From a virus: a DNA stretch of 64,000 nt. The stretch lies in IMG/VR virus record IMGVR_UViG_3300022743_000002, positions 1 through 64,000 of that record. One strand, written 5' to 3'. Shown here one piece after another: positions 1 through 64,000 of the stretch (position 1 is the first letter of the stretch; every line of letters starts with the position of its first letter). Below the pieces are notes generated by a model. That model did no database searches. It had not been told where the DNA came from and was given only the letters and a program-made list of their open reading frames with translations. The translations under genes were made by a program, and so were the position numbers.

Positions 1-475
1 CCAGTGCACGTAGACCGGCTTGCGCTGCCGGCATGATGATGCCTGGGCCGCCTCCACCGCCTCCTCCACCACCGCCGCCGGGGCGGGCTGGGTGGGGTTG
101 AATTCCGGGTCCCGTCGGTACAGGTGGCGGTGCGAGCTGGGAGAACACTCCAGCGCCCAGCGTGTACGCCATGATCCGGTGCATCTGCCGATTGCGCGTG
201 CCTGGGTCCGGAAAAATCTGGTCGTAGTCAATGCCCATGAAACCCCTGCCGGACTGTCCGGTTGATTTCAGGCGGCGGTTTAGCTCACCGTGGACCTTGA
301 GTAGCTGCTGAAACTGCTTCTCCAGCGCAGCGACCTGGTCGACCGAATTAACGGATACCGGGTTGAACTGTAGCTTGTTGGCCCTGGCGATCTTATTGCC
401 AAGCGCATTGATTTTTTGCTCAAGCGCCGCAGTGTCGAGCTGCGCGTCAACGCCAATGGTAATTTTTTGTGCCAT
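1..475 (-). CDS. N-terminus of probable tail tape measure protein (runs off the window)
   Basis: Manually read ORF from ATG 475 (MAQKITIGVDAQLDTAALEQKINALGNKIARANK...), open to position 1; lies directly after the tail chaperone pair. Confidence 0.65.
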   Translation of the reverse strand, partial: MAQKITIGVDAQLDTAALEQKINALGNKIARANKLQFNPVSVNSVDQVAALEKQFQQLLKVHGELNRRLKSTGQSGRGFMGIDYDQIFPDPGTRNRQMHRIMAYTLGAGVFSQLAPPPVPTGPGIQPHPARPGGGGGGGGGGGPGIIMPAAQAGLRAL

Positions 476-476
476 A

Positions 477-760
477 TCAGCCTAGTTCTTCCCAATCGTC
501 GGAAGCATCGGGCGGTATTTCAGCGCCAATCTGCCTGGCAACGTCGTTTTCGTCAAAGTCCTCGTCCACAACTTCTTCCGCCCGCTTCGGGTCGTCGAAA
601 TAGGTGTGAGCCCAGTTATCGGTCAGCATTTCCTCAAAGGTCAAATCAAGGAAGCGCGGATCATTGGCTGTTAGTCGGTATCTCCTGCGGTACTCAAATT
701 CTACGGTCCTAGACCACTGAAGACCCGTTTCCTTCGCTTGCCTCTGCTGATTTTCTGCGA
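477..760 (-). CDS. Tail assembly chaperone, C-terminal (frameshift) extension
   Basis: +1 frame overlapping the end of the upstream chaperone; YRRRYRLTANDPRFLDLT motif and acidic tail; position between tube and tape measure. Confidence 0.6.
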
Positions 761-1062
761 AACGAGCGCTCCCGTGCGGAGAGCCCTCCATACACAGCGT
801 CCATCTTGGCGTAGGTATCGGGATCCAGTGGATCCAGGGTATCGAGGTCCCATCCTTCAGGTGAACGAACCGTCAGCACCTTGAGAGTTGAAATCCATCC
901 GCCAACGGCCTGCAGCCAGCCGGTGGGTTCGGCACCGTCAATGATGCGGGCGTATTCGACCTGAATCGAAATTTCATCGCGCATGGTTCGCCTGGCAAAC
1001 GTAAACTGCCCAACGCCTTCGACCTGGACAACAAAATCTGATTCTTTTGGGTTGCGCGCCAT
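709..1062 (-). CDS. Tail assembly chaperone
   Basis: 117 aa from ATG 1062 (AAAGGAAA upstream); follows tail tube; contains SFR (TCG TTT CGC) near its end. Confidence 0.7.
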   Translation of the reverse strand: MARNPKESDFVVQVEGVGQFTFARRTMRDEISIQVEYARIIDGAEPTGWLQAVGGWISTLKVLTVRSPEGWDLDTLDPLDPDTYAKMDAVYGGLSARERSFRRKSAEASEGNGSSVV

Positions 1063-1082
1063 GGATTTTCCTTTGGTTATTA

Positions 1083-1117
1083 AAAAAAAGGCCGCCACCC
1101 ACACGGGAAGGCGACCT
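1083..1117 (-). terminator. Rho-independent terminator after tail tube
   Basis: GGTCGCC...GGCGGCC stem followed by a long T run on the minus strand. Confidence 0.7.
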
Positions 1118-1135
1118 GTTGAGTCTATCAGTCGA

Positions 1136-1558
1136 TCAGGCCGACTTGCCGGTCACATCCAGAGCCATGAACTGACCAGACTGCACGACGATCTGGTGAG
1201 CACTGATATCAATGTCGCCCGAACTGTACGAGCAGCCGACATACTTGCGAATCAACTCGCCGCTATCCTTGTCATACTGCTCAAGATCGAACACCAGGCC
1301 CTGCAAGGCGGCGTCGCCATTCTCAGGCACGATGCCGGACGCCATCATGGCGCCCTTGATCAGCACCATTGAGCTCACGCTCAGGCTGTGACGCGCCATG
1401 CTCGGCACGTATTCCTGCGCGTGAATGTCGCCAATGCCGCTGGCCGGCTCCAGCCCGTAGTCGTCGCTGGCGCGAACGGATCGAACCATGCCGATTTGCT
1501 TGCCGTCGAACACAACAACAATCCGGTTACCGCTGCGTACTTTCAGATTTTGCTTCAT
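1136..1558 (-). CDS. Tail tube protein
   Basis: 140 aa directly after sheath; SGNRIVV..GKQIG and GIGDIHAQEYVP resemble SPO1/Twort-type tubes. Confidence 0.85.
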   Translation of the reverse strand: MKQNLKVRSGNRIVVVFDGKQIGMVRSVRASDDYGLEPASGIGDIHAQEYVPSMARHSLSVSSMVLIKGAMMASGIVPENGDAALQGLVFDLEQYDKDSGELIRKYVGCSYSSGDIDISAHQIVVQSGQFMALDVTGKSA

Positions 1559-1569
1559 GATTTTCTACC

Positions 1570-3285
1570 TTATGCCGTTGCCGAACCGGTAAACGGCACA
1601 GCGAAAATGGTGGCGAGAACATAGTTCACGGGGATGACTGGGCTGCACTGGAACTCAACCCTCAGAACATCGCCCTCCAGGCTAGCCGAAATGTTCTTGT
1701 AGGCTGGGCTGGCGGCATCACCAACGATCACACCTGGCCCCTGGGGTTCGGCGCGCGCAAGTTCACGCAATGTCGACTCGGCGATGCTGATTGCGCGGGA
1801 AATAACGAGCGGGTTGCCCTTTTGTCCGCGAAGTACATCAAGGGCTTCGCGGACGTTGCGAGCCACGAAGTCAACCGCCACGCCGCAGGACTGCTCAACC
1901 CGGTTGTAGTTGGTGTTCGTAAGCCACGTGGATATTGACTTCACCACCTTGTAGCCCTTGGGTGTATTTTCCAGGCAGAGCACGCCGCCATTGATCAGCA
2001 AATCAGTGTCTGTCGGGTTGCGCAGGTCACGCTCCAAACCGCGAACCTTGATCGATTTGTTGGTCAGCGGTGTTCCGGGGTTAGATCCGGCAAAGGCGCC
2101 AGCGATCAGTGCCGCGCTAATGTATGGCGGGTACAGCACCAAGTTTCCGGTGGCGTCGTAGTTGTAGTGCCCCAGGTGAACCAGCGAGGTACGGTCACTG
2201 TTGATGGATTTTGCCAAAGCGATCGCTGCGCTATCGCTGGTGCCTGACGGCGTACCACAGATCGCGCGGCGCTCTTTGCGGCCGACGTTTGACATGAACG
2301 CGACGTGCGCGTCAGCCATGGCGTGAATAGCCGGGTCGGAGGATACCGGCGTAATCCACTGAGCGTCGATGGTCTGCAGCGCAGTGAACCCATCGGACCA
2401 GTCACTGTTCGTTGTCGACCCGTCGCTACCGCCAGTCATGAACTGCGCCGCAGCCACCGCAGGTATCGCGCCAACGGACGCCACCCGCGTGGCCGTGACG
2501 AACCCCTCGGACGCGCTATTCAGCCAATCCACGGCCGCCTGGAGGTCGGCGCGAGCCGTGTACGTTGTGGTTTTCACGCTTACCGCGGTCACATAGTCCA
2601 AACCATTCAGGGCAGGCTGGGTATAGTTCCCATCGAGGACGGATGCCGCGAAGCCAGTCACAAGGTTGATGCGATCGACAACATCCTGGATCGTTTTGTA
2701 GACATTCAGGTCGAGCGTCAGGACCGGGGTGCCAGCAGGCGCAGCCAGCACCAGAGACGTTCCGGTAGTCGTCAGCGTCGCCGTAGCCTGGCCGCCCGTG
2801 TAGACGATGGAGAATGCCTGGCGAGCAATGTTGTCCTGCGTGTAGTAGGACTGGCCGCGCTGGATCGTCATGCGAACGCCCGACGTAGACCCTGCCTCCA
2901 CCTTGTAGCTGATGCTGTTTTCTTTCAGGCCGTAGTCCGACGAAGTCAGGTTGATAACGGCCACAGAGCCAGCGGCATTGATAACGCCGGTGGACTGTGT
3001 CGCAGGATTCACGCGAATCGCGATGACCTCGGACGGGCCACTGGTTTCGTTGCTGGGATCAAAGGCCGCCAAAACAGCATCCAGAAGTTCACCGGAAACA
3101 AGCGCAGCCTGCGCCTCAGACGGGCTGCCAAAGCGAAGCGCAGTCTTGGGCTTTCCGCCAGCAGAGCGACCAATCAGAGCGACGGCGTTGCCAACACTCA
3201 AATTCTGATTGCGCATTGCGTTGTCGCTAACGACAGACGCGGTAGTTGGGGAAACCAGTAGCTTCCCGTTAAAAAACACACTCAT
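1570..3285 (-). CDS. Contractile tail sheath protein
   Basis: 571 aa; MTGGSDG, GTPLTNKSI, LINGGVLCLE and C-terminal SPVIPVNYV sheath motifs. Confidence 0.92.
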   Translation of the reverse strand: MSVFFNGKLLVSPTTASVVSDNAMRNQNLSVGNAVALIGRSAGGKPKTALRFGSPSEAQAALVSGELLDAVLAAFDPSNETSGPSEVIAIRVNPATQSTGVINAAGSVAVINLTSSDYGLKENSISYKVEAGSTSGVRMTIQRGQSYYTQDNIARQAFSIVYTGGQATATLTTTGTSLVLAAPAGTPVLTLDLNVYKTIQDVVDRINLVTGFAASVLDGNYTQPALNGLDYVTAVSVKTTTYTARADLQAAVDWLNSASEGFVTATRVASVGAIPAVAAAQFMTGGSDGSTTNSDWSDGFTALQTIDAQWITPVSSDPAIHAMADAHVAFMSNVGRKERRAICGTPSGTSDSAAIALAKSINSDRTSLVHLGHYNYDATGNLVLYPPYISAALIAGAFAGSNPGTPLTNKSIKVRGLERDLRNPTDTDLLINGGVLCLENTPKGYKVVKSISTWLTNTNYNRVEQSCGVAVDFVARNVREALDVLRGQKGNPLVISRAISIAESTLRELARAEPQGPGVIVGDAASPAYKNISASLEGDVLRVEFQCSPVIPVNYVLATIFAVPFTGSATA

Positions 3286-3296
3286 GATGACCTCGC

Positions 3297-3521
3297 TTAA
3301 ACAGGCTGATTAACGAACAAGTCGAACCGGGAGCGGTAGGCCAACCCGGTATCCTTCACGCGACCAGCGGCGCGCTCGACATACGCAAAAGCGTTGATCA
3401 ATTCAGGCTTGGTCATCGTCTCTGACAGCCGAGCGCAAAATTCATTGATTGAAACCCCGGTATCCGGGGCCGCCGTCACCTCGGTGACCTCCGCCTGCTG
3501 CTTGGTGGTCTCGGTTGCCAT
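3297..3521 (-). CDS. Small hypothetical tail/neck-region protein
   Basis: 74 aa, GGAG RBS, tightly packed in the operon. Confidence 0.7.
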   Translation of the reverse strand: MATETTKQQAEVTEVTAAPDTGVSINEFCARLSETMTKPELINAFAYVERAAGRVKDTGLAYRSRFDLFVNQPV

Positions 3522-3530
3522 GTAGTCTCC

Positions 3531-4364
3531 TTAAATAACCAAATTGGATGTAACTGTTGAAATGGCCGGCACGTCGCCGCCGACCCGCACTGGCGCCTGG
3601 CATGAAAACGTGTTCATGACCTGATAAATTGGAGACGGGTACTCGCCATTGATGGCGTCAACGTCTTGCTGCGATAGGTTTGGCTTGATCCATCCGTAGC
3701 TATCGAACACCGACATATTCGCCACCACCAGCCGACGAATAGCTTTACGCAACTCGATCCGCTCGTCGCTATTCAGGGACCAGCCAATGATCATTAGTCG
3801 AACGCTAGCCAACCACCCCTCAGATTCTTCCCAGGAAAATCCGATGGCATCGAACTCGTCGCCGCTAATACTTTCCCCGAGCGCGCGATCGGCAGAGTCT
3901 TCCATTTCCAGGTGAATCGTCACCAGAGGAAAGCGAAGGCCTTGTTCAATGGAAGGAGGCGCCGTGTAAACCTGGATGTAGCCAAGCTCAGTTTGAAAAT
4001 GACCGCGATCACATTCAACGCGGAGTCCCGCTTCAATGCGCTCCCGCATATTCGACATGACGTCGGTTGTGTGATCCTGATAGGTCGCCGTCGGCGTGCC
4101 GCCAACAACATTCCCGGCCACCCAGGTTACATTGTCTGCGGTGTAATAGACTGCCCAGTAATAGAGCACGTCGTTGGCAAGGCCTGAAATATCGAGAAAG
4201 ACTACGTCGCTTCCCTGGTATGCCAGAAATGCGCCGGCATCATCGTGCCCGGAAAAGCTGCTCGTCGTTTTGCGCAACACCCGCCAGACAAGCGAGCCAG
4301 CAGGCGGGGCTACAAATACCCGGACTGCATTCCCCGCATACAAAGGCTGGACCGTTGTGATCAT
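3531..4364 (-). CDS. Putative neck/tail-terminator protein with N-terminal FN3-like domain
   Basis: First gene of the tail operon; start placed at ATG 4364, 7 nt after the late-promoter motif (alternative start 4370). Confidence 0.6.
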   Translation of the reverse strand: MITTVQPLYAGNAVRVFVAPPAGSLVWRVLRKTTSSFSGHDDAGAFLAYQGSDVVFLDISGLANDVLYYWAVYYTADNVTWVAGNVVGGTPTATYQDHTTDVMSNMRERIEAGLRVECDRGHFQTELGYIQVYTAPPSIEQGLRFPLVTIHLEMEDSADRALGESISGDEFDAIGFSWEESEGWLASVRLMIIGWSLNSDERIELRKAIRRLVVANMSVFDSYGWIKPNLSQQDVDAINGEYPSPIYQVMNTFSCQAPVRVGGDVPAISTVTSNLVI

Positions 4365-4371
4365 GGGCATG

Positions 4372-4387
4372 ATTTTGGCGTCACGAC
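4372..4387 (-). promoter_or_regulatory. Late-promoter motif for tail operon
   Basis: GTCGTGAC-GC-CAAAAT-N7-ATG. Confidence 0.75.
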
Positions 4388-4394
4388 ATGCGGG

Positions 4395-4408
4395 CGTGAC
4401 GCCATACT
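4395..4408 (+). promoter_or_regulatory. Late-promoter motif for the inverted neck gene
   Basis: CGTGAC-GC-CATACT-N6-ATG (ATG 4415). Confidence 0.75.
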
Positions 4409-4414
4409 CGCGGC

Positions 4415-5167
4415 ATGAGCACGATCAATTACCGCATCTCGCTAGACCTTGGCGCTCAAATGGAATTGAGTCGCGGCATCAAGGCAGAACTGTTCCCACT
4501 GGTAAATCAGGCTGTGAACGGGATCGCCCAGGCCACGGCGTCGCGCTGGATTGAGGCCGTGCAGCGCGCCAAGCTGTGGAGCGGAGAGAAGGACGCCTAC
4601 GCCAAGACGATCACGTACCGGATGATCGGTGATTTCAGTGCCGTCGTGGAGTCCGATTACCGCTACGCCCAGGATATAGAAACCGGGAGGCCACCGCGCG
4701 ACCTCAAGGCGATGCTGAACACCAGCATGAAGGTGCGGACGACCAACAAAGGAACGCGATACCTGATTATCCCATTCCGGCATAACGCCGACACCGTACC
4801 GGACCAGGCTCGCTCTATGAGCCTGAGCACAATTACCGGCCACGGTCGGCGCGTATCTGGCACCGGCGCCTTCAGCCTGTTGACGCGGGCGCCGGCAACC
4901 GTGCGGCAGCGCCAATATAACTGGGGCGATCGCCTCACGGGTCCCAACGTATCGAAGAACCAGCAAGGCATGGTGCGCATGAACACGGCGACAGGCTCAG
5001 GCAAAAAATCCAGCGCATACCTCACATTCAGGGTTATGAGCGAAAAGTCGCGGGGCTGGATAGTCCCGGCGCAACCAGGTCAGAACATCGCCCAGGGTGT
5101 GGCTCAGGAAATGCAACCTTTGGCGGACGAGTTTTTGGCCGAAGCCGTGAGGCGGACGCTCGGCTAA
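4415..5167 (+). CDS. Putative neck/tail-completion protein, inverted relative to the cluster
   Basis: 250 aa; YAQDIETG..P.DLK, YLIIPFRH and YLTFRVMSEKS.GW motifs typical of myovirus neck/morphogenesis proteins. Confidence 0.65.
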   Translation: MSTINYRISLDLGAQMELSRGIKAELFPLVNQAVNGIAQATASRWIEAVQRAKLWSGEKDAYAKTITYRMIGDFSAVVESDYRYAQDIETGRPPRDLKAMLNTSMKVRTTNKGTRYLIIPFRHNADTVPDQARSMSLSTITGHGRRVSGTGAFSLLTRAPATVRQRQYNWGDRLTGPNVSKNQQGMVRMNTATGSGKKSSAYLTFRVMSEKSRGWIVPAQPGQNIAQGVAQEMQPLADEFLAEAVRRTLG

Positions 5168-5805
5168 CGCCCAAACAAATCCCATTTCCTTGCCACGACA
5201 CGCTTGGGTAGCCTGGCCCCCTGGTGCTCACCTCGGTCACTCAGGTAGTCCTGGAAAATGAAATACTCGTCGTATTTGTTGCCATTGAGTGAGTAGACCA
5301 TACCAGCCGGCGGTTCACCAATGCCACCGGCCCACGTCAGGTGACCGGTATCGCTCACCGCTGGTATTCCGCCCTCGACGATCAGTCGCGTCGTAGGGTG
5401 CAGCCAAAATACCCGCGTGATATCTTTGACCGGGAACAGGACTCGCTCAGTTGGCGCTCCGTGAGTCATTGGCAGACTGAACACATCGGTGCTGTTGCGC
5501 ATGACAATGCGGTCAAACTGCCCGGCATTGTAGATCGGGCTGTCCTCTGGGATACTGAGAACCATGTCGCCATTCTCAAACATGCCAGACTGCATCCACT
5601 GAGCCTGCACCTTCTGGCTTGCCACGCCGGCTATAGTGGAGATGCCGGCATCCCATATACGTCCCTTGCCAACGCACAGCGCGTGCTTCGGGTCCGCCTG
5701 GCCTGACTGCGGGTTTATGCAGGCGCAGGCGTAGGACCTGCGCCATTCGAGCTCTTGCCCAATGTTGCGCAGAAAGACGTTAAATGCGGCCGGATTGAGT
5801 CGCAT
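5164..5805 (-). CDS. Putative head closure (neck) protein
   Basis: 213 aa with CAC..P / LCVGKG motif; follows the adaptor gene. Confidence 0.6.
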   Translation of the reverse strand: MRLNPAAFNVFLRNIGQELEWRRSYACACINPQSGQADPKHALCVGKGRIWDAGISTIAGVASQKVQAQWMQSGMFENGDMVLSIPEDSPIYNAGQFDRIVMRNSTDVFSLPMTHGAPTERVLFPVKDITRVFWLHPTTRLIVEGGIPAVSDTGHLTWAGGIGEPPAGMVYSLNGNKYDEYFIFQDYLSDRGEHQGARLPKRVVARKWDLFGR

Positions 5806-5806
5806 A

Positions 5807-6913
5807 TTACGCCCCCATCACACCAAAACGAACGCCATGAATGGCTGACATGAGGCCACCATTCGACCCCTTTCCGCCATTTAGAATTCGGTCGATCGTG
5901 TCGTGGTGCTTGTCCATATCGACACTCATTGATTGAGATAGGCCGTCGGCGCTGATTGATCCGGATTGCGGCAGGAATGCGTCCTCAATGATCTTCAGTG
6001 ATGCCTTCTTCATAACGACGTCCACCAGCTCAGGGTAGTCTGACGCAGCGTTGGCGAGTCCGGCGACGTAGGTGATCTGGATGGCCAAAGGGATGGACCG
6101 CCCGCCACCAATTGCCTGCATGACGAAGTTATTGAGTGGCGCCACAAACGCTGTGCTTGAGGGAACGAACTGAATGGTTCCGTACTTCTTGTCCATTCGC
6201 AGCCAATCGAGCGGAAGATCGTAATAGGAGCCAGCTCCACCAGGGTAGGCAAAGCGAACTCGACTAACTGACTGCAGCGGCTTGTTTCGCATCTTGATCA
6301 TGCCCCACTTGTCGTTGTACCCGAAAGACTCCGCGCTGTACTCATAACCAGGATCGATCGCCCAGGCCTGGCCGTTCAATGCGGTAATTTCGCCAGCAGT
6401 CGGCGTTTGGGGGAAAAACACAGTCGGAGCCAGCGGAACTCGCAGAGTGTGCGCAATCTCGGACTCGGCGGCGCGCAGCTTTCCCCAGATGTAGTCATCC
6501 GTCAGTGTCACGGATGGCAGCGCGCTACTGTAAGCCAACATCAGACGCTCAGTCCGCATCTTCAGAATTGTGCCAGCCTTGTCGGGAAACAGCGCGGAAT
6601 TATTGTCGCCGAATACCGCAACCTCCATGGGTATCAGCCAGGTCAGCGTGCCCACGGTAACGCGCATAAGTATGTCGCCAATTGGGAGTGCCGCAGTCTG
6701 GGCATTGGACAACGGAACCACAATGCTGCCAGCAGACCAATTGCTGCCAGTGGTTGTCTCCAGCACAGGCATGGAGCCTAGTAGTACGGTTACGCCATCA
6801 ACGGACGTAAATTGCGCAGAAACAACGGTTCCAGAAGCTATGACGTAAGGAATGCCGGCCTGCTTCAAATTGGCGGTGACATTGACAACGGCACCTTGGG
6901 TGATTGGATTCAC
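5807..6913 (-). CDS. Putative head-tail adaptor with extra N-terminal domain
   Basis: GTG start with AGGAG RBS; C-terminal ITYVAG...SISADGLSQS adaptor motif. Confidence 0.7.
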   Translation of the reverse strand: MNPITQGAVVNVTANLKQAGIPYVIASGTVVSAQFTSVDGVTVLLGSMPVLETTTGSNWSAGSIVVPLSNAQTAALPIGDILMRVTVGTLTWLIPMEVAVFGDNNSALFPDKAGTILKMRTERLMLAYSSALPSVTLTDDYIWGKLRAAESEIAHTLRVPLAPTVFFPQTPTAGEITALNGQAWAIDPGYEYSAESFGYNDKWGMIKMRNKPLQSVSRVRFAYPGGAGSYYDLPLDWLRMDKKYGTIQFVPSSTAFVAPLNNFVMQAIGGGRSIPLAIQITYVAGLANAASDYPELVDVVMKKASLKIIEDAFLPQSGSISADGLSQSMSVDMDKHHDTIDRILNGGKGSNGGLMSAIHGVRFGVMGA

Positions 6914-6921
6914 GATTTCTC

Positions 6922-7458
6922 CTAGGCGCCCGAAAGGGGCATATTTGTTGTCACATCAGCCGTCAAAACTTCAACGACCACCGTACTTCCGGTGCTAGCG
7001 GCTGATTTGACATCGGTGAGAGTGAGCGAAGACCGCGAGTTAATAGCCAACATCAACGCATTGTATTGCTCAGTGGTGATGCCCCCGGATGAGCCGCCGC
7101 CTGCGGTACTGATGCCCTGAGCCTGCACTGGCACCACCGACTTCACTAACACCTGAAACACGCCAAGCGTTGGAACGATGGGGTCGCCACCGCCATCCAC
7201 GAACAGGTTGCCGTCAATCACCAGCGTTTGATTCATCTCCATAGGGCGCACACGCCAGCCGTTTTGCAGGAAATAGTAGGGCGGAATGGATAACCCGCCG
7301 CCTAGATCATCCCCGCCAACCTGGCGAAACACGGCGCCGTATTTGGCATTGTCGGATGTGGCAAGCCAGTCCGCAGACCGGCTATAAAGCTCGGTCGCGG
7401 TAACGCTCGCACTGTCAAGTACGATGCGCTTTGTAGCCGCATCAAAAACGATGGCCAT
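6922..7458 (-). CDS. Putative virion accessory protein
   Basis: 178 aa; N-terminus resembles that of the neighbouring 544 aa protein. Confidence 0.7.
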   Translation of the reverse strand: MAIVFDAATKRIVLDSASVTATELYSRSADWLATSDNAKYGAVFRQVGGDDLGGGLSIPPYYFLQNGWRVRPMEMNQTLVIDGNLFVDGGGDPIVPTLGVFQVLVKSVVPVQAQGISTAGGGSSGGITTEQYNALMLAINSRSSLTLTDVKSAASTGSTVVVEVLTADVTTNMPLSGA

Positions 7459-7461
7459 GCT

Positions 7462-9096
7462 TTAAGCGTAGACTCTATCCTGCTCCGCCACCAAAGACAA
7501 ACTAATAGCCTTTGATCGAGTCAGCGTTCCAGTTGCAACCACAAACTTGCCAGAACCGGGGCGAATACCGATGAGTGTAACAGCCCTGTCGGTCGCTGCG
7601 GTAGCCCCGCCCTGCACGTTTCCGTCGTAATCGTAGGTAAATCCGATACTTGCTGCACTGATAGTGCCTGTGATCGGTGAACCAGAGGCGTCGTTCACAG
7701 TGATGGCACCAGATTCGCCGTAGTCGTTGCCTGCTCCGGGAGGTGCAGTGAACATCAGGCGGTAGCTCGAACCTGCACCAACCAAGGGCGCATTGAACGA
7801 GATGGTTCCTGCGGAAGCATAGGGGTAGTCACGGGTGGCAGCCGTGTTGTCGTAGCTGGTGAAGCTGTTGGTATCAGAGGCTGAGTAACCCATGATGGTC
7901 ACGCCCGAGCCGCCGCCGTTGGGGTTGGTCGGTGCGTAGAAGCCGGCCTTCAGTGCAGAACCGACGAAGTTCAGCAGCAGGGATGCAGTCTTACCGGTCA
8001 CCGAGCCGGCAGAGGCCAGGCCGTTGATGTTGCTGTTCTGACGCAGTTGGTACTGAATCTTGGTGTAAATCTGCTGCAAGCTGGCCGTAACAGGCGTTGC
8101 GCGTTGCAGCGTGAAAGACAGACCCGATGCCGAGCCGGTAACGGCCACAGTCGTCGTGATGCTGGTGGCAGTGGGCGTACCAGAGATGGTGTAGGTGCCC
8201 TTGCCTGCGCCCTCGTGAACAATCAGTGTACCGCCAGTGTAATTGGCACCTGTGATGCCGCCAGCAGCCGTGGTGAAGGTCGTTGTGCCGTTCGACACGC
8301 CATCCACGCCAGAGTGCGTGCCAACGTCAACCACGATACCGAAGTCACGCGGGGAACCTGAAGTGTCAATGTCCTTGCTGAAGGCCGTGGCGAAATACTT
8401 GACGTTGATTTCACTGTAAGGTGAGGCAGTAATGGAGGCATCTGCCACCGTCACGTCCAAGTCGGTTTCGTTGTTCAGCAGCAAGTTGACCAAGTACGCA
8501 CCGGTGGCCGTCTTACCTGTGTCTGACAGCACGGAGTCCTTGTACTTCTTCTGGTACTCACGAACGAAGCCCTTGAAGTAGGTGCGCTTGTCGAATGTGG
8601 TCGTGGTGGCGTCAGCAGAGATGTTGCCATACACCTGAATACCTTGGTTCACCTGATCGGTAAAGGTGAAGTTGGTGGGTGCGTCGGTGCTTGCGGCTTG
8701 GTAGTAAAGCTGCGAACCAGAAGACACCACGCCCAGGCCCACAATACCCACGTACTGACGAGCAAGTACGCCGGCCGAGTTATATTCAGACCAACCGCCA
8801 TCTCGTAGCATCTGACGTGTAGCGTCATTAGCAGGTTTCCATCCAGAGTAAGTTGCACCGTCCGTACCGAATTGATACTGACCAGATAACGCATCAAGGG
8901 CGTACATTGGAAATGGACTATCCTGATACGTTGAAGTGGCCCACAAGTCAACCAACTTCGAGTACAGCGCCTGAATGGTCACGCCATCCTTCGCAATCAG
9001 GTTGCCGGCAACGTTTAGAGTAAACGTCTTGGTGGTTTCATCTACCGTAAGCTCGGTGCCCACGTTGAGTTGTGATTTTGATGTGATTTTTGCCAT
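7462..9096 (-). CDS. Putative virion fibre/accessory protein
   Basis: 544 aa, Thr/Gly/Ala-rich beta-strand composition, GGAG RBS. Confidence 0.7.
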   Translation of the reverse strand: MAKITSKSQLNVGTELTVDETTKTFTLNVAGNLIAKDGVTIQALYSKLVDLWATSTYQDSPFPMYALDALSGQYQFGTDGATYSGWKPANDATRQMLRDGGWSEYNSAGVLARQYVGIVGLGVVSSGSQLYYQAASTDAPTNFTFTDQVNQGIQVYGNISADATTTTFDKRTYFKGFVREYQKKYKDSVLSDTGKTATGAYLVNLLLNNETDLDVTVADASITASPYSEINVKYFATAFSKDIDTSGSPRDFGIVVDVGTHSGVDGVSNGTTTFTTAAGGITGANYTGGTLIVHEGAGKGTYTISGTPTATSITTTVAVTGSASGLSFTLQRATPVTASLQQIYTKIQYQLRQNSNINGLASAGSVTGKTASLLLNFVGSALKAGFYAPTNPNGGGSGVTIMGYSASDTNSFTSYDNTAATRDYPYASAGTISFNAPLVGAGSSYRLMFTAPPGAGNDYGESGAITVNDASGSPITGTISAASIGFTYDYDGNVQGGATAATDRAVTLIGIRPGSGKFVVATGTLTRSKAISLSLVAEQDRVYA

Positions 9097-9104
9097 GTCG
9101 GCTC

Positions 9105-12100
9105 CTATATATAGTTTCTATCGACAAAAAGACTGACCGGTATCGTAGAGTCAGTTGTAGTGAGGGAAAGGTTGCGGATATAAAACGGCACATACCCAGG
9201 CTTAATGAAGCCAACGTCAACCGTCTGTGCTCCAGAATAGGTGTAGCCGTATGTCGTTCCGGCCATTGAATCCTTCAGGTCAAGTGTCGTTGTGGTACCT
9301 GCCACAAGCACCACAGCATCGCACCCTGTCGGCAAGCCTGTGAACGTCACTGTGTTCACGTCAAGGGCGTAAGTTGCAGCCCGGTCGGTATTGTTGGCGT
9401 TCGTGTAGAAGAACAGGCTGGTGATGGCCGTCGTGTTGGCTGTGCTGGTCTGAATCTTGATCTTCAGCGGGAAGCCAATCGTCGGGTCAATCGCTGCCTC
9501 AGACGGTAGGCGTGCAAAGTTCAGCACACCAGACACAGCCCCGGTGTTGGCAATGCTCACCACAATTGTTGTGGCATTGGTGATGCTGACCACCTTGGCC
9601 ATAGGCGCAATACCAGTGCCGAAAACGTAATCATCGACGGCCACGCCGGTCGTTGAGGTCATCGTCACGTTGGTGGTCGAGATAGTTCCACCGCCACCCG
9701 CACGAGGATAGATCAAGTTCTTGAAGGTCGTTCCACCGTCAAGGCTGTAAGTAATGTCGTAATTGCCGACCGTACCGCCTGCCATCACTGGCAGAATGTT
9801 AGGGAACGTGCTGTGCCCACGAATGTTCTTGTCTGCCGTGAAGATGGCGTATTGGCCAACCGTAGGCATATAGAGTGAACCGGCAGACGTAAAGGCTGCA
9901 CCGCCAGACAAGACAACCTGATTGGAAGTATCAGAAGTCGCCTCGTTCATCTGAATGGCCACCCGGCCATTGATCGGCGTGAAGGTCAGTGTTCCGGTTG
10001 CACCGCCTGCGTTCAAGCAGGTGAACTGGAAGGTGTTTCCGGTGTTGACGGGCGTTGCCGAAGCCGTGATCTGGGTCAAGGTCTTGACGCCAAGCACTAC
10101 AGCCGCTGCATCACTGGTCACGGTCACAAGCACTTGGTCGCCCACTCGCAAGCCGTGGTTGTTGCTGGTCACGGTACAGATCGTTGTGGCCCGGCTCCAT
10201 GCGGCCGCTGCAATGGTTGCAGGCTGCGCCGTGGTGTAGTAATCCATGAAGTGCGTGCCGTACACAGAAGTCTGTGCAGTCAACGCAGGCGTGGCTTGCA
10301 TTTGCCGAACAAAGCAGTTCAGCATTGGGTTCAGTTGAAGGCCCCAATCAGTGCCCCAAACGTCTTCGATGTAGACGTTCTTGGACGAGTTGTCAGCCGC
10401 AACCAGCAAGCCGCCGCGCAGGTGCGGTGTGTAGCACCTCTGAATGTAAACGCCGTTGGCCGCCGCAGAAGCCCCGAAGTTCACCAAGGCGTTCGCCATC
10501 GTCGGGTAATACTGCAAGTTCTGGCCGGCCGTCTGCCCGGCGTTGGTCACGGTCACTGTGAAGGTGTCAGCCGTTGGCACTGTGGCCACCGTCCAGAGAG
10601 TTGCCGTCGTTGTGGTAAGGGCCTTGGGGGCCACGTCAGAGCACATGTTGACGGCAATCAGGTCGCCCACCTTCAGGTTGTGCGCCACCTTGGTCACAGT
10701 GGTTACGGTGGTAGCCCTGGTCCAAGTCGAATCAACAAGCGGGCCGCCCATGTCAAGTGGGGCTGCTGCCGTACCAAGGTTTCGCAACTTGATGTTCTGG
10801 CAGCCGGCAACGCCAACGTTCAGGATGCCGGAGTAGGGTTGCACCAAAGACAGGCCGCCCCATGACAGGCCATCGAACTTCATGTTGTAACTGGCCGCCG
10901 TTCCCATGTCCCACACGAACATCGGGATTGCTGTAGCCGTCGTCGAGGCGATGTTGTCGTAGTAGACCGTGTTGGTCCATGTCACGCCATTGCAGCCTGT
11001 GATGAAAATACGGCCGCCGCCAAGAACTGTATCCTCGAAGGTGCAGCCGATCAGCCGGGTCATAGTGGCTGTGCCCGCCGTGGCGTTGGCCGCCTTGGTA
11101 AGCGAGTGCGACTTCAGGTTCGTGACTGTGAAGCCTGTGCAGTCTGCCCAACTCTCAACGTAAGTTCCTGCTGCTGCCTGAGCAATCCGGCTCATGGTGC
11201 AGTTGCGTATGGTGCCGCCCGCGAACATCAAATTCATGTTCAAGGCGATCTGAGTATTGGCCGTTCCGGTTTGCCCAACACCAACGTCCCACAAGGTCAT
11301 TGGGGATGCAACTTCAGAGATGGTCAGCGACTCGAACGTGGACACATACTTGCAGCTGACCGAATAGGCCTGTGCAAAACTCATGTACCAGGCGCAAGAC
11401 ACCTTGTTCATCACTACTGCGCCGCCGCCGGTCGTGGTGAAGTCGTAGCGGGTGGCCAAGGTGGCATTGGGCAGTGCGTTGGCCGTGCGGGCCGCCGTTG
11501 TGCAGCTTTGCAAGAAGACGTTGGGCACACGCAACTTTCGCCCGGCCGGCACAACGTAGCCGCCAGTGGAGTTGGTGCCGTCTGAGCCAAACGTGACAAG
11601 CCCCGCCGTTGAAATCCAGCACCACTTTCCGCGTATCGCGTCAGTCGCTATGTTGGCCAATAGTGCCGGGCGTGAACCTGCATTGGGGTAGAACTCATAT
11701 ACCGTTGCCGAGCCGCCTGAAGTCCAAGCACCTGGGTCAGCCGCCACAACCGTGAAGGTATCTGCTGTCTTGGCCGTGATGGTCAAGTCCGTGATGTTGT
11801 AACCCGAGGGCGCAGCACCTGTAATCGTTACGTCTTGGCCTATGCTAAAGCCATGCCCGGCGGCCGTGAATGTGATGTTGCCACCTGACGCCACAGCACC
11901 TGTAATGGTTGCCGCAGCAGACTGCACCCACACACCCGCCACGTAGGTCAGCGAGCCGTTTGTGGGAAGCTGGTAAGTCGAGGTGCGAGTACCGGTCGTC
12001 GTGACTCCAAGGAAGTCGTACCAAGTCCCGAGTGCAGAGAACGTACCAAGTCGGTTGCCGTTGATGGTGGAGGCTTCGTCGCCAACAATTTCAAGCCATC

Positions 12101-12572
12101 CGGGTGAATCAGCACCGGAAATGGTGAATGTGTAGCCAGCCTGTGTGAAGCTGCCGGACGTTGGGAAAGCTACGCCGTTCCAGGCTGCCACCTTGATGTA
12201 GCCCGTGGCTACGCCGGTCAAAACTGGGGCAGCCGTCACAGCAGAATACAAGCCCACCACGTAGCCTGTGGCCGAGCCGCAAGTAATCAAGGTGCCGGCC
12301 GTGATCGTTCCCGAGCCGGTGTTGAAGGGAATCAGCCGTGAATACCGCCCGTCAATCGTGACGTTGCCGCCCTTGGAGGCGTTGATGGTGATGTTGCCGA
12401 GCGACGTGGAAGTCGTGCCAGACAAGCCATAGCGGGTGTCTTGGTCAAGTGTTAAATTGAAGCCATTGGTGTCAATGGTGTCGCCGCCTGCACGCGCAGT
12501 CGCAACGCCCCAGATAGCGGCGTTACCAACATCGCGGAGCGTGGCATTTCCAGTGAGGACGTAGGCAACCAT
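9105..12572 (-). CDS. Large putative fibre/adhesin with three FCCH-like H-G/N-x-x-x-G repeats and a beta-helix-like centre
   Basis: 1155 aa, Thr/Ala/Gly-rich; repeats AGHGFSIGQDV, AHNLKVGDLI, NHGLRVGDQV. Confidence 0.7.
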   Translation of the reverse strand: MVAYVLTGNATLRDVGNAAIWGVATARAGGDTIDTNGFNLTLDQDTRYGLSGTTSTSLGNITINASKGGNVTIDGRYSRLIPFNTGSGTITAGTLITCGSATGYVVGLYSAVTAAPVLTGVATGYIKVAAWNGVAFPTSGSFTQAGYTFTISGADSPGWLEIVGDEASTINGNRLGTFSALGTWYDFLGVTTTGTRTSTYQLPTNGSLTYVAGVWVQSAAATITGAVASGGNITFTAAGHGFSIGQDVTITGAAPSGYNITDLTITAKTADTFTVVAADPGAWTSGGSATVYEFYPNAGSRPALLANIATDAIRGKWCWISTAGLVTFGSDGTNSTGGYVVPAGRKLRVPNVFLQSCTTAARTANALPNATLATRYDFTTTGGGAVVMNKVSCAWYMSFAQAYSVSCKYVSTFESLTISEVASPMTLWDVGVGQTGTANTQIALNMNLMFAGGTIRNCTMSRIAQAAAGTYVESWADCTGFTVTNLKSHSLTKAANATAGTATMTRLIGCTFEDTVLGGGRIFITGCNGVTWTNTVYYDNIASTTATAIPMFVWDMGTAASYNMKFDGLSWGGLSLVQPYSGILNVGVAGCQNIKLRNLGTAAAPLDMGGPLVDSTWTRATTVTTVTKVAHNLKVGDLIAVNMCSDVAPKALTTTTATLWTVATVPTADTFTVTVTNAGQTAGQNLQYYPTMANALVNFGASAAANGVYIQRCYTPHLRGGLLVAADNSSKNVYIEDVWGTDWGLQLNPMLNCFVRQMQATPALTAQTSVYGTHFMDYYTTAQPATIAAAAWSRATTICTVTSNNHGLRVGDQVLVTVTSDAAAVVLGVKTLTQITASATPVNTGNTFQFTCLNAGGATGTLTFTPINGRVAIQMNEATSDTSNQVVLSGGAAFTSAGSLYMPTVGQYAIFTADKNIRGHSTFPNILPVMAGGTVGNYDITYSLDGGTTFKNLIYPRAGGGGTISTTNVTMTSTTGVAVDDYVFGTGIAPMAKVVSITNATTIVVSIANTGAVSGVLNFARLPSEAAIDPTIGFPLKIKIQTSTANTTAITSLFFYTNANNTDRAATYALDVNTVTFTGLPTGCDAVVLVAGTTTTLDLKDSMAGTTYGYTYSGAQTVDVGFIKPGYVPFYIRNLSLTTTDSTIPVSLFVDRNYI

Positions 12573-12746
12573 TTATAAATACGAAAGTTTCGGGAAGTTG
12601 GCGTCACTGAACACCATGGCTTCTAGGGTGATGGCGTCGGGCGAAATCAACCCTGCGTCAGAAAGCGACTGCGCCATGGTGCTCCAGCTCATGTCGAAAA
12701 TCCATGCCTTGATGTTGCCGAGCTGCAGGCCAGGAATTACAACCAT
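12573..12746 (-). CDS. 57 aa hypothetical protein (not in the ORF track)
   Basis: GAGG RBS, MVVIPGLQLGNIKAWIFD...KLSYL*; stop abuts the ATG of the 1155 aa gene. Confidence 0.6.
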   Translation of the reverse strand: MVVIPGLQLGNIKAWIFDMSWSTMAQSLSDAGLISPDAITLEAMVFSDANFPKLSYL

Positions 12747-12785
12747 GACCTCATGGGCCGGCTTTTATTTGCAAGAAGGTACAGG

Positions 12786-13016
12786 TCAGAGCTTACTTGG
12801 CGCCACCAGCGTGTAGGTCGCCACGTTGGTCGTTCCGGCGGCGGCGGCGATGGCCGCGGAGGATACGCCAGCCGCCCCAATGGCGTCCAGCTTAGCCAGG
12901 ATGGCGTTCTGGTTGGTGATGATCGACTCCAGCATGTCGCCCAGTTTGGCGTTTGACGCAGCTGGCGTCGTGCGGTTCAGGTCATTCTTCAGATTTCCGG
13001 TGCCTTTGATGGACAT
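12786..13016 (-). CDS. Small virion (head decoration-like) protein
   Basis: 76 aa, Ala-rich, downstream of the capsid gene. Confidence 0.6.
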   Translation of the reverse strand: MSIKGTGNLKNDLNRTTPAASNAKLGDMLESIITNQNAILAKLDAIGAAGVSSAAIAAAAGTTNVATYTLVAPSKL

Positions 13017-13052
13017 AATTCAATCTTTCAAAATTGGGCAGTGCCCGGTTTA

Positions 13053-13388
13053 TTACTCGGCAGCTTTGGCTGCGGCGTCAGCCGCGACCTTTTCGGCGCC
13101 ATCAACCTCGGCCTTCAGGCGATCCAGGCTCCAATTCGCCTTCACCTTGAAGTCAATTTTGGCTGCGCGCTCCAGCAGAGCAGACTTCTCAGCATCGGCT
13201 GCGGCGGCCTTGGCGGCAGCCTCCTCGGGACTCACGGCGCCAACCAATTCGTATCCTGGAATAGACGCGAAGTCATTAGCAACGGCGTCGGTGATTTCTT
13301 CGGAAACCATACCCTTGGCGTGACTGACAAACGAAACGCCATTGATTTCTTCGCTGGCGTTGGGGAGGGTGCAAATAACCTTTGCCAT
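13053..13388 (-). CDS. Hypothetical protein with C-terminal HeH-like helix pair
   Basis: 111 aa after capsid; LLERAAKIDFKVKANWSLDRLK. Confidence 0.65.
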   Translation of the reverse strand: MAKVICTLPNASEEINGVSFVSHAKGMVSEEITDAVANDFASIPGYELVGAVSPEEAAAKAAAADAEKSALLERAAKIDFKVKANWSLDRLKAEVDGAEKVAADAAAKAAE

Positions 13389-13406
13389 GATTTTTCCTTG
13401 ATTGTT

Positions 13407-13434
13407 AAAAAGGGCACCCCGGAAGATGCCCCTT
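13407..13434 (-). terminator. Terminator after major capsid gene
   Basis: GGGCATC-TTCCGG-GGTGCCC followed by T5. Confidence 0.75.
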
Positions 13435-13447
13435 GCAGGTCAATTGA

Positions 13448-14899
13448 TTACTTCGGGAGCCACTTTGCGCCGTTGGGCAAAATGTTCTTGATCACGGCAT
13501 GATGGCGACGCTTGGTGATACGCAGGTAGCCGAACATCAGCTGAGCCCAGGGAATGACGGCCGCGTTGGTTGGGTACAACGGGAACTTCATCATGGGCAG
13601 CAGCTGGCGCCAGTTAATGGCATGGTCACCTGCGCTCATGTTGAGAACGTAGGCCTTGGTGGTGCCAGGAATGTCTCGGTTGTAGTCAGTGTAGGTCGTC
13701 GTTGCGCCCGCACACGCCACACGAGCCACCAGGCGGAAGTCGTTAGCGGCGTTGGTGCCGTTCATGCGGCTGCGATAAATGGCGTAGCCGGTCTCAGAGG
13801 CACCACCGGAGCGGGTGATGGTCAGCGTAACCTTCTTTCCGGCGGCCACGGCAGTCTGCGCGGTGATACGGCCGTCAGACTGGCCGTTGGCGTTCAAGCC
13901 GGTCACCAGGTAGTAGTAGTTACCGGCCCATGCCGCGCTGAAAGAAGAACTGGCGTCACTGACAGACGCATCGATGGCCAGGGTAGGCTTCATCGCGGTG
14001 TTGGCGGTAGCCAAAGCGGAATAGGTCACCTCAAACGGCACAGTCTGGTCGCCGTCGTTGATGAACACGTCATTGACGGTCTTCACGTCACCCCAAGAGG
14101 TGCGGATACCGACCACCGGCGAGCCCAGAGAAATGCCGCCGTTGGGGACGTTGTTCAGGCTCACGCGGAACGCTGGATCCAGACCCGTATCAAAGTCAGC
14201 CTGTGTGAGCTGGCTCATGAAAATGTGAGTAGGAGTCCCGAAGTTGTCGCGACGACTCACCTGGGCGGCGGCGGCGTTCACCATGTTGATAGATGCCAGA
14301 GACTGACCAGCGGCGTCCAGAATGTTGCCGGTGTCGACCTGGCCGGCAAGGATGCCTGCAGCGATCTGGGCATAGATGCCGTCGAACTCGGTAGGCACTA
14401 CAGCGCTGTCACCTTCAAAGGAAAGGTACTCAGCATCGGTCAGCAGCTGCTTGGCGCCAGCCTGCTGCTCAATCGCTTCCGAGCTGGCGAGGTTTTGCCC
14501 AAGAGTGGACACCAGAGAAACCTGACGCTTGGTCATCAGGTACTTCACCAGGCCGACGCGGCGAGCGTAGGAGCCGGTGGACTCATTGATGATACCAGTC
14601 TCGGTGTTAGTCGAGCCACCCAGGAATCCGCCGACGCCGGACTGTTCGGTCCATTCGTCAACTGTTGCTCCGGCGCCAGTCTTGGCCAGTTCGTTGAACA
14701 GGCGGAAATGCTTGTTTTCCTGGATGGTGGCCTGCATGGTCTTATCCAGGGACTGGATGCGCAACGCAGAACCGCCAGCGAAGCCAGACACGTCAGTGCC
14801 ATAACCGGCAGTCAAAGCCTTCTGCAAATCAGCCAGGACGTTTTCACCAACTTCGCCAGTCGTCGAACGGCCAGCTGCGATATCGGGAAGATTGATCAT
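13448..14899 (-). CDS. Major capsid protein (SPO1/Twort/A511-like)
   Basis: 483 aa; K|ALTAGYG..GGSALRIQSLD N-terminus and PTEFDGI resemble this capsid family. Confidence 0.9.
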   Translation of the reverse strand: MINLPDIAAGRSTTGEVGENVLADLQKALTAGYGTDVSGFAGGSALRIQSLDKTMQATIQENKHFRLFNELAKTGAGATVDEWTEQSGVGGFLGGSTNTETGIINESTGSYARRVGLVKYLMTKRQVSLVSTLGQNLASSEAIEQQAGAKQLLTDAEYLSFEGDSAVVPTEFDGIYAQIAAGILAGQVDTGNILDAAGQSLASINMVNAAAAQVSRRDNFGTPTHIFMSQLTQADFDTGLDPAFRVSLNNVPNGGISLGSPVVGIRTSWGDVKTVNDVFINDGDQTVPFEVTYSALATANTAMKPTLAIDASVSDASSSFSAAWAGNYYYLVTGLNANGQSDGRITAQTAVAAGKKVTLTITRSGGASETGYAIYRSRMNGTNAANDFRLVARVACAGATTTYTDYNRDIPGTTKAYVLNMSAGDHAINWRQLLPMMKFPLYPTNAAVIPWAQLMFGYLRITKRRHHAVIKNILPNGAKWLPK

Positions 14900-14928
14900 T
14901 TTGAAATTACCTCGTTGAAAATTTTGGA

Positions 14929-15549
14929 TTACTGCATGACGCGGGCGACGATGCTCTGGGGAATGGCTTCACCGCGGTTCAAGCAGCTTTCAGCCACGGC
15001 AATGTCTGTACCGGACAGGCGTCCTTCTTTCTGCGCGGCCAAAGCCTTCGCAAAAAACACATCGTGGCTCACGCCTGCCGGATCCGACTTCGCCATGGTG
15101 CCGGCACCAGGCTCCGGTTTCTCGACCACGGACACGACGGCTTTGCGGCCGCGGCCTTCTCCGGACAGCTTCTTGACGCTGTCGCTGAGCGACTTGATCA
15201 TCTCAGCCTGGCCTTTGATCAAGTCAATCGCGGATGCCATAGCCTTAGCCATGGTAGCCTCGCCCTTCTCGACCCGATCCTGCAGCGACTTCACCAAATC
15301 GGTGCCGTCCTGAGCTTCAACTTCCGTGCCGTCGTCAAGCGTAAACTTGAACGACTTTGCCATGGGCTTGTCGTCGCCGTCGTCGTCGCCGACAACATCA
15401 TCTGCATCACCATCCGAGCCGCCTTCCGCAGCGGCAGCTTGGATTTTTGATTCATCCTTACCGTCATCCGCCGGGAGCGCCTTGGTCATTGTTTCCTGAT
15501 CCGCACTGAGCTGACCCAGCTCAGCCATCAGCTTTTCAAATTGACTCAT
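14929..15549 (-). CDS. Putative scaffold protein
   Basis: 206 aa, acidic and helical, between protease and capsid; at least seven hydrophobic-x-K|S/A motifs (MTKA, MAKS, LVKS, MAKA, MIKS, MAKS, FAKA). Confidence 0.75.
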   Translation of the reverse strand: MSQFEKLMAELGQLSADQETMTKALPADDGKDESKIQAAAAEGGSDGDADDVVGDDDGDDKPMAKSFKFTLDDGTEVEAQDGTDLVKSLQDRVEKGEATMAKAMASAIDLIKGQAEMIKSLSDSVKKLSGEGRGRKAVVSVVEKPEPGAGTMAKSDPAGVSHDVFFAKALAAQKEGRLSGTDIAVAESCLNRGEAIPQSIVARVMQ

Positions 15550-16457
15550 GACTTACTCCGTTTGTTGAGACCATTTTTCAAATCGCGCATGAAGCGCTCC
15601 ACCCACTCAGCAGCCCTATCTGGCGCCATACTGAATTGCTTGGCGGCTTGCTCGACGAGCTCGCGGGCGCCAGGGTTCTTGCCAATGCCGCCGGTGCGCA
15701 TGCGCTCCGCCAGCTTGTTCCTAAAATCAAAATAGCTATGAATTGCGCCATCCAATGACTGCACGCGCATAGCCGAGCCGCCGGCAAGGGCGGCTGAATC
15801 TGTTCCGTATCCAGCTTCGAGTGCCTTTGCGAAGTCGAGGCCATCCGCCGACCAGGACTTCGCGAACGCGCCAAGGGGGATAGTTGCGCAGGTTCCAACG
15901 TGCTGATTTACCGGCGTTTTGGAAACGCCTATATTGTTCCAGCGGACCTTGCTCACGATCGCCTTGCGCATGCCGGTCTTAGCGTCGGCGACGACGGACT
16001 TTGCCAGGACGCTGCCGCCCACCGATGGATACCAGCGCTGGGGCGGGCTCACGTCAGTGATGGAAGACCAGAAGTCATTGGCGCGCTCAGCAGCCGGGCC
16101 GACGCCAGAATAAATCTCGGCCTTGACGAACGTCGTGCCACCTTTCTGGCGCACATCCAGCGGCCGACCGATTTCATACAGTTCGCAACCAGGTATGCCG
16201 GGCCTGCCTTGGGCTGCGTTTGGCTTACCAATCAGCGTGTAGTGATCAATGTCGATATTGCCGTAGCGTTTGAAATACTCCGCACTCTCAGCCAAGGCCT
16301 TCGCAGCGATCACCTCGTCCTGCTGATCAACCCCCTCGTTGCTGGCCTCAAAATAGACGATGCGTTGCCCGCCATCCATTTGGGGCGTTGCTTTGAGCAT
16401 CGAGCCGATACTCAGGAATTCAGGGATGCCAGCAAGGAGCTGATCGTCAGTTCTCAT
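15546..16457 (-). CDS. Prohead protease
   Basis: 303 aa; ASNEGVDQQDE, GNIDIDH, SVGG and TPVN motifs. Confidence 0.85.
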   Translation of the reverse strand: MRTDDQLLAGIPEFLSIGSMLKATPQMDGGQRIVYFEASNEGVDQQDEVIAAKALAESAEYFKRYGNIDIDHYTLIGKPNAAQGRPGIPGCELYEIGRPLDVRQKGGTTFVKAEIYSGVGPAAERANDFWSSITDVSPPQRWYPSVGGSVLAKSVVADAKTGMRKAIVSKVRWNNIGVSKTPVNQHVGTCATIPLGAFAKSWSADGLDFAKALEAGYGTDSAALAGGSAMRVQSLDGAIHSYFDFRNKLAERMRTGGIGKNPGARELVEQAAKQFSMAPDRAAEWVERFMRDLKNGLNKRSKS

Positions 16458-16463
16458 GCCGCA

Positions 16464-16479
16464 ATGATTGCGTCACGAC
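16464..16479 (-). promoter_or_regulatory. Late-promoter motif for protease-scaffold-capsid operon
   Basis: GTCGTGAC-GC-AATCAT-N6-ATG. Confidence 0.8.
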
Positions 16480-16504
16480 TTTATTGGCGCGGCAAAGCAA
16501 CAAC

Positions 16505-16527
16505 AAAAAAGGCCGCATAAAGCGACC
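16505..16527 (-). terminator. Terminator
   Basis: GGTCGC-TTTAT-GCGGCC followed by T6. Confidence 0.65.
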
Positions 16528-16549
16528 CTAACGCAATGAATTTACCTGC

Positions 16550-16807
16550 CTACGAGGCCAGCACAGCGTGGGCCTGCGCAATCACTTGCTCCAGCCGGCC
16601 ACGCTCCTCCACCAGGTGGGTGTACCGATCCTTGGCCGCATCATCGCCGTGCATGGCATCGGCGCGCGCCTTCTCTAGCTTTCCCTCGACGTCGGAAAGC
16701 ATATCAATTGAGCGATGCAAAATCTTTCGCTCCATCGCGTCAGTCTGAGCCGACATAGCGCCGAGCTCACCGAGTTGTCGGCGAGTGTTTCCAAGAATGG
16801 TGTTCAC
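16550..16807 (-). CDS. Hypothetical coiled-coil protein
   Basis: GTG start overlapping the upstream stop (GTGA); helical. Confidence 0.6.
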   Translation of the reverse strand: MNTILGNTRRQLGELGAMSAQTDAMERKILHRSIDMLSDVEGKLEKARADAMHGDDAAKDRYTHLVEERGRLEQVIAQAHAVLAS

Positions 16808-17019
16808 TTCCTGACCTCCGCAAGGCACTGCGAACGCAGATACGCACGCTTGATTGAGTAGCACTGGCCGGTATCGCTCCTGGCTCTGGCTAGGCAGTGC
16901 GTCCGGGCATCGCCGTCGTTGACGCTGTAGCAGGCAACGGCATCCACCTCAGCGATTGCCGCGGCTGGCGTGACTAGAAGTGCGGTGGCGTAGGCCAGAG
17001 AAAGAGCTGCGTATTTCAT
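16804..17019 (-). CDS. Small secreted Cys-containing protein
   Basis: Signal peptide, then two CYS...R..CLA repeats. Confidence 0.7.
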   Translation of the reverse strand: MKYAALSLAYATALLVTPAAAIAEVDAVACYSVNDGDARTHCLARARSDTGQCYSIKRAYLRSQCLAEVRK

Positions 17020-17032
17020 GGCTCAATAATAC

Positions 17033-20000
17033 TCAAAAAAGAGAACCCGGTGCATCTTTTTCAGCGACCTGGCGCTGCTTGATGTAGTGAGCGACCCCCG
17101 TGTCATCCAGGCCCTCCATGGGCGACGTCATGAGCTCGCGCAATCCGTATTTGCGTTGCAACCGCTCACGGGCCTTGTGAACCTCGGGGTGATCGGCAAT
17201 GCCGTCGATCAATTCCACGTTGTTTTTTTGCCCAGTTCGGAAAATTCGCCCGTTGCGCTGCGCATGAGTCATGGCGGTCTGCGGAGTGTCGTGCTGATAC
17301 AACCACTCGCCGCGCTGAATGTTCATACCGGTGGCGCCGGCATCGCTGGCGACAAGAATGTCAGCCTGGGCTTCACCTTGCTCCGGGTTGAACATGAGCC
17401 GCTTGCGCTCTTTTTCCTTGCCGCTATCAGATCCCGTGATGGTGACGACACGGTGCCCCTCTTTTTGCAGTCGCTCAGTGATCATTCGGACTGCTTCGCG
17501 ATTGTGGGCGAACACCACGCCGGGCTTGCCCTTACGATCGGCGGCCTTCTTCACGAGGTCGTCAATCAGCGGATTGTCGGGGTGCGTGTTGATAACGCGC
17601 TGCACGGCTGACGATCGCATGATGCCTAGCGACTGCTGAAGCCCCTTCGCCACCTCATCGTGATCAGCCTCGGCGACGCCATCGAACGATGCCGGGCTGA
17701 TGGCCTTCATGGCGGCAACATCGACCTTACCTTCCATGCGGGCAATGCGAGCGCTGGTGAAATGCTTGTCCAGTTCGGCCAGCGCTTGCTGCTGCCCGCC
17801 GGATAGAGCTACCTTGGATTCTTTGCGGTCAGCCGTGACGTCGGGGTCGATCTTGCTGGGGTAGACGTAACGCGCCATCTCGCGCTTGAGGGCATCCTTG
17901 GACGCCAATGTATCGGCGCCATAGCGACGCATAAAGGCGCCGCGGTCGTTGTAACGAGCCGGATCCATCTTGCGCATGAGGTCATACACTTCGCTGGCAT
18001 CATTCTTGACCGGATCACCTGACGCCGTGACGTAGTAGGGCGTATGGGCTGACAGAGCGTCGACGACGTTGGCCAGGCCGGAATTCTCCTTGCCTTGCCG
18101 GTTCAGTGTGTACTGGCTTTCGTCGGTAGTCAGATAGTCGAAGTTGATGCCTTCGCGCTCCATGATGCCACCCATCCAGTCCTTGCGCTCGGCGTCGGTC
18201 ATAGAGTTAAGGCGGTCCGCCATCTCGGACTCGCTGATACCGGAGTGCGTGGCGCCCAGGTGCATCATGTCGTCTCGGAACGACTGGTGTGTCATCACGC
18301 AGAAATGGTGGTCCGGGTTCTTGTAGGCCTTGATGCGCTCATCACGGCTGGCGCCAGGCTCAATGTGCCAATTGAATTTCCCGGGCTCCAGGTAGCGCAG
18401 AGCCTCGCCTGAGAACTGGCCCTGCACGATCGAAGGCACAAGAAACATTCCGCGCTTTGCCTTTCCTTGCTGGTGCAGGTGCGTAAAGGAAGCCAGCTGC
18501 AATAGTGACTTGCCGGATCCAGTGCCGAAGGCCGCGACGACGCGCTTATTTGCGTCGACCATCTTCACCAGGCGCTGACGGGCCGCATTCTTGCCGCCGC
18601 TCATCGTCGGAGCCCATAGTTTGGTGGGTTGCCCTGGCTTAAAGTTTTTCCCAACGACACCCATCATGCCGGCAATCTGCCTCTCAGCAACATGGCCAAG
18701 GCTGTGTCGCTCGTCGCCCTTTAGGTCTGCTTGCGTAGCCTCTTTTTCGACCGGGGCGTCATCGCTGCCAAAGAATCCCATCTGCGCCTGATTGAATGCC
18801 TCGTCCTGATCGCGCGCGGCATCCAGCTTGTCCGACACGCTTCCGGCTGCGTAGCGCCCCTGGGACCGCTCGCGCAGGCTGTCAACAAGCTCCCGCTCGC
18901 GTGCCTGCCGCTCCTCGCGCGCCGCGGGGTCGGTGGCGTCGAGGTGGTTCAGGTTGTTGCGGATGACGGACCGCCCCAGCTTGAGGGGCTTACCCGGGTT
19001 CAGCTTGTTGTGGTTGTCCGCGAATGCCTTGCCGACGTTGGAGCGGATCAGATCCTGAATGGCCTCGTAAGCCTTCTCGTGCCCGTGCATGGCCTCAACG
19101 TATTTCGGCCAGTCAAGACCGGCAGCGTTGGCTTTTGCCGCGGCTTCATTGCGCTGGGTGCTCCAGTCGCTCCACTCTGGATTGACGGTGGTGTCACCGA
19201 ACATGTCGGTGGTTTCTTTTTCGGGCTCGTTGGCTTCCAGCCGCTCAACTTCAGCGCGCAGTGCGCCCTGCTCGGGGCTTTCCTTCGCCACGTTGCGGTA
19301 AAAGTGCTCGCGCAGTGTACGCTGGTCCTGGCTGGTCAGTTCGCCAATCTGCTTGAATGCGGCTACGCCATCGGGGTGCTCGGACAGCGCCCGGTGCAGG
19401 GCATCAACCGACGTCTGGTCGACGCTGAAGGACTGCCGGTTCAAGGTGCTGCGCTCGCCACCATAACGGTTTTGCACGAACACGTCCGCATAGCCGTCAA
19501 ATGCGCCGGCCAGCGCCTCGGAGCGGCGCTGCTTGCCTTTGGCGTCCTTGAGCGGCGCCACGGCATCGAGCGCGGCGCGGTACTGCTCGGCCTTGTCGAA
19601 CCCGACTTTTTCAAAGAATGCCGCGCTCTGGATATCCGCCACGATATCGCCGGGCGCGTCACCGTCAGCTGCACGACCGCCGATGTAGTCGCGCAGGGAC
19701 TGCTCCAGGTCATCGCCTGGCGTGAACGGCTCCGCCAGTCGCGGTGCCACCCCGGGCTTGACGTCCATCGCCAGATCCGGGCGGTTAGCTACGCCAAGCG
19801 GAAGCCAGCCGTCCTCGTCCTCGTCGCCGCGGATGATGGACAGGTTGCGTTGCACCTGGGCGACGTCGTCGCGGGCGATCGGCTTTGCAAGGCGGTCCAT
19901 GCCGGCGGCGTTGATGGTCAGGAACGTGTCTCCGGCGACGGTGTCAAGCGTGTAGTCGCCGCGCTGCAGGCCGATAGCGCGCACCCGCTGGATTGCAGAC

Positions 20001-21589
20001 TCCATGCCGATCTTGCCGAGCGAGCCCTGCCACTTGTCTTTGGCGCCCTGCTTCATGGCAGTCACCAGAGCCGCATTGGCTTCCATCTCTCCCAGTGCCT
20101 GCCCCAGTATCTTTTGCGCGTCACCAACGGCGCGTCGCCGGCGGCCATTCATCTCCTGGGCGACCTGCAGGTCGGAGCCGTTTGCGGCCTCGCCCAGTTC
20201 AACCTCTTTTGCGGCGTCCATGAGCTCGCGGGCCTCGCCAAGCGCCTCGGCGCTGGTCTCCATGTAGTGGTGGAGGTGGAAATCCTGCACGCCTTCAGTG
20301 ATGCGCTCGACGTCTGCGGGCATGTCGGCGTGGATCCGGCGTGCCAGCACCTGAGCTGCACCGGCAATGCCAAGCACGTCCACCACGGAGCGGTCCACCA
20401 GGGCCTCGCCACCGACGGCAAGCGCCAGGCTGTTAATGCTGTTGTACGCGCCTATGCCGATATGCTTGCCCAGTGTTTCCTCGGGCTTTTCGCCGGCTAG
20501 GCGTTTGAACTCTGACAGGAACGCCAGTGTCTGTGCGGTGCGCAGGTCGTTGTTAAGGTCCTCGGTGATCTTGGCGTCATCGTCGGGGCTGGCGGTGTAC
20601 TCCAGCACGAACGCCTTGGGCTCGGATGGCGACTTGTCTATTTCGGCAGCTGCGGCGCGGGCTTTTTGTTGCACCTGCTTGAGCTTTTTAGCCGCCTTCA
20701 GGAGCTCGACGGCTTCCTTTGCCGACGCCAGCGTCTTTTCAGCCTTTGGCGCAGCGGGCTCGCGGATGCCTTCCAGTTCGGCCTTGACCAATTTGGCGGT
20801 CTCGCCACGTTGGACGGCAGCTTGCCGTTGCGCGTCGGTCAGGTTTGCGCGCTTCGCTTCCTTCGCTTTGTCGGCCTCCGCCTTCAATTCGTCTGCAGTC
20901 AAGCCGGATGCCTCAGCTCGGCCCTTGAAGTCCTGGCTGAAACCAAGTCCGCCCGGGTTGCTGTCGATTGGCGCCAAGTCCTGAACGCTCAGGGTCTCGG
21001 GGTCCTTGGCGTCTAGCGGCACCTCTCCTATTCCGCCTTCCATGCGCGCAGCGTGGTCAGCGACCAGCATTTGGCGCTGCAGGTCAACGGCCTGCACGGC
21101 CTGCTGCATGATGGCGCGGTGGTGTTTGTCGCGCATCTTTGCCTGGGCGGCTTCGCTCAGGTTCGCGTAGTCGGCCTCCGGAAACTCCAGCTTGCCCTTA
21201 TCCCAGCCCATGGTGGTCGCCACGGTCTGCACAAACTCGCGCTCGTGCTGACGCTGCTGGTCGCGAAGCGCCTGTTTAGCCTTATTCTTGGACTCCAGGA
21301 TGCCGGCTTCTTTGTCGGCGGCGCGCTGAGCCTTCTTTTCCTCGGCCTTGGATTTGCGACGGTCCTCGGCTTCCTTCTTGTACTCGGACTCCTTGCGGAC
21401 GCCGCGCAGCTTCAGGTAGTTCAGCTTGCCACCGGCGCCGCCTATCACATGGGCGCTGCCGTCCGCCTGTGGTTGGATTAAGACGGCTTGGCCATCAGAG
21501 CCAGGGCCGTTGGGGTGAACGGTGATCCAGCGGGCGCCATCCGGGATTGAGGCTTTCAGAAACAAAATTGGGCGGTCTTTTGGCAGCAT
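17033..21589 (-). CDS. Large SF2 (SNF2-like) helicase polyvalent protein
   Basis: 1518 aa; FGTGSGKS, DESQ, ASGDP, QRNGRIFRTGQ; N-terminal PILFLK|A tag. Confidence 0.85.
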   Translation of the reverse strand: MLPKDRPILFLKASIPDGARWITVHPNGPGSDGQAVLIQPQADGSAHVIGGAGGKLNYLKLRGVRKESEYKKEAEDRRKSKAEEKKAQRAADKEAGILESKNKAKQALRDQQRQHEREFVQTVATTMGWDKGKLEFPEADYANLSEAAQAKMRDKHHRAIMQQAVQAVDLQRQMLVADHAARMEGGIGEVPLDAKDPETLSVQDLAPIDSNPGGLGFSQDFKGRAEASGLTADELKAEADKAKEAKRANLTDAQRQAAVQRGETAKLVKAELEGIREPAAPKAEKTLASAKEAVELLKAAKKLKQVQQKARAAAAEIDKSPSEPKAFVLEYTASPDDDAKITEDLNNDLRTAQTLAFLSEFKRLAGEKPEETLGKHIGIGAYNSINSLALAVGGEALVDRSVVDVLGIAGAAQVLARRIHADMPADVERITEGVQDFHLHHYMETSAEALGEARELMDAAKEVELGEAANGSDLQVAQEMNGRRRRAVGDAQKILGQALGEMEANAALVTAMKQGAKDKWQGSLGKIGMESAIQRVRAIGLQRGDYTLDTVAGDTFLTINAAGMDRLAKPIARDDVAQVQRNLSIIRGDEDEDGWLPLGVANRPDLAMDVKPGVAPRLAEPFTPGDDLEQSLRDYIGGRAADGDAPGDIVADIQSAAFFEKVGFDKAEQYRAALDAVAPLKDAKGKQRRSEALAGAFDGYADVFVQNRYGGERSTLNRQSFSVDQTSVDALHRALSEHPDGVAAFKQIGELTSQDQRTLREHFYRNVAKESPEQGALRAEVERLEANEPEKETTDMFGDTTVNPEWSDWSTQRNEAAAKANAAGLDWPKYVEAMHGHEKAYEAIQDLIRSNVGKAFADNHNKLNPGKPLKLGRSVIRNNLNHLDATDPAAREERQARERELVDSLRERSQGRYAAGSVSDKLDAARDQDEAFNQAQMGFFGSDDAPVEKEATQADLKGDERHSLGHVAERQIAGMMGVVGKNFKPGQPTKLWAPTMSGGKNAARQRLVKMVDANKRVVAAFGTGSGKSLLQLASFTHLHQQGKAKRGMFLVPSIVQGQFSGEALRYLEPGKFNWHIEPGASRDERIKAYKNPDHHFCVMTHQSFRDDMMHLGATHSGISESEMADRLNSMTDAERKDWMGGIMEREGINFDYLTTDESQYTLNRQGKENSGLANVVDALSAHTPYYVTASGDPVKNDASEVYDLMRKMDPARYNDRGAFMRRYGADTLASKDALKREMARYVYPSKIDPDVTADRKESKVALSGGQQQALAELDKHFTSARIARMEGKVDVAAMKAISPASFDGVAEADHDEVAKGLQQSLGIMRSSAVQRVINTHPDNPLIDDLVKKAADRKGKPGVVFAHNREAVRMITERLQKEGHRVVTITGSDSGKEKERKRLMFNPEQGEAQADILVASDAGATGMNIQRGEWLYQHDTPQTAMTHAQRNGRIFRTGQKNNVELIDGIADHPEVHKARERLQRKYGLRELMTSPMEGLDDTGVAHYIKQRQVAEKDAPGSLF

Positions 21590-21595
21590 CCGCCC

Positions 21596-21611
21596 ATAGT
21601 AGGGTCACGAC
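21596..21611 (-). promoter_or_regulatory. Late-promoter motif
   Basis: GTCGTGAC-CC-TACTAT-N6-ATG. Confidence 0.8.
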
Positions 21612-21613
21612 CC

Positions 21614-21943
21614 CTACAGCCCGCCGGCGTCAGGATCCACCAACCGGAACGTGCCGCCGCCAGTCGGGTCCGCGACTTCGGACCCACCAAGGTTAAACGA
21701 CGCATTGGTGCGGTATTCCTCGATAGCGGCCGCAAGCGCAGCCTGCAGGTCCGCATGGGCCGGCATGCGCTCGAATACGGACTGATCCATGTGGTCACCA
21801 AGCAGGAACAGGTTGTCGCGGGTGTAGAACTTCTTCAGAACCTGCTTTACCAGGTACCAGTGCGAGCCAAAATTGACATACCGGCTAGGGTCGTCCTGGA
21901 GCAGCTGCAGCGTGCTGGCGGCGAAGGTTTTGGGGTCGATCAT
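21614..21943 (-). CDS. Hypothetical protein coupled to the DarB-like gene
   Basis: 109 aa; ATGA overlap with the upstream stop, AAGGAGG RBS. Confidence 0.75.
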   Translation of the reverse strand: MIDPKTFAASTLQLLQDDPSRYVNFGSHWYLVKQVLKKFYTRDNLFLLGDHMDQSVFERMPAHADLQAALAAAIEEYRTNASFNLGGSEVADPTGGGTFRLVDPDAGGL

Positions 21944-24900
21944 GCAGCCTCCTTAGCTTGCTGGTTTTCCAGCCGTTCTTGGTGTTCTTTGTGGCGCTGG
22001 GCGTCCAGCTGGGCGTCCAGCACCTCGCGAACCGTTTTCCGGTTTTTGTCTTCGCGCCCGTAATTGTAGTACGAACTCGATGGGGTGAACGCGCCGCCAA
22101 GCCTGATGTTTTTGTTTGCAAGCTGCCCTATCGTGTCATCCATGACGCCAGCGCGCTCGGCCAGTTTTCCAATCTGCTCCAGGGCTCGCGAGCTGGGCTT
22201 ATGGTACTCAGGACCATGCGTCATCGCCTCAAGCGTGTCCGTGTGGACTTTGCTCAGGCCATGTCGCTCGCCGGTGGCTGCGAAGGCGTCCGCCAGGTCA
22301 TCGTGGCCGCTATTGCGCGCCATGCGGATCAAGGCGGAGTGAATCGTTTTGCCGTGAGCATGCGACCATGCGTAATCATTGTGGCCGCCGTGGCGCATAG
22401 GAATGGTTGCATCCAGCTGACCCAGGTGCCGCGCACGGGCCCAGGCCATGGCTAACGCCTGCTTTGGGTACTTGGCGTAGAAGCTGGAATCTGCGCCATA
22501 TCCTTCCCTGCTTCCATGCAGAGAACCAAGTGGCAGCAGCTCATTGATGGCGTCTAGCGCCGACGGCGCCCGGCGGATGCGCTGCACCTGCTCTGTAGCC
22601 AATCTGGACTTGGCTTCGCGCTCCAAAGGGGAATCGATGCCATGCGTGGACACTCCACTCAGCTCACGCAGAAGTCCACGCATGGGGTTGATGTGCTTTT
22701 CTGTGTAGCTGGCGCCCTTGTACTCGCGGGCTGCAGAGCTTACGGATGCGCCACTGCGCGAGCCTCTGCCTCTGCCGCTGCCCTTACTCACATTCTGGAT
22801 GCCGATCTTTGCGCCTCGGCGCTCGTCCATCCACGCCTGAATTGCCTTTTCCTTTGCTGCGTCAGTCGGCAAAAGGTAGTCGTGGGTGTCGTGCAGCTTG
22901 GCGTGCTCGTAGCTCTCCGCCATTTTTATCTCGCCAGTTGCCTTGTCGACCATGGGAATGGCCCCGTATGGCATGCTGAACTTGTGCGACTTGGCGCCAT
23001 CCTTGATCTGCCGCTGAATCAGATCGTGGTTTTTCTCCAGCACTGCTGACGGCATCACCTTGACCTCGTTCCATGACGTCAGGCTGTTGAGCTTTGCCTC
23101 CGCCTGGGCAGTCATGGCCGCCCCGACTTCGGACGCCTCGGTTTCGGCATCGAACTTGAACGGCTTCGCGTCGCTGAGTTTGTCCACGGGAACGGTGACG
23201 TCACGGCCACCGCCGATGTTGGCATGGCGCCGCATTGTGACGGTGCCGGCGCGCATGTTGACGCCAGTCACCACCATCTTGCCTTCATCGGGGAACTCCA
23301 TTCCCTGATTGGCCGCCAGCACGGTGCCGCTCTGCGGATGAATCAGCACGTCGGTTACGCTGTCCAATGCTGATTTGGCGGGCCAGTATGCGTTATTGAA
23401 CAAAGCAGTCTTCGCAGCTTCGATCTTCTGGCGCAGGCGCTGACCGCTCACCGAATCACGGTTTTTCATGGACTTGTAGGTGCGGCTAATTTCGGTGAAT
23501 CGCACGTACTGGGCCTGCGCGTCTTCGCGCTTGCCGGCGTCGAACCGCTTGGTAGCCTCGTCCTTGTCTTTCTCAAATTCTGCGCGCGCAGCCTCGGGGT
23601 CGGCCGCCAGCATGATACGCATTTCGTCCCTGGATACCTTACCCTGACGGGCTAGGTTTTCGACCTTGTCGCCACCGTTCCAGAGTATGTCCTGCCAATC
23701 CTTTTTGGCCGACACCGCCTGGTAGCGATAGCCGTCAAAGCTGCCTTTCGACAGGTAGGTGTGGATGCGGACGGCTTCCTTGTTGTTGCCCTGGCGCAGG
23801 CCGCGGCCGTTGCGCTGCTGCAGCGTCGCCGGATCCCATGGCACGTCCATGTGGTGAATGTCCGTCGTGGTCTTTTGCATATTCAGGCCTTCGGCCATGG
23901 TGCAGTTGCCAATCACCACCTTAAATATGCCCGCATTCAGCTTGTCTGCAATGTTTTGCCGCTTGACTGACGACTTGGCCACATCGGCGTTGATGATGCC
24001 AATTTCCGACTTCTTGAAGCCAGCATCCACCAGTGCCGCGACGATCTTGTCATGGCTCTCAATCAGTTCACTGAAAACGATCTGACCGCCTTCTTTTGCG
24101 CCTTCCAGGCACTGCTTTGCCAGTTCTTTGTACTTGGGGCTTTCCGCACCAGCGTACCGCACCGGGTCCAAAATCGACAGGTCAAGCGCAGCCTTGTGCA
24201 TCTTGTCCATGATCGAAAAAATATGGGAGTCGCCGGTGGCGTCCTTCTTGCCAGATGACTCCTCGGCGAGCTCGCGCAGTTCAGCGTATGCGTCTTGCTG
24301 GGCGCGGGTCATATCGACCAGGTGCATGCGATCGTCGCGACTCGGGAGTTTCAGCCCAACCTCGGCTGCAGTGCGCCGATCGATGTAGCGCGACATGATT
24401 TCGCGCAGCTCGTCCATGTTCTTGAACCCAGCCACCACAGTGGCGTCCTCAATGTCACCCTTCGTTGATAGCACCTTGTCGGGCACAAATTCACAGAATC
24501 GGTCAAGGAATTCCTCGCTATTGCGGATGCCAATGCGCTCGAACGCCTCGGGTGCGATGTGCGACAACATCGAATAGACCTCAAGCGGACTATTCTTTGT
24601 CGGCGTTGCCGTCAGTCCGTGGACGTTCTTTCCGCCATTGGTCTCGCGGATCCAACGTGCTTTCATGTTGAAGTCCAAGGCTCGGTTACTCAGACCCTGG
24701 CCACCCAAGAACTTCGGCTGGTCGCCAAATCGTGCGCGCGCCGAATACAGGTTCTTTTGGTGGTGCATCTCGTCGGCAATGAGCATGTCAATACCAAGGT
24801 CTTCAAAATACACGGCGTTGGTGCGCTCACTGAATTCCCGCTGCGCTACGGACTGCTCAAAATTTTCTTTGATGGCCTTGCGCCGTTTGTCTCCGACGTT

Positions 24901-27900
24901 GTCCAGTTTGTCGCCGCGCTGTACCCAGAAGTCCTCGGAGTAGTATTGTTCCTTGCGCTCGGGCGTGATATCGATTTCCTCGAATGACGGCTCGCTGATG
25001 ATGACGAAGTCGTAATCGTTCTGCGTCATGTCGTGGTACTTGCGCTTGCGCTCGTCGGCGGTGTCATCGACGCCAACCAGCATGCCGTCCTTGTCCTTCG
25101 CGAAGTTTGCGCCGATCGTAAGGACCTTGGATCCTGGGAACCAATCCTGAGTTTCGCTATACCAGTTGGCCAGCACAGACTTTGGCGCGACGATGACCGG
25201 TCGCTTTGTAGTGCCCTGCACCTTGGCCATGCGAGCCAACAACAACCCGCCAAGGGTTTTACCCAGTCCAACGTCGTCAGCGATGATACCTTTGCCGGTC
25301 GCCAGGGAGCGGCGCAGGCTCGACCAGCGCCAGTCGCGCACGGACTTGTTGGGGTTCAGTCCTGGCACCTCGATGGGCTCATTTGAATACTCGGGCGCCA
25401 CAAAGCCGCGGAATGACCGATTGTATTTTTCCTCAATCGCGTCCCGGTGGGCGCTGGCGCACAGCCAGTCCTTGAATTCTACGTTCAGCGCATCGATGAC
25501 AGGACGGTACTCCTTCATCATCTTCGCGTCTTTGGTACCTCGATTCAGGTAGGCGTTGAGCGCCTTGTACTCCGTGCTGTACGAGTTTCCGCCAGTAATG
25601 AAGTACACACCGGAGTCAAATTTGACATCAATCGCTCGCTCCTTCTTGGTCCAGTCGTTTGCGTCTGGTCCATCGTGCAGCTTCCAGGTCATGAACTCCG
25701 ACAGGATGTGAGTCGGTATGAATGCAGAATTCACCTGAATGTCGACGTCATCGAGCGACTTCGGGTCAATCGTCTTTTCCAGCCGCTCAATCTGCAGGCG
25801 CAGTTTGTCGGCGAGCTCAGGGTGAGCGTTTGTTTCCAGTTCCTTCTTTGCTGCATCCAAGCGTAGCCACAGGTCGCCGGTGAGGTAAGCGTCCATGGTG
25901 GTCCATCCGCCAACGGCAAAGGCGTAACGTTGGTCGGCTGCCAGCTGGTCCTCGACCTCGTCCACGGTCTTACCAAGGCGATCGGCTAGCTCAGCGGCAT
26001 CGAATGTGTCGCCGTTGTGCTGGAGCGCCAGGGCCTGAGCGGTGGCATCGAATCCGCTTTCTGTCTTGCGCACGGTGCCGGTCACCAGGTCCGACAATTC
26101 ACCCTTGCGGTTCACCGCGCCCAGCAGGTTGAATATGATCTTGTTGACGTTGGCAGCCGTTTTCACGTCCACACTGTCATTTGGGTTGCCGTGCTTTTCC
26201 ACGTATGCGCGCACACGGTCCGCCAGGCCGTCACGCACGACGCCGCGCTTTGCCATCTCTATTTCAACGCCCAAAGCCTCGGCGTCGCTAATAGCTGCGG
26301 TTTGCATATACTCATCGACGCTATGCCAGCGCGGCGGGTCGCCCTGCAGCACGTAGGTGACGCCGTCCACGACCTTGGTGTCGCCCACCTTGGCGATGTT
26401 GGCGTATGGGCGCCGGAATGCCGCGGACAACGCGCGATCCTTGGCTTTCTGGTCGTCACCCAGGGCTCCGAGAATATGGTGCATGGTCACGCTGATGGCC
26501 GGTGCGCTCTCGCTTTCTGGCGTGAAATCGGCAATGGCGTCGGCGACCCCATCCATGGAGCCCTCGACAGTAATGTCGTTGCCCATACCAGCCTTCGCGC
26601 GCCAGCCTTCGGTCATGGTGCCGAGAACGTTGCTGGCGCCGCGCCCGGTGAAATACTCACCGGAAATGAACTCAGCATCCCAGACGCCCAGCTTTTGCAG
26701 TGTGGCTTGGTCGACCGTGCCAAGAGCTCCAGCGACGTCGTCGGGGCGCTTGCGCAGGTAAATGACGTCGGTAGTCACCTCGGTATGGCTGTGCTCGAAT
26801 GCCGTGTTTGGCATGCGTTGCGCGCCAAGGAATTCCCCCTTGGTTAGCAGACGCTCACGCAGGCTACGATTGGTCTTGCTGTCCATGATGCCGGTTGGCA
26901 CCACCAGGGCGACAATGCCGCCGGGCTTGCACTTATCCAGCGCGGTATCGGTGAAGTAGGCCTCAGCCGTGCTGATATCTTTCTTGTCGTCCTTAGCCAG
27001 GAAGCCGCGCGGACCATAGGGCGGGTTTCCAATGACAACGTCGAACTGGCGATCGTCGGACGTTGCGAAGCGCTCCAGGCTGGCTGTATGGATTTCGTGG
27101 CGGTCGCCGTGCAGGGCCGTGGCTGCGGCCGCGCTGGTGGGATCGAGCTCCACGCCGGTGACCTTGAAGCCAGCCGGCGCAGTGTGCAGGAAAACGCCGG
27201 TAGCGCAGCTCGGCTCCAGGGCGGTACCGCCGGTGACGCCCAGAGCGGCGATTGCCGTCCACATGCCGCGCGCCACTTCGGGATCCGTGTAGAACTCATT
27301 CAAGCTGTCGCCGCAGCCACCATTGCCGCTGTACTGGCGGAACAGAGCGCGGTCGGCGTCGCTGTACGGGCCACCGTCGGCCAAGCGCTTCACCACATCG
27401 GAATTGATGGCGAGGCGCTTTTTCTTGCTGGTGCCGGCCGGTACGCCGAATGGCGCTGTGGGGTCGTGGGGCACTACGAGGACGGGCGCGGGCTTATTTT
27501 CGACTTCGGCAGGTTTTGCCGGCTGTGTTTGCACTTTTTCTGCAGAAACAGTCTTTATTTTCCCCGCCTTCGCATCACGCTTATCTCGCCGGCGCTTGAG
27601 CTCAGCGTCGATTGCGTCGACGTCAACTTGCATTGAGTTGATCAGCGCAGTATTGACGGATCCGCCATCCCAGCCCTTGCGTTTTTCGGCTGCGATCTTT
27701 TGCGCGCCATAGTTGGATGCGCGCTCCAGGTCTTTGGTGCCTTCGCGCACCAGATCGGCAGCCGACAGATTGACAATGCGGTCGTAGTGTTCCCGCCACT
27801 CGCGGTGCGACCTATCCTGATCGGACTCATCAACCTCGCGGGCTGGCTTGACCTCAGCCTTTGGCGGCTTGACCGGCTCGGGCTTTGCCGGCGCGCGATG

Positions 27901-28548
27901 CTTCAGCGTCATATCAGACGCCATGCGCCTCACCGTTGCGCCAACCTTGAAAGCCGTGCGAGGTGGAACCTCAAGCACTGAAGTGGTCACAAGGTCGTCG
28001 TATCTGTGCTCGCTCACGAGCGCCGTGATTTCTTTCCCGACCCTGTCCTTGAAGGTAACCACATCGCCAGGCTGGAACTTCGCCCTGGACGGTTTCGACT
28101 CCTGCACTGGCGCCTTGTCCGCAAACAGATCCGGCGTCTCGCCCTTCTCCGGCTCCTTTTCCGCCACGGCATCGAACATGGCCGACACTTCAGCGGGAGT
28201 TTTTCCGGCCAGCTTCGCCATTTCAGCGAATAGAGCCTGCTGCTGTCCTTCGGAAAGACCGGCGATTGTGGAACCAAGCAAGCGCAGGCCGCCATGGCGG
28301 GCGATGAATGCGTCCAGCTTGGAGCGCTTTACTGCCGGCGCTGGAGCATTGTGCTCGGCAAACATATCCAGCGTAGCGTGGTGCGCCGGCGCCGGTGCGC
28401 GCTTTACCGACACTTTCTGGATGCGCACATGGGCATCGACTAACGCGCCATCTTTGCGGACATGGGCCGCAACGTGGACGGGCGCGTCAAACAGATTGAA
28501 TTGGGATTTGGTAAAAAAGATGAGCATGTGACAGCCTTCTGGGAGCAT
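21940..28548 (-). CDS. DarB-like N6-adenine methyltransferase / SNF2 helicase fusion
   Basis: 2202 aa; EFYT, LEPSCATG, GNPPYG methylase motifs; DDVGLGKT, DEMH, TATP, QRNGRGLRQGN helicase motifs. Confidence 0.9.
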   Translation of the reverse strand: MLPEGCHMLIFFTKSQFNLFDAPVHVAAHVRKDGALVDAHVRIQKVSVKRAPAPAHHATLDMFAEHNAPAPAVKRSKLDAFIARHGGLRLLGSTIAGLSEGQQQALFAEMAKLAGKTPAEVSAMFDAVAEKEPEKGETPDLFADKAPVQESKPSRAKFQPGDVVTFKDRVGKEITALVSEHRYDDLVTTSVLEVPPRTAFKVGATVRRMASDMTLKHRAPAKPEPVKPPKAEVKPAREVDESDQDRSHREWREHYDRIVNLSAADLVREGTKDLERASNYGAQKIAAEKRKGWDGGSVNTALINSMQVDVDAIDAELKRRRDKRDAKAGKIKTVSAEKVQTQPAKPAEVENKPAPVLVVPHDPTAPFGVPAGTSKKKRLAINSDVVKRLADGGPYSDADRALFRQYSGNGGCGDSLNEFYTDPEVARGMWTAIAALGVTGGTALEPSCATGVFLHTAPAGFKVTGVELDPTSAAAATALHGDRHEIHTASLERFATSDDRQFDVVIGNPPYGPRGFLAKDDKKDISTAEAYFTDTALDKCKPGGIVALVVPTGIMDSKTNRSLRERLLTKGEFLGAQRMPNTAFEHSHTEVTTDVIYLRKRPDDVAGALGTVDQATLQKLGVWDAEFISGEYFTGRGASNVLGTMTEGWRAKAGMGNDITVEGSMDGVADAIADFTPESESAPAISVTMHHILGALGDDQKAKDRALSAAFRRPYANIAKVGDTKVVDGVTYVLQGDPPRWHSVDEYMQTAAISDAEALGVEIEMAKRGVVRDGLADRVRAYVEKHGNPNDSVDVKTAANVNKIIFNLLGAVNRKGELSDLVTGTVRKTESGFDATAQALALQHNGDTFDAAELADRLGKTVDEVEDQLAADQRYAFAVGGWTTMDAYLTGDLWLRLDAAKKELETNAHPELADKLRLQIERLEKTIDPKSLDDVDIQVNSAFIPTHILSEFMTWKLHDGPDANDWTKKERAIDVKFDSGVYFITGGNSYSTEYKALNAYLNRGTKDAKMMKEYRPVIDALNVEFKDWLCASAHRDAIEEKYNRSFRGFVAPEYSNEPIEVPGLNPNKSVRDWRWSSLRRSLATGKGIIADDVGLGKTLGGLLLARMAKVQGTTKRPVIVAPKSVLANWYSETQDWFPGSKVLTIGANFAKDKDGMLVGVDDTADERKRKYHDMTQNDYDFVIISEPSFEEIDITPERKEQYYSEDFWVQRGDKLDNVGDKRRKAIKENFEQSVAQREFSERTNAVYFEDLGIDMLIADEMHHQKNLYSARARFGDQPKFLGGQGLSNRALDFNMKARWIRETNGGKNVHGLTATPTKNSPLEVYSMLSHIAPEAFERIGIRNSEEFLDRFCEFVPDKVLSTKGDIEDATVVAGFKNMDELREIMSRYIDRRTAAEVGLKLPSRDDRMHLVDMTRAQQDAYAELRELAEESSGKKDATGDSHIFSIMDKMHKAALDLSILDPVRYAGAESPKYKELAKQCLEGAKEGGQIVFSELIESHDKIVAALVDAGFKKSEIGIINADVAKSSVKRQNIADKLNAGIFKVVIGNCTMAEGLNMQKTTTDIHHMDVPWDPATLQQRNGRGLRQGNNKEAVRIHTYLSKGSFDGYRYQAVSAKKDWQDILWNGGDKVENLARQGKVSRDEMRIMLAADPEAARAEFEKDKDEATKRFDAGKREDAQAQYVRFTEISRTYKSMKNRDSVSGQRLRQKIEAAKTALFNNAYWPAKSALDSVTDVLIHPQSGTVLAANQGMEFPDEGKMVVTGVNMRAGTVTMRRHANIGGGRDVTVPVDKLSDAKPFKFDAETEASEVGAAMTAQAEAKLNSLTSWNEVKVMPSAVLEKNHDLIQRQIKDGAKSHKFSMPYGAIPMVDKATGEIKMAESYEHAKLHDTHDYLLPTDAAKEKAIQAWMDERRGAKIGIQNVSKGSGRGRGSRSGASVSSAAREYKGASYTEKHINPMRGLLRELSGVSTHGIDSPLEREAKSRLATEQVQRIRRAPSALDAINELLPLGSLHGSREGYGADSSFYAKYPKQALAMAWARARHLGQLDATIPMRHGGHNDYAWSHAHGKTIHSALIRMARNSGHDDLADAFAATGERHGLSKVHTDTLEAMTHGPEYHKPSSRALEQIGKLAERAGVMDDTIGQLANKNIRLGGAFTPSSSYYNYGREDKNRKTVREVLDAQLDAQRHKEHQERLENQQAKEAA

Positions 28549-28554
28549 CCCCAG

Positions 28555-28570
28555 AGGGTAGCGTCACGAT
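28555..28570 (-). promoter_or_regulatory. Late-promoter motif
   Basis: ATCGTGAC-GC-TACCCT-N6-ATG. Confidence 0.8.
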
Positions 28571-28572
28571 GC

Positions 28573-30903
28573 TCAGCGCGGCGCCAGGAATACTACAGGC
28601 ATAGACTTTGTAATGTCTGGATTAGAGCCATCGAACTCGCCATTGTTGCCGATAGCCGATTTGATCTGCGTCGGATCAAAAACGACGTACTCAGCGGGGT
28701 AGTCACCGTTCTGGATGTGCCCGTAGCTCAAAATTACACCGTCGTGGCCCTTGGCGGCCAGTTCCTGCGTCCACTTCGCGGCAGCTTCATTGTCACCGCG
28801 GCGCTCGGCGAGCATCAGCCGCTGCTTGTCTTCCAGTGTGGCCTGATACGGGTTCTTTAGGCTCAGGTAGACAGGCATCACGTTGGGTGACGCGCCAGCC
28901 TTGAGGTTGGTGTAGCTGTTGGAGATTTCGGTGTCGTTGGTGAAGTAGAAGCCCTGACCGAGCCAGCCGTTGTCTTTTTTGTTGGCGTGGCCGTGCTTGA
29001 ACTCAGCGAAGTCATCAGCGGTTCCGTGATAAACGATCAACGGCTTACCATTCCCGTCAACCACTTTACTGCCTCGAAACCAGGTCTTGAACTTCGCGGT
29101 TTCGGTTGGATGCTGGAGCGCGGCCGGCTTCGGGGCCAGTCCAGCAGCCACAGCCTGCAACGCCTTCCTGGGGTCTACAAACTCCAATTTGGTGCCCATG
29201 TCGGTGTGACCGACGCGGATCAGGCTCTTGATGTGCGGGCGCACGGCGTGTGACGTGATGCCGAACACCTCGGCGGCCGCTGGAATGAACCACTTGAGCC
29301 CAGATGAGCCAGCTTTCAGGCCTAGCCGATTTAGGTCCATATCCGTGACTTCGCCGCCGGCCATCAACCGATCGCGCATGGCGGCCAGCGCGGTGGCGCG
29401 ATCGGCCTTGTTTTTGGCGGAACTCTCGCGGTTCGATAGCCACTGCTTGCCCTGCGCCGCAGCATCCTCCGGCTTCGCGTGGTACGCGCTCAAAATATCT
29501 TTGCCCGGGAGCTCGACCGCGTAGTGGCCAGCGATTAGCCCTTTGCCGCGCGACCAGGTTGTGCCCTCGGGGAAATCGGACAGCAGGTGGTCGTGCTCGT
29601 GCTCGCCCGCGGGCTCGGTGTGCTGGAGCTCGTCGGCGAACATATCTGGCGTGTGAGTTACCGCGTCCTTGCCGTTCAGCGGGCTCGGCCCCATCGGTTT
29701 GCCGCTCATGGGGCCGCCAAATAGGCTCATTTGCCCGGGCGTAGCATGCGGGCGCGCAGATCGACCCTGATACCCAGCGACGTTCACCAGACGACCGCCA
29801 CGCAGGTACGGGCCAACATGGGATTTGAAGAACAAGACCATGCTCTTGGCGATGGTGGCGCCGCCGGCCGTACCTCGGCTTTCCACGCCGTTGTCGTCGT
29901 TGAACTTCTTGGCGACCTTGATCAACTCCATCGCCGGCATGCCGATCTTGATGATGGGTAGCTGCTTGCCTTCGAGCGCAGCGACGGCCCAGCGGTGGTG
30001 ACCGTCGAGCACGCGATTGTCGGACGACACCAGAATGCGGGTTTTGGCGTCGTACCGGCCCGCCCGCGTCTCGTCCGTCAGGTAGTCCATATTGGCGGCG
30101 TTGTAGGTGCCCTGGGTCGGCTTCAGTTCGGACGGGTTCACCGTGGCCTCGGTCACGGAAACACCTGACTCACGCAGCCCGTTCAAGAACTTTTCTTTCA
30201 CGCCGCTCGGAACCTGGGGCATGTCATCCCGGCGGATGCCAAGCGACGGCTTGAACATTTCCGCGTACTGCTGGTGCCGCTGGCGCTTGTCTTCGTGGGC
30301 CTGCACCACAGTTCCATCGGAGCGGGTGTAGGTATCGACGTGGGCCTTCAGCAGCAGCGCCTTGATCATGGCAGGCTTGTCGATCGTGGCGCGCACCTTG
30401 GAAACGAACTCGGCCACCGGCATGGCGGTGATGGGGCCCAGGAAACGCGGGTCGGTGTAGTTGGCCAGAAATGCCTGCTTGGCGTCTTCCTCGCTATCGA
30501 ACCCGGCCATGGCCTTGTCTTCATCGTAGCGGGTCCAGTCGCCATAGGTGTTCTGGTGCACCACGTAGACCATGGGCGCGTCCGGGTTCGGGCCCATGTA
30601 GATATCGACCGGGTCACCATCCACGCCCATGGATCCGACCACCTCGCCGTAGTCGTAGGACATGCGGATTTCCCAGGCCTCGCCGGACCGGTTCACGCCG
30701 CGGCGCACGGATCCCGCCGGATTCTCAATTGCCAGCGTCAGTCCCTGCCATTCGATGCGTGGCTTCTTGTAGGCGCCCTCGCCGGCCTGGGCGGCACTGG
30801 GCTCGCCGGGGTTTCGGCGAACTTCGCCTTCCCCCAGGTCGGCAGGCTTGGCGGCGCCGCTCATTGCCTGTGTGACGGGGTGGGATTTGAGGAAAACGAT
30901 CAC
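28573..30903 (-). CDS. Polyvalent protein: inorganic pyrophosphatase-like, ParB-like and ADP-ribosyltransferase (ART-PolyVal-like) domains
   Basis: 776 aa; DYG..DGDPVD..DEDK; LKPTQ..VLDGHHRW; VYHGT..GFYFT..LKNP..HDGVI..EYVVFDPTQIKS. Confidence 0.85.
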   Translation of the reverse strand: MIVFLKSHPVTQAMSGAAKPADLGEGEVRRNPGEPSAAQAGEGAYKKPRIEWQGLTLAIENPAGSVRRGVNRSGEAWEIRMSYDYGEVVGSMGVDGDPVDIYMGPNPDAPMVYVVHQNTYGDWTRYDEDKAMAGFDSEEDAKQAFLANYTDPRFLGPITAMPVAEFVSKVRATIDKPAMIKALLLKAHVDTYTRSDGTVVQAHEDKRQRHQQYAEMFKPSLGIRRDDMPQVPSGVKEKFLNGLRESGVSVTEATVNPSELKPTQGTYNAANMDYLTDETRAGRYDAKTRILVSSDNRVLDGHHRWAVAALEGKQLPIIKIGMPAMELIKVAKKFNDDNGVESRGTAGGATIAKSMVLFFKSHVGPYLRGGRLVNVAGYQGRSARPHATPGQMSLFGGPMSGKPMGPSPLNGKDAVTHTPDMFADELQHTEPAGEHEHDHLLSDFPEGTTWSRGKGLIAGHYAVELPGKDILSAYHAKPEDAAAQGKQWLSNRESSAKNKADRATALAAMRDRLMAGGEVTDMDLNRLGLKAGSSGLKWFIPAAAEVFGITSHAVRPHIKSLIRVGHTDMGTKLEFVDPRKALQAVAAGLAPKPAALQHPTETAKFKTWFRGSKVVDGNGKPLIVYHGTADDFAEFKHGHANKKDNGWLGQGFYFTNDTEISNSYTNLKAGASPNVMPVYLSLKNPYQATLEDKQRLMLAERRGDNEAAAKWTQELAAKGHDGVILSYGHIQNGDYPAEYVVFDPTQIKSAIGNNGEFDGSNPDITKSMPVVFLAPR

Positions 30904-32060
30904 TTTGGTTCCTTGCGCGGCATGGCCGCCAGCTTGTCACGCATCCATTGCCCGAACTCCACATCGTCACCTGGCCGGTCCTGAATCGTCGGAACCCAGC
31001 GCCCACGGCAATGCGGGTGCACCAGGCCGACTGGCACCTGCCACATCTCCTCGGGCTCGCGCTCCTTGAACACGGACCCCACGCGCTTGCGTGGGCTGGC
31101 GCTTCGCCCAACGTTGGTTTTGCCCGGCCAAATCATGGTCTCCGGGTCCTTGTCCTCGCGGGCGGCGTCCACGACTTCCATGACGCGGCCGTCGATTTTG
31201 CGACAGAACGCACAGGCGTTTTTGTACTGCTCGACACGCTTGACCTTGGTGCCCATGGGTAGAGACGACACGTAGCCGGCGGTCTGTGCTTCGCCGGCCT
31301 CGGTCACGGCGATCCGCCGCCAGTCGCGGTTCAGCGTGCCGAACTGGTCGAGGAGCTTGGTCTCCAGACTCGACGACGGTGCCGGCAGTCCGAGCTCGCG
31401 CTCCGTGACGTGCTCGGCAATGACGCCACGCATGCGGTGCCGGACGTCATTGGCGATGTTGCGGACATTCTCGGCACAGCGGGTTTCAGCGTGAGCCATG
31501 GTAGCGCGCTGTGCGACGGTGCCGCCAAACGCCGCAATGGCCTCAGCGGCCGTGCTCGGCATGGCCGCCAGCAGCACGTCGGCCTGCTTGGCGTCGGCGG
31601 CCTCCATGTTGGCCTGCACGCGCCCCATGAGGCTGGCACGTGTCGACAACCAGTCGGCCTCGGTGCGCATGTCGTCTGCAGGCAGGTAGCGCTGCACCGT
31701 CGCGTCGACGGCAAGCATGTGGTCTTCCAGCGTCCAATCGGACGGCGGGAGGTGTTCGAGGTAGATATGGACCAGAGAGAGCTCGCTTTGCGTCCATCGC
31801 TCCATCATGCCGCCAGGGCGAATGATGCGCTCGCCGGGCTTGTGTCGGACGCCGGCGGTCCAGGCCTGAATCTCGGTGCGCACGGCGTCAAGGCGATCGA
31901 GACCGCGCTGCGTGAAAAGCTCGACCAGGCGACGCAGCAACGGGCTATCCATTGGCGCCCAGATGCCGTCGTCGTGGTCATGCGTGGACTTGCACAGGAA
32001 CTCCAGAGCGTCGTTTGTGACGCGCTCACCAAGTTCAATTAAATCGACGAACAAAGACAT
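30900..32060 (-). CDS. MuF-like head morphogenesis protein
   Basis: 386 aa; RIAVTE, ACAFC and HPHCRG motifs. Confidence 0.8.
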   Translation of the reverse strand: MSLFVDLIELGERVTNDALEFLCKSTHDHDDGIWAPMDSPLLRRLVELFTQRGLDRLDAVRTEIQAWTAGVRHKPGERIIRPGGMMERWTQSELSLVHIYLEHLPPSDWTLEDHMLAVDATVQRYLPADDMRTEADWLSTRASLMGRVQANMEAADAKQADVLLAAMPSTAAEAIAAFGGTVAQRATMAHAETRCAENVRNIANDVRHRMRGVIAEHVTERELGLPAPSSSLETKLLDQFGTLNRDWRRIAVTEAGEAQTAGYVSSLPMGTKVKRVEQYKNACAFCRKIDGRVMEVVDAAREDKDPETMIWPGKTNVGRSASPRKRVGSVFKEREPEEMWQVPVGLVHPHCRGRWVPTIQDRPGDDVEFGQWMRDKLAAMPRKEPK

Positions 32061-32066
32061 GCTGGC

Positions 32067-32082
32067 AGTATGCGATCACGAC
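32067..32082 (-). promoter_or_regulatory. Late-promoter motif for MuF
   Basis: GTCGTGAT-CG-CATACT-N6-ATG. Confidence 0.8.
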
Positions 32083-32252
32083 GAAAAGCCGGAGCGGTTT
32101 CCAGCCCCGGCGATCCGGCGCGACCCTGGCACGGCGCGTAAACGCCGGAAAGGAACCGACCTCCAACCCTCAATGGACGTCGGCGCCATGTCGCGCTGCG
32201 GCCTTTATATCCCGAATGAACCGCAAACGGTCACGCTCAAGCCAACACTAAC
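32083..32252 (-). ncRNA. Candidate structured ncRNA B (~170 nt, late promoter)
   Basis: Own copy of the promoter motif with no ATG at +1; nested stems; ends in a GC hairpin plus T4. Confidence 0.55.
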
Positions 32253-32258
32253 AATGGC

Positions 32259-32274
32259 AGTGTGCAGTCACGAC
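32259..32274 (-). promoter_or_regulatory. Late-promoter motif with no downstream start codon
   Basis: GTCGTGAC-TG-CACACT-N6-G. Confidence 0.7.
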
Positions 32275-32300
32275 AAAAAAACCCGGCACAAGGCCGGGTT
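32275..32300 (-). terminator. Rho-independent terminator
   Basis: AACCCGGC-CTTGT-GCCGGGTT followed by a T run. Confidence 0.85.
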
Positions 32301-32305
32301 AAAAG

Positions 32306-32570
32306 CTCCGACCCAGGGAGGAAAGGCCGGCCACTTGCGTGGGGGTTGATGGCGGCCGAAGGTGATCACCCTGCTATCGACCGGGAACCCCCAGCCGTTC
32401 GGCATCTTCGCCATCAAGAATGAGACCTTACCACTGGCTGCATCCGCGTTTAAGTAGATACACCATAATCTCATACTTGATGACCCTGCAAGCAGGCATC
32501 AAGGGCACCTAACGGGTACCAGTCGACGTGATTAAGTGCCGTCGCACGGAGTTGTCTACTCAGGTCCGAA
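32306..32570 (-). ncRNA. Candidate structured ncRNA A (~265 nt)
   Basis: Multiple 8-12 bp stems and an imperfect 5'/3' closing stem, directly followed by a terminator; no credible ORF. Confidence 0.55.
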
Positions 32571-32592
32571 AACTAATTCTAATCACAAATAA

Positions 32593-33189
32593 CTATATTT
32601 GTGCAATGCCGCGCAAATATATTTCATCAAAAATAGCATCGAGTACGGGGTGACGCTGGCTCATGGCCGTTACCACCTGGCGCGCATCGCTGTAATACTT
32701 GCGCTTTCTGTCTGCGCCCCAAGCCGGTGGCATAACCAGCAGGTCCCGCAAGTTAGCAGTCTTGTCTGCCACCTTCACGGCGGCCGCCCTGGGGCTCATG
32801 GTTTGCGCGTGGGCTACCTGCATCGCCAGCTTGTCTTCGGGCTTCACGTCTTCGTTCGTGAGCTCCGCCACGGCGTCGGCAACGTCATGACCAAATTCAG
32901 CCACCAGGTTTTCGTGGCTGACGCCGCAGTCCTCAATGGTGTCGTGCAGCAGAGCCGTGATCAGCGTGGCGTCATCGGTGACGCCAGCCTCATCGTGCAG
33001 GATTCGGGCGACTGCGCGCGGGTGTTCGATGTAGGGAACCTTGGGCGCGCCAGGCTGGCCCTTGCGGTACTGGCCGGTGTGGGCCCGCTCCGCGAACTTG
33101 TCGGCGCGCCTGACGTGAGGGGAAACGTAAACGCCATTGCGGCGGGTATGGCCCGCCACATGAACCGTTGATTTGAACAAGAGGATCAC
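32593..33189 (-). CDS. HD-domain (p)ppGpp hydrolase-like protein (SAH/Mesh1 family)
   Basis: AHTGQYRK, PYIEHP, ALLHDTIED, VKVADKTANLRD; N-terminal ILLFK|S tag. Confidence 0.88.
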   Translation of the reverse strand: MILLFKSTVHVAGHTRRNGVYVSPHVRRADKFAERAHTGQYRKGQPGAPKVPYIEHPRAVARILHDEAGVTDDATLITALLHDTIEDCGVSHENLVAEFGHDVADAVAELTNEDVKPEDKLAMQVAHAQTMSPRAAAVKVADKTANLRDLLVMPPAWGADRKRKYYSDARQVVTAMSQRHPVLDAIFDEIYLRGIAQI

Positions 33190-33398
33190 GCCTGATCCCT
33201 GGTCTCGGCCTTTTGTTCACCCATGTAGGGCTTCACTTCGTCGAGGGTCATGGGGTTGCTCAGCCTACGTACCCTGTCGACGTCGCCTTCGTAGGGCTTC
33301 CATTGGCCGGTCCGCTCTAGGTAGACCTCCATCTTGCCGCCGGCATCCCGGAAAACAGCCCCCTCGACCTCAAAATACTGCTCAGTTCCCATTTTCAC
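33186..33398 (-). CDS. 70 aa hypothetical protein between synthetase and hydrolase (candidate antitoxin/regulator)
   Basis: Overlaps both neighbours; function inferred from position only. Confidence 0.65.
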   Translation of the reverse strand: MKMGTEQYFEVEGAVFRDAGGKMEVYLERTGQWKPYEGDVDRVRRLSNPMTLDEVKPYMGEQKAETRDQA

Positions 33399-34980
33399 GC
33401 CCCTTCAAATTCCACAAGATCATTCTAGGCGTTGGCATAGATTTAGTCAAATTTGATGATTCATTCTGTTGTTGTTTCTCACCAGCCTTAGCTTTCTCCC
33501 AGGCATCACCGTAGAGAGACTCCTGCTCTTTCATGGCGGCGGCGTGCGTCTCACGGTCCTTGGCGTCCCATTTGCTTGTATCTGAGCCAACGCCATTCTC
33601 GCGATATTTACCTTCTATTGATCGCGTTGTCTCGTATGGCTTGTGGCCTTTTTCCTTGGCCAGCGTCATTGGCTTCACGTGCACCTGCATCTCGGCGAGC
33701 ATGCCGTTGGGTAGCCGCATGATCATGTTGATATCGCGGTAGCCGCCCGGCAATGGCTTGACCAGGTTGTTCTTGGGCTTCTGCGCCAGCTCGATGCCGG
33801 CCGCCTTGAGCTCGGCGAGCACCTTCGGGATTTGGGTGACGCCAGGCACTGCGATTGTGGCGCGCACCATGTCGCGCAGCTGCGACCAGTCGCCGTCGTA
33901 GTCCTGGGCGACCTTCTCCTTGGCGCGCTTCTCGCCCTTGAGCGGGCCCATGAACAGGTAGCCGCGATCGTCGTCCCAGTGCTCGGGCAGCATGTAGTCG
34001 GTGTCGGACAGGTCGGCCGGATTGCGGCCTTCCTTCTCGGCGTTGATCTTCTCCTCGTGCTGGGCGTGGTCCAGCGACTGCGGGCGCTTGCCGGTCACCA
34101 GACCAAGATTCTGCGCGACCTTGCTGAGCATATCGCTGTACTGCTTCAGGCCTTCCTCGCCCTTGGACTTCAGTTCATCCCATGACTGGACAGGCTGATT
34201 GACCTTGGTCGGCAGCTTATCGAGCTCTGAGGTATCGAATAGCGCGCGAGCGATCCCCTCGGCGCCGTCGGGGGCCGGCTTTGGCGTTCCCGGCGCGTCT
34301 ACCTGGTTGGGTTGCGTCTCCTGGTGCGGACTCGCGTCCGGCTTACCTTCGCCGCCCCAGTGGTGGGTAATTTTGTCATGCGTTACAAGGTGTTGGCCAC
34401 CGGCGCTGTCCCGGACACGCACGCCGTCCTTGCCGGATGCCGTTACCTCGCCGTGCCCCTTGTGCTCGCCATTGGCAAAGCCGACGTGCTGGCCGCGCTG
34501 GGCCGGCGGGCTACCCTGGTCAGTGCTGACCCACTTGGTAGTTTGAACGCCATTCTTATCAGTGATTACCTTCTTTTGCAGACCGGGTGCACCAGCGTAG
34601 GTTCCCGGCGCTGACGCCTTCATAAATAGCATGACGGGCCGCGTGTGCCCCATTGATTTAGCGACCATTGGGTCTTCCTTGGATTCGTTTGGTATTGCCA
34701 CAAATCGACGCCGGCCGGACTTGTCCTCGACCAGCATGCCATCCTCTCCTTGATCGACGACGGCGTATTTTTGCAGGGCCCGGGTCTTGTGACCAAGGAC
34801 CTTGTCCCATCGGACCGGGTGATGGCCGCCGTCAATCTCGACGGTTACGCCGTGCTTTCCGTGCGCCTTGACCAAGCCGGTGCGCGGTTGTCCGCGGTGG
34901 TGCACATACAGATGGTCGCCCACCTCGACGTCGTGGCGCGGCTCCGGCTCCGGGCGCGGCTTAGGCTTCTGGTAGGTCAT
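33382..34980 (-). CDS. RelA/SpoT-type small alarmone synthetase domain protein with N-terminal SH3/KOW-like modules
   Basis: GPLKGEKRAKEK, LRDMVRAT, GGYRDIN and AEMQVH synthetase motifs. Confidence 0.85.
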   Translation of the reverse strand: MTYQKPKPRPEPEPRHDVEVGDHLYVHHRGQPRTGLVKAHGKHGVTVEIDGGHHPVRWDKVLGHKTRALQKYAVVDQGEDGMLVEDKSGRRRFVAIPNESKEDPMVAKSMGHTRPVMLFMKASAPGTYAGAPGLQKKVITDKNGVQTTKWVSTDQGSPPAQRGQHVGFANGEHKGHGEVTASGKDGVRVRDSAGGQHLVTHDKITHHWGGEGKPDASPHQETQPNQVDAPGTPKPAPDGAEGIARALFDTSELDKLPTKVNQPVQSWDELKSKGEEGLKQYSDMLSKVAQNLGLVTGKRPQSLDHAQHEEKINAEKEGRNPADLSDTDYMLPEHWDDDRGYLFMGPLKGEKRAKEKVAQDYDGDWSQLRDMVRATIAVPGVTQIPKVLAELKAAGIELAQKPKNNLVKPLPGGYRDINMIMRLPNGMLAEMQVHVKPMTLAKEKGHKPYETTRSIEGKYRENGVGSDTSKWDAKDRETHAAAMKEQESLYGDAWEKAKAGEKQQQNESSNLTKSMPTPRMILWNLKGRENGN

Positions 34981-36722
34981 GATTGAATTCTGAACACCGG
35001 CAGGCCAAACGACTTGGCTATGTCCTGCTGATCATCTCCGGGCCTCTCCGTAGCCCCAGCATCATCGGGCGCCCCGAAGTCTTGCCCGCCCTGATCGTCA
35101 CCAAAATCCTGATCGCCGCCGCCGTCATCGCCGTCATCGGTCGACTGCCCAGGCTCAGCGCCAGGCTGGCCGTAGTCCTCTTGCTGCGGCATTGCCTCTT
35201 GTTGCCAGGCGCCAACCAGCGAGGGATTCAATGGAGCGTCACCCCACTTACCGTCGGCCTTGTCGACGCCGTCCTCGGCTCGGATCTCGTTGACGGTGCG
35301 CGTCATTTTTTTGCGCTCCCAGATCGTCTTTTCGTCTTCCTCGTCCAGGCCGGTGAACTGGAATTCGTACTTGTCACTGAACTCGCCAATGACGTACTCG
35401 CTCAGCGTGGACTCGAAATAGCTCAGCAGGGGGCGCAGGCCCTTGTCTTTGCTGTTGACGATCTTCTCCTCGGTGTCGTCTCCGCTCAGCGATGACGTTC
35501 CGGACGTGAAGCTCTCAAAATTGATTTCCTCGGGCGCAATGCCGTAGATCGCGCAGATGATGGATGACAAGAACGTCATCCACTTGGCGAACATGATTTC
35601 GTTGGCGGCGTTACCGAATTCCGTGAAGTCGGCTTTCGACTCCTGATCCTTGGACACCATGACGGGCAGCGTCCAGGCGTTATTGACGCCCTTGACCATG
35701 CCGTTCCAGTAGCGCTTAAAGGCGGCAACATCCTCGTCGCTGTAGTTTCCGTACAGGTTCAGCATGCCCTTGGGTATGGCGTTGCTGTCGAAAAATTTGG
35801 TGTTGTAGGTGAAGGCGTTCAGAAAGCCCGTCACCACGCGGATAAGCAGTTCCGTCTCGGACAGTCCGTAGCCGCCAGCAAGCACGTCGGTGCGTGGGTT
35901 GCGCGGCACATACACCAGGTCGTCATAGGTGTAGGCGCTGCGGATCTGGCCTTGCACGACCTGGAGGGCGAAAATCTCGTCTTCGCCTTGGTAGCCGTCT
36001 TCGCTGCACAACCGAATGGTGGCTCCGTCGACGGCGTACATGCCGTCCAGGCCGAGCGACTTGTCGCGCTTCCACTCGGTCTCAATCGGTGCGCTGTCCA
36101 TGGTGAGGCTGTCGCGCACCAGCTTCATCATGAAGTTTTGGAAGTTGTCGCGCTTCAGGCGCAGGCGCTGGCGGGGCTTGGTCTCCCAGCCGCTGTTGGT
36201 CACGAATGACTCCAGCAGCTTAATGGTGGCCTTTTCGTTTTCGTCGATGTTCTCCAGCTTTTCCTTGCTGGCGATCCTGAAACCCGACCCCTTGCCACCC
36301 TTCTGCGGCCGGCAAAACCTGGCCACCTGGCGCTGGCGCGTCATTATGACGGCGTTCAAAATCGGCGTTTGGTCCACCATGGCGCGCATGGCATCAAACG
36401 TGAATTGGCCGGGTCGCTCGAACCAGTCGCCGTTGATGTTGATCTGCAGGTCGTCCAGCCAGACCGACTGCATGCCGGGCTTCTTGTCTTTGATGGCATT
36501 CGACGGGAACGGGATGACGTTCTGCTTTTGCAGCGACTTCGCCATGGCCTGATCGTCCAGGTCACGGTTGATGTAGTCAATGATGGGCTGAATGTTCGCC
36601 GCCGGTATCAGGTCCGACAACGCCTTGGGCATGCTGGATTTTTGAAGCTCCGCCATGGCTTCAGTCCGCTCGTCGGCGGGCGCACGTGGATCAGCGAGTA
36701 TGGCGCGGGCAGCATCAGTCAT
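34977..36722 (-). CDS. Portal protein
   Basis: 581 aa; DGATIRL, GYGLSETE, PKGML, ICAIYGIAPEEIN, KGLRPLL and TVNEIRA portal motifs. Confidence 0.92.
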   Translation of the reverse strand: MTDAARAILADPRAPADERTEAMAELQKSSMPKALSDLIPAANIQPIIDYINRDLDDQAMAKSLQKQNVIPFPSNAIKDKKPGMQSVWLDDLQININGDWFERPGQFTFDAMRAMVDQTPILNAVIMTRQRQVARFCRPQKGGKGSGFRIASKEKLENIDENEKATIKLLESFVTNSGWETKPRQRLRLKRDNFQNFMMKLVRDSLTMDSAPIETEWKRDKSLGLDGMYAVDGATIRLCSEDGYQGEDEIFALQVVQGQIRSAYTYDDLVYVPRNPRTDVLAGGYGLSETELLIRVVTGFLNAFTYNTKFFDSNAIPKGMLNLYGNYSDEDVAAFKRYWNGMVKGVNNAWTLPVMVSKDQESKADFTEFGNAANEIMFAKWMTFLSSIICAIYGIAPEEINFESFTSGTSSLSGDDTEEKIVNSKDKGLRPLLSYFESTLSEYVIGEFSDKYEFQFTGLDEEDEKTIWERKKMTRTVNEIRAEDGVDKADGKWGDAPLNPSLVGAWQQEAMPQQEDYGQPGAEPGQSTDDGDDGGGDQDFGDDQGGQDFGAPDDAGATERPGDDQQDIAKSFGLPVFRIQS

Positions 36723-36728
36723 GCCTGA

Positions 36729-36744
36729 AGGGTAACGTCACGAC
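36729..36744 (-). promoter_or_regulatory. Late-promoter motif for portal operon
   Basis: GTCGTGAC-GT-TACCCT-N6-ATG. Confidence 0.8.
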
Positions 36745-36762
36745 ATTTTTTATCCCGGAGTG

Positions 36763-36792
36763 TTGCTTATTTTTGAGTAATGGCATTAGAAT
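36763..36792 (+). promoter_or_regulatory. Candidate sigma70 promoter for the plus-strand cassette
   Basis: TTGCTT-N18-TAGAAT upstream of an AAGGAG RBS. Confidence 0.5.
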
Positions 36793-36816
36793 TCGTCAAC
36801 ATTCACAAGGAGTTTT

Positions 36817-37059
36817 ATGCACACACCCGAACAAGCCAAAGGCCTTTGGTGCCCAATGGTGCGTATTGCGCGCCGCGAAGACCCGGACCCGAATGCCCGC
36901 ACCACCGTCGTCGCAGGCTGCAACACCGACGCCCTTGGCAAGGTCCGCGTACCCGCGTCCTGCCGCTGCATCGCCAACGAGTGCGCGATGTGGCGCTGGG
37001 CGGATGGTCCGGACGGCCTGGGGTACTGCGGGCTGGCTCCGCTACCCAAAACTGATTAG
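36817..37059 (+). CDS. Small Cys-rich hypothetical protein
   Basis: AAGGAG RBS; WCP..CIANECAMWRW..GYCGLA. Confidence 0.75.
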   Translation: MHTPEQAKGLWCPMVRIARREDPDPNARTTVVAGCNTDALGKVRVPASCRCIANECAMWRWADGPDGLGYCGLAPLPKTD

Positions 37060-37146
37060 CAAGCTGTTTTTATTTTGTATTTCCCCAGTGAAACTCTGGA
37101 GACGCCAATATCCCGGGCGCGAGTCGGGCGCAAATTACCTACCATC

Positions 37147-38058
37147 ATGTTTAAGAACGCAAGTGTTTTCAAAATCAAACTAACCCAGCACGCGCTGACG
37201 CAGACACTGAACGACGCCGCTGGCCGCGCACTTTTCCTGCCATGCTACCCAACTCAGGAGCGCTCAGTCGGCTGGGTTTCACCACGCGGCCATGAGCACG
37301 GCCCGCTGGTGGAGAACATTGGCGGGCACCTGATCATGCGCTTGATGATCGAAACCAAGACGGTGCCAACCCAGGCCATCGATGACGCCGTGGCTGCCAA
37401 GGTCAAGAAGATCGAGGAGACCACCGGACGCAAGCCCGGCAAGAAGGAAATGAGCGAGCTCAAGTCAGACGCGCGCCTGGCTTTGCTGCCAAACGCATTC
37501 GCGCAGCGCGCTGCCGTCTTTGTTTGGATTGACCGGGAAAACGGTCGGCTGGTGCTGGACGCCGCCGGCCAGAACCGCGTCGACGAGGTCGCCACGCAGC
37601 TAATCAAGCTGGTGGACGGCGTCGTCATCGGGTTCCTGACTACCCAGACGTCGCCGGCTGCCGCCATGACGATGTGGCTCAATGACCACGACGCACTCGC
37701 CAGAGACTTCAGCATTGGCCGGTCCGCCACGCTCAAGGCTACCGACGAGAGCAAGGCGGTCGTGCGTTACACACGCCACGGGCTGGACACCGACGAGGTC
37801 CGCCAGCATATCGCCCAGGGCAAGATAGCGACCAAGCTGGCGCTGACGTATCGCGATCGCGTGGCTTTCACGCTGACTGACGGCGGAGTGCTGACTGGGC
37901 TCGAATTCCTTGACTCCGTATTCGAGGAGCGCGCCGACACGGCCGCCGACAGCTTTGACGCCGACGTCGCCATTCTCACCGGGGAGTTGTCCAGGCTGAT
38001 CCCTGACCTGGTCGAGGAAATGGGCGGGGAGTTCGATGAAGAAGGCGGCGCAGCATGA
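37147..38058 (+). CDS. rdgC: Recombination-associated protein RdgC
   Basis: MFKNASVF start, SVGWVSP, LLPNAF, GKIATKLAL, FDADVAILTGEL. Confidence 0.9.
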   Translation: MFKNASVFKIKLTQHALTQTLNDAAGRALFLPCYPTQERSVGWVSPRGHEHGPLVENIGGHLIMRLMIETKTVPTQAIDDAVAAKVKKIEETTGRKPGKKEMSELKSDARLALLPNAFAQRAAVFVWIDRENGRLVLDAAGQNRVDEVATQLIKLVDGVVIGFLTTQTSPAAAMTMWLNDHDALARDFSIGRSATLKATDESKAVVRYTRHGLDTDEVRQHIAQGKIATKLALTYRDRVAFTLTDGGVLTGLEFLDSVFEERADTAADSFDADVAILTGELSRLIPDLVEEMGGEFDEEGGAA

Positions 38059-38270
38059 GTGAATCGGAGATTGAATCGCTTCGCTCTCGCGTGAGGGAAT
38101 TATGCAACCTCGTCCGAAAGGTGCACAAAGCCAAGGGCCGATACCACACCCAGCTGGCGATGTGCGACCTGTTTGACTCCGTGGGTCTGCCTAGTGAGCG
38201 CCCAGAGAAGGATGGCGCGAGCGCGCGCGAACACAATCGCCCCGACGACACTGAGGGCGGGAAAATATGA
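38055..38270 (+). CDS. Hypothetical protein
   Basis: ATGA-coupled to both neighbours. Confidence 0.65.
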   Translation: MSESEIESLRSRVRELCNLVRKVHKAKGRYHTQLAMCDLFDSVGLPSERPEKDGASAREHNRPDDTEGGKI

Positions 38271-38791
38271 TCACCTACAAGACCCAACCAGGAACCATAC
38301 CCCATCGAGCGGTCGCGTATCTGCGAACTTTGCCACCGGGAACGCAAAAAAGTACCGCAGAGCTGGCGCACGCCATTGACGCGGACCCGGAAACCATTGT
38401 GTTCACCATGCGCCCAGCGCGAGATGCCGGGATGGTCAATGCCGAATACGTGCCTGGCGACAAACGACGACTGTACTGGAGTCTTGGCAATGGATTGCAG
38501 CAGCCAACACCGGCCGAACAACCCGATAAGCAGCCCGCGCCTACACGCGAGGCGGCCAAACCAAAAGCGAAAAAAGAACCAAAAGCCGCGCCACCGGAAA
38601 GCTCCGAATTAGACGCCAACCCGCCGACGGCAGTAAAAACAAAGAGGACGCGAACCCCGAGGCTTCGCCGCAATTTCCGCGTTGGGTGGTTCACCGATGG
38701 CACGGCACATATTGAGATAGGGCAACATAAATTCGTCCTGGACAGCGTCGAGACGGCGGCCATCGCGGACATTTTCAAGAGGTTGAAATGA
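38267..38791 (+). CDS. Hypothetical protein with winged-HTH-like N-terminus
   Basis: STAELAHAIDADP..; coupled overlaps. Confidence 0.65.
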   Translation: MITYKTQPGTIPHRAVAYLRTLPPGTQKSTAELAHAIDADPETIVFTMRPARDAGMVNAEYVPGDKRRLYWSLGNGLQQPTPAEQPDKQPAPTREAAKPKAKKEPKAAPPESSELDANPPTAVKTKRTRTPRLRRNFRVGWFTDGTAHIEIGQHKFVLDSVETAAIADIFKRLK

Positions 38792-39072
38792 TTGAACCAA
38801 TCAAGGCCGGCGACATGGCCGAAGTCGTTGGTGGCCTGGGCAGGGCCAAAAGCCCGAACCTTGGGCTGATCGTTACCGTCGTGTCATTCCAGGGCGAGCA
38901 TAGCCAGCATGGCCGGATATGGCGCTGCAAGTCGCCGCACCTTCAGCAACTTGGCGATGCCGGGCAGTATGTAATCGCCGGATGGGCTGACCTGGCTCAA
39001 TCATGGCTTCGCAAGATTGAGCCGCCAAAGTTCAAAACCGCCACGTCGGCGAAGCTCGAAGCCAGTCATTAA
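38788..39072 (+). CDS. Hypothetical SH3-like phage protein
   Basis: IKAGDMAEVV...WLRKIEP; coupled start. Confidence 0.65.
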   Translation: MIEPIKAGDMAEVVGGLGRAKSPNLGLIVTVVSFQGEHSQHGRIWRCKSPHLQQLGDAGQYVIAGWADLAQSWLRKIEPPKFKTATSAKLEASH

Positions 39073-39116
39073 ATTACGCCGCCGGGTGCGTTACCCGGAT
39101 TTTCTAGGAGACTCCA

Positions 39117-39392
39117 ATGAATAAGACACAACTGATTGCAGCCGTCGCATCAGACACAAACCTGAGCACCGAAGATGCTCGCAAAGCCGTCGATGCTGTA
39201 ATTTCCAACCTATCGTCCGGCATGAGGAACGGGGACACCGTTACCATTCATGGCTTTGGCTCGTTCAGCGCAGCAGACAAAGCCGCACGCATGGGTCGCA
39301 ACCCAAACACCGGACAGGCGACAGAGATTGCCGCCCGCAAGGCGCCGCGATTCAAACCAAGCGCAGCGCTCAAGGCTGCTCTAAACGCCTGA
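39117..39392 (+). CDS. HU-family DNA-binding protein
   Basis: MNKTQLI..GFGSF..ARMGRNPNTG..PRFKPSAALK. Confidence 0.95.
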   Translation: MNKTQLIAAVASDTNLSTEDARKAVDAVISNLSSGMRNGDTVTIHGFGSFSAADKAARMGRNPNTGQATEIAARKAPRFKPSAALKAALNA

Positions 39393-39486
39393 TTTCGCAC
39401 CCTCCCACATCAAATTTACATGCCTGGCTTGCAAAAAGCTCAAGACCGGTATATTCGCCCTCCCCGAAGCGACGCGGGGAGGGGAA

Positions 39487-40332
39487 ATGGGCTCGTCAAT
39501 TCAATACAAACCAGGCACAAAGAGACGCGACGCCAGGCTTGGTGATGTTCATGTGCACGTATTTGAAGACGCCATCGGAATAGATTCAATCGTCGTACCA
39601 GAGCACTCCATTTTTATTCTGGCTCGCGGCGTTTCGATGGTCGACATTTTAGAATCCGGTGAGCTACCAAGGCACACATACGGAGCTGGGTCCATCAGGT
39701 TTCTCCCGGCTGGCACACACCTATCGTCGGTCGATGTTTCTGCGCCCTACACAGAGACGATGATCCGCGTTCCGGAAAGCGCGTTCCGCCAGGCCGCCCG
39801 CGACAAAATTTGCTACAACTCACTGCAGTGGAGCTTTGTGAGGGCGCCAGCTGAGAAGACGTTCGGCGTCGCCCAAACGCTAGCCAATGTAGCCATGGCT
39901 GAGAATCCATCCCCGCTGTTTGTAGACGCCGTAATCAATGCGCTTTGCATTGGCGTCATGTGCACCAACATGGACCGGACCTATGAGGCCACGCGCCAAG
40001 TTCCGGGCGGGCTGTCGCCAGAGCGGCAGCGTCGCGTCGTCGAATTCATTGAGAAAAACCTATCGGAGACAATCACGCTATCCGACGTGGCTCATGTCGC
40101 CGCGCTGAGCCCGTTCCATTTCAACCGGGCATTCCGCGCATCGATGGGCACAACGCCATCGAGGTATGTCATGTCCATGCGGGCGTTAAGAGCCAAGCGG
40201 ATGCTGTGCGACCGCACAATGCAAATCGCCTGCGTAGCGATGGAGTGCGGATTCAGCAACCAAAGCCATTTCACCACGGCCTTTAAGAAGGCAACCGGGA
40301 TGACGCCGGCAGAGTGGCGCCGCAATAACTGA
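39487..40332 (+). CDS. AraC-family transcriptional regulator
   Basis: C-terminal double HTH: LSPFHFNRAF..G..P and CGFSNQSHFTTAFKKATGMTP. Confidence 0.92.
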   Translation: MGSSIQYKPGTKRRDARLGDVHVHVFEDAIGIDSIVVPEHSIFILARGVSMVDILESGELPRHTYGAGSIRFLPAGTHLSSVDVSAPYTETMIRVPESAFRQAARDKICYNSLQWSFVRAPAEKTFGVAQTLANVAMAENPSPLFVDAVINALCIGVMCTNMDRTYEATRQVPGGLSPERQRRVVEFIEKNLSETITLSDVAHVAALSPFHFNRAFRASMGTTPSRYVMSMRALRAKRMLCDRTMQIACVAMECGFSNQSHFTTAFKKATGMTPAEWRRNN

Positions 40333-40420
40333 GTCACAAGCTGTTTTATATGTGACGCCAAGTTCGCGCCACCATTAGCTTTTCGCGTGTTTTCCGTTTT
40401 CTCGTGTGATAGCCGGGCGC

Positions 40421-40789
40421 TTATCGGGCGCCAGTTACGCGCTTTTCACCGTCGTATTTTGCCTTTGCGTCCTTCAGCGGCTGCTGGCGCTTCTTTAGCT
40501 CCATGTGCGCATAGTGCACCTCGTCGATGTACTGTCCGCCCTTTTTGTCGTTGCCCATTGCGTAGGCGTGCTTGGCCGCCTCTTTGGCATCCTTGATCAC
40601 GTAATGGAGCTGGTCTTCGCTGTAGGTCGCAAATTTGCCCTGGGTCCGGCTGTGCCAGTTTTCCTCGTCGCGCCAGTCTTTTTTTGGTTTGGCGGCCTGC
40701 CGCTTGTCGTCATGCGCACCCACAACGGAGCCGTCCTTGCGCGTGAACGTATCAATGTGCGACTTGAAAAATAGGGCGAGTGCTTTCAT
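40421..40789 (-). CDS. 122 aa basic protein carrying the shared tag
   Basis: MKALALFFK|SHIDTFTRKDGSVVGAH; has its own late promoter. Confidence 0.8.
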   Translation of the reverse strand: MKALALFFKSHIDTFTRKDGSVVGAHDDKRQAAKPKKDWRDEENWHSRTQGKFATYSEDQLHYVIKDAKEAAKHAYAMGNDKKGGQYIDEVHYAHMELKKRQQPLKDAKAKYDGEKRVTGAR

Positions 40790-40795
40790 TCCCGC

Positions 40796-40811
40796 ATTTT
40801 GCGATCACGAC
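40796..40811 (-). promoter_or_regulatory. Late-promoter motif overlapping the TerL stop codon
   Basis: GTCGTGAT-CG-CAAAAT-N6-ATG. Confidence 0.8.
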
Positions 40812-42925
40812 CTACGCGCCACAAAAAGCACGCAGCTGACGTCGCGCACGCCCACCTGAAGCTGGCGGTCCTCGCACATGCCGGTATCAGCATTGCGTGC
40901 CGTGCACCGCCCGCATACGCCATCCGGCAGGGTTTCCAGCATGGTTGTGACCGCCGTCGGCAGTCCGTGCATGTTCATGCTGGCCGCTTTGTCTTTGAGC
41001 TCTTGCTGCGCGCTACCCCCGTCCGGAATAATGAAGGTCGCGGTTCCGTGCGACCGGGACCAGGCGACGTCGCAAAGCATGTTGGCATAGCTAAAGTGCG
41101 GGTCGATCCCGACCTTCTTCACGCTGCGCTTGTACTGGTTCGTCTCGTCGTCCTTCTCAGCCACCAACGCCGTTTTGGTGAAGTGGTGAAATGCCCGCGG
41201 CAACACCGCCATGGTCTGGGTCTTGCCCTTCTCGATCACGTCCTGCACCAGGCCTTGCGGATCCGGGAACAGGCACAGCTGGCCAGTCAGGCGCGCCATA
41301 CTGACCTGCATGCACTTGTACTGGTCCATGCGCAGCGTGTAGCGGTCGCGCTCATTTTCATCGGTCCGGCGATCGCTTACGTCTAACCTGGGTGCGTCGC
41401 CCCACAGGACCATACCCTCCTTGACCTGACCGAAGCTGTCGCAAATAAACACCCGACCCTTGTGGCGATTTGCGAAGCGCTTGGCGTCGTTGTAGTTCGG
41501 GTTGATTTCGACAACGCACACCGCGACGCCAAAAGCGTCCATGAGCTCGTCGCAGCGTCCAAACGGGTCAGCGTCGTAGATTTCCTCTACGTGCACCACA
41601 GCCTGGCGCCCGTCCGGCAGTCGCTCCTTGATAACGGCGACGTTGAAGTTGCCCATTTGGTCGATACCCATGAAGCAACTGCGACCGCGGGTCTTCCACT
41701 GCACCCCGGCGGCCTTGCCGGCCTCCACGCACGCCGCCAAGTGCTCCAGGGTGACTGGCACCTGACTGGGGTCGACATAGGGCTTGCCGCGCTTGCGATT
41801 GAAAAAGTTCTTCATATCGCTGGCGGTCTGGTACGCCGTGATGATTTCATCGGCGCTGATCGTTGGGCTCAGGTACTGCGGGAAGTGGATCGACCGGATC
41901 CGCAGCCGGCGCTCCTTGAGTGGCACGCCCACCTCGGGCCCGCGATCACGTTCCGGGTGCTCGGCTCGCCACTCGCCGGCCTGGGTGTCGTCAATCCAGT
42001 GACCGTTGGGGCAGACGTAGCGGTATATTTCCCGCTGCTTGTCCCACTTAATGCAGTCCGGGAAATAGTCGTCCAGGGGCTTGCTGGTGCCGCACGTCGG
42101 GCATGTCGTGTGAAACTGGTGCTTGGTGCCCTTCTTGTACCAAAAGTCGATATCGGCGTCGGGCCAGTTTGCGGTAGACCCCATGAGCATGAAGCGGACC
42201 GTGCTGGCGCTGACGCGCTCGTAGGTCTTCTCGATTTGCTCCAGCGTCATCTCCTGCACCTCGTCGAAGCTCAGGACGTCCATGGGAATGGACTCCGTCG
42301 TCGCGCGGCCGCTGGTCCAGCTGAAGATGAAAAGCGCCTGGTCGATGCGGCGCCGGTTGACGTTGCCCTCGCCCTGCTTGCGGCCGCTGCCGTCTGGTGC
42401 GTCCTGGGTCATGAGCTCGTGCACGCTGGGCACGCTGCGCACGATCGGCATGAAGCGCTCGCTCGATTTCAGGCCGGCCAGATTCATGTCGGGCAGGAAC
42501 ATGCCGACGATGCAGGGACCGAACTTTATGCCGAGGTAGATCGTCGCCAGCATCTCCATGACGGTGAAGCCAACCTGGGCGCACTTCATGAGCACCAGGA
42601 CGTACCGGTAGGCTTCCTCGCGCGTGCTTGGTATCTGGTCGTAGATCCACGCCATAGCCGGGCGGTCGTCGAGGGTGAAGCGCTTGCCGTCCACCTTGAG
42701 GCCGTCGCTGCCGTCGGGCTTTGTGCCGCGGCCCAAGTGCTCGCACCACTCGCGGAATGACTGGCCGTCCGGGATGACTTCCTTTTCGTTGATGCGAAAC
42801 CCGGTCTTGGCTTCCAGCTGGGCAATCGCTTGCGCCAGCCCACCATTGAAGTCGGGCATGCGGCGACGGTTGCCGCTCCCGGCGCCGGTAGGCTTGTAGG
42901 CGCGGCCGTTAGCTGCGAAGGCCAT
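40805..42925 (-). CDS. Terminase large subunit (GpA-like)
   Basis: MKCAQVGFT, SSERFMP, LSFDEV, CPTCG Zn finger, MGIDQ nuclease motif, DPHFSYA. Confidence 0.88.
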   Translation of the reverse strand: MAFAANGRAYKPTGAGSGNRRRMPDFNGGLAQAIAQLEAKTGFRINEKEVIPDGQSFREWCEHLGRGTKPDGSDGLKVDGKRFTLDDRPAMAWIYDQIPSTREEAYRYVLVLMKCAQVGFTVMEMLATIYLGIKFGPCIVGMFLPDMNLAGLKSSERFMPIVRSVPSVHELMTQDAPDGSGRKQGEGNVNRRRIDQALFIFSWTSGRATTESIPMDVLSFDEVQEMTLEQIEKTYERVSASTVRFMLMGSTANWPDADIDFWYKKGTKHQFHTTCPTCGTSKPLDDYFPDCIKWDKQREIYRYVCPNGHWIDDTQAGEWRAEHPERDRGPEVGVPLKERRLRIRSIHFPQYLSPTISADEIITAYQTASDMKNFFNRKRGKPYVDPSQVPVTLEHLAACVEAGKAAGVQWKTRGRSCFMGIDQMGNFNVAVIKERLPDGRQAVVHVEEIYDADPFGRCDELMDAFGVAVCVVEINPNYNDAKRFANRHKGRVFICDSFGQVKEGMVLWGDAPRLDVSDRRTDENERDRYTLRMDQYKCMQVSMARLTGQLCLFPDPQGLVQDVIEKGKTQTMAVLPRAFHHFTKTALVAEKDDETNQYKRSVKKVGIDPHFSYANMLCDVAWSRSHGTATFIIPDGGSAQQELKDKAASMNMHGLPTAVTTMLETLPDGVCGRCTARNADTGMCEDRQLQVGVRDVSCVLFVARRS

Positions 42926-42928
42926 GCG

Positions 42929-43606
42929 TTAGAGCCTCATGGACATGGTCATGCCGGTGCGACTGTTGAGCTCAGCCAGGCGCGTCATGATGCGCCGCTG
43001 GCACTCCGGCGACTCCTGGCCAATCTCCTCGATGATGGTCTCGTAGAAGTTTTGCATGGTGCGCAGGTCCCACACCTCCTGAACAGCCTTGATGGCGGTC
43101 TCCAGCAGGTCGGCGCGCCGCACGATCGACTTGTCGAAGGCGGCCGGGTTTTTGATCCGCTCGCCAGTGATCACGCCGTCGCTGTCCGTCACCTGGGTAA
43201 TAGCGAAGGCTCGCAGCATACTTGCGTCGCGGTACAGGCTGTGAATTTCGGCCACAAAGTCCAGCGTTGCCAAGCCGGTCTCTCCGTTTTTGGCAATGTA
43301 GGCCGGACTGGGTGCCGCCGGCAGGTGTTTGGTAATGCTCTCGGTGCCGTTCTCCTCGGACTCCAGCGCGCGATCGTCCTTGCGGATTTTCTTGACCTTT
43401 TGCACCAGCTTCGCCTTGGCGTTGATCAGCTGTGGCTTGGGTACGTCGGCGGCTTTGGCCTCACGGATTAGGCGCCACTTGGTGGCAATGCCAATCTCCG
43501 GATGCGTTTCCAGGATCGGCGTCCAATTGGTGGATCCGACGGTAGCCAGGTGCCTTGCCACGGCTTCCGTGAACGATGCTTTGATGCGGGGGTCGAGTGC
43601 AGCCAT
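42929..43606 (-). CDS. Putative terminase small subunit
   Basis: 225 aa helical protein with an HTH-like N-terminus, immediately upstream of TerL. Confidence 0.65.
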   Translation of the reverse strand: MAALDPRIKASFTEAVARHLATVGSTNWTPILETHPEIGIATKWRLIREAKAADVPKPQLINAKAKLVQKVKKIRKDDRALESEENGTESITKHLPAAPSPAYIAKNGETGLATLDFVAEIHSLYRDASMLRAFAITQVTDSDGVITGERIKNPAAFDKSIVRRADLLETAIKAVQEVWDLRTMQNFYETIIEEIGQESPECQRRIMTRLAELNSRTGMTMSMRL

Positions 43607-43612
43607 GATCGA

Positions 43613-43628
43613 ATGATAGCGTCACGAT
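43613..43628 (-). promoter_or_regulatory. Late-promoter motif for terminase operon
   Basis: ATCGTGAC-GC-TATCAT-N6-ATG. Confidence 0.8.
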
Positions 43629-43700
43629 GATAGTGTGATAGCGCGCCACGCGATCCAGACTAACCGACGCGAGCCGCGCCCGAGCCGCGCCCGACAGGGC

Positions 43701-43735
43701 AAAAAAATACCCGCAACCCAATGTGGGCGCGGGTC
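43701..43735 (-). terminator. Terminator ending the accessory gene run
   Basis: ACCCGC..CCCA..TGGG..GCGGGT followed by A and T7. Confidence 0.65.
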
Positions 43736-43762
43736 TCAGGCCGGGAGGAAACAGCTTACAGA

Positions 43763-44011
43763 TCAGTTTTCACGCGCCAGGCGCCACCTACGCCAGACCC
43801 AGCTCACGCCGTTGATGGCGAAGTCCAAAGCAATGATGGTGGCGATGGCCGCGGAAATGATGACAGGACTCAGCACCAGGAACCTGAAGACAGATCCGCC
43901 GACGATCAACACATAAGCAAACGCCGACAGCCAGATAGTTGCAGCATACAGCCCGGCAATCAATACGTGCATGAAGTTCTCCCGGTCAAATCCAACCGGG
44001 TCAAAGTACAC
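43763..44011 (-). CDS. Small membrane protein
   Basis: Two hydrophobic segments and a basic C-terminus; start uncertain. Confidence 0.55.
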   Translation of the reverse strand: MYFDPVGFDRENFMHVLIAGLYAATIWLSAFAYVLIVGGSVFRFLVLSPVIISAAIATIIALDFAINGVSWVWRRWRLAREN

Positions 44012-44057
44012 GCGGCGCCAGGGATGCGCGCCATGGCAAGGCGTGAATTGCGGTGAA

Positions 44058-44309
44058 CTACTCAGAACAACCCTGATCCGAGTAGCAGGACGACCGTAGC
44101 ATCATGGGGCGATTCAGAGCCGGAACGTCTTGGTATCGGGGTTTCGTCAAAACATTGGAAAGCTCACGCTGCGCCGGATCGGTCACCGGCGGCGTTTGGT
44201 TGTACTCAGGGTACATGGTGACGGTCTCCCGAACATCCCCCTTTGTGGCAACGTATGGGATAGCGAACGCCAGGGCAGCGGCGGCTACAAGAATTTCGGT
44301 TTTGGTCAT
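44058..44309 (-). CDS. Small exported/membrane protein
   Basis: N-terminal hydrophobic segment; coupled start. Confidence 0.6.
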   Translation of the reverse strand: MTKTEILVAAAALAFAIPYVATKGDVRETVTMYPEYNQTPPVTDPAQRELSNVLTKPRYQDVPALNRPMMLRSSCYSDQGCSE

Positions 44310-44746
44310 GGAACCCCCACCATTTTGTTGATTGTCACGGCGGCGTGAACGATGGCGTTGACGCTAGCGGACTCAATAATCGAGGTCGCACGCTGGGACG
44401 CTGCGCCGAACGCCCGGGCGTCGGCAATACTAACCCGGGATCCGGCCGCCTTGCATTGCTCGGCCGCGCTTATGGCACCGCGAATGATGCGCAGGTCAGG
44501 CGAGTCGGACCGCATCGTGTCGTACACGTGAGCGAATCCGGCGATTGCCAGCATGGTGACAATGCCGTCAATCACACCGGTGTCCGCCTCGCCTATCTCC
44601 ATCCACGCGCGCGTCTGGTCGACCATTAGGGCATTGAGCCACTTCTTGCGGGTTACCTCAGCGGCTTCATTGATGCGGGCCTGGGCGCGATCGTTGTCGC
44701 TTGGCGCATGCGTTGAACCACGACGAAGGAACGCGAGCAGATTCAT
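44306..44746 (-). CDS. Hypothetical protein
   Basis: ATG 44746 with GGAGGGAG RBS, coupled. Confidence 0.65.
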   Translation of the reverse strand: MNLLAFLRRGSTHAPSDNDRAQARINEAAEVTRKKWLNALMVDQTRAWMEIGEADTGVIDGIVTMLAIAGFAHVYDTMRSDSPDLRIIRGAISAAEQCKAAGSRVSIADARAFGAASQRATSIIESASVNAIVHAAVTINKMVGVP

Positions 44747-44925
44747 TGCGCTCCCTCCGCTGGGCAGCCAGGGCGATCGTCCATGCAGGTGCGCGGCGGT
44801 ACGCCTCGAACCGTGATGCCGCATGTCGGGCAGGTCCAGCACGTGACGATCAGCGGCTCACCAGCTGGCAGGACCTTGGCCAAGAGCTCGGGCTCCTGGG
44901 CTTGGGGGCGGTCGGGGTCGATCAT
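44743..44925 (-). CDS. Small Zn-ribbon-like protein
   Basis: WTCPTCG; ATGA coupling on both sides. Confidence 0.5.
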   Translation of the reverse strand: MIDPDRPQAQEPELLAKVLPAGEPLIVTCWTCPTCGITVRGVPPRTCMDDRPGCPAEGAQ

Positions 44926-45233
44926 GGGGTGATGGGGGTCATGGCTGCGAGAGCGGGGTGAACGTCTGCAGTCTTGGCGGCCTGGCCAATCTGGTATGGC
45001 GTCCACTCAGCGTATGGTGCGAACGGCTTATAGCCCTCGTCACCCTGCAGCAGCGTGATATTGCTCAGGCTGATCTGCTTGCCGATGTGGTCGACGATAG
45101 ATAGGTTGACGCAGTGGTCATTGTGGACATAGGCGATGGTCGCCGCCATGGGCTGGGTGTCGTCGTCGCTATAAACACCTTTGTAGCCGTTGGACCAGAA
45201 CCACACCACGCGCCCGACTGTTGGTTTGATCAT
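44922..45233 (-). CDS. Conserved phage hypothetical protein
   Basis: MIKPTVGRVVWF..PMAATIAYV..VNL; coupled start. Confidence 0.7.
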   Translation of the reverse strand: MIKPTVGRVVWFWSNGYKGVYSDDDTQPMAATIAYVHNDHCVNLSIVDHIGKQISLSNITLLQGDEGYKPFAPYAEWTPYQIGQAAKTADVHPALAAMTPITP

Positions 45234-45871
45234 GCTGCACCGCCTTCCTTCGCCAGGCGCTCGCGCAGCGCGTAGCCCATCAGCGGCCAGACCTTTTGCA
45301 CGGCATTGGCGCGCGCGATTTTGCGGCCCAGCTCGGCATCGAAGTTCTCGGGGCTGGCGCAGGCCGACTCGCCGGTGACGGTGAAGCCGTTGCGCAGTAC
45401 CAGGACGCAAAAAGTCAACAGAGAGAGCGGGTGATCGACTTCGCGGATTGGGTTGTAACTGATGCAGTCAACACCGTTTTGGGCGGTGAAGTAGTATTCA
45501 CTGGCGATGTTCGCCTCAATATCCGCAGGCGTCACACGCGGCGCCGTCAGGCCCTTGGCTTTGATTTCGGCTTCGATGGGGTCTGCACTCAGATGCTCAG
45601 TCTGTGCGTCTGGCTTTGTTTCCACTGGGGCGGACGTGTCAGCGACGGTCGTCGGGCGCGTATCGGGCGCGGTGCCACCCAGCACGTGCTCCAGCATGGC
45701 GCGAGCTTGGACGGCATTTAGCAGATTGGTGCCGATTGGCACGGCGTTGTTTTTCGCAGCGCTGATACGGTCGAACGTGATGTAGCAGTCAGGCGCGAAG
45801 TCCGCCGGCAGATTCCAACTCAAAAAGCGGGACACCATGTCGTCGGTGACGACGGTGGCGGGGTTGGTCAT
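45230..45871 (-). CDS. Phage gp49/66-family domain protein
   Basis: APRVTPADIE..NGFTVTGESACASPENFDAELGRKIA..WPLMGY. Confidence 0.8.
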   Translation of the reverse strand: MTNPATVVTDDMVSRFLSWNLPADFAPDCYITFDRISAAKNNAVPIGTNLLNAVQARAMLEHVLGGTAPDTRPTTVADTSAPVETKPDAQTEHLSADPIEAEIKAKGLTAPRVTPADIEANIASEYYFTAQNGVDCISYNPIREVDHPLSLLTFCVLVLRNGFTVTGESACASPENFDAELGRKIARANAVQKVWPLMGYALRERLAKEGGAA

Positions 45872-46015
45872 AGGGTCTCCAGTAGTCGCCGGGATCCGCC
45901 CGGCTCGGTTTCTGAATTGTACTCTTTTTTGATCATTCCGAATCGTCGGGCAGTTCGGGCCAGCTGGCGCGCCACATCACGGCACAAAACATCCACAGGG
46001 CGAGCGGTGGCCACA

Positions 46016-46540
46016 TTAGGCGGCCCTCCCGGCAGCAAGGAATGAGGCGATGGTGTTGTCCCATGCGCCGTAGCGCTGCACCTCGGCATTGAACGCGGCG
46101 ACGTCGTGCTCCACCAGGCGCCATACCGGGTAGCCGTCCTTGTCGAACTTCATCGCCCCGTACTCGTCGGTGGCTTGCCGGACGTGACAGAGCTCGTGAT
46201 AGACCAGCGCCTCGCGCTCGATCGCCGACGCTTCCGCCCACCATGTCGCATCGATTACGATGACGTAGTCAGGCAGCCCGCGGAGTAGCCGCGTCAGCAT
46301 CATCGCGAACAGGTCTTTGAACGCTCCCTGGCACATGGTCTTGACGGCGTGCACGGATCCAAGCTCGACCTTGCCACCCTTCTCTTTGGGTGTCGCCCGC
46401 ATGAGGTAGCCAAAGCGCACCTCATGCTCTGCAAGCGGGAAATGCTCGGGCAGCCGCATCAGGCGCTCGGCAATGGTCGCCGGGTGCGTAGCCTCGTCTG
46501 GCAGCATGAATGGGTCGAATTCGTCGTTGGTGTCGTTCAT
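46016..46540 (-). CDS. Putative phage metallopeptidase
   Basis: REALVYHELCH (HExxH), HDV..F..V.RYG. Confidence 0.75.
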   Translation of the reverse strand: MNDTNDEFDPFMLPDEATHPATIAERLMRLPEHFPLAEHEVRFGYLMRATPKEKGGKVELGSVHAVKTMCQGAFKDLFAMMLTRLLRGLPDYVIVIDATWWAEASAIEREALVYHELCHVRQATDEYGAMKFDKDGYPVWRLVEHDVAAFNAEVQRYGAWDNTIASFLAAGRAA

Positions 46541-46555
46541 GGCTGTAGTGTGGTG

Positions 46556-46948
46556 TCACGCCGCCCCAAACAGAGCAGCCGTCAGCGGGTCTCGCCTGGG
46601 CGCCTTATCTCGCCAGTAGGCCGCGCGCCGCCTCGCCAGGACGTCGTCCCAGTCGCCATTTTTTCGGCGCGTCTCGCGGCTTCGTCGGTCTCGATCCTTT
46701 TGTGTGGACCGCTTGAGCCGGCACCGGACGTCGGCACCGGGCCCCGGGTGATAGATGGCTACGGAAATGCCGGGGCACTTCTCCGAGCGCTTCCAGTCTC
46801 CGATGTGGGCTTGCCGGTTGTCGCGCAGATACGCCAGCCAGCGGGTGACGGCCGCAAGGCTAACACCAGTGGCTGCGTGGATTTCGGCATGCGTGCCTGG
46901 CAGCGCCGCCAGCACAGCCTCACGGGCGGGGCTTTTGCGTTGCTTCAT
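46556..46948 (-). CDS. HTH-containing hypothetical protein
   Basis: THAEIHAATGVSLAAVTRWL; C-terminal RDPLTAALFG. Confidence 0.7.
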   Translation of the reverse strand: MKQRKSPAREAVLAALPGTHAEIHAATGVSLAAVTRWLAYLRDNRQAHIGDWKRSEKCPGISVAIYHPGPGADVRCRLKRSTQKDRDRRSRETRRKNGDWDDVLARRRAAYWRDKAPRRDPLTAALFGAA

Positions 46949-47139
46949 GTGAACAGATCAATGGTCAAATGGTCCCGCGTCACAGCTTCAGCCGCCAGGC
47001 TCCTTGGCGCCAGCAGGCCGGCCTTGAGAGCGCACACCGGCCCGACCGGGTAGCCACCCTGCAGCGCAGCAGCTTTCAGCATAGGGCGATGGCACAAGGC
47101 GCAAACCATACGGACGCGCGGATAAGGTTTTTTGGTCAT
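46945..47139 (-). CDS. Small Zn-finger protein
   Basis: CALCHRPM..GPVCA. Confidence 0.65.
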   Translation of the reverse strand: MTKKPYPRVRMVCALCHRPMLKAAALQGGYPVGPVCALKAGLLAPRSLAAEAVTRDHLTIDLFT

Positions 47140-47243
47140 TTTCGATTACTTTGCAGCGCCCGACCTGCGCCCGAAAAGCGGAGCCAAACGGCTGAAAGCT
47201 AGTATCCATGCGGGTTTTCTGGGTTTCATAAACAGCTTGCGAG

Positions 47244-47537
47244 TCAGTTATGCGTCGGCGCGCTTACCTGGACAGCGGTAACCCGTGCCGGGAATTCAGG
47301 CGTCGGACTGTCCTCGCGCTGGCAGCGTATGCCGGCGTCGACGCCAGTCTTGAGTTTGATGCCGCAGCAGCACACCGCGGCCTCGCTGGATCCTTGCGCC
47401 TCGGCTTCACACCCAGAGCAGCGGTACGTCCGCCGCCGATCGAAGGCCTCGTGCATCAGCACGCGCGAAAAGCACACTCTGCAAATGTGGTCAGTGATGA
47501 CCCAGCCCTGCACCGGCTCGCGCATTGACTTCACCAC
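47244..47537 (-). CDS. Cys-rich Zn-binding protein
   Basis: HICRVC, CSGC, CCCG. Confidence 0.7.
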   Translation of the reverse strand: MVKSMREPVQGWVITDHICRVCFSRVLMHEAFDRRRTYRCSGCEAEAQGSSEAAVCCCGIKLKTGVDAGIRCQREDSPTPEFPARVTAVQVSAPTHN

Positions 47538-48067
47538 AGCCGCGCCTGCCTGATTGCCGCCGGCGGCGTTGAGTTGAACGCGAACACCACGGACTGTTTG
47601 GAGTCGCGCAGCACGGCCACCACCAACTCATCGGTGTCCACGCTGTGCCGCAGCTTGAGCGTGCACAGCTCGGAGCCATGCCGGTACCGGATCCGCCTGG
47701 CATCTAGCGCGCACAGCTTGACGGGCGCCGTGCCCTTGGCATTGCGGCCCTTGACCAGCTCATATTCGCGATTTTTGCACGACACACACACCATGCCGCC
47801 AATCAGCCGGCCAGCAGAGCGGTGGCACCTGGCGCACGTCAGCGTGCCCTTGAGCGGCGACATTGAGGCCGCAACCTCACCAGCATGGACGGCGCCAATC
47901 GGGCACAGCCTGCAGTTGGAGTGACTCCCGTCGTTGAGCTCATCGGCGCGCCGCCACGAATCCCGGCATGCCGCAGTGGACAGCGTCGCCCGCATGCGTT
48001 CACAGCGGAAATACAGCTTCCCAGGTACGTTTTCGTAGGTGAAATAATCAACCATGCGCGGCCCCAT
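47531..48067 (-). CDS. Cys-rich Zn-binding protein (possible transcription regulator)
   Basis: CRLCPIG..H, CARC, CVSC. Confidence 0.7.
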   Translation of the reverse strand: MGPRMVDYFTYENVPGKLYFRCERMRATLSTAACRDSWRRADELNDGSHSNCRLCPIGAVHAGEVAASMSPLKGTLTCARCHRSAGRLIGGMVCVSCKNREYELVKGRNAKGTAPVKLCALDARRIRYRHGSELCTLKLRHSVDTDELVVAVLRDSKQSVVFAFNSTPPAAIRQARLW

Positions 48068-48211
48068 TTAATCGTATTTGTGCAATTCTACACCTTGAAT
48101 TCCAAATTTGAGCAAGTGTTTTACAGTGATTTTGCGTGAAGCCCAAGCATTTATGTATTGCTTTATCAATTTATTATTATAATTTCCCCGCCCACAACCA
48201 AGGAGTGAACG

Positions 48212-48472
48212 ATGACTGATTCCACACAGGCAAAGCGCCCATTGATCGACATGAGCGCATTCAAGGCAAAGCTGATCCAGAAGAACGGCAGAGGCCGACG
48301 CGGTAAGTACCCCTGGGATTCGATGAAGATCGACGACTGCTTTTTTGTCGACAACGATCAATCCCGAATTTCCAGCGTGCGCAGCATGGCCAGCGCAAAG
48401 GGGCGCGATCTGGGTAAGAAGTTCTCAGTGACCATCGGGGCCGGTGGAAGCTGGGTTACAAGGGAGAAGTAA
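48212..48472 (+). CDS. Small basic DNA-binding-like protein
   Basis: AAGGAG RBS; GRRGKYPWDSM..DCFFV. Confidence 0.75.
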   Translation: MTDSTQAKRPLIDMSAFKAKLIQKNGRGRRGKYPWDSMKIDDCFFVDNDQSRISSVRSMASAKGRDLGKKFSVTIGAGGSWVTREK

Positions 48473-48479
48473 CTAGGTA

Positions 48480-48735
48480 TCAGGTCGGTATCGGCCGAAG
48501 GGCTTTGACTTTCAAGGCTTTTTCGGCGAAATACCGCCTATAAATAAATAAAATTCTTTTTAGAGATAGTAGAGTAGAGAGAGGTATGGGAATGAATGAA
48601 ATTTTTTGTTTCTCTTTATATTTCTTCTTCTGTCTTTGTGTCTGGGTGATCCGGCGGTAGGTGCGGTAGCAAATCTCCGAAAAACCGATAATTTTCTTAT
48701 AAATCAACCACTTGCGCGTAACCGCGCGATACCGA
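48480..48735. other. Candidate replication origin (AT-rich, strand-asymmetric intergenic region)
   Basis: Purine tract then pyrimidine tract, flanked by TACCG/CGGTA repeats. Confidence 0.4.
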
Positions 48736-48742
48736 GGAAGCC

Positions 48743-49381
48743 ATGAAAATCGATAATGTGCTCAAAATCCGCCGATCCATCTTGGCATTGGAGCCCGGTG
48801 CGTCGGCGACGATCAATCTACAAGGCGAGGACTTGAACGACGTTCTTGCCGAAGCAAAGAACTTTGTTAAAAGCCGAAAACTGCTGTGCGCCTTTGAAAT
48901 GGACGGTCGCGGATTGCGCGTCACCCGCGTCGCCGGCGGGTCAGGCTCAAACCTTTACCCTGAAATAGATGCCCTAGAAGTTGGGGGGTCGAAGCTCTTT
49001 GAGCTGCCGCCAGCCCTTCACCAGCGGATACGGCTGGCCGCCAGCAACAGATCAAGGTCGACGGGGGTACGATTGTCCTGCACCCGCGACGGCGACTTCA
49101 TTCGTGTCACCCGACTGCCTGTAACGGACGACGACGAGGCGGCATGTGGGGCAATCCAGCTCCCTGCCAGGGCTACGAAATACGACATGGAGCGCCTTGC
49201 AAATGGCGAGCGCCTGACGTTCAGCTTGGAGCGACGTGACCACCACAAGCTGCGCCTGGCCGCCCACCGCCACGCCGTCAAAACCGGCTGGACTATCAGG
49301 TGCAGGATCCAGGACGACGGAACTATGCTGGTTTATCGCGCTGATCTGCCGACGACCGTGATAGCGACCCCAAACCCCTAG
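48743..49381 (+). CDS. Hypothetical protein with three tandem small domains
   Basis: GAGG RBS; repeated 'ALE.G.S...R..A...LRVTR' units resembling the 48212 protein. Confidence 0.7.
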   Translation: MKIDNVLKIRRSILALEPGASATINLQGEDLNDVLAEAKNFVKSRKLLCAFEMDGRGLRVTRVAGGSGSNLYPEIDALEVGGSKLFELPPALHQRIRLAASNRSRSTGVRLSCTRDGDFIRVTRLPVTDDDEAACGAIQLPARATKYDMERLANGERLTFSLERRDHHKLRLAAHRHAVKTGWTIRCRIQDDGTMLVYRADLPTTVIATPNP

Positions 49382-49539
49382 TCAAATCAATGGTATTTCA
49401 CGATAGTGCTATCACAACTATCAGAGTGACGCCGTGATAGCGCTACGTAATAACTAATCAAATTTGCGTAAATACAACACACGACTTACTCAAAATTGAT
49501 TACACTGATGGCATGGAATTAAACAAAAAGGAGTTTGAG

Positions 49540-49761
49540 ATGACAGCTATCAGCATCGCAGGAGCCGCAGTAATCGTGCCCGCCGCCAGCCTGGTGGCCT
49601 ACAAGCAGCTCGATGACGAGACCATCGCAACTGTGTCCGGCAACCGCGTGGCGATCTGGAACATTGAAGGCGATGACGCAATCCAGCTCGGCAACCTGGC
49701 CGCTGGCACCTCTGGGCTGTCGATCGACCAGATGATCAGCAAACTCTGGGCCAAGGCCTGA
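49540..49761 (+). CDS. Hypothetical protein
   Basis: AAGGAG RBS before ATG 49540. Confidence 0.7.
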   Translation: MTAISIAGAAVIVPAASLVAYKQLDDETIATVSGNRVAIWNIEGDDAIQLGNLAAGTSGLSIDQMISKLWAKA

Positions 49762-49799
49762 TTCCACCGCCCCCTGATTTTCTTTACTGCCTAACTACC

Positions 49800-50000
49800 A
49801 TGTTCAAATCCCTCAAAAACCTTTTCTTCCCGCCATTGCCAACCGCCATGGAGCTGGCCGTCCGTGAACTCGCTGCCGCAGAGCGCGAAAAGCTGATCGC
49901 CGAGACTGATCGCGAACGCGCCACCGCATGCGTGACCTTCCGCGACGCCCAGATCAAGCGCCTGCGCGCCTACCTGGCGGCCAATGGGGCGCAGTCGTGA
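49800..50000 (+). CDS. Hypothetical coiled-coil protein
   Basis: 66 aa, coupled to the next gene. Confidence 0.65.
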   Translation: MFKSLKNLFFPPLPTAMELAVRELAAAEREKLIAETDRERATACVTFRDAQIKRLRAYLAANGAQS

Positions 50001-50272
50001 AGTCGCAGGAAAAGCGCGCCGACTGCTGCGACGACTCGGGTCAATGCACTCATGGTTACGGGTGCCCGCTGCGCGTGACCATGCAGCCGGATCACTGCGA
50101 AACGACCATCAATGCGGCGTGGTTTCTCATTGACCTGGCCTGGGGCTTTTTGGCCGCCCTGGGCCTCGTATCCGTCGCCGCGCTCGTCGGGCTTTACCTG
50201 GCTGGGTTCTTTCACTGGCTGTCCACCAAATACCCCGGCAACGCGGTCCTGCAATTATTGTTCGGGACCTGA
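49997..50272 (+). CDS. Small Cys-rich membrane protein
   Basis: GTGA overlap; CCD..G.C.HG.GCP.R plus a TM segment. Confidence 0.6.
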   Translation: MKSQEKRADCCDDSGQCTHGYGCPLRVTMQPDHCETTINAAWFLIDLAWGFLAALGLVSVAALVGLYLAGFFHWLSTKYPGNAVLQLLFGT

Positions 50273-50273
50273 T

Positions 50274-50561
50274 ATGACAACCAACTACGCCAACATCATT
50301 AAAAACCTTGAGGCAACGTGCAGCTGCACGATGGCAGGCCGCGAGGGTGCGGCCGCAATGCGCCAGCTGTTGGAGCGCGTGGCCGAGTTGGAGTCGCGGC
50401 AAATTGTTGGCAACCCGGACGCCTACACCGTTGGCCTGCAGCATCCGCACTGGCATGAGGTGCAACTGACAATGGGCGATCTGAGCAAGCACTGGGGGCG
50501 TCATATCGACGGCGGCGACGTCAGGGTGTACGCCATCTACGCGATCGTGGTGAAGCCATGA
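50274..50561 (+). CDS. Hypothetical protein
   Basis: ATG 1 nt after the upstream stop; ends before a terminator. Confidence 0.6.
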   Translation: MTTNYANIIKNLEATCSCTMAGREGAAAMRQLLERVAELESRQIVGNPDAYTVGLQHPHWHEVQLTMGDLSKHWGRHIDGGDVRVYAIYAIVVKP

Positions 50562-50582
50562 CAGGCGCCGCCAAGACAAACC

Positions 50583-50606
50583 AGCCCGCCTAGTGCGGGC
50601 TTTTTG
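50583..50606 (+). terminator. Rho-independent terminator
   Basis: AGCCCGC-CTAGT-GCGGGCT followed by a T run. Confidence 0.8.
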
Positions 50607-50690
50607 CTATGCTCGGGGCTTCGACACGGACGAGCATTTTGTGCAAGTTCACTCAGGGGGTCGCCTTCACAGGTTGACCCCTTGTTTTAT

Positions 50691-53474
50691 TTAGAACGCT
50701 GGCTCTGTACGGTCGGCTGACACGATGGGCCCCAGCGGGATCCGGATGCACTTGTTCTGCATGCCGTTGAACCGCTCTGGCTTGTTGTCGTTCTTGTCGG
50801 CACCCTCAACCCGAAGCAGGACGCCGCGCAGGTCCGCCTCGAACGTGGTGCCCTGCATGAGCCGCTTGAGCTCATTGGAGTTATTTGACAACACCAACCA
50901 CCCGCCCTTCACCTTCATGCCATGGCGCTGCAGCAGAGCATCGGCTGTGACGTCGTTAATTTCAGTCATGCCGGTGGAGTCGCTGCTTGCGGCCTTCAGC
51001 AGCTCGTAGACCGTTAGTTCCGTCCCGCTCTTTACCCGGATGTGAGCCTCCATCAACGATGACAGGGCGCGGTGAGACTCGTCGCTGTCGGCGTTGTCTC
51101 TCAGCTCTTGCCAATTGTGGCTATCGAATATCACCCTGGCTTGATCTGTTGTGGCGACCGACGACGATATAAGCGACCATGCGCCAGCCAGGAGCGCGCC
51201 ATACTGATCGCCATCGCGCTGACTTCCAAACACGTCGGCACCAACGGAACTAAAGACCTCGATATTCTTCAACGTGACTGGAAGTAGCTCAATGCTACGA
51301 CGCAGTAGGCGACCGCGCATCGGAGAGTCCTCGCGCCCGCAAAACTCGTACATGGCGTCTCGCATGCGCGACCAATCGCGGCCGGAGTTACTGTCGGACT
51401 CTTTGCCTGACTTGAGGGTAAGCACAGTAAGGCGGTCAATGTCGGCTTTGTGCTTGAGCGCGACCTGGATCGACGCCAGGCAGAACATTGAGCGGATGTG
51501 ATAGGTCATGCCGCTACCGTCAGTCGTACCCTTGAGCGTTTCCGCGTCGGACTCGGTGGACGCCTGGCGTATCAGGCCAAGGATGGACTGCACGCGCCTT
51601 GCGTCGCCCTCCTCGTTAGACTCAGACTCGTCCATGATCACCGGCCTGGCGTCGGCGCGCAGCCGCTGGCGGATACCCGCCTCGGAGCTATTGCCCTGCG
51701 CAAACACGTCGGTGCCCTTGAGTAGACTGTGACCGAACTTAGCTAGGCTGGACTTGCCGGATCCGGCGCCACCGGTCATCCAAATGTGCGGGCGCCACGG
51801 AATGGCACCACAGATAGGCGCCAGCGCGATCCAGCCGGCGAAAAGCAGAGCGCTGCCGTCCACCGTCCACCGAAACATTTTGATTATGTCGACCAGCTTC
51901 TGCCCGTCCTCGTCGGTCATCATCTCGTCGGCCGGTAACTGCATGGACTTCGCCATTTCGTACACGAACTTCGATGTGATCTGGGTGACGTCCATAGGCT
52001 CACCGTCGACCGACAGGTGGCTACCGTGGTGATAGACCACGCGGCCATCATCCAGCCAGGCGCCGCGGCCACGGATCTTCTCGGTGTCGAATATCCCGCG
52101 TTGCTCTGCGGTCCGGATGATGAATTGCGCGGCCGCCTTGGTATCGATCGCCGATCGCGCGCCGGGAAAGTGCATCTCCCACCAGTTGATATCGGCGAGC
52201 TCGATCAATCCGACTTCGCTGAAATCGCCCTTGCTTCGCTCGGTGATCTGCCGCTTGCCGTGCTGGAAAATGTAGTACGTCTCGCGGTTGTAGCCCAGGA
52301 TCGTGAAGTGACCATTGCGAGCAGGCACATCGCCACCGACGTCGGCAGTAGGTAGGACGGTCACGGAACCATCGAACGGCGCAGGCTCTGGTGGGCCGTC
52401 CTCCCAGGGCTGAGGGTCATGGACGTCGTCCTCGGGAAGCGACTCTGGCGGGTTGATAGCCTCGGCAATGGCATCGCGCACCGCGTCGGCACCGCATGCC
52501 ACGAACAGGTCATTGAAGTCGGTCGGCTTGCCGTCGGCATCCTCGGGGAAGTGGGGAATGGCAACGACGCCACCAACGGCCGCCGCAGCTTTGCTGGCAT
52601 GGTGCACGCCGGGGTTTTCGATCGGCTGGAGCGTGAACCGGTCATTGTCGGCGAGGAACACCAGCAGGGCCTCGGGGAAGCGCTTGCGCAGCACCTGGCC
52701 CACTGCCAGCAGGTTGCCGGCGTCGAATGCCACAATCGCCGCGTGGCCCGTGACCTCGTGAGCCGTCGCCATGGTGGCATAGCCTTCGCCGATTGCGATC
52801 ACCTGGCGCTGGACGCCTGCGACCTCCATCGTCACCGGCTTGCCGAAGCTGTAGAACAGACCGGACTTGGCGCCCCCAGACAGGAAATCCTTGTCGCGGT
52901 CGCCGACCTTGCCCGTGAATATGGCCTGCAGGCTGTGAATCTTCTTGCCGGCATCGCGAATTGGGATCAGCAGCGCCTGCTTGCTGATGACGCGCACCTC
53001 GCCGGTTTCCGGGTCCTTCTTCTCCCATGCGCCAACCCGTAGGCCGTGGGATTTGACTTGCTTGCGAGTCAGGTACGGGTGATCGGTGCACTCGGCGGCC
53101 GCATCCCAGCAGGACACAGCACGCGCCGCGGCCTCGGCCCTGGTGGCGGCCTCAGCGGCCTCGCGCTCGACCTTCTGGCGCTCGATGCGCTCGCGATAGG
53201 CGCGGCGCTCCTCGGGCGTCAGTGGTTTGGTCTTTTCCTTGCTGGTCCAGGTGAATTTGGCTGTGTTGCCGTAGCGCTTATTACAACCAAAGGCTCCCGA
53301 AGGCTTGCCGTCTAAATGTAGAACGTACCACCCAGTGCGGGTTAGCTTGCGGTCGCCGTCGACGTGGATACGATGAAATTTGCCATCAGCAATGATTTCG
53401 TCGCTGACTGGAATGTCTTGCTCGCGCATTGCGGCGCGGAACTGGTCAATTATTTGAGATTCATTCATACGCAC
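50691..53474 (-). CDS. DNA primase-helicase (Toprim plus P-loop)
   Basis: HPYL, GEGYAT, AFDAGNL, ADND, TDFND; GGAGSGKS, IMDE. Confidence 0.88.
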   Translation of the reverse strand: MRMNESQIIDQFRAAMREQDIPVSDEIIADGKFHRIHVDGDRKLTRTGWYVLHLDGKPSGAFGCNKRYGNTAKFTWTSKEKTKPLTPEERRAYRERIERQKVEREAAEAATRAEAAARAVSCWDAAAECTDHPYLTRKQVKSHGLRVGAWEKKDPETGEVRVISKQALLIPIRDAGKKIHSLQAIFTGKVGDRDKDFLSGGAKSGLFYSFGKPVTMEVAGVQRQVIAIGEGYATMATAHEVTGHAAIVAFDAGNLLAVGQVLRKRFPEALLVFLADNDRFTLQPIENPGVHHASKAAAAVGGVVAIPHFPEDADGKPTDFNDLFVACGADAVRDAIAEAINPPESLPEDDVHDPQPWEDGPPEPAPFDGSVTVLPTADVGGDVPARNGHFTILGYNRETYYIFQHGKRQITERSKGDFSEVGLIELADINWWEMHFPGARSAIDTKAAAQFIIRTAEQRGIFDTEKIRGRGAWLDDGRVVYHHGSHLSVDGEPMDVTQITSKFVYEMAKSMQLPADEMMTDEDGQKLVDIIKMFRWTVDGSALLFAGWIALAPICGAIPWRPHIWMTGGAGSGKSSLAKFGHSLLKGTDVFAQGNSSEAGIRQRLRADARPVIMDESESNEEGDARRVQSILGLIRQASTESDAETLKGTTDGSGMTYHIRSMFCLASIQVALKHKADIDRLTVLTLKSGKESDSNSGRDWSRMRDAMYEFCGREDSPMRGRLLRRSIELLPVTLKNIEVFSSVGADVFGSQRDGDQYGALLAGAWSLISSSVATTDQARVIFDSHNWQELRDNADSDESHRALSSLMEAHIRVKSGTELTVYELLKAASSDSTGMTEINDVTADALLQRHGMKVKGGWLVLSNNSNELKRLMQGTTFEADLRGVLLRVEGADKNDNKPERFNGMQNKCIRIPLGPIVSADRTEPAF

Positions 53475-53674
53475 TCCATGATGCGCATGTATTATTTTTA
53501 CTCATTCCGGCTGCTATCCAGAGTTGTCGCTGAGGGTAAATGCTCGGGCCAGGCGCCAGCAGTAGCGCTTTTCGGTAGCTAACCTATGCCTTCGCAAAAC
53601 ATGTTGTCTCACGCCGCCATGATTCAGCCCCAAAGGCTTCGCGTGACGACGCATGAAAGCTGGTGATTATGCCT

Positions 53675-54124
53675 CTATTTTGATGCGCTCCGAGGAACCG
53701 GTCGCCATTCTTGAATAATCTTTTTTGCGGCATCCGGACTATTGGCGACGCCAGCTATGCCGCCGGCCTTGTGCACCTGGGCGATAAAGTTGAACTGGTC
53801 GTCGCTGGTGCGGCCGCCTTTGGACTTCTTGGTCTCAATAGCCGTGAACACAGCGCAGGTTGCGCCAACCATGTCCTCGGTAATCAACACCGGCGTCCAC
53901 CCAATAAGGTCGCTGGTACCATTCACTGGATCGCCATTCGTGCGGGAGAACCCAAGCGCGATAGGTCTGGCCGCCAGCAGGTGAGCGCTACCGTCAGTGA
54001 GTTTGCGCACGCCAGCCGGGCCCATGCCAGACAACCAGGCGCGCCCGGTGTTCACACGGAACAGGATCGTGGTCGACGCCACGGCCGCCCACACCAATCG
54101 CTGGACGCTGGACTCAGCCGCCAT
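53675..54124 (-). CDS. VRR-NUC family nuclease
   Basis: LFRVNTG, GTSDLIG, AIETK, Q.NFI..V..AGGIAG. Confidence 0.82.
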   Translation of the reverse strand: MAAESSVQRLVWAAVASTTILFRVNTGRAWLSGMGPAGVRKLTDGSAHLLAARPIALGFSRTNGDPVNGTSDLIGWTPVLITEDMVGATCAVFTAIETKKSKGGRTSDDQFNFIAQVHKAGGIAGVANSPDAAKKIIQEWRPVPRSASK

Positions 54125-54620
54125 GCTGAGTCCCATCAAGCGGGCTAAATGTCTCGTCGTTGGAGTCAATGCTGAGCCCGGCTCTCGCCTGCAGCATCGA
54201 CACCTCGGTATAGTGCCGTGGCGCCTTATCAGCGTGACGATCAAGTATCTCGCCAGCCTTCGCATTCAGATGGGCATAAAACTCCCGTGAGCGCGGAGGC
54301 CGGTCGTCGGTGATCATGCCCTGGATCATTGCGTCACGCAGTACCACCAAAGACGCGATGGCCTTGGTGATGTGGTGCAAGCCAGAATCAGGATCAATGT
54401 CGACCCCCTCCCACCAGTCCATGAGGTGGCGCATGGTGGCGTCGTAGTAGACGGACGATTGGACGCCCACAACTCGGTAGTTGTGGCGACCGTATTTTGC
54501 CGCTCCCTCCAACATCGCCACACCGACCTCCGCAAGTACAGCGGCCGACACGGTAGACATAGGGGCTTTGCGGATACCTATGGAATCCTTTGGGTTTGAT
54601 GGCTTAATCATTTCAATCAA
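54114..54620 (-). CDS. dATP/dGTP diphosphohydrolase domain protein (DUF5664-like)
   Basis: NPKD..G..K, GAAKYGRHNYR, RHL..WWEG.D.DPDSGLHH. Confidence 0.8.
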   Translation of the reverse strand: MIEMIKPSNPKDSIGIRKAPMSTVSAAVLAEVGVAMLEGAAKYGRHNYRVVGVQSSVYYDATMRHLMDWWEGVDIDPDSGLHHITKAIASLVVLRDAMIQGMITDDRPPRSREFYAHLNAKAGEILDRHADKAPRHYTEVSMLQARAGLSIDSNDETFSPLDGTQHGG

Positions 54621-55076
54621 TCAGAACGGTATCTCGTCGTCTTCGGGTACATTGCGCTGTGCGGGTGCCTGGCGCTGTGCCGGCGCCTGTTGGCGTTGCT
54701 GTGCCGGTGCCCCCGCCTGCCGCTGGGCTTGCCCATCCCCGGCGCTGCCAAGCAGCTGCATGCGGTCGCCCTTGATTTCTGTGATTTGCTTCTCGTTGCC
54801 GTCCTTGTCGGTGTACTTGCGAACCGAAAATTCGCCGGTAATCTGCAGCTGGCTTCCCTTTCGGCAATACTCGCCGACGATTTCAGCGGTCTTCCCAAAG
54901 AACGACACCGGCACCCAGGTAGTCACTTCTTTTTTCTCGCCGCTGTTCTTGTCCTTCCAGCTTTTTCCGACGGCGATGCTGATGTTCACGGCGGCGTCAC
55001 CGTTGGGCAGGTAACGCAACTCGGGGTCCCGCCCCAGGCGCCCAATGAAGACGCACATATTCAAATCATTTGCCAC
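54621..55076 (-). CDS. ssb: Single-stranded DNA-binding protein
   Basis: IGRLGRDPELRY; C-terminal DDEIPF. Confidence 0.95.
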   Translation of the reverse strand: MANDLNMCVFIGRLGRDPELRYLPNGDAAVNISIAVGKSWKDKNSGEKKEVTTWVPVSFFGKTAEIVGEYCRKGSQLQITGEFSVRKYTDKDGNEKQITEIKGDRMQLLGSAGDGQAQRQAGAPAQQRQQAPAQRQAPAQRNVPEDDEIPF

Positions 55077-55088
55077 GATGGGCCTTTC

Positions 55089-56762
55089 TTAAAACGCGGC
55101 CTCTTGGCCGCCGGTTGGTGGAAATAGATCACCGCGCATAGGTTCGATGCGGCCATCGGTGTATGCCTGGCGGTGCTGGTCGAACCGCTCTCGCAGCTCC
55201 TTCAGCGCCTTTGGCTTGTATTGCTTGAGGTCGCTCAGGTAGACGCCGAACGTCACCACGGGATCCTGGCCGGTCTTCCGTCGCCAGTCCTGCAGGTCGA
55301 ATATCAGGCTGGTGCGAAGCTCTGCCTTTTCCTCGCGCGCCCTTACGATCGCCTCAGCACGGGTGCGGCTGTAGCCAAGCTGGCGCATCATGTCGTCGAC
55401 GGACTTTGCTGCCGACTGGGCGCTGCGCTGCTGCTGACGCAGTTTGGCTTGCATGTCCTCGGTGACCTGGTGGAGCTCGCCGTCGATGTGCTCGATGCTG
55501 CGGGCGCCAGTTATCGGGTACTCAAACCCGCAGGACGGGCACACCGGCGCCGGCATGTGGGCGACGAAGCACTGCGGGCACTGCTTAATTTCAATCGTCT
55601 CCTCGTCGACCTCCTTGGGCCCCTTCTTCTTCTTTTTGCGGCCGTCGAGCGTCCACTCGCGGACCTCGTTGGGTAGCCCATGCTTGCGCTTGAAGCCGCC
55701 GTCTATCAGTGCGCCCACGTTGCCAACATGGTCCAGCAGATAACAGGTGGTCTTGCCCTGACTGGGCCGCATGACGCGCCCGGCCTGCTGCAGGAATAGT
55801 GCCTCGCTGGCCGTTGGCCGCAGCATGATGCAGCACTCCAGATCAGGCAGGTCGTAGCCCTCGCTGACCAGATCGACCGTGCAGGCGCCATGCAGCAGGC
55901 CATTGCGCAGCTTTTTGTTGACCGCCGTGCGCTCGGCATCGCTCATCTCTGGCGCGCCCACCAGCAGATCGAACAGGTACCCGGCAGCATTGAATTCTGC
56001 GCACACGTGGCGAGCGTGTTCGATGCTGGAGCAGAACACGATGGCGCGAACGCCAGGGCATATCTTGGTGTACTGAGCCACCGCGGATCCAGTGATCTTG
56101 GGCTTGTCGACGGCGGCCGCCAACTGCTTTGCGTTGTAGTCGCCGGCGGCGTCGCGCTTGACGCCCTTGAGATCCGGCACCTCCAGGCTGGTGTAGACAA
56201 TCGGGTTGAGTAGCATTCCGCGCTCGATGAGCTCAGCCACGGATGGGCCCAGCACCATCGCCTTGAACACGCCGCCGGCATGCTCACCCAGGCCTTTGCC
56301 GTCGGTGCGCACCGGTGTTGCGGTGACGCCAAGCATGGGCGGCTTGCCGAGTAGATCGTAGGCGCGGCCCCACTTGTTGCCGTCGACCACGTGGTGGGCC
56401 TCGTCAAAGATGAGTAGGTCAAACTCATAGCTTCGGGTCTTCAGACGAGACAGCAGCGTGTCCACGCTTGCGACCTGCACCAGGGCGCGCGGGTTCGGTG
56501 TGAAGTGCGGGCTAATGAGGCCATGTTCGATGCCAAGTGCCTGCAACGAGGCGGATGCCTGCAGTAGCAACTCCTTGCGGTGCACGATGATGCACACCGA
56601 GCGGCCCTTGTCGGCCGCATTGGACGCGATGTAGCTGAAGGTGTAGGTCTTTCCGCCGCCAGTCGGGAGCACAAAAAGCACTGGGCTATTCTTGGCGCGG
56701 AATTCGGCACGGACCTCGGTGACGGCGACCTGCTGGTAGTCGCGAAGACTGATTTTGCTCAC
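55089..56762 (-). CDS. SF2 DExH helicase with Zn finger
   Basis: LRDYQ, PTGGGKT, DEAHH, TATP, QQAGRVMR, CPQC..CPSC. Confidence 0.92.
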   Translation of the reverse strand: MSKISLRDYQQVAVTEVRAEFRAKNSPVLFVLPTGGGKTYTFSYIASNAADKGRSVCIIVHRKELLLQASASLQALGIEHGLISPHFTPNPRALVQVASVDTLLSRLKTRSYEFDLLIFDEAHHVVDGNKWGRAYDLLGKPPMLGVTATPVRTDGKGLGEHAGGVFKAMVLGPSVAELIERGMLLNPIVYTSLEVPDLKGVKRDAAGDYNAKQLAAAVDKPKITGSAVAQYTKICPGVRAIVFCSSIEHARHVCAEFNAAGYLFDLLVGAPEMSDAERTAVNKKLRNGLLHGACTVDLVSEGYDLPDLECCIMLRPTASEALFLQQAGRVMRPSQGKTTCYLLDHVGNVGALIDGGFKRKHGLPNEVREWTLDGRKKKKKGPKEVDEETIEIKQCPQCFVAHMPAPVCPSCGFEYPITGARSIEHIDGELHQVTEDMQAKLRQQQRSAQSAAKSVDDMMRQLGYSRTRAEAIVRAREEKAELRTSLIFDLQDWRRKTGQDPVVTFGVYLSDLKQYKPKALKELRERFDQHRQAYTDGRIEPMRGDLFPPTGGQEAAF

Positions 56763-58561
56763 AGTGCCGCCAGTCTACGCAGCTCGGCGTCAATACGGCA
56801 GCCAATCCAGCGCACGTTTGGCACGGCCCAGCTGTTGCCCAAGGCCTTGTAGCGGGGACCGTCCGGGCAATCCTGTGTGGTTGGTTCGCGCAAACCCCGA
56901 CCGGTGGTTTCAATCAACCACTCCTCAAAGCTTTTGCCGCCGCTCATGGCGCCTTTGCGCTTTGCGTAGACTTGGTACGCTTTCCACGGGATAGCTGTGT
57001 AGTTGTCAGGAAACCCCTGCAGTCGCTCGCACTCGACGGGCGTGAGGCGGCGGACTTGCATGCCCACCAGTGCACCGTTGTGCCGTCGCGGCCCGTTGTT
57101 GGCATCGAGCGTCGCGTGGGTGTCACCAACGCGGACGCCCGACTGGCTGGACTGAAACGCAACCGCCGTCGGGTTCTTCGCCCCCATGCTCGGAGCAATA
57201 TCCTCCGCGCTGGCGCATTGAGTGCCGGAGAGGTTTGCCGGGAATGCAATCGCAGGCGAATGCGCCCCAGCCGCAAGCGGGTGGCATGGGTCACCGGGTT
57301 GTGGGTTGCTGCGATTTTGTGGGCTTGTCACCTGCGTAGTGTCGAAGACGATAGCTGGTGGCGGGCTGTTTGCATCCAGACTGGCGGTGTAGTTTTCGTA
57401 GAACTTCCCGGCTTGGTTGCTCTGGGTGTTGTGCAGTTTAGTGGAATAGGCCACCGGCACCGCAATCGCATGAACGTCATGGCCGTGCATCGCGTTCAAA
57501 GTGAAGGACGGGCCATCAGCCTGGGCGACGGCGTTGCCTTTGCTGCCCTGCATGTTGACCATGGCCACCGGCACCAGCGGCGTCCCCCGCCCCGTGCCGT
57601 CCTCGCTGACGTCAAAGCCTTCGCCGCGCAAGGAGTGACTCACCGGCTGCACCAGGAAGGTCTCACTCTCAAAGTCCATCCTGCCGCTGGCGCTGGCGCA
57701 TGCGTTTCTGGCAGTCGCTACGTCGATGGGGCCGGCTGTGTTGTTGCCGCCGTAGGCCATCACCGCTACCGCAAGTTGGTTTCTGATCGGCCCATCCTTG
57801 GCTCGCGTGTCCAGTGTCGGGCTTAGATCTGTGAAGCGACCGCCTCCAGGGCCAATTTCAACGCCTCCGGCAACGCCTTGCCGCGCTTGTCGGCTCGGCG
57901 CAGTATCCCGGCGCACGCCGTCGAACTCAAAAAGAACCTTGACGGGATCGAACCCGTCTCTAGCACTTGCGACAACGAACACACGGCGGCGTCGTTGGGC
58001 CACTCCGAAGTATTGGGCGTCGAGTACCCGCCACGCGACTGTTCGCGCGGGTCCATGCACAGTACCCGCGTTTGTCCACCTGCCCCCTGGCGGGACCAGC
58101 GGATCATCTTCGCCGGCAAGTCCTGCCAGAAAGCATCCAAAGGCGTTGTCTTTAGTGCTGAGGACTCCGGGTACGTTTTCCCAGAAGATGGTGGCGGGCT
58201 GCTCTCCGCGAACAAGTCGTGCTGCATCAATTTCATTGGCAATCTCGCAAAAAATGAGTGAAAGATTTCCGCGCGCGTCATCCAGGGACTTGCGCAGACC
58301 CGCTACCGAAAACGCTTGGCACGGCGTGCCACCGCAAAACACATCAGGCGCCACGACTTCGCCGGAGCGAATACGCTCTGGCAGCTTGGTCATATCGCCC
58401 AGGTTAGGAACGTCAGGGTAGTGGTGCGCCAGGACGGCGCAGGGAAACGGCTCAATCTCAGAAAGCCAAGCTGCGCGCCATCCCAAAGGATGCCAAGCAA
58501 CCGATGCGGCCTCAATGCCACTACATACAGACCCGAAGGTAATTTGGTTCATAAAAAACAC
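56759..58561 (-). CDS. DNA (cytosine-5) methyltransferase, alpha-type subunit
   Basis: SVCSGIE, GGTPCQ, WENVPG, QRRRRVF, RRLTP.ECERLQGFP, YKALGNS. Confidence 0.92.
   Translation of the reverse strand: MFFMNQITFGSVCSGIEAASVAWHPLGWRAAWLSEIEPFPCAVLAHHYPDVPNLGDMTKLPERIRSGEVVAPDVFCGGTPCQAFSVAGLRKSLDDARGNLSLIFCEIANEIDAARLVRGEQPATIFWENVPGVLSTKDNAFGCFLAGLAGEDDPLVPPGGRWTNAGTVHGPARTVAWRVLDAQYFGVAQRRRRVFVVASARDGFDPVKVLFEFDGVRRDTAPSRQARQGVAGGVEIGPGGGRFTDLSPTLDTRAKDGPIRNQLAVAVMAYGGNNTAGPIDVATARNACASASGRMDFESETFLVQPVSHSLRGEGFDVSEDGTGRGTPLVPVAMVNMQGSKGNAVAQADGPSFTLNAMHGHDVHAIAVPVAYSTKLHNTQSNQAGKFYENYTASLDANSPPPAIVFDTTQVTSPQNRSNPQPGDPCHPLAAGAHSPAIAFPANLSGTQCASAEDIAPSMGAKNPTAVAFQSSQSGVRVGDTHATLDANNGPRRHNGALVGMQVRRLTPVECERLQGFPDNYTAIPWKAYQVYAKRKGAMSGGKSFEEWLIETTGRGLREPTTQDCPDGPRYKALGNSWAVPNVRWIGCRIDAELRRLAAL
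57823..58236 (-). CDS. Nested alternate-frame methyltransferase beta subunit (M.EcoHK31I-beta-like)
   Basis: SLSQVLE..IPSRFFLS..ACAGILRRA..RGK.LP..L..AL in a second frame inside the MTase gene; start uncertain (58281/58236/58227). Confidence 0.7.
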   Translation of the reverse strand: MKLMQHDLFAESSPPPSSGKTYPESSALKTTPLDAFWQDLPAKMIRWSRQGAGGQTRVLCMDPREQSRGGYSTPNTSEWPNDAAVCSLSQVLETGSIPSRFFLSSTACAGILRRADKRGKALPEALKLALEAVASQI

Positions 58562-58597
58562 GCCTCAAGTAATCACGGCGCGCCTCAAAAATTAGAT

Positions 58598-58819
58598 TCA
58601 ACGTGTGACGGGCGGCTGCGCTTCACGCTGCGCAACGATTTCCTCCATCCTGGTGACGATGGCGATCGTCTTGGGTGTGCTCTTTTTCCAGCGGTCTGGA
58701 GTTGCGCGCGAAATGCCAGCTTCCTTGCAGATGCTGGTGAAATTCAACCCGGCGGCCTTAGCGCGCGCCTCAATGTCGGCGATCCGGCGCTTAAAGGTGT
58801 CGGTGAAAGTTGTGATCAT
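58598..58819 (-). CDS. Cro-like HTH regulator
   Basis: LNFTSICKEAGISRATPDRWK; first gene of the leftward replication operon. Confidence 0.7.
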   Translation of the reverse strand: MITTFTDTFKRRIADIEARAKAAGLNFTSICKEAGISRATPDRWKKSTPKTIAIVTRMEEIVAQREAQPPVTR

Positions 58820-58971
58820 GATGGCCCTAATCAAAAAAGTAATTTCGCGAAGTGTACCGTATTTAATCAATGTCGCCAACGTTTTGTGATGACTTGCGGA
58901 GACGATCCGTGACTTCTTGCGCCAAAACCATGAACAACGCAGTATTGCAGGGACTTTTTGTGCTCATGTTG

Positions 58972-59000
58972 TTGTCGATTGATCAAATTTGATTCATAAT
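58972..59000 (+). promoter_or_regulatory. Candidate sigma70 promoter with a palindrome in the spacer
   Basis: TTGTCG-N17-CATAAT containing ATCAAATTTGAT. Confidence 0.55.
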
Positions 59001-59036
59001 TCGACTGCGTAATCATTTTTAACCACGAAAGACCCT

Positions 59037-59912
59037 ATGAACTCAGCTGCTCACTTATTGACGCCCGACGCAGACGGCGTACTGGCGCCGCCACACCCCC
59101 TGGGGCTGGTGGAATGCACCAATGCCCAGTACCACAGCGGCCCAGGCGTATCTAAATCGCACCTTGATGCCATCGCGAACGTCAGTCCGCTGCACTACTA
59201 CGCCAAGTATCTGGATCCAAACCGCGTGCGTGCCGAGCCCACGGCCGCCATGATCATGGGTAGCGCCGTGCATAGCGCCGTGCTGGAGCCCGACTTGTTT
59301 CCATCCGAATACGTCATGGCGCCCCAAGGCATCAATCGCCGAACTAACGCCGGCAAGGAGGAGTACGCGGCTTTCGAGAAGGCCAACGCCAACAAGACCG
59401 TGCTGGACCCGGAAGACTTCGCAACTTGCTTGGCCATCCGCGACGCCGTGTATCGCCACCCCGTTGCAGGCGGCCTGCTAACTGGCGGCCGGGCCGAGCA
59501 GTCGTTCTATGCGATCGACAAGGAAACAGGCGAGCTCATGAAGTGCCGAACCGACTACATGCACGACAGTGGCGCAATGATTGTGGACTTGAAGACAACG
59601 GACGACGCCAGCCCGGACGGATTCGGCAAGTCGGCCGCCAATTTCCGCTACCCAGTTCAAACTGCCTGGTACAACGGCGTGCTGGACGCAGCTTTCGGCG
59701 AGCATCCTGCTGACTGGGTTTTCCTGGCTGTTGAGAAGAAGCCGCCCTACGCCGTCGGGATTTACTTCATGGAGCCTGACGTCGTGGCTCGCGCAAATAT
59801 CGCGGCGCGCCGCGACTTCATGCGGATCGTTGAGGCCAAGCGCAGCGGGCATTGGCCGGACTACGGCGTTACCCCCCTGCCGCTGGCCTTGCCGGCCTGG
59901 AGCAAGCTGTGA
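59037..59912 (+). CDS. RecE/exonuclease VIII-like PD-(D/E)xK nuclease
   Basis: YH..GVSKSHL, GSAVH..VLEP, KCRTD..VDLKT, Y.VQ.AWY. Confidence 0.88.
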   Translation: MNSAAHLLTPDADGVLAPPHPLGLVECTNAQYHSGPGVSKSHLDAIANVSPLHYYAKYLDPNRVRAEPTAAMIMGSAVHSAVLEPDLFPSEYVMAPQGINRRTNAGKEEYAAFEKANANKTVLDPEDFATCLAIRDAVYRHPVAGGLLTGGRAEQSFYAIDKETGELMKCRTDYMHDSGAMIVDLKTTDDASPDGFGKSAANFRYPVQTAWYNGVLDAAFGEHPADWVFLAVEKKPPYAVGIYFMEPDVVARANIAARRDFMRIVEAKRSGHWPDYGVTPLPLALPAWSKL

Positions 59913-60547
59913 GCGCCGTCGTGTCCATGATGGTGGGCGGCCACGAGCGCGTCGCCTACACCGTCGAGCATCGTGGTAACTGCGTGCTGATCCACGGCGA
60001 CGTGCCGGCAAGCGCGTTTGCTGTCCTGTCGCAACTTGCCTCACCGGAGGCAGTGATGGACCCTGACGTCGCCCGTATGTACGGCGTTACATTTGCAATG
60101 GGGATGCCGGACGACCTCGAAGCACTGCGATCTGCCGGCGTGCCTGCTGCAGAGCAACACATACGCGCCAGCGCTCCAGGCCTGAGCGAGGATGCCGTGC
60201 ACTGGCTTGCCGGTGGCGAGCGCGGCATGAGCAGCGAGGCCATATTCACCTTCCTGACGGGCATCGACTGCACCGGCAGGATCCGCCTTCACGATCTTCC
60301 GCGCAGCTACGACCACCCTTACGACCCCGGGGATTTCAGGCGCTGCCGACTGCTGCTTGAGCAGGTTCCTGAACTGGTACCGCTATTCCCAAGGATGGCC
60401 GGTGCGTCACCCCAGTGGTCTGCGCTGGTGCACGCATGGCCCGCGATTTGCGCCACCATGGATGCCGAGTGTCCAAGCTGGCGCGGCGCCAGCGAACAGT
60501 ACGCACACCAAACATACGAACTCATCAAGAAGGCCATTGGCCGCTAA
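59909..60547 (+). CDS. Conserved phage hypothetical protein
   Basis: GTGA coupling; WL..GERGMSS..HPYDPGDFRRC. Confidence 0.75.
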   Translation: MSAVVSMMVGGHERVAYTVEHRGNCVLIHGDVPASAFAVLSQLASPEAVMDPDVARMYGVTFAMGMPDDLEALRSAGVPAAEQHIRASAPGLSEDAVHWLAGGERGMSSEAIFTFLTGIDCTGRIRLHDLPRSYDHPYDPGDFRRCRLLLEQVPELVPLFPRMAGASPQWSALVHAWPAICATMDAECPSWRGASEQYAHQTYELIKKAIGR

Positions 60548-60550
60548 GTC

Positions 60551-61843
60551 ATGAAAATCAACCATATTTCCATTTCCAACATCCTCGGCATCACTGAGCT
60601 GGAATTCAGCCCCGAAGGTTTCACCCAGATCAGCGGCCCCAACGGCACCGGCAAGACGTCCGTTCTGGAGGCTATCAAGTCCGTCCTGCAGTCCGGCCAC
60701 GACGCCACCTTGCTGCGCAAAGGCGCCGAAAAGGGCGAAGTTGTGCTGGTCCTGGACGACGGCATGGAGCTCTCAAAGTCCGTGACGGGCTCCGGCAGCA
60801 CCACCAGTGTGCGCCGCGACGGCAAGAAGCTGACGCGCCCCGCTGAAGCCATCAAGGCGCTGACAGATAGCCTCAGCGTCAACCCGGTGGACTTCCTGCT
60901 GGCGCCCAAAAAAGACCGCGTGAAGGCCTTGCTGGAAGCAATGCCGCTGGAAGCCGACACCGCGCACCTGGCCGAGATTGCCGGGTTCCCGGTGAAGGCT
61001 CAGCCCGGCCTGCACGCCCTGCACGTAATCAGCATGGTGCACCAGCAGGTGTACGACGAGCGCACCGGAACCAACCGTGCCGTGAAGGAGAAGACCGCCA
61101 CCATCAACCAGCTGGAGGCAGCGGTACCGCCGGCGCCCCAGGGCGTGGAGGGAAGCGAGTCCGATCTGATGGCAGCAGTCACCGCCGCCGAGACAGCGCG
61201 CACCACCACACTAACCAAGATCCAGACCAAGTTGGACGGCCTGCGCACCGACGCACAGGCCAAGATCGATGCCATCAAGGCCCAAGCCCAAGCGGATATT
61301 GATGCCGTGCGCGCCGAGTTGTCGGAGAGCGAGGGCAAAGCCCAGGCCGCACGCGACAAAGCTGTCACCGCATGCACCAGCGCCACTCAGCCACTGCACT
61401 CCCAGCTCCAGGTCATCCGCAACGACCGCGAGGCCAGCGGCCGGCGCCAGCAGACGTTGGACACCATCGCCACGCTGCGCACCGAGCTGGAGACACTGAC
61501 GGCGGACGCGGCCGCGCAGACCCAGGCACTCGACGCCATCGATGCCTACAAGTCCGAACTACTGTCGAGCCTGCCAATTCCTGGCCTGGAGGTGCGCGAC
61601 GGCGAGATATTCCGCAACGACGTGCCGTTCGATCGCCTAAATACAAGCCAGCAGGTCGAGGTAGCCGTGGAGATAGCTAAACTTCGCGCCGCGGATCTGG
61701 GAGTGATTTGCGTCGATCGGATCGAGTGTCTCGACAGCGCAAGCCTTGAAGCCTTCAAAGCCGCTGCGATCGCAAGCGACCTGCAGTTGTTTGTAACCCG
61801 CGTCGCCGACGACGGATTCTCAATCGAAACAACAAATAAATAG
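60551..61843 (+). CDS. SMC/RecF-like ABC ATPase with coiled coil
   Basis: GPNGTGKTS, central coiled coil, LNTSQ signature, ICVDRIE. Confidence 0.85.
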   Translation: MKINHISISNILGITELEFSPEGFTQISGPNGTGKTSVLEAIKSVLQSGHDATLLRKGAEKGEVVLVLDDGMELSKSVTGSGSTTSVRRDGKKLTRPAEAIKALTDSLSVNPVDFLLAPKKDRVKALLEAMPLEADTAHLAEIAGFPVKAQPGLHALHVISMVHQQVYDERTGTNRAVKEKTATINQLEAAVPPAPQGVEGSESDLMAAVTAAETARTTTLTKIQTKLDGLRTDAQAKIDAIKAQAQADIDAVRAELSESEGKAQAARDKAVTACTSATQPLHSQLQVIRNDREASGRRQQTLDTIATLRTELETLTADAAAQTQALDAIDAYKSELLSSLPIPGLEVRDGEIFRNDVPFDRLNTSQQVEVAVEIAKLRAADLGVICVDRIECLDSASLEAFKAAAIASDLQLFVTRVADDGFSIETTNK

Positions 61844-61903
61844 CCAAATTTGAGCACGGTCAACAAATACTCAAATATAATCAAGTCTCATTTTGGAGAA
61901 CCC

Positions 61904-62446
61904 ATGAAAACCTTCATTCAAATCGCGATACCGTCCGGGCACGTCTACGAAATCCCGGTGGCGGCGGTCGCAAACAACCGTGCCGCGTACTACCACGCAT
62001 CTCACTCCGACGAGTTCCCGACGCTGGAGTCTGCAATGGAGGACACCATCGAGGTATTCAAAGATGACCTCTACAACATCAAAGACTGGGCATCAGGCAA
62101 TATGAATTGGGAGGACCTGGAGCCCCACGCCCGCCTGATCCGCTTCACGCCAGCCGATACGCCATGGCACGAAGGCGAGTGGACCTATCACGACCACCGG
62201 GCGATGGTCGGAGAGCTGGATGGCGCGATGATCATGCAGTCGCCCGTGGAATTCGTCGCGCAAACGATGATGGAGTCGCACCAGCTCTGCAACGTTACCG
62301 TACTGAATACCCAAGACGGTAGTCCGTTTGGCGCGGTGGTTGTGATCATGGGGACCTCACAGGTTGTCGACGCCTTCATTGCCACAATCAAATACACCGC
62401 CGAGCAGATCACCGGAGGATATTTGCCTCCAGAAGCAACTCACTAA
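61904..62446 (+). CDS. Hypothetical protein
   Basis: GGAG RBS before ATG 61904. Confidence 0.75.
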   Translation: MKTFIQIAIPSGHVYEIPVAAVANNRAAYYHASHSDEFPTLESAMEDTIEVFKDDLYNIKDWASGNMNWEDLEPHARLIRFTPADTPWHEGEWTYHDHRAMVGELDGAMIMQSPVEFVAQTMMESHQLCNVTVLNTQDGSPFGAVVVIMGTSQVVDAFIATIKYTAEQITGGYLPPEATH

Positions 62447-62722
62447 CCCTCAACTCTGAAAGTAACTATGCAACGATCACAACCATTCGCCCGTGCTAGC
62501 GCAATGATGACACTTGTCGCAGCATCTATGTCGCTGAGCAGCGAGGGCCTGCGACAGGCCGCGCTGGCTGAAATCCCGCCCTACGAGTCCCGCGGCAAGG
62601 GCAAGGCGGAAACCGTAGTGCAGCCGGTGCGCAGATGGCTGGAATCCGTGCGGCTCGCAAGTCCCGCAACGTGCGTCGCCACCGCGCGGCATGCCGCGGC
62701 TAATAACCCTCAACTCTGAAAG
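62444..62722 (+). repeat. 19 bp direct repeats (TAACCCTCAACTCTGAAAG) at 62444-62462 and 62704-62722
   Basis: Exact match read from the sequence. Confidence 0.9.
62468..62719 (+). CDS. Small hypothetical protein, possibly frameshifted near 62603
   Basis: An alternate frame gives an Arg-rich C-terminus ending in TAA TAA at the second repeat. Confidence 0.5.
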   Translation: MQRSQPFARASAMMTLVAASMSLSSEGLRQAALAEIPPYESRGKGKAETVVQPVRRWLESVRLASPATCVATARHAAANNPQL

Positions 62723-62728
62723 ACTGAC

Positions 62729-63790
62729 ATGAGTGAAAACCTACCCGCAACCCAAGAGCAGCAACACCAACCCGCGCCGTTCCAACGACATAGCCTGCCA
62801 GGTCACGGCATGAACGCCGGCGCCGTTGCGATTGAGTCCGAACGCGCCATTGCTGAAGCCCAAGGCCAGCTCACGCTCGCCAAGCGCTTCCCGCGCAGCG
62901 TGACGGCATCAATCAGCGACTTCCTGGAGGCCTGCAACAGCCCGGCATTTGCGCAGACCGCCTTCTATAGCGTGCCCAACCGCGGCAGCGGACCCAGCAT
63001 CCGCCTAGCTGAGGAGGCGGCGCGTTGCTACGGCAATTTTGTGTACGGCCACCGAGAGCTGTCGCGAAGCGAAGGCAAGTCCGAGATTGAGGTCTATGCC
63101 TGGGATATGGAGAAAAACAACCGCTCCAGCCGCCAAATCACGGTTATGCACGTCGTGGACACGAAGAACGGCCCCAAGAAGCTGGTCGACCAATCCGACA
63201 TTGACAACAAGATCGCAAACGTCGCCAGCAAGCAGATGCGCGGCCGCATCCTGGCTCTTATGCCAAAACACATGATTGCCGCCGGCATTGAGGCTTGCAA
63301 ACTGACGATTGCCGGAGGTGGCGAAAAGCCGATCAGCGAGCGCATCCTGGCAATGTCAAAGGCGTTCAGCAAGTTTGGCGTCAACTCGGCGCACCTCACT
63401 GCGCATCTCGGTCACGATCTTGACGACACTACCGTCGATGAGCTGGCCGACCTGATGGGTATTTACAACGCCATCAAGGAAGGCGCCAAGGCGAGCGAGT
63501 ATTTCAAACCGAATACCGACGGCGATGACGCCACAGCCAACACAGCGGCGTCCATATTGCAGCGCTCAAAGGTTTCAGCCGCGGCACGCATAAAGTCGCC
63601 GGATCAAACCACGACCACGACGCCTAAAAAAGAGACGGCGGCCGCCTTACAAAAAAGCAATCCACCGGAACCCGATCGCAAGGCGGAGAAAGAGGAGGTT
63701 ACCGAATCTCAACATAAGCAGCCCCCGAAAGATGCGACTCCACAGCGCGAGCAGGCATCAAGCGCAGCCGATGAAGACGACGTATTTTGA
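62729..63790 (+). CDS. Putative single-strand annealing (recombinase) protein
   Basis: AKRFPRS..AFYS.P..GPSIRLAE; in the operon with RecE-like nuclease and ATPase; acidic DEDDVF tail. Confidence 0.6.
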   Translation: MSENLPATQEQQHQPAPFQRHSLPGHGMNAGAVAIESERAIAEAQGQLTLAKRFPRSVTASISDFLEACNSPAFAQTAFYSVPNRGSGPSIRLAEEAARCYGNFVYGHRELSRSEGKSEIEVYAWDMEKNNRSSRQITVMHVVDTKNGPKKLVDQSDIDNKIANVASKQMRGRILALMPKHMIAAGIEACKLTIAGGGEKPISERILAMSKAFSKFGVNSAHLTAHLGHDLDDTTVDELADLMGIYNAIKEGAKASEYFKPNTDGDDATANTAASILQRSKVSAAARIKSPDQTTTTTPKKETAAALQKSNPPEPDRKAEKEEVTESQHKQPPKDATPQREQASSAADEDDVF

Positions 63791-63811
63791 TGACAGATAT
63801 AGGAGAGGGCG

Positions 63812-64000
63812 CTGACTAGGAAATATCTGACGCCAGCCGAGGTATCGGACAGGTATAGCGGATCGGTATCCGTGCGCACTTTAGCCAATTGGCGTTGGGC
63901 TGGGAACGGACCGAAATTTACAAGAGTCGGCGGACGAATACTCTACGACTTGAATGAGTTGGTTAAGTGGGAAGACAAGCGCACTGTCGAGCACACCAGT
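63812..64000 (+). CDS. Excisionase-like HTH protein (CTG start, truncated by the window)
   Basis: KYLTPAEVSDRY..VSVRTLANWR..G.GPKF.RVGGRILY; AGGAG RBS before the CTG. Confidence 0.75.
   Translation, partial: MTRKYLTPAEVSDRYSGSVSVRTLANWRWAGNGPKFTRVGGRILYDLNELVKWEDKRTVEHTS

Follow-up and report, generated by a model that had tools for sequence, protein, structure and literature searches.

The late transcription systems closest to the one described here are the Lpa-dependent late promoters of phage P1 and the leaderless late promoters of Thermus phages. Those of P1 are activated by Lpa (with host SspA) and combine a −10 hexamer with a short near-palindromic box, with no −35 element (PMC10695390). 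Late promoters of Thermus phage Lalka27a have a class-specific −10 and also no −35; most of the transcripts are leaderless, their 5′ ends were mapped six bp past the hexamer, two of the promoters lie back-to-back in a divergent intergenic region, and a phage factor was inferred (bioRxiv 10.64898/2026.04.20.719267). We group the leaderless transcripts of phage YS40 with those of Lalka27a as a known parallel. In the λ cI mRNA transcribed from PRM and other leaderless mRNAs of Proteobacteria, the 5′ end is on the A of an AUG that is required, with no Shine-Dalgarno (SD) sequence (PMC10491246).

The window studied here is a stretch of 64,000 nucleotides (IMGVR_UViG_3300022743_000002:1-64000) from a phage genome of 87,750 bp. 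It carries a repeated motif with the consensus G(−22)TCGTGAY(−15)-NN-nA(−11)nnnT(−7)-N6-A(+1)TG; position −1 is C, and a −35 element is lacking. The first half of this 16-bp element (GTC-GT-GAC) is an imperfect palindrome located in the spacer region. An exact search of the window found 13 matches to CGTGAY-N3-A-N3-T versus 3.7 ± 1.95 in shuffled sequences (largest count 9). It returned the ten copies of the first-pass annotation, every coordinate and strand being correct, and three that were absent from that list: 46547(−), 54325(−) and 23192(−). The site at 23192(−) is probably a chance match, as it has no GT, a PWM score of 9.5 and a position within a gene. Neither Rfam nor tRNA scans gave a hit in the window. 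The copies and the signals around them are as follows.

4362–4385, minus strand: motif (4372–4385), 7-nt spacer and ATG (4362–4364), heading the adaptor/sheath/tube tail unit; PWM 24.2
4395–4417, plus strand: motif, 6 nt and ATG of a 250-aa gene; divergent partner of 4372–4385(−)
16455–16477, minus strand: motif, 6 nt and ATG of the prohead protease, heading the unit of protease, scaffold-position gene and major capsid gene
16509–16529, minus strand: intrinsic terminator upstream of the 16477 copy
21587–21609, minus strand: motif, 6 nt and ATG of a 1518-aa helicase (cargo)
28546–28568, minus strand: motif, 6 nt and ATG of a 2202-aa DarB-like methylase-helicase (cargo)
32058–32080, minus strand: motif, 6 nt and ATG of a MuF-like 386-aa gene, followed by a 776-aa polyvalent protein
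32088–32111, minus strand: intrinsic terminator of 8 pairs (7 GC) whose T-tail runs into the 32080 motif
32259–32272, minus strand: motif with no ATG, followed by ~170 nt of structured non-coding sequence ending in the terminator 32088–32111
32280–32300, minus strand: intrinsic terminator immediately before the 32272 copy
36720–36742, minus strand: motif, 6 nt and ATG of the portal gene
36763–36792, plus strand: canonical sigma-70 promoter TTGCTT-N18-TAGAAT of the divergent rightward operon RdgC/HU-like/AraC-like
40787–40809, minus strand: motif, 6 nt and ATG of a 122-aa gene
40828–40849: weaker, terminator-like site upstream of the 40809 copy
43604–43626, minus strand: motif, 6 nt and ATG of a 225-aa gene (by its position, the small terminase), followed by the large terminase
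46538–46560, minus strand: motif, 6 nt and ATG of a 174-aa phage metallopeptidase gene; PWM 19.6
54325–54338, minus strand: weaker copy of uncertain status (PWM 16.3) within the dATP/dGTP diphosphohydrolase gene, 7 nt from an in-frame ATG

Fifteen strong copies were counted in the whole genome, those beyond the window being at 71538, 78899 and 82998, with a weaker one at 78394. A PWM scan gave 18 matches of at least 12 bits versus 2.3 in shuffled sequences. Each of the 14 best is intergenic and has the orientation of the gene after it, the genome being ~92% coding, and two of them (71538 and 78899) were outside the PWM training set. The remark of the first-pass annotation that copies head late and cargo units and spare early genes holds, no strong copy being present in the replication/recombination/integrase region (48–71 kb). 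Early operons have canonical −35/−10 promoters with SD leaders, as exemplified by the promoter at 36763–36792, whose leader carries an AGGAG SD in an arrangement conserved in relatives.

The hexamer has A at its second position (−11) and T at its sixth (−7) in 15/15 strong copies, and neighbouring positions are biased (A/C in 98% at −8). Alignment of 101 unique family copies showed G−22 and T−21, neither of which belongs to the search pattern, to be each 87% conserved, C at −1 to be present in 72% and no information upstream of −24. The initial picture of a −10-like hexamer beside a specific recognition site is well supported, though indirectly, and no −35 accompanies it. The second half of the element would act as a minimal −10 in which only A−11 and T−7, the two bases captured by sigma-70-type factors, are kept, while the palindromic box in the spacer region would stand in for the −35. 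A reading of CGTGAC as a −35 element with its −10 inside the ORF was rejected because codons 2–3 have no −10 pattern. From its sequence and placement the motif is very probably a late promoter.

ATG follows after 6 nt at eight of the ten copies first listed (4395(+), 16464, 21596, 28555, 32067, 36729, 40796 and 43613) and after 7 nt at 4372(−), while 32259(−) has none, as originally reported. Each motif-led ATG is the opening of the longest ORF. At the 4372(−) copy there is an earlier in-frame ATG 1 nt past the motif, and homologues start at the second Met. The large terminase gene ends on the TGA contained in the 40809 motif. Genome-wide, 11 of the 15 copies have 6–7 nt from hexamer to ATG; the strong copies 32272, 71538, 78899 and 78394 are not of the leaderless type. 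The family set of 149 unique GTCGTGAY-N3-A-N3-T copies from ~45 relatives has exactly 6 nt before ATG in 65 cases, with 53 different spacer sequences among them, and 7 nt in 15. No GTG or TTG start was found among the 82 family copies with a start codon 5–8 nt past the hexamer, versus about one in five SD-led genes of this genome as counted with a crude gene caller. There is no room for an SD in front of the motif-led genes, and no sign of one (mean SD duplex ΔG of −1.0 versus −4.0 kcal/mol for comparison). Clear SDs precede the major capsid, sheath and large terminase genes and most internal genes.

Transcription would start 7 nt after T−7, at the A of the C-preceded ATG, so that in most late units the opening gene would be carried on a leaderless mRNA and the downstream genes translated from ordinary SDs. 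The first-pass annotation had placed +1 on this same A: the base does lie at the position expected for +1, and we infer the start site from it. Leaderless late messages are probable at most copies. The suggestion that this architecture gives translation an advantage under impaired SD-led initiation is not supported. Within each unit the opening cistron alone would be leaderless, and the rationale is weakened by the SD-led capsid, sheath and terminase genes within the same operons; Enterobacterales relatives use these promoters in front of leaders that carry SDs. To our knowledge, efficient leaderless translation is not the norm in Beta- and Gammaproteobacteria, which makes expression levels uncertain.

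The motif is common to the ~45 relatives, which include PHB04, Dolphis, Touem01, ST4 and uncultured contigs, and the box is identical across phages of Bordetella, Pseudomonas, Aeromonas, Yersinia and E. coli. In almost every one of 38 related loci, the motif precedes the portal gene in the arrangement seen here. The GenBank annotations of PHB04 and Dolphis independently called motif-led ATGs as starts, and the motif corrects annotated starts that were misplaced, for example those of the ST4 portal, Dolphis gp15 and Dolphis gp25. The region following the ATG-less copy at 32272 is conserved in relatives L003, L006, L008 and L013. Relatives from E. coli and Yersinia keep the box and appear to have the same promoter with a 15–42-nt leader inserted that bears an SD site. 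Motif and ATG are no longer coupled in these phages, so the motif is not itself a translation signal. A hairpin followed by a U-run is often found directly after the hexamer in relatives. The search of genomes for prophage relatives yielded one MAG contig only, promoters are not a subject of the Mecenats66 paper, and a literature search with the box strings retrieved no relevant paper.

The three strongest minus-strand terminators of the 15–35 kb interval each precede a motif copy at short range: two are in direct contact with it and the third is ~30 nt away. This layout points to a need for transcription to start anew at these copies. The divergent copies at 4372 and 4395 have 9 nt between the motifs and 44 nt between the ATGs of the longest ORFs, and such a pair is also found in Dolphis, PHB04, ECML-606-1 and Mecenats66. 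These arrangements are difficult to reconcile with a signal acting at the RNA level, be it a translational operator or an endonuclease processing site 5′ of the AUG, with transcription starting elsewhere. Such a signal would suit the fact that roughly half of the copies are exactly phased with the ATG. However, copies lie just past terminators that in two cases touch the motif, and the divergent pair would need transcripts starting within the opposite gene. The 15–42-nt distance in enteric relatives, the copy with no ORF at all, and A-N3-T combined with C−1/A+1, a promoter signature at the DNA level, also speak against this explanation, which we regard as very improbable.

The explanation that best accounts for these observations is a late promoter read by a specificity factor, with transcription starting on the A of the ATG, to which we assign a probability of roughly 0.7. 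The 16-bp element would be the late-promoter class of a family of temperate myoviruses of roughly 90 kb, its box being read by a phage-encoded factor together with the host RNA polymerase. The first-pass interpretation, taken as a whole, is partly supported: geometry, terminators, the divergent pair, spacing conserved family-wide and exclusive use of ATG sustain it indirectly. The location of the box (−22 to −15) is an unusual one for an activator and counts against the proposal.

Two genes of the window are candidates for reading the box.

47531–48055, minus strand: opening gene of the leftward early/middle operon, encoding an orphan protein of 174 aa in which four CxxC pairs are invariant
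39487–40332, plus strand: AraC-family regulator, the weaker candidate

The AraC-like regulator was discarded as universal reader because ECML-606-1, fHe-Yen8-01 and Mecenats66 have the box but lack this gene. The orphan zinc protein is encoded in 10/10 cultured relatives and is the sole universal candidate. Searches with it in Pfam, PHROG, PDB sequences, Foldseek, VIA-align and Atlas gave no lead, and its predicted structure is mediocre (pLDDT 70, pTM 0.38). We propose it only tentatively as the best candidate reader.

The host sigma-70 holoenzyme might alone recognize the 16-bp element as an unusual extended −10 promoter, late timing then resulting from repressor release, replication or copy number. 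A−11 and T−7 are canonical, the same box serves phages of five host groups in which sigma-70 is highly conserved, and searches for an activator gave none. However, the TG of the box is at −18/−17 and that of an extended −10 at −15/−14, and some of the hexamers, CACACT, TACCCT and CAAAAT among them, make very weak −10 elements. Furthermore, a temperate phage has to silence ~15 virion promoters in lysogens; this phage carries an integrase. CGTGAC is not known as a sigma-70 element. We consider recognition by the host alone improbable.

A phage sigma substitute similar to T4 gp55, or a novel polymerase, could instead read the element directly. The element is contiguous, highly specific and devoid of a −35, like T4 late promoters and those of single-subunit polymerases, and the phage encodes many small early proteins that belong to no family. 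Yet a six-frame search for Sigma70_r2/r4 (PF04542, PF08281) gave no signal, although a very divergent sigma might escape it, the zinc protein has no match to a sigma-like fold (in a model of only pLDDT 70), and no RNA polymerase gene was found, every ORF above 480 aa being otherwise accounted for as a helicase, methylase, primase or structural protein. This possibility appears unlikely as well.

Loading of a Q-like antiterminator has less in its favour. The zinc-finger protein would join the polymerase at the box and read through downstream terminators. The box adjoins the −10, a candidate protein of roughly 170 aa is encoded upstream of the late region, and in relatives a hairpin with U-run often comes right after the hexamer. 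However, there are ~15 promoters and not one, the 5′ arm of that hairpin (−6 to +1) would be untranscribed from this promoter, Pfam and PHROG gave no Q family match and fold searches no significant one, and the terminators of this genome precede the motifs rather than follow them. We see little chance that it is correct.

Within the preferred factor-read late promoter, a more specific version may be envisaged. The multi-CxxC zinc protein would retarget host RNA polymerase to a bipartite −22/−10 promoter, and the family would have switched its first cistrons between two forms with the promoter kept: leaderless in phages of Bordetella, Pseudomonas and uncultured high-GC hosts, SD-led in those of Enterobacterales. 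This combination is a speculative one. The leaderless versus SD-led contrast within the family apparently follows host clade; if real, the switching would amount to an experiment of nature on the conditions under which Proteobacteria can translate leaderless messages. The motif provides a precise and testable transcription map for a widespread and barely studied temperate myovirus family of roughly 90 kb (PHB04, Dolphis, Touem01, ST4, fHe-Yen8-01, ECML-606-1 and many metagenomic contigs) and would define a compact 16-bp orthogonal promoter. It also suggests that phages of Proteobacteria, bacteria in which leaderless mRNAs are regarded as rare, systematically express virion and cargo genes from such messages.

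P1 and the present phage are both temperate myoviruses of ~90 kb with dispersed late promoters (11 in P1, ~15 here) that have a −10 hexamer, no −35 and a short inverted-repeat box upstream. Both encode DarB-like proteins, and PHB04 has an Ulx-like protein. The P1 promoter LPpac (ATGTGACTT-N4-TACCCT) has the GTGAC core in common with the present motif, and two copies here carry exactly its hexamer. The boxes differ in sequence and position (GTCGTGAY centred at −18.5 here, AAGTnACTT-like and centred near −22 in P1), as does the gap to the hexamer, which is 2 nt here and 4–9 nt in P1 as annotated (LPpac 4, LPhot 9). No homologue of P1 Lpa was found by tblastn against this genome and five relatives (best E 0.57). 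P1 late mRNAs are leadered (pacA by ~29 nt with an SD), whereas most would be leaderless here. The T4 late promoters (gp55, gp33 and the gp45 clamp) likewise define a late-gene class through the −10 region only, but their TATAAATA element is not in this motif, the consensus differs, their mRNAs are SD-led, and no sigma-like protein was detected here. The large terminase is distantly related to that of Lalka27a (~24% identity). A promoter logic of this kind was mapped experimentally in Lalka27a and is also reminiscent of the P1 late promoters; the elements of Lalka27a and the present phage differ: TAGGGT with C at −25 there, GTCGTGAY-NN-nAnnnT here. Leaderless mRNAs are common in Thermus, whereas the hosts here are Proteobacteria and the enteric branch has lost the leaderless habit. 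Finally, λ cI and other leaderless mRNAs of Proteobacteria concern single regulatory genes, while here the first cistrons of ~ten late units would be involved, in many phages.

The motif CGTGAY-N3-A-N3-T consists of a box (CGTGAY, in its fuller form GTCGTGAY) and a −10-like hexamer (nAnnnT). It has 13 matches versus 3.7 ± 1.95 expected. The first-pass annotation proposed ten copies as late promoters producing leaderless mRNAs. All ten were recovered on re-search, with the reported distance to the ATG (6 nt at eight copies, 7 nt at one, no ATG at one). Two copies were absent from that list: one at 46547, followed by 6 nt and ATG, and a weak intragenic one at 54325. Scanning the whole genome with a position-weight matrix gave 18 matches of at least 12 bits versus 2.3 in shuffled sequences. 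The 14 top matches are all intergenic and oriented toward the next gene, and two of them (71538 and 78899) lie outside the set used to build the matrix. The rebuilt matrix yielded 15 matches of at least 15 bits (14 intergenic). The early/replication/integrase region (48-71 kb) has no strong copy. The weaker copy (54325-54338, minus strand) lies inside the dATP/dGTP diphosphohydrolase gene, with an in-frame ATG (codon 102) 7 nt further on; it may be an internal promoter, mark an internal start or be due to chance.

The 87,750 bp genome (GC content 59%, completeness ~95%), whose first 64 kb form the window, encodes the large terminase, portal, prohead protease, major capsid, sheath and baseplate proteins, as well as replication and recombination functions and an integrase. 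Its nearest relative by gene order is Bordetella phage PHB04. Pseudomonas phages Dolphis, Jeremy and Touem01 are also related, as are the cultured phages ST4 (Aeromonas), fHe-Yen8-01 (Yersinia), ECML-606-1 (E. coli), phiT5282EW (Enterobacter) and Mecenats66 (Morganella) and at least 44 IMG/VR contigs. Three P1-like cargo genes each have their own motif promoter:

17033-21589, minus strand: helicase, 1518 aa
21940-28548, minus strand: DarB-like methylase/SNF2 helicase, 2202 aa
28573-30903, minus strand: polyvalent protein with inorganic pyrophosphatase and ART-PolyVal domains

In PHB04 a Ulx-like gene is annotated beside the DarB homologue.

The spacing between motif and start codon was counted for 149 unique GTCGTGAY-N3-A-N3-T copies from about 45 genomes and contigs. 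An ORF-opening ATG follows the hexamer after 6 nt in 65 copies, 7 nt in 15, and 5 and 8 nt in one each. The 65 copies with a 6-nt gap carry 53 different spacers, so that length and not sequence is under selection. No GTG or TTG start was found among the motif-spaced starts of the 149 copies; AUG is therefore obligatory, as leaderless translation predicts. At the portal loci the box, hexamer, 6-nt gap and ATG are constant amid freely diverging flanks. The motif-led genes lack a Shine-Dalgarno sequence (SD), their mean anti-SD duplex energy being −1.0 versus −4.0 kcal/mol for the remaining genes, and the GenBank annotations of PHB04 and Dolphis independently start genes at motif-linked ATGs. We infer from the sequence that transcription of motif-led genes would start on the A of the ATG. 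Some genes are annotated in GenBank with a start downstream of the motif-linked ATG (ST4 portal, annotated 68444..70060; Dolphis gp15 and gp25); for these the motif suggests longer N-termini, beginning at about 70150 for the ST4 portal and at 14321 and 23688 for Dolphis gp15 and gp25. Dolphis also encodes a MazE/MazF pair (76195-76744), of which the searches run found no homologue in the phage studied here. A link between MazF and the formation of leaderless mRNAs has been put forward but is controversial.

The anatomy of the probable promoter was defined by aligning 101 unique family copies chosen solely on the core pattern and ATG. G−22 and T−21 are conserved in 87% of copies each, C−15 in 81%, G−14 in 66% and C−1 in 72%, while A or C stands at −9 and −8. 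No conservation is found upstream of −24 in this alignment, and thus neither a −35 region nor an UP element. With the A of the ATG taken as +1, the invariant A falls exactly at −11 and the invariant T at −7, the bases flipped out by σ70-family factors; C−1/A+1 is the preferred start dinucleotide.

The genomic context favours a promoter over an RNA signal. Within 15-35 kb, the three strongest terminator-like sites of the minus strand all lie just upstream of motif copies (two abut copies 32080 and 32272, the third lies ~30 nt before 16477), and a fourth, weaker one precedes copy 40809. Transcription must therefore restart at these copies. Two divergent motifs, 9 nt apart, occupy the 44-nt gap separating divergent genes, an arrangement also present in Dolphis, PHB04, ECML-606-1 and Mecenats66. 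The enteric relatives retain the motif with the ATG 15-42 nt away. Early operons, in contrast, have ordinary promoters and SD leaders, as in the operon divergent from portal (RdgC, HU-like, AraC-like), driven by:

36763-36816, plus strand: canonical σ70 promoter TTGCTT-N18-TAGAAT, leader with AGGAG SD

A matching TTGCGC...ATAATT arrangement is kept in many relatives.

The leaderless layout varies among phages.

Copies with ATG at 6-7 nt (strong copies, except Mecenats66, whose two copies are weak)
Phage under study: 11/15
PHB04 (Bordetella): 9/15
Touem01 (P. syringae): 7/12
Dolphis (P. putida): 6/12
ST4 (Aeromonas): 3/9
ECML-606-1 (E. coli): 1/11
fHe-Yen8-01 (Yersinia): 1/8
Mecenats66 (Morganella): 0/2

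Orthologous promoters (portal, protease) alternate between leaderless and leadered forms, a difference that may stem from the host or from common ancestry. Among the leadered relatives, a hairpin followed by a U-run starts right after the hexamer:

ECML-606-1: 7557
fHe-Yen8-01: 30139
ST4: 3895
Dolphis: 28083
Mecenats66: upstream of holin, ORF50 and terL

The 5′ arm, at about −6 to +1, would therefore not be transcribed from the motif promoter, and the 3′ arm bears the SD (GAGG/GGGG). Read-through transcripts would thus terminate and have their SD hidden, while promoter-initiated transcripts would escape both. At the protease promoters of ECML-606-1 (34489) and fHe-Yen8-01 (3728) the ATG is kept 6 nt after the motif, followed by TTT TGA; this two-codon mini-ORF, possibly a remnant of the leaderless form, precedes the real SD-led start 28 nt after the motif.

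The copy at 32259 has no ORF, which also favours a promoter. It is followed by a structured, GC-rich region of ~170 nt (32083-32258, minus strand; MFE about −80 kcal/mol), closed by a terminator (32088-32111). This region is partly conserved in related contigs L003, L006, L008 and L013 (about 73-76% identity over 108-174 nt) and may be a late small RNA. A second non-coding stretch (32290-32620, minus strand), between the HD-hydrolase gene and the 32272 promoter, ends in a terminator at 32280-32300 and has no Rfam match.

Searches revealed neither a sigma domain nor an RNA polymerase gene. PHB04, Dolphis, Jeremy, Touem01 and ST4 encode homologues of the AraC-family gene (39487-40332); this gene was rejected as universal reader of the box, being missing in ECML-606-1, fHe-Yen8-01 and Mecenats66, which share the box. 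A candidate reader is a 174-aa protein (47531-48055, minus strand) with four invariant CxxC pairs and 58-91% identity among close relatives. This highly conserved orphan, confined to the phage family, is the only non-structural, non-replication protein without assigned function common to all relatives. Its gene is always first in the long operon toward terminase and adjoins an AT-rich regulatory gap; family, PDB and fold searches gave no match.

The proposal that leaderless starts favour translation when host SD-led initiation is impaired is not supported, as in each unit the leaderless state is limited to the first cistron. Good SDs precede the genes for major capsid, sheath and large terminase as well as most internal genes, so that virion production would still suffer from a shutdown of SD initiation. 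The leaderless layout can be explained at least as well by a compact packing of internal promoters: several fit wholly inside a 24-nt stop-to-start gap, and at copy 40809 the large terminase stop codon is the TGA within the CGTGAT box (40805-40809, minus strand). At copies 28568 and 21609 the box starts 4 nt past the upstream stop codon.

No description of this promoter was found in the literature searched. The closest system in architecture is phage P1, whose 11 dispersed late promoters carry a conserved inverted-repeat box that is bound by the activator Lpa and replaces the −35 region (PMC10695390; P1 record annotation). P1 LPpac shares the GTGAC core of the box and has a TACCCT hexamer, as do two of the motif copies. 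However, P1 has a different box, box-to-hexamer distance and activator (no Lpa homologue was found in the phage), and P1 late mRNAs carry leaders whereas motif-led mRNAs would be mostly leaderless. In this last aspect they match Thermus phage Lalka27a, whose late promoters lack a −35 and use a special −10, with 5′ ends mapped six bp downstream and leaderless transcripts (bioRxiv 10.64898/2026.04.20.719267).

Follow-up and report, generated by a model that had tools for sequence, protein, structure and literature searches.

Why should unrelated late proteins of one virus share a short hydrophobic run followed by lysine and then serine or alanine? A sequence-only reading of this DNA had named six such peptides and proposed that they recruit anti-defence and host-takeover enzymes to the prohead, where the protease would remove the peptide before injection. 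We analysed a window of 64,000 nt from IMGVR_UViG_3300022743_000002, a PHB04-like phage whose whole genome comprises 87.7 kb. All six peptides were found on the minus strand, five of them within the first 15 residues of their proteins (Table 1), and the evidence turned out stronger than that reading had stated. We consider it likely that M-x(0-10)-[ILVFM]4-(T)-K↓[S/A] acts as a capsid-targeting tag that can be cleaved off; it is best read as a Lys-specific analogue of the T4 capsid-targeting sequence placed on polyvalent-type effectors. Since the tag matches the predicted cutting rule of the phage's own head protease, the phage probably packs these enzymes into its capsid, where they would be trimmed, and sends them into the cell along with its DNA. 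The earlier interpretation is partly supported, and all of its parts that can be tested on sequence came out favourably.

Table 1. Features of the window discussed in the text (arrows mark predicted cuts).
Feature	Position	Strand	Remarks
Major capsid protein, SPO1/Twort type	13448..14899	minus	phrog_752
Capsid site LQK27↓ALTAGYG	14798-14827		only site of the capsid protein
Scaffold protein, 206 aa	14929..15549	minus	studded with predicted cut sites
Prohead protease, 303 aa	15546..16457	minus	phrog_1028; Peptidase_S78 given by the Atlas as a lead
SF2 helicase, 1518 aa	17033..21589	minus	Pfam Helicase_C/DEAD; phrog_62
Tag PILFLKA	21551-21571	minus	residues 7-13 of the helicase
Ulx-like protein, 109 aa, untagged	21614..21943	minus	directly downstream of the DarB homologue
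DarB homologue, 2202 aa, N6-methyltransferase and SNF2 helicase	21940..28548	minus	Pfam N6_Mtase, Eco57I, SNF2, Helicase_C
Tag LIFFTKS	28504-28524	minus	residues 9-15 of the DarB homologue
Polyprotein p776, 776 aa	28573..30903	minus	Pfam InPase (residues 38-169), ART-PolyVal (616-757)
p776 C-terminal ITK766↓SMPVVFLAPR	28576-28614		
p776 second junction IAK353↓SMVLFFK360↓S	29824-29853		followed by the ADP-ribosyltransferase
p776 first junction AMIK181↓ALLLK186↓A	30346-30372		followed by the middle domain
Tag IVFLKS	30883-30900	minus	residues 2-7 of p776 (MIVFLK6↓S), followed by InPase
Minor head protein, 386 aa (p386)	30900..32060	minus	
p386 site EFLCK24↓S	31986-32003		predicted propeptide site
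HD phosphohydrolase (alarmone-hydrolase type), 198 aa	32593..33189	minus	Pfam HD_4, E = 4e-13
Tag ILLFKS	33169-33186	minus	residues 2-7 of the HD protein
ORF of 70 aa, untagged	33186..33398	minus	between synthetase and HD hydrolase
p532, 532 aa	33382..34980	minus	two small beta domains, junction, Tas1-like RelA/SpoT synthetase domain (predicted)
p532 C-terminal NLTK513↓SMPTPRMILWNLK..	33385-33453		
Tag VMLFMKA	34615-34635	minus	residues 116-122 of p532, internal
p532 junction PMVAK108↓SMGHTRPVMLFMK121↓A	34615-34671		predicted to be disordered
Portal protein	34977..36722	minus	Pfam Phage_portal; predicted cut sites ELQK28↓S and DIAK570↓SFGLPVF near both ends
p122, 122 aa	40421..40789	minus	directly downstream of the large terminase
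Tag LALFFKS	40760-40780	minus	residues 4-10 of p122
Promoter motif of p122	40796..40811	minus	
Other promoter motif copies	4372, 16464, 21596, 28555, 32067, 32259, 36729, 43613	minus	

The prohead protease is the enzyme predicted to cut after hydrophobic-x-K. It had no Pfam match. Its AF2 model (mean pLDDT 72.7) matched T4 gp21 (5jbl; Foldseek E = 1.7e-6, probability 1.00), and H72 and S145 were invariant in 34 homologues. It carries two self-sites, SMLK22↓A and FAK211↓ALEAGYG, and also a copy of the mature N-terminus of the capsid protein. The single site of the capsid protein is kept in all relatives, and the motif count in the mature protein (1 vs. 0.9 expected) is uninformative about depletion. 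This site aligns with ALNK↓ALEAGH of SPO1 and DVVK24↓SFQTGYG of phi812, and the 439-residue chain of a homologue in the PDB (9row_B) begins at the equivalent of A28. The cleavage of A511-type capsids after Lys, which the earlier reading took as established, is indirectly supported by the phi812 alignment and the start of this chain; in the literature searched we found no open text confirming it for A511 or phi812, and no paper citing 9row.

We counted the cut rule in a loose form, [ILVMF].K[SA], i.e., hydrophobic-x-K↓S/A. It exceeded expectation only in the scaffold (7 sites vs. 1.03 expected), the protease (6 vs. 0.95), the portal (5 vs. 1.24, P = 0.007) and two cargo polyproteins, p776 (6 vs. 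2.0) and p532 (4 vs. 1.3), and was at expectation in tail and replication proteins. The earlier claim that K↓S/A occurs at the capsid N-terminus, at least seven times in the scaffold, and in protease and portal is borne out by these counts. Across eight relatives (capsid identity 36-50%) the K↓S/A sites of capsid, protease and scaffold were kept, and six site columns of the scaffold recurred in 5 to 8 of the 8 despite its poor overall conservation.

The strict tag pattern, [ILVMF]{4}T?K[SA], was scanned over the 97 ORFs (27,150 aa) of the 87.7-kb genome. It gave 6 matches vs. 0.94 expected from shuffles, with 4 at residue 15 or before vs. 0.058 (shuffle maximum 2), figures that are indicative only because the motif was defined after inspection. 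Comparative tests across relatives do not depend on this post-hoc choice. The strict matches occurred only in proteins of the portal-to-protease block. The general predicted cut rule is a hydrophobic residue at P3 (hydrophobic-x-K↓S/A/G); in the tags all four positions P5-P2 are hydrophobic. Where this run stands between domains or at a C-terminus, it has a predicted cut site on each side (K↓S-x-run-K↓), so that it would be excised. The stretches with junction and C-terminal tags were predicted to be disordered in the AF2 model of p532.

At least six unrelated enzymes have the tag at their start or at an internal joint. The 2202-aa protein is, by its alignments, a true homologue of P1 DarB, as its earlier label implied: BLASTP gave three collinear segments (E = 1e-50, 7e-41 and 4e-26), the alignment starting at residue 384 here and at residue 56 in P1. 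Its tag, (MLPEGCH)MLIFFTK14↓S, is followed by the basic hairpin PVHVAAHVRKDGALVDAHVR. The next gene matches phrog_1629 ('Ulx-like anti-restriction', E = 8e-15), which gives the order darB-ulx of P1; pairwise BLAST between its product and P1 Ulx was not significant. The helicase begins with MLPKDRPILFLK12↓AS. In p776 the PHROG domain matches fall between the junctions. The HD hydrolase label is upheld by its Pfam match; the gene has a Shine-Dalgarno sequence ahead of a GTG start, and the tag MILLFK6↓S, again followed by a hairpin, has a counterpart in the PHB04 orthologue (VIVFLK↓A). The p122 protein starts with MKALALFFK9↓S and a hairpin, and a homologue with IVLFFK↓S sits within the L011 cargo block.

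The synthetase label of p532 is backed by predicted fold and by the Pfam matches of its homologues, Pfam on p532 alone being insufficient (none at full length at E ≤ 0.01, none on residues 123-532 at E ≤ 5). Its model, with pLDDT above 90 at residues ~250-500 and below 50 at 106-134 and 505-532, matched Tas1 (6ox6, E = 4e-8) and small alarmone synthetases, and homologues carry PF04607; these bear out the earlier assignment. Chains of Pol II complexes appeared in the same E-value range of the Foldseek list. The MuF (SPP1 gp7) N-terminal domain, hallmark of MuF-type polymorphic toxins, was not found in p532 at these Pfam thresholds. The neighbouring 70-aa ORF, which had no Pfam or PHROG family match, may from its position be an immunity partner. 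The 386-aa head protein also lacked a Pfam or PHROG match; its EFLCK24↓S site is kept in PHB04, Dolphis, ST4, Touem01 and ECML-606-1. A Pfam rescan at E ≤ 5 of p122, p386, the 70-aa ORF and the N-terminal regions of helicase and DarB homologue yielded no match. No peptidase family was found in the cargo (Pfam E ≤ 0.01; rescanned parts E ≤ 5). Several genes of such blocks are untagged, which speaks against capsid targeting; they include those of the Ulx-like protein, the 70-aa ORF and a phosphatase of PHB04.

A late promoter-like motif, RTCGTGA-N4-A-N3-T, had 10 matches in the window vs. 0.65 expected, of which the nine on the minus strand each lie 6-7 nt before a start codon. Judging from these positions, it ties the tagged genes to the operons of portal, protease and terminase; p122 has a copy of its own.

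The tags might be cut sites only, K↓S/A serving maturation and separation and the run being extended recognition, while the cargo is recruited by something else. Loading could rest on the basic hairpin, on the N-terminal beta domains of the synthetase, on the Ulx-like protein or on the 386-aa head protein. A hairpin indeed follows the tag in the DarB homologue, the HD protein, p122, both internal p776 junctions and many relatives, and the synthetase has a separate N-terminal module and adjoins the portal gene. Moreover, loading of P1 DarB needs helper proteins, Ulx among them (PMC9024508). Yet the helicase, InPase and ADP-ribosyltransferase families are tagged without a hairpin, and the hydrophobicity of tags far exceeds that of the sites at work in capsid, scaffold and protease (mean hydropathy at P5-P2 of 2.7 vs. 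0.9 at canonical sites, P = 4e-4). One site would suffice to split two domains, yet 108 of 120 homologues of the synthetase retain a junction in which the hydrophobic run lies between two sites. A six-residue N-terminal propeptide also has no obvious use unless it is an address or an inhibitor. We regard recruitment by other elements alone as unlikely.

Conservation and portability of the tag favour capsid targeting. The tag is present in 112 of 120 homologues of the helicase, and 62 different leaders precede it; in these tags K is invariant and A or S comes next in 108, which points to purifying selection. One synthetase homologue (P0343) begins directly with the tag. In the 88 of 94 kb of PHB04 that we covered, tags occur only on four orthologues, at the internal synthetase junction and on a hairpin protein (gp049). 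The tagged proteins differ between relatives, in keeping with the swappable set that had been proposed: the tag heads a NUDIX protein, an ADP-ribosyltransferase and proteins of 2254 and 287 aa in ST4, Mecenats66 and ECML-606-1, and NUDIX, WGR and RadC-helicase proteins in IMG/VR contigs. Two points weigh against capsid targeting: distant relatives have weaker tags (MDLMK↓A, PLMAK↓A, SAALLK↓G), and part of the tag conservation is simple orthology. Among cultured phages, only PHB04 and Mecenats66 were found to have a relative of the helicase N-terminus. We also picked 120 viral loci from IMG/VR by the hairpin DNA pattern alone, independently of head genes: homologues of the portal, terminase, capsid or protease described here occur at 15 of the 16 tagged loci and at none of the 104 untagged ones (Fisher P = 3e-18).

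These loci bear on a second alternative, that a mobile N-terminal module, of which the tag would be the conserved beginning, spreads by recombination in the lineage for a non-capsid purpose such as masking toxic enzymes, chaperone binding, or contact with a membrane or secretion route. Tag and hairpin do act as a portable cassette on many enzymes, the hairpin motif also follows signal peptides in small secreted proteins outside the lineage, and some cargo is toxic (the Tas1-like synthetase). Still, the K↓S/A at the end of the tag obeys the rule seen at the sites of scaffold, protease, portal and capsid, the tag is found only where this head module is, and it has no signal-peptide or lipobox feature and stands at internal and C-terminal positions too. 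Such a purpose therefore seems improbable. Chance, composition or a signal in the nucleotides or at translation starts is scarcely credible: the motif is short and was defined after being seen, and three tagged genes look leaderless directly behind the promoter motif, but matches at N-termini number 4 vs. 0.06 in shuffles, tags also occur on Shine-Dalgarno-led genes and within or at the ends of proteins, more than 100 homologues in each of two families conserve them, they co-occur with the head module, and their codons vary from tag to tag, so that there is no DNA repeat. A common nucleotide repeat was accordingly rejected.

Capsid targeting would work as follows. The gp21/HK97-type prohead serine protease would cut after Lys in hydrophobic-x-K↓S/A/G, trimming the capsid protein, itself, the portal and the minor head protein, and shredding the scaffold. 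Effectors expressed from the same late promoters would carry a stronger site, with four hydrophobic residues before the Lys, at the N-terminus, domain junctions or C-terminus. This run would dock the pre-protein into the core of the assembling prohead, most likely in the substrate groove of the protease or on the scaffold. Once active, the protease would remove the tag and split polyproteins into single enzymes, which would be retained in the head and then pass into the cell together with the DNA, like P1 DarB and the T4 internal proteins. The predicted cargo comprises the DarB-type methyltransferase-helicase, a second helicase, InPase, ADP-ribosyltransferase, the Tas1-like alarmone synthetase, the HD hydrolase and the 122-aa protein. 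Sequence analysis shows the motif to be present, specific, conserved and linked to this head module; from these results we infer the cut itself, the loading role of the run, as an address or only as part of an extended cut site, and injection. The literature searched neither describes a cargo tag that ends in Lys nor contains a virion proteome, N-terminal sequencing or a packaging assay of this phage or its relatives; the Mecenats66 paper contains no proteomics.

More tentatively, a peptide of five to seven residues, four hydrophobics and Lys, might be a minimal, position-independent 'zip code' that docks as a pseudo-substrate in the protease (or the scaffold), the protease being both receptor and remover. 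The basic hairpin would then be a second module that holds cargo on the DNA for co-ejection. If so, the lineage would possess a plug-and-play system by which enzymes of any kind, single or in chains, are loaded, separated at their junctions and injected, and processing by the head protease, not self-cleavage by MPTase, would be a general mode of maturation for polyvalent effectors.

How anti-defence and host-takeover enzymes get into capsids is known for T4 and in part for P1, but for no other phage. The proposed tag would supply a short and easily recognised rule for cultivable phages, i.e., PHB04 (Bordetella bronchiseptica), ECML-606-1 (E. coli), Mecenats66 and ST4. Injected cargo could then be predicted from sequence alone, the 'polyvalent protein' repertoire would be linked to head-protease processing, and the peptide, being very small, might be used to bring foreign proteins into phage heads. 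A cut after Lys resembles a tryptic end, and standard tryptic proteomics does not reveal it, perhaps the reason that the tag went unnoticed.

Among the closest known systems is the capsid-targeting sequence on IPI-III and Alt of T4, removed by gp21 (Mullaney and Black 1996, as cited in PMC9024508 and PMC12991175), a precedent invoked by the earlier reading that these papers confirm. In both cases a short N-terminal peptide heads unrelated proteins (five N-terminal tags in the window), ends in the consensus of the head protease with a hydrophobic P3 and a specific P1 (a predicted rule here), and shares its motif with sites that shred the scaffold (predicted here); the proteases have the same fold by model. 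The T4 rule is I/L-x-E (PMC12991175), with Glu at P1 in place of Lys. The proposed address here is a run of four hydrophobics only 5-7 residues long, which also occurs between two predicted cut sites at domain junctions and C-termini. The predicted cargo consists of large polyvalent-type enzymes of up to 2202 aa, whereas that of T4 consists of small basic proteins, and the phage is of another lineage, with an SPO1-type capsid and a system known from its sequence.

P1 DarB is packaged via its N-terminal 30 residues (PMC9024508), which confirms the packaging that had been cited. Here too a DarB homologue and a Ulx-like gene lie near portal and protease genes, and a very large enzyme would be sent into the head by an N-terminal signal. 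The DarB N-termini are unrelated: that of P1 starts with MNKLSMGVFRCSS.., without hydrophobic-run-K↓S/A. Similarity to the P1 targeting sequence was sought and rejected, the alignment beginning only downstream of it. The P1 capsid protein is cut after Glu (E120↓S121), and the P1 DarB signal is not known to be removed. The P1 loaders Hdf, DarA, DdrA and DdrB have no homologue here (tblastn of P1 proteins against the whole genome finds only DarB), so another loading route is needed. The P1 authors found no targeting sequence common to the Dar proteins, in contrast to the single tag for all cargo here.

In phiKZ and SPN3US, propeptides of head and ejection proteins are cut by gp175 and gp245 (PMC10052503, PMC5694885). 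Many head-internal proteins are likewise cut at one protease motif, and their propeptides have been proposed to target the prohead. They are mostly 111-254 residues long (two have 20 and 24), with no short common address, and belong to giant phages with an inner body.

The cargo resembles the polyvalent proteins of phages and conjugative elements (Iyer et al. 2017, PMC5512222) in repertoire (InPase, ART-PolyVal, DarB-type methyltransferase-helicase, RelA/SpoT, NUDIX, HD, RadC), in its location among head genes and in its predicted delivery with DNA. In p776, InPase, middle domain and ART-PolyVal are joined in one polypeptide, and the block lies between portal and protease. Iyer et al. propose self-processing by MPTase and describe no N-terminal tag (PMC5512222), whereas no peptidase domain was found in the cargo here at the Pfam thresholds above, and its junctions carry predicted head-protease sites instead. 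Here the domains are also distributed among several genes, every one of which has a tag.

Short terminal peptides that deliver proteins into an HK97-fold shell are also found in the C-terminal targeting tail of the HK97 protease and in the cargo-loading peptides of encapsulins. They are C-terminal and, in encapsulins, as a rule not removed; the prohead protease of the present phage has, in their stead, its copy of the mature capsid N-terminus. HK97 cuts its own capsid protein after Lys (K103↓S104); the protease motif of phiKZ and SPN3US ends in Glu. The HK97 and encapsulin peptides are unrelated in sequence to the tag described here.

Six unrelated proteins of this phage carry a short hydrophobic peptide ending in K↓S/A (the arrow marks the predicted cut): a 1518-aa helicase, a 2202-aa DarB homologue, a 776-aa protein, a 198-aa HD hydrolase, a 532-aa synthetase and a 122-aa protein. 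All six peptides were found where the sequence-only reading had placed them, five of them within the first 15 residues of their proteins. The strict pattern for this tag, [ILVMF]4-(T)-K-[SA], has six matches in the 97 ORFs of the whole genome (87,750 bp, with the window as its first 64 kb), and all six lie in the block from portal to protease. Shuffled proteins gave an expectation of 0.94 matches overall and of 0.058 at N-termini, where four were observed. Codons vary from tag to tag, and the likeness is therefore at the level of protein, not DNA. The start codons of the tagged genes are backed by Shine-Dalgarno sequences or by a promoter directly ahead.

The genome is that of a phage with a contractile tail. 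Among named phages it is closest to Bordetella phage PHB04 (50% identity between the capsid proteins), to Dolphis, Jeremy and Touem01 of Pseudomonas, ST4 of Aeromonas, Mecenats66 of Morganella and ECML-606-1 of E. coli, with Thermus phages and the SPO1/Twort group farther away. The gene order of the head module is identical in PHB04. An AraC regulator, like the one in the plus-strand island, also lies close to the tagged ADP-ribosyltransferase of ST4. The lineage may be temperate: one ORF has an N-terminus that by eye resembles that of a P4-type tyrosine integrase, a "putative integrase family protein" is annotated in PHB04, and an integrase is present in Thermus phage Lalka8.

Head module and associated features (window positions unless marked)
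Feature	Positions	Strand	Remarks
Large terminase	40805-42925	minus	followed by 122-aa ORF
Island	36780-40332	plus	between 122-aa ORF and portal; splits head module
RdgC	37075-38058	plus	in island
HU-like DNA-binding protein	39117-39392	plus	in island
AraC-family regulator	39487-40332	plus	in island
Portal	34977-36722	minus	followed by 532-aa protein, 70-aa ORF, HD hydrolase, 386-aa minor head protein; then 776-aa InPase/ADP-ribosyltransferase protein, 2202-aa DarB homologue, Ulx-like protein, 1518-aa helicase
Synthetase, 70-aa ORF, HD hydrolase	32593-34980		overlapping
Protease	15546-16457	minus	followed by scaffold
Protease residues 209-235	15753-15833		copy of capsid arm
Protease start region	16400-16457		alternative start M20
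Capsid protein	13448-14899	minus	after scaffold
Hairpins	28420-28490, 33100-33165, 40700-40755, 30290-30345, 29770-29823		elsewhere in loci L022-L141
Promoter motif	4372, 16464, 21596, 28555, 32067, 32259, 36729, 40796, 43613	minus	
Promoter motif	52300	plus	
Integrase-like ORF	67504-68820 (genome C1)		beyond the window

The looser pattern [ILVMF]-x-K-[SA], which we take as the predicted site of the head protease, was counted in each protein and compared with shuffles. It is in excess in the scaffold (7 sites against 1.0 expected), the protease (6 against 0.95), the portal (5 against 1.2), the 776-aa protein (6 against 2.0) and the 532-aa protein (4 against 1.3), and no excess was found in tail, replication and other proteins. 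With the single site of the capsid protein, at K27, these counts agree with the earlier claim of such sites at the capsid N-terminus, at least seven times in the scaffold, and in protease and portal. The sites are kept in relatives although the proteins have otherwise diverged: at the capsid (DLQK↓A, ELQK↓A, DLIK↓A, DLSK↓A, ALQK↓S, SMMK↓S, ELTK↓A, AFVK↓A), at the protease N-terminus (SMLK↓A and variants), in six alignment columns of the scaffold (5 to 8 of 8 relatives) and near residue 24 of the 386-aa protein. In alignment, the capsid site falls on ALNK↓ALEAGH in SPO1 gp6.1 and on DVVK24↓SFQTGYG in phi812, and a deposited homologue (chain 9row_B, 439 residues) starts at the equivalent of A28, as expected of a mature form. 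Peptidase_S78 was a lead from the Atlas for the protease; the sole confident match of its AlphaFold model (mean pLDDT 72.7) is T4 gp21 (E = 1.7e-6), and H72 and S145 are invariant. T4 gp21 cleaves by the rule I/L-x-E (PMC12991175), and the rule predicted here, hydrophobic-x-K↓S/A/G, is its lysine counterpart. The protease also contains a copy (FAK211↓ALEAGYGTDSAALAGGSAMRVQSL) of the capsid cut site and mature N-terminal arm (LQK27↓ALTAGYGTDVSGFAGGSALRIQSL), conserved in 34 homologues, which may be a route for its incorporation into the prohead and later release. Public gene calls often begin at M20 (283-284-aa forms), which would hide the predicted self-cleavage site SMLK22↓A.

Tags are distinguished from the conserved sites of capsid, scaffold, protease and portal by the hydropathy of positions P5-P2 (mean 2.7 versus 0.9, P = 4e-4). 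The hydrophobic run is also found inside proteins, flanked by two predicted cut sites, at AMIK181↓ALLLK186↓A and IAK353↓SMVLFFK360↓S between the domain matches of the 776-aa protein and at PMVAK108↓SMGHTRPVMLFMK121↓A in the 532-aa protein, and at the C-termini of both (ITK766↓SMPVVFLAPR-stop and NLTK513↓SMPTPRMILWNLK..). Residues 106-134 and 505-532 of the 532-aa protein are modelled as disordered (pLDDT < 50) between well-folded domains. Related contigs have the same "site - run - site" junctions. A run that would always be excised, whatever its position, looks like an address that needs removal, not a mere separator.

The tag is both conserved and portable. Among 120 helicase homologues from the database, 112 keep it, behind 62 different leaders of 0-11 residues, the next residue being A (90 homologues) or S (18) in most; some variants have doubled sites, and others carry a hairpin between tag and helicase. 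Three helicase homologues (P0080, P0088 and P0097) have a glycine-rich GG.GSG.HGH.GRPGK.GGS in place of this hairpin, possibly a further module serving as linker or adaptor. The internal junction of the 532-aa protein is kept in 108 of 120 homologues, and one homologue without the N-terminal domains begins directly with the tag. In PHB04 the InPase is a separate protein and bears a tag itself; in the 88 of 94 kb covered, tags occur only on orthologues and on one further hairpin protein, gp049. In line with the proposal that the tagged set is swappable, the tag heads other proteins in more distant relatives, among them NUDIX hydrolases (ST4, Mecenats66), a 1177-aa ADP-ribosyltransferase (ST4), proteins of 1238 and 2254 aa, and one of 287 aa (ECML-606-1).

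Behind many tags lies a basic, beta-hairpin-like motif with the consensus H/Y-V-x-G-Y/H-T-R-x-D-G-T-x-V-x-x-H-x-R. IMG/VR has many copies of this hairpin in unrelated settings, notably directly behind the signal peptides of small secreted proteins and at the C-terminal ends of small proteins, and it is therefore a widespread mini-module. We chose 120 IMG/VR loci solely by the DNA pattern for GYTRxDGTxV, independently of head genes. The tag precedes the hairpin in 16, where it heads proteins of the NUDIX, WGR-domain, RadC-helicase and HD kinds. Homologues from the head module of this phage (portal, terminase, capsid, protease or 386-aa protein) are encoded in 15 of these 16 loci and in none of the 104 untagged ones (Fisher P = 3e-18).

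We regard it as probable that the peptide is a cleavable capsid-targeting tag. The hydrophobic run would carry the precursor to the core of the prohead, the protease would strip the run and split the polyproteins, and the freed enzymes would exit with the DNA; cleavage, packaging and injection are predictions from sequence. The main alternative, that the cuts are real and loading depends on other elements, for example the hairpin, N-terminal domains or helper proteins, is rather unlikely, given tags without a hairpin and the conserved "site - run - site" design. A module unrelated to the capsid fits the data poorly and is much less probable still. Chance, also a poor fit, is scarcely credible.

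The candidate cargo of such a targeting tag matches the labels given earlier from sequence. The DarB-like protein is a true DarB homologue, directly followed by an Ulx-like gene as in P1; P1 loading proteins Hdf, DarA, DdrA and DdrB had no homologue detectable by tblastn in the whole genome. The 776-aa protein joins InPase and ART-PolyVal. The C-terminal domain of the 532-aa synthetase is modelled with a small-alarmone-synthetase fold (top match, the (p)ppApp-making toxin Tas1), with PF04607 in about 40 homologues, and the HD protein belongs to the alarmone-hydrolase type. The genes of these two and the 70-aa ORF overlap one another and the portal stop codon, and resemble a set of toxin, small partner and hydrolase carried as head cargo. 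A promoter-like motif, RTCGTGA-N4-A-N3-T, occurs 10 times in the window (0.65 expected). Its nine minus-strand copies lie 6-7 nt upstream of late-gene start codons, the copy at 32259 having no convincing ORF behind it; this short distance points to late mRNAs with little or no leader. The motif precedes protease, helicase, DarB homologue, 386-aa protein, portal, 122-aa protein and a small pre-terminase ORF, and is thus common to tagged and head genes, which are therefore co-regulated.

We found no description of this tag in the literature searched. For polyvalent effectors, Iyer et al. proposed self-processing by an MPTase and described no tag (PMC5512222). The principle is shared with the T4 capsid-targeting sequence and the N-terminal signal of P1 DarB (PMC9024508), and the propeptides of phiKZ-like phages resemble the tag (PMC10052503). 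The present tag differs in its predicted lysine specificity, in its very short hydrophobic address, in the placement of this address at N-termini, junctions and C-termini, and in being carried by effectors of the polyvalent type.

What the first reader, a model, noticed from the sequence alone, without database searches (positions are those of the whole stretch)
28420..40765. Basic beta-hairpin module placed just after the predicted cleavage sites
Seen: HVAAHVRKDGALVDAHVR (DarB-like), HVDTYTRSDGTVVQAH and HVGPYLRGGRLVNVAGY (776 aa), HVAGHTRRNGVYVSPHVRR (hydrolase) and HIDTFTRKDGSVVGAH (122 aa). Looser variants are KKVITDKNGVQTTKWV (synthetase) and ARWITVHPNG (helicase). Inference: after cleavage this becomes the new N-terminus and could bind packaged DNA or act as an ejection signal, a second half of the address system.
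Basis: partly seen in the sequence, partly recalled or inferred. Interest (0 to 1): 0.72.

Follow-up and report, generated by a model that had tools for sequence, protein, structure and literature searches.

The report
Cleavage-site hairpin on phage head cargo
An uncultured ~88-kb phage and its relatives put the same uncatalogued 20-residue beta-hairpin directly after a probable head-protease cutting site in front of many unrelated enzymes that are probably carried in the virus head, so injected proteins may be readable from sequence, though what the hairpin does is unproven.

Summary
In this 95%-complete phage genome, exactly five stretches match the module. Consensus: K|[S/A]-H-[VI]-x-x-Y-T-[RK]-K-D-G-T-x-V-x-x-H-[DE]-D-K-R.

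- **Link to the cut site:** in 84 related loci a hairpin-only profile finds 41 distinct copies. Every one has K-[SAGT] upstream: 28 directly, 3 at 1-2 residues, 10 DarB-like ones at exactly 10 residues.
- **Cut after Lys:** this is supported by homology. The related Staphylococcus phage capsid protein is deposited in a form starting at S25 after K24, the column of this phage's K27|A28.
- **Spread:** a profile search finds 1768 protein clusters, mostly polyvalent or effector proteins.
- **Virion link:** in Yersinia phage fHe-Yen8-01 the hairpin protein is annotated "particle associated".

- The module is only weakly basic.
- The two "looser variants" are not members.
- The core hairpin also occurs in bacterial secreted proteins and eukaryotic kinases.

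No Pfam or NCBIfam model exists. Function is unresolved. A docking role in head loading is my best guess (about 0.35); a DNA tether or ejection role is possible (about 0.22). The scan noted similar cassettes on other DNA before (e1-5990824, e1-5985754).

The parts
40700..40777 (-). 122-aa protein: leader (residues 5-9, hydrophobic run ending in K) + S + canonical hairpin (residues 11-30), then a helical domain
   Evidence: Profile E=7e-21. AF2: residues 1-38 pLDDT 45-56 with short strands at 15-16 and 22-23; residues 39-120 form a confident three-helix bundle.
33103..33186 (-). HD hydrolase (198 aa): N-terminal leader (residues 2-6) + S-T-V + basic hairpin variant (residues 10-29) running straight into the HD domain
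   Evidence: Profile E=8e-11. Pfam HD_4 starts at residue 31.
30283..30360 (-). 776-aa polyvalent protein, junction 1 (InPase to ParB-like): doubled K|A sites around a short hydrophobic run, then canonical hairpin (residues 188-207)
   Evidence: Profile E=1e-20.
29761..29838 (-). 776-aa protein, junction 2 (before the ART-PolyVal module): A-K|S, hydrophobic run, K|S, then a divergent hairpin variant (H-V-G-P-Y-L-R-G-G type)
   Evidence: Weak profile match, E=0.001, over the leader and first strand only. The variant is conserved in at least 6 relatives.
28417..28524 (-). DarB-like 2202-aa protein: leader (residues 9-14), K|S, a Q-x-x-L-F-D clamp-motif-like spacer (nt 28486-28497), then hairpin (residues 25-44)
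   Evidence: Profile E=2e-4. The 10-residue spacing is identical in 10 relatives.
30886..30900 (-). 776-aa protein: N-terminal leader followed by S-H but no hairpin (InPase module)
34549..34632 (-). 532-aa protein: internal leader (residues 117-121) and the I-T-D-K-N-G element. A conserved, different element, not a member of the hairpin family
   Evidence: No profile match at E<=10.
21512..21568 (-). 1518-aa helicase: N-terminal leader (residues 8-12) and the W-I-T-V-H-P-N-G element. Conserved start of the helicase module, not a member of the hairpin family
   Evidence: No profile match.
15310..15360 (-). Scaffold protein: acidic beta-hairpin directly after its invariant K65|S66 site. An analogue, with homology unproven
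   Evidence: AF2 strands 67-70 and 76-79, pLDDT 63-80. hhalign P=0.022. HMM scores are not above shuffles.
14792..14821 (-). Major capsid protein N-arm with the predicted maturation site K27|A28
15546..16457 (-). Prohead protease (303 aa), the presumed enzyme cutting after Lys
   Evidence: phrog_1028, E=3e-34.

Best explanation
The element is the retained half of a portable two-part junction module carried by virion cargo (polyvalent or effector) proteins of PHB04-like myoviruses.

Part one is a short hydrophobic leader ending in K|[S/A]-H, cut by the prohead protease. Part two is a roughly 20-residue beta-hairpin with a D-G turn and a phage-specific H-[DE]-D-K-R tail. It stays at the new N-terminus of each released enzyme.

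Shown:
- the module exists and is under protein-level selection;
- it is always coupled to a K-[SAGT] site;
- it is attached to many unrelated effector domains;
- it is confined to phages with this head-gene set;
- one carrier is annotated as particle-associated.

Inferred from homology: cleavage after Lys.

Inferred, and the weakest step: the hairpin is a flexible docking handle that binds a conserved procapsid component. It helps load the cargo into the head before or independently of the cut, so the leader and the hairpin are two separable address elements.
For: - 41 of 41 family hairpins have K-[SAGT] upstream, 28 directly adjacent.
- Shared amino acids in the window's copies mostly use different codons, so selection acts on the protein.
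- Among 1768 clusters, carriers hold InPase, ART-PolyVal, NUDIX, Acb1, Zeta toxin, RadC-JAB and GNAT domains.
- A relative has a leader + hairpin + RadC-JAB module inserted ahead of the helicase.
- The hairpin is better conserved than the leader, down to loci whose portal is 26% identical.
- fHe-Yen8-01 gp131 has only M-L-K before the hairpin, yet is annotated as a particle-associated protein.
- AF2 shows the hairpin does not pack on its own domain.
- The module is present in PHB04, Dolphis, Mecenats66 and fHe-Yen8-01. It is absent from Thermus and Herelleviridae relatives that share the portal and capsid lineage.
- The phage-specific tail differs from the cellular T-R-S-x-P tail.
Against: - No cleavage, packaging or binding has been measured for any carrier.
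- The docking partner is unknown.
- The scaffold-hairpin resemblance is not significant.
- Scaffolds of some hairpin-bearing phages lack a clear hairpin.
- Some tagged modules have no hairpin, so it is not required for every cargo.
- The same core residues occur in cellular secreted proteins and eukaryotic kinases. That argues for a generic property, such as a stable hairpin or polyanion binding, rather than a head-specific partner.
- The 'particle associated' label is a database annotation whose data I could not see.
Confidence: 0.35

Rival explanations
1. The leader alone is the address. After the cut, the hairpin acts on the mature protein: it tethers the cargo to packaged DNA, or leads it into the portal and tail channel so that it leaves with the genome.
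For: - The hairpin becomes the N-terminus and is not excised.
- Three of the five window copies are basic, +1 to +4.
- The cellular form of the core has a strongly basic tail and once precedes a secreted SNase nuclease.
- Precedent: P1 DarA-Hdf N-terminal domains contact DNA and leave the head with it (PMC12810830).
- The same core in unrelated contexts fits a ubiquitous ligand such as nucleic acid.
Against: - The canonical phage form is near neutral (mode 0 to +1) with a conserved acidic pair.
- Modules without a hairpin, such as InPase, would lack the signal.
- No DNA-binding family or fold was matched.
- A closed capsid needs no retention signal.
Confidence: 0.22
2. A purely structural element. 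An autonomously stable hairpin next to the scissile bond presents the site to the protease, and/or caps the new N-terminus against exopeptidases. Its sequence is a convergent 'ideal hairpin'.
For: - Strict adjacency K-[S/A]-H-V in 28 of 41 copies.
- The scaffold also has a predicted hairpin right after its K|S.
- Near-identity to the T4 foldon hairpin core (Y-V-R-K-D-G-E-W-V) and to cellular terminal hairpins suggests convergence on a stable D-G hairpin.
- In secreted bacterial proteins the hairpin likewise follows the signal-peptide end.
Against: - Capsid, portal and other scaffold sites are conserved without a hairpin.
- DarB-like proteins keep the hairpin 10 residues away from the site.
- Conservation of H16 and the D-D-K-R tail exceeds what hairpin stability needs.
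- AF2 gives the hairpin low confidence.
Confidence: 0.18
3. A foldon-like oligomerisation switch. Intact leader plus hairpin assembles into small oligomers that co-assemble with the core. Cutting the leader dissolves them.
For: - The top PDB profile hit is the fibritin foldon hairpin.
- The module length resembles the 27-residue foldon.
- Tandem arrays of 3-6 hairpins exist in other proteins.
Against: - The foldon hit has E=0.8, i.e. chance level.
- No multimer prediction was possible with these tools.
- There is no evidence of oligomers.
Confidence: 0.07

Closest known systems
Capsid targeting sequence (CTS) of phage T4 internal proteins IPI-III and Alt, removed by prohead protease gp21 (reviewed in PMC3012670, PMC9026906)
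   Same: - A short N-terminal peptide on unrelated proteins, ending at the prohead protease's site.
- Carriers are injected effectors, including an ADP-ribosyltransferase.
   Different: - T4 cuts after Glu (L/I-x-E) and the address lies wholly in the removed peptide.
- Here the cut is after Lys.
- The best-conserved part lies after the cut and is retained.
- The module also recurs inside polyproteins at every domain junction.
Phage-type polyvalent proteins (Iyer, Burroughs, Anand, de Souza, Aravind 2017, PMC5512222)
   Same: - Same domain repertoire (InPase, ART-PolyVal, ParB-like, MTase-helicase).
- Same head-module context beside the portal and a MuF-like gene.
- Predicted packaging and injection.
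   Different: - A term search of that paper found no description of a junction hairpin or a Lys-specific processing site.
- It invokes MuF or internal peptidase domains for packaging and processing.
Phage P1 Dar antirestriction system (DarB, DarA, Hdf; PMC12810830, PMC9024508)
   Same: - A DarB-like MTase-helicase is carried in the head.
- N-terminal processing by the prohead protease.
- DNA-contacting N-terminal parts.
   Different: - P1 loading depends on the DarA-Hdf pair bound to the shell, and no such pair was found here.
- No shared sequence tag or hairpin is known in P1.
T4 fibritin foldon
   Same: The nine-residue hairpin core is nearly identical (Y-x-R-K-D-G-x-x-V).
   Different: - The match is at chance level (E=0.8).
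- Foldon is a C-terminal trimerisation unit of a fibre, with no cleavage context.

Membership tests
T4-type cleavable capsid targeting sequence | Short N-terminal peptide shared by unrelated head proteins | tested here: met
   8 leaders in the window and 104 in related loci.
T4-type cleavable capsid targeting sequence | Ends at the recognition site of the phage's own prohead protease, a site also used in capsid and scaffold | tested here: met
   K|[S/A] is conserved in the capsid protein, scaffold and portal. The homologous capsid protein's deposited mature form starts after K24. Actual cutting was not measured.
T4-type cleavable capsid targeting sequence | The removed peptide is sufficient for packaging, and nothing after the cut is needed | not testable with these tools
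   Needs reporter fusions. The conserved hairpin after the cut, and carriers with only M-L-K before it, argue that this feature may not hold.
T4-type cleavable capsid targeting sequence | Carriers are present in virions | tested here: inconclusive
   fHe-Yen8-01 gp131, gp129 and gp130 are annotated as particle associated. The primary data were not seen, and there are no data for this phage.
Phage polyvalent proteins (Iyer et al. 2017) | Two or more effector domains in one polypeptide | tested here: met
   776-aa protein: InPase + ParB-like + ART-PolyVal. 2202-aa protein: MTase + SNF2 helicase.
Phage polyvalent proteins (Iyer et al. 2017) | Encoded with portal-terminase head genes | tested here: met
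   They lie between the portal (34977-36722) and the protease (15546-16457).
Foldon (fibritin C-terminal trimerisation domain) | Significant sequence or structure match and trimer formation | tested here: not met
   Profile hit E=0.8 over 11 residues. Trimerisation is not testable here.
Any catalogued protein family for the hairpin itself | Match to a Pfam, NCBIfam or PHROG model | tested here: not met
   No hit even at E<=10. Only sub-threshold DUF5666 matches, on tandem copies.

The most novel reading that the evidence does not exclude
The leader-K|S-hairpin cassette is a sequence-readable loading label, a phage counterpart of encapsulin cargo-loading peptides. It marks the whole injected protein set of a widespread clade of ~90-kb myoviruses. 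The hairpin docks to a conserved site inside the procapsid and is sufficient to load foreign proteins. The same ancient mini-hairpin was recruited from bacterial secreted proteins.
Probability: 0.25. Interest if true: 0.78.

Novelty: new variant of a known kind. Interest (0 to 1): 0.6.

Why it matters
If the cassette really marks head-loaded, protease-released proteins, the injected effector set of these phages can be read straight from genome sequence. That set includes anti-restriction, anti-CBASS, ADP-ribosylating and alarmone enzymes, and it covers more than a thousand metagenomic protein clusters.

The cassette would also show how polyvalent proteins are cut into separate enzymes. It would offer a small portable tag for loading foreign proteins into capsids of laboratory phages.

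The core hairpin is also a widespread motif with no Pfam or NCBIfam model, found in bacterial secreted proteins. That is worth describing in its own right.

Tried and rejected
- **Recombination box or recent duplication:** rejected. The window's copies share amino acids but mostly not codons.
- **Chance motif:** rejected.
- **Known family:** none in Pfam, NCBIfam or PHROGs. No solved structure apart from a chance-level foldon hit.
- **Other look-ups:** the ESM Atlas gave nothing usable. Foldseek of the 122-aa model found no match at E<=0.001.
- **Cargo hairpin homologous to the scaffold hairpin:** hhalign picks exactly that pair, but only at P=0.022 and probability 2%. HMM scores on 32 scaffolds are not above shuffled controls. 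I keep this as an analogy only.
- **Looser variants as family members:** rejected.
- **Helicase N-terminus swapped for a hairpin in a relative:** wrong. It is an inserted extra module.
- **Literature:** searches for the motif and for virion proteomics of named relatives found nothing.
- **Left open:** the one hairpin carrier with a Peptidase_S78_2 domain was not identified.
Full report
**Setting**

The window is most of an 87,750-base virus record that is 95% complete. Its head module runs on the minus strand:
- large terminase, 40805-42925;
- a 122-aa protein, 40421-40789;
- a plus-strand island, 37075-40332;
- portal, 34977-36722;
- a 532-aa protein;
- an HD hydrolase, 32593-33189;
- a 386-aa protein;
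- a 776-aa polyvalent protein with InPase, ParB-like and ART-PolyVal parts, 28573-30903;
- a 2202-aa DarB-like methylase-helicase, 21940-28548;
- a 1518-aa helicase, 17033-21589;
- prohead protease, 15546-16457;
- scaffold, 14929-15549;
- major capsid protein, 13448-14899.

Named relatives are ~90-kb myoviruses of Gram-negative hosts, with portals 52-63% identical: Bordetella PHB04, Aeromonas ST4, Pseudomonas Dolphis, Yersinia fHe-Yen8-01 and Morganella Mecenats66. Thermus phages and Herelleviridae are distant relatives.

**The observation**

A six-frame regular expression for the hairpin hits five times, against 0.25 expected from shuffles. One for the hydrophobic leader ending in K-[S/A] hits eight times, against 0.41 expected. 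All hits lie in the real genes. A profile built from 29 copies finds exactly those five places in the whole genome, at E from 7e-21 to 1e-3.

The synthetase and helicase 'looser variants' are conserved in orthologues. They do not match the profile, so they are different elements.

**Coupling to the cut site**

I fetched 84 related loci through the portal and the capsid protein. A hairpin-only HMM, carrying no information about the leader, finds 41 distinct hairpins. Every one has K-[SAGT] upstream:
- 28 directly adjacent;
- 3 at 1-2 residues;
- 10, all DarB-like, at exactly 10 residues, after a Q-x-x-L-F-D spacer.

The leader also occurs without a hairpin, for example at InPase N-termini, and at the extreme C-termini of some proteins.

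Shared amino acids in the window's copies mostly use different codons, so selection acts on the peptide and not the DNA.

**Is K|[S/A] the protease site?**

- The scaffold alignment has invariant lysines followed by S or A at several positions.
- All 29 distinct family capsid proteins have K-[S/A] at one aligned position in the N-arm (K27|A28 here).
- The portal C-terminus keeps x-M-x-K|[S/A]-F-G-L-P-V-F.
- The capsid protein is homologous to solved Herelleviridae capsid proteins. The Staphylococcus phage protein is deposited once as 463 residues (5lii) and once as 439 residues (9row). By the alignment offsets, the shorter chain begins at S25 directly after K24, the column of this phage's K27|A28.

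I take this as good indirect evidence for a Lys-specific maturation cut. No cut has been measured in this clade. Cargo sites differ slightly from structural ones: the residue after S/A is usually His in cargo and Leu or Phe in structural proteins.

**Anatomy**

The consensus from 181 phage-type copies is H(81%)-[VI]-x-x-Y(85%)-T(90%)-[RK]-K-D(98%)-G(100%)-T-x-V(100%)-x-x-H(91%)-[DE]-D-K-R.

Net charge averages +0.8. In the window it is 0, -1, +1, +3 and +4, so the module is only partly basic.

AF2 with a 39-sequence alignment models the 122-aa protein as a confident three-helix bundle (residues 39-120). Its N-terminal 38 residues have low confidence, with only short strands at 15-16 and 22-23. 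The module is therefore a flexible appendage that does not pack on its own domain. The helical domain has no significant structural match.

**Distribution**

The profile finds 1768 representative clusters at E<=1e-3 among 1.84 billion proteins. Of these, 253 reach E<=1e-10, and many hold 2-6 copies.

In the best 150, 187 of 255 hairpins follow K-[SAGT], usually after 3-4 hydrophobic residues.

Carriers hold InPase (13 of 89 scanned), ART-PolyVal (8), NUDIX, Acb1, Zeta toxin, RadC-JAB, GNAT and DUF6900. This is the polyvalent and counter-defence repertoire.

One close relative has a whole extra module (leader, hairpin, RadC-JAB) inserted ahead of the helicase module. This shows the cassette moves together with its domain.

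Whole-record searches find the module in PHB04 (3 copies), Dolphis (2), Mecenats66 (1) and fHe-Yen8-01 (1). They find none in Thermus phage Lalka27b, Bacillus phage CP-51 or a Bastille-like Herelleviridae phage.

In Dolphis the cargo genes sit upstream of the terminase rather than between portal and protease.

A degenerate DNA pattern scan of viral contigs also found the module next to portals only 26% identical to this one. There the hydrophobic leader is reduced to an ordinary site while the hairpin is intact.

**Virion association**

In fHe-Yen8-01 the hairpin carrier gp131 starts M-L-K|A-Q-I-K-G-Y. It is annotated 'particle associated protein', as are the adjacent 2146-aa ADP-ribosyltransferase toxin and gp130. 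This is the depositors' annotation and I could not see the data.

Because the predicted cut is after Lys, tryptic proteomics cannot reveal it.

**The core hairpin is not phage-specific**

Sixty-eight of the 255 hairpins lack the site. They form tandem arrays (V-x-V-x-G-Y-T-R-x-D-G-T-x-V-x-x-[HY]-x-R-S-x-P) in bacterial proteins with signal peptides, and in C-terminal-kinase proteins of a sponge and a cercozoan.

A pattern scan of one genome per species gave 71 loci. Sixty-five are of this cellular type. They lie either at the extreme C-terminus of small Bacteroidota lipoproteins, or directly after the signal peptide of secreted proteins, once ahead of an SNase nuclease.

No Pfam or NCBIfam model covers either form. 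The only solved look-alike is the T4 fibritin foldon hairpin, at chance level.

**The scaffold**

Scaffolds of the family carry an acidic hairpin directly after the invariant K65|S66. AF2 predicts strands 67-70 and 76-79 with pLDDT 63-80.

Profile-profile comparison picks exactly this pair of hairpins, but only at P=0.022. HMM scores are not above shuffles. Some hairpin-bearing phages have scaffolds without a clear hairpin. I treat this as an analogy, not homology.

**Mechanism**

What the element is seems well supported: a portable junction cassette of head cargo, with a Lys-specific cut in front and a retained hairpin.

What the hairpin does is not settled. I favour a docking or loading role (about 0.35) for these reasons:
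- it is more conserved than the leader;
- it has phage-specific features beyond those of a bare hairpin;
- it is confined to this head-gene clade;
- it does not pack on its own domain;
- it occurs with essentially no leader on a protein annotated as virion-borne.

A DNA tether or ejection role (about 0.22) fits the generic distribution and the P1 DarA-Hdf precedent, but not the near-neutral charge.

A purely structural presentation or cap role (about 0.18) and a foldon-like switch (about 0.07) remain possible.

**Comparison and novelty**

The closest known systems are the T4 capsid targeting sequence, the polyvalent proteins of Iyer et al. 2017, and the P1 Dar system.

The cassette differs from the T4 tag in three ways: it cuts after Lys, it keeps its best-conserved part on the mature protein, and it recurs at internal domain junctions.

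A term search of the polyvalent-protein paper found no description of it.

Earlier notes of this scan describe very similar cassettes on other DNA (e1-5990824, e1-5985754). The kind has therefore been seen before within the scan, though I found no published description.

Noticed in passing
window 15798-15880 (protease residues ~208-240) and 14740-14821 (capsid protein residues ~23-55): The C-terminal part of the prohead protease repeats the capsid protein's N-arm, including the K|A site and the A-G-Y-G-T-D ... Q-S-L-D motif. It may be a shell-docking mimic that brings the protease into the procapsid.
   Followed up: no
window 28486-28497 and 10 related loci: DarB-like proteins keep a Q-[FL]-x-L-F-D peptide between the cut site and the hairpin. 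It resembles the beta-clamp-binding consensus and would lie at the very N-terminus after the cut.
   Followed up: partly
window 28573-28608 and 33385-33450: The 776-aa and 532-aa proteins end in T-K|S followed by a short hydrophobic peptide. Relatives have bare leaders at extreme C-termini. These may be removable C-terminal peptides or remnants of gene fission.
   Followed up: partly
window 37075-40332 (+ strand): A plus-strand island interrupts the head module between the 122-aa gene and the portal. By eye it includes an HU/IHF-like protein (39117-39392) and an AraC-like regulator (39487-40332).
   Followed up: no
L125-L195 (genome contigs), e.g. L133:6828-7232, L147:6855-7208, L173:6448-7413: A 24-residue terminal hairpin (H-V-x-G-Y-T-R-K-D-G-T-Y-V-x-P-H-T-R-S-A-P-R-R-R) with no Pfam match. 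It is widespread at the C-termini of Bacteroidota lipoproteins and directly after signal peptides in Proteobacteria, Planctomycetota and Acidobacteriota.
   Followed up: partly
P0031, P0053, P0103, P0009: Sponge (Corticium candelabrum) and cercozoan proteins carry 3-6 tandem copies of the same hairpin. In the sponge proteins they precede a C-terminal Ser/Thr kinase domain.
   Followed up: partly
L049:2361-8048: A close relative's helicase gene has gained a 380-residue leader + hairpin + RadC-like JAB module at its 5' end. It is joined through a plain T-L-A-K|A site.
   Followed up: yes
window 34977-35020 (portal C-terminus): The portal ends in a conserved K|[S/A]-F-G-L-P-V-F-R-I-x peptide behind an acidic low-complexity stretch, across about 35 relatives. 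This suggests C-terminal trimming of the portal.
   Followed up: partly
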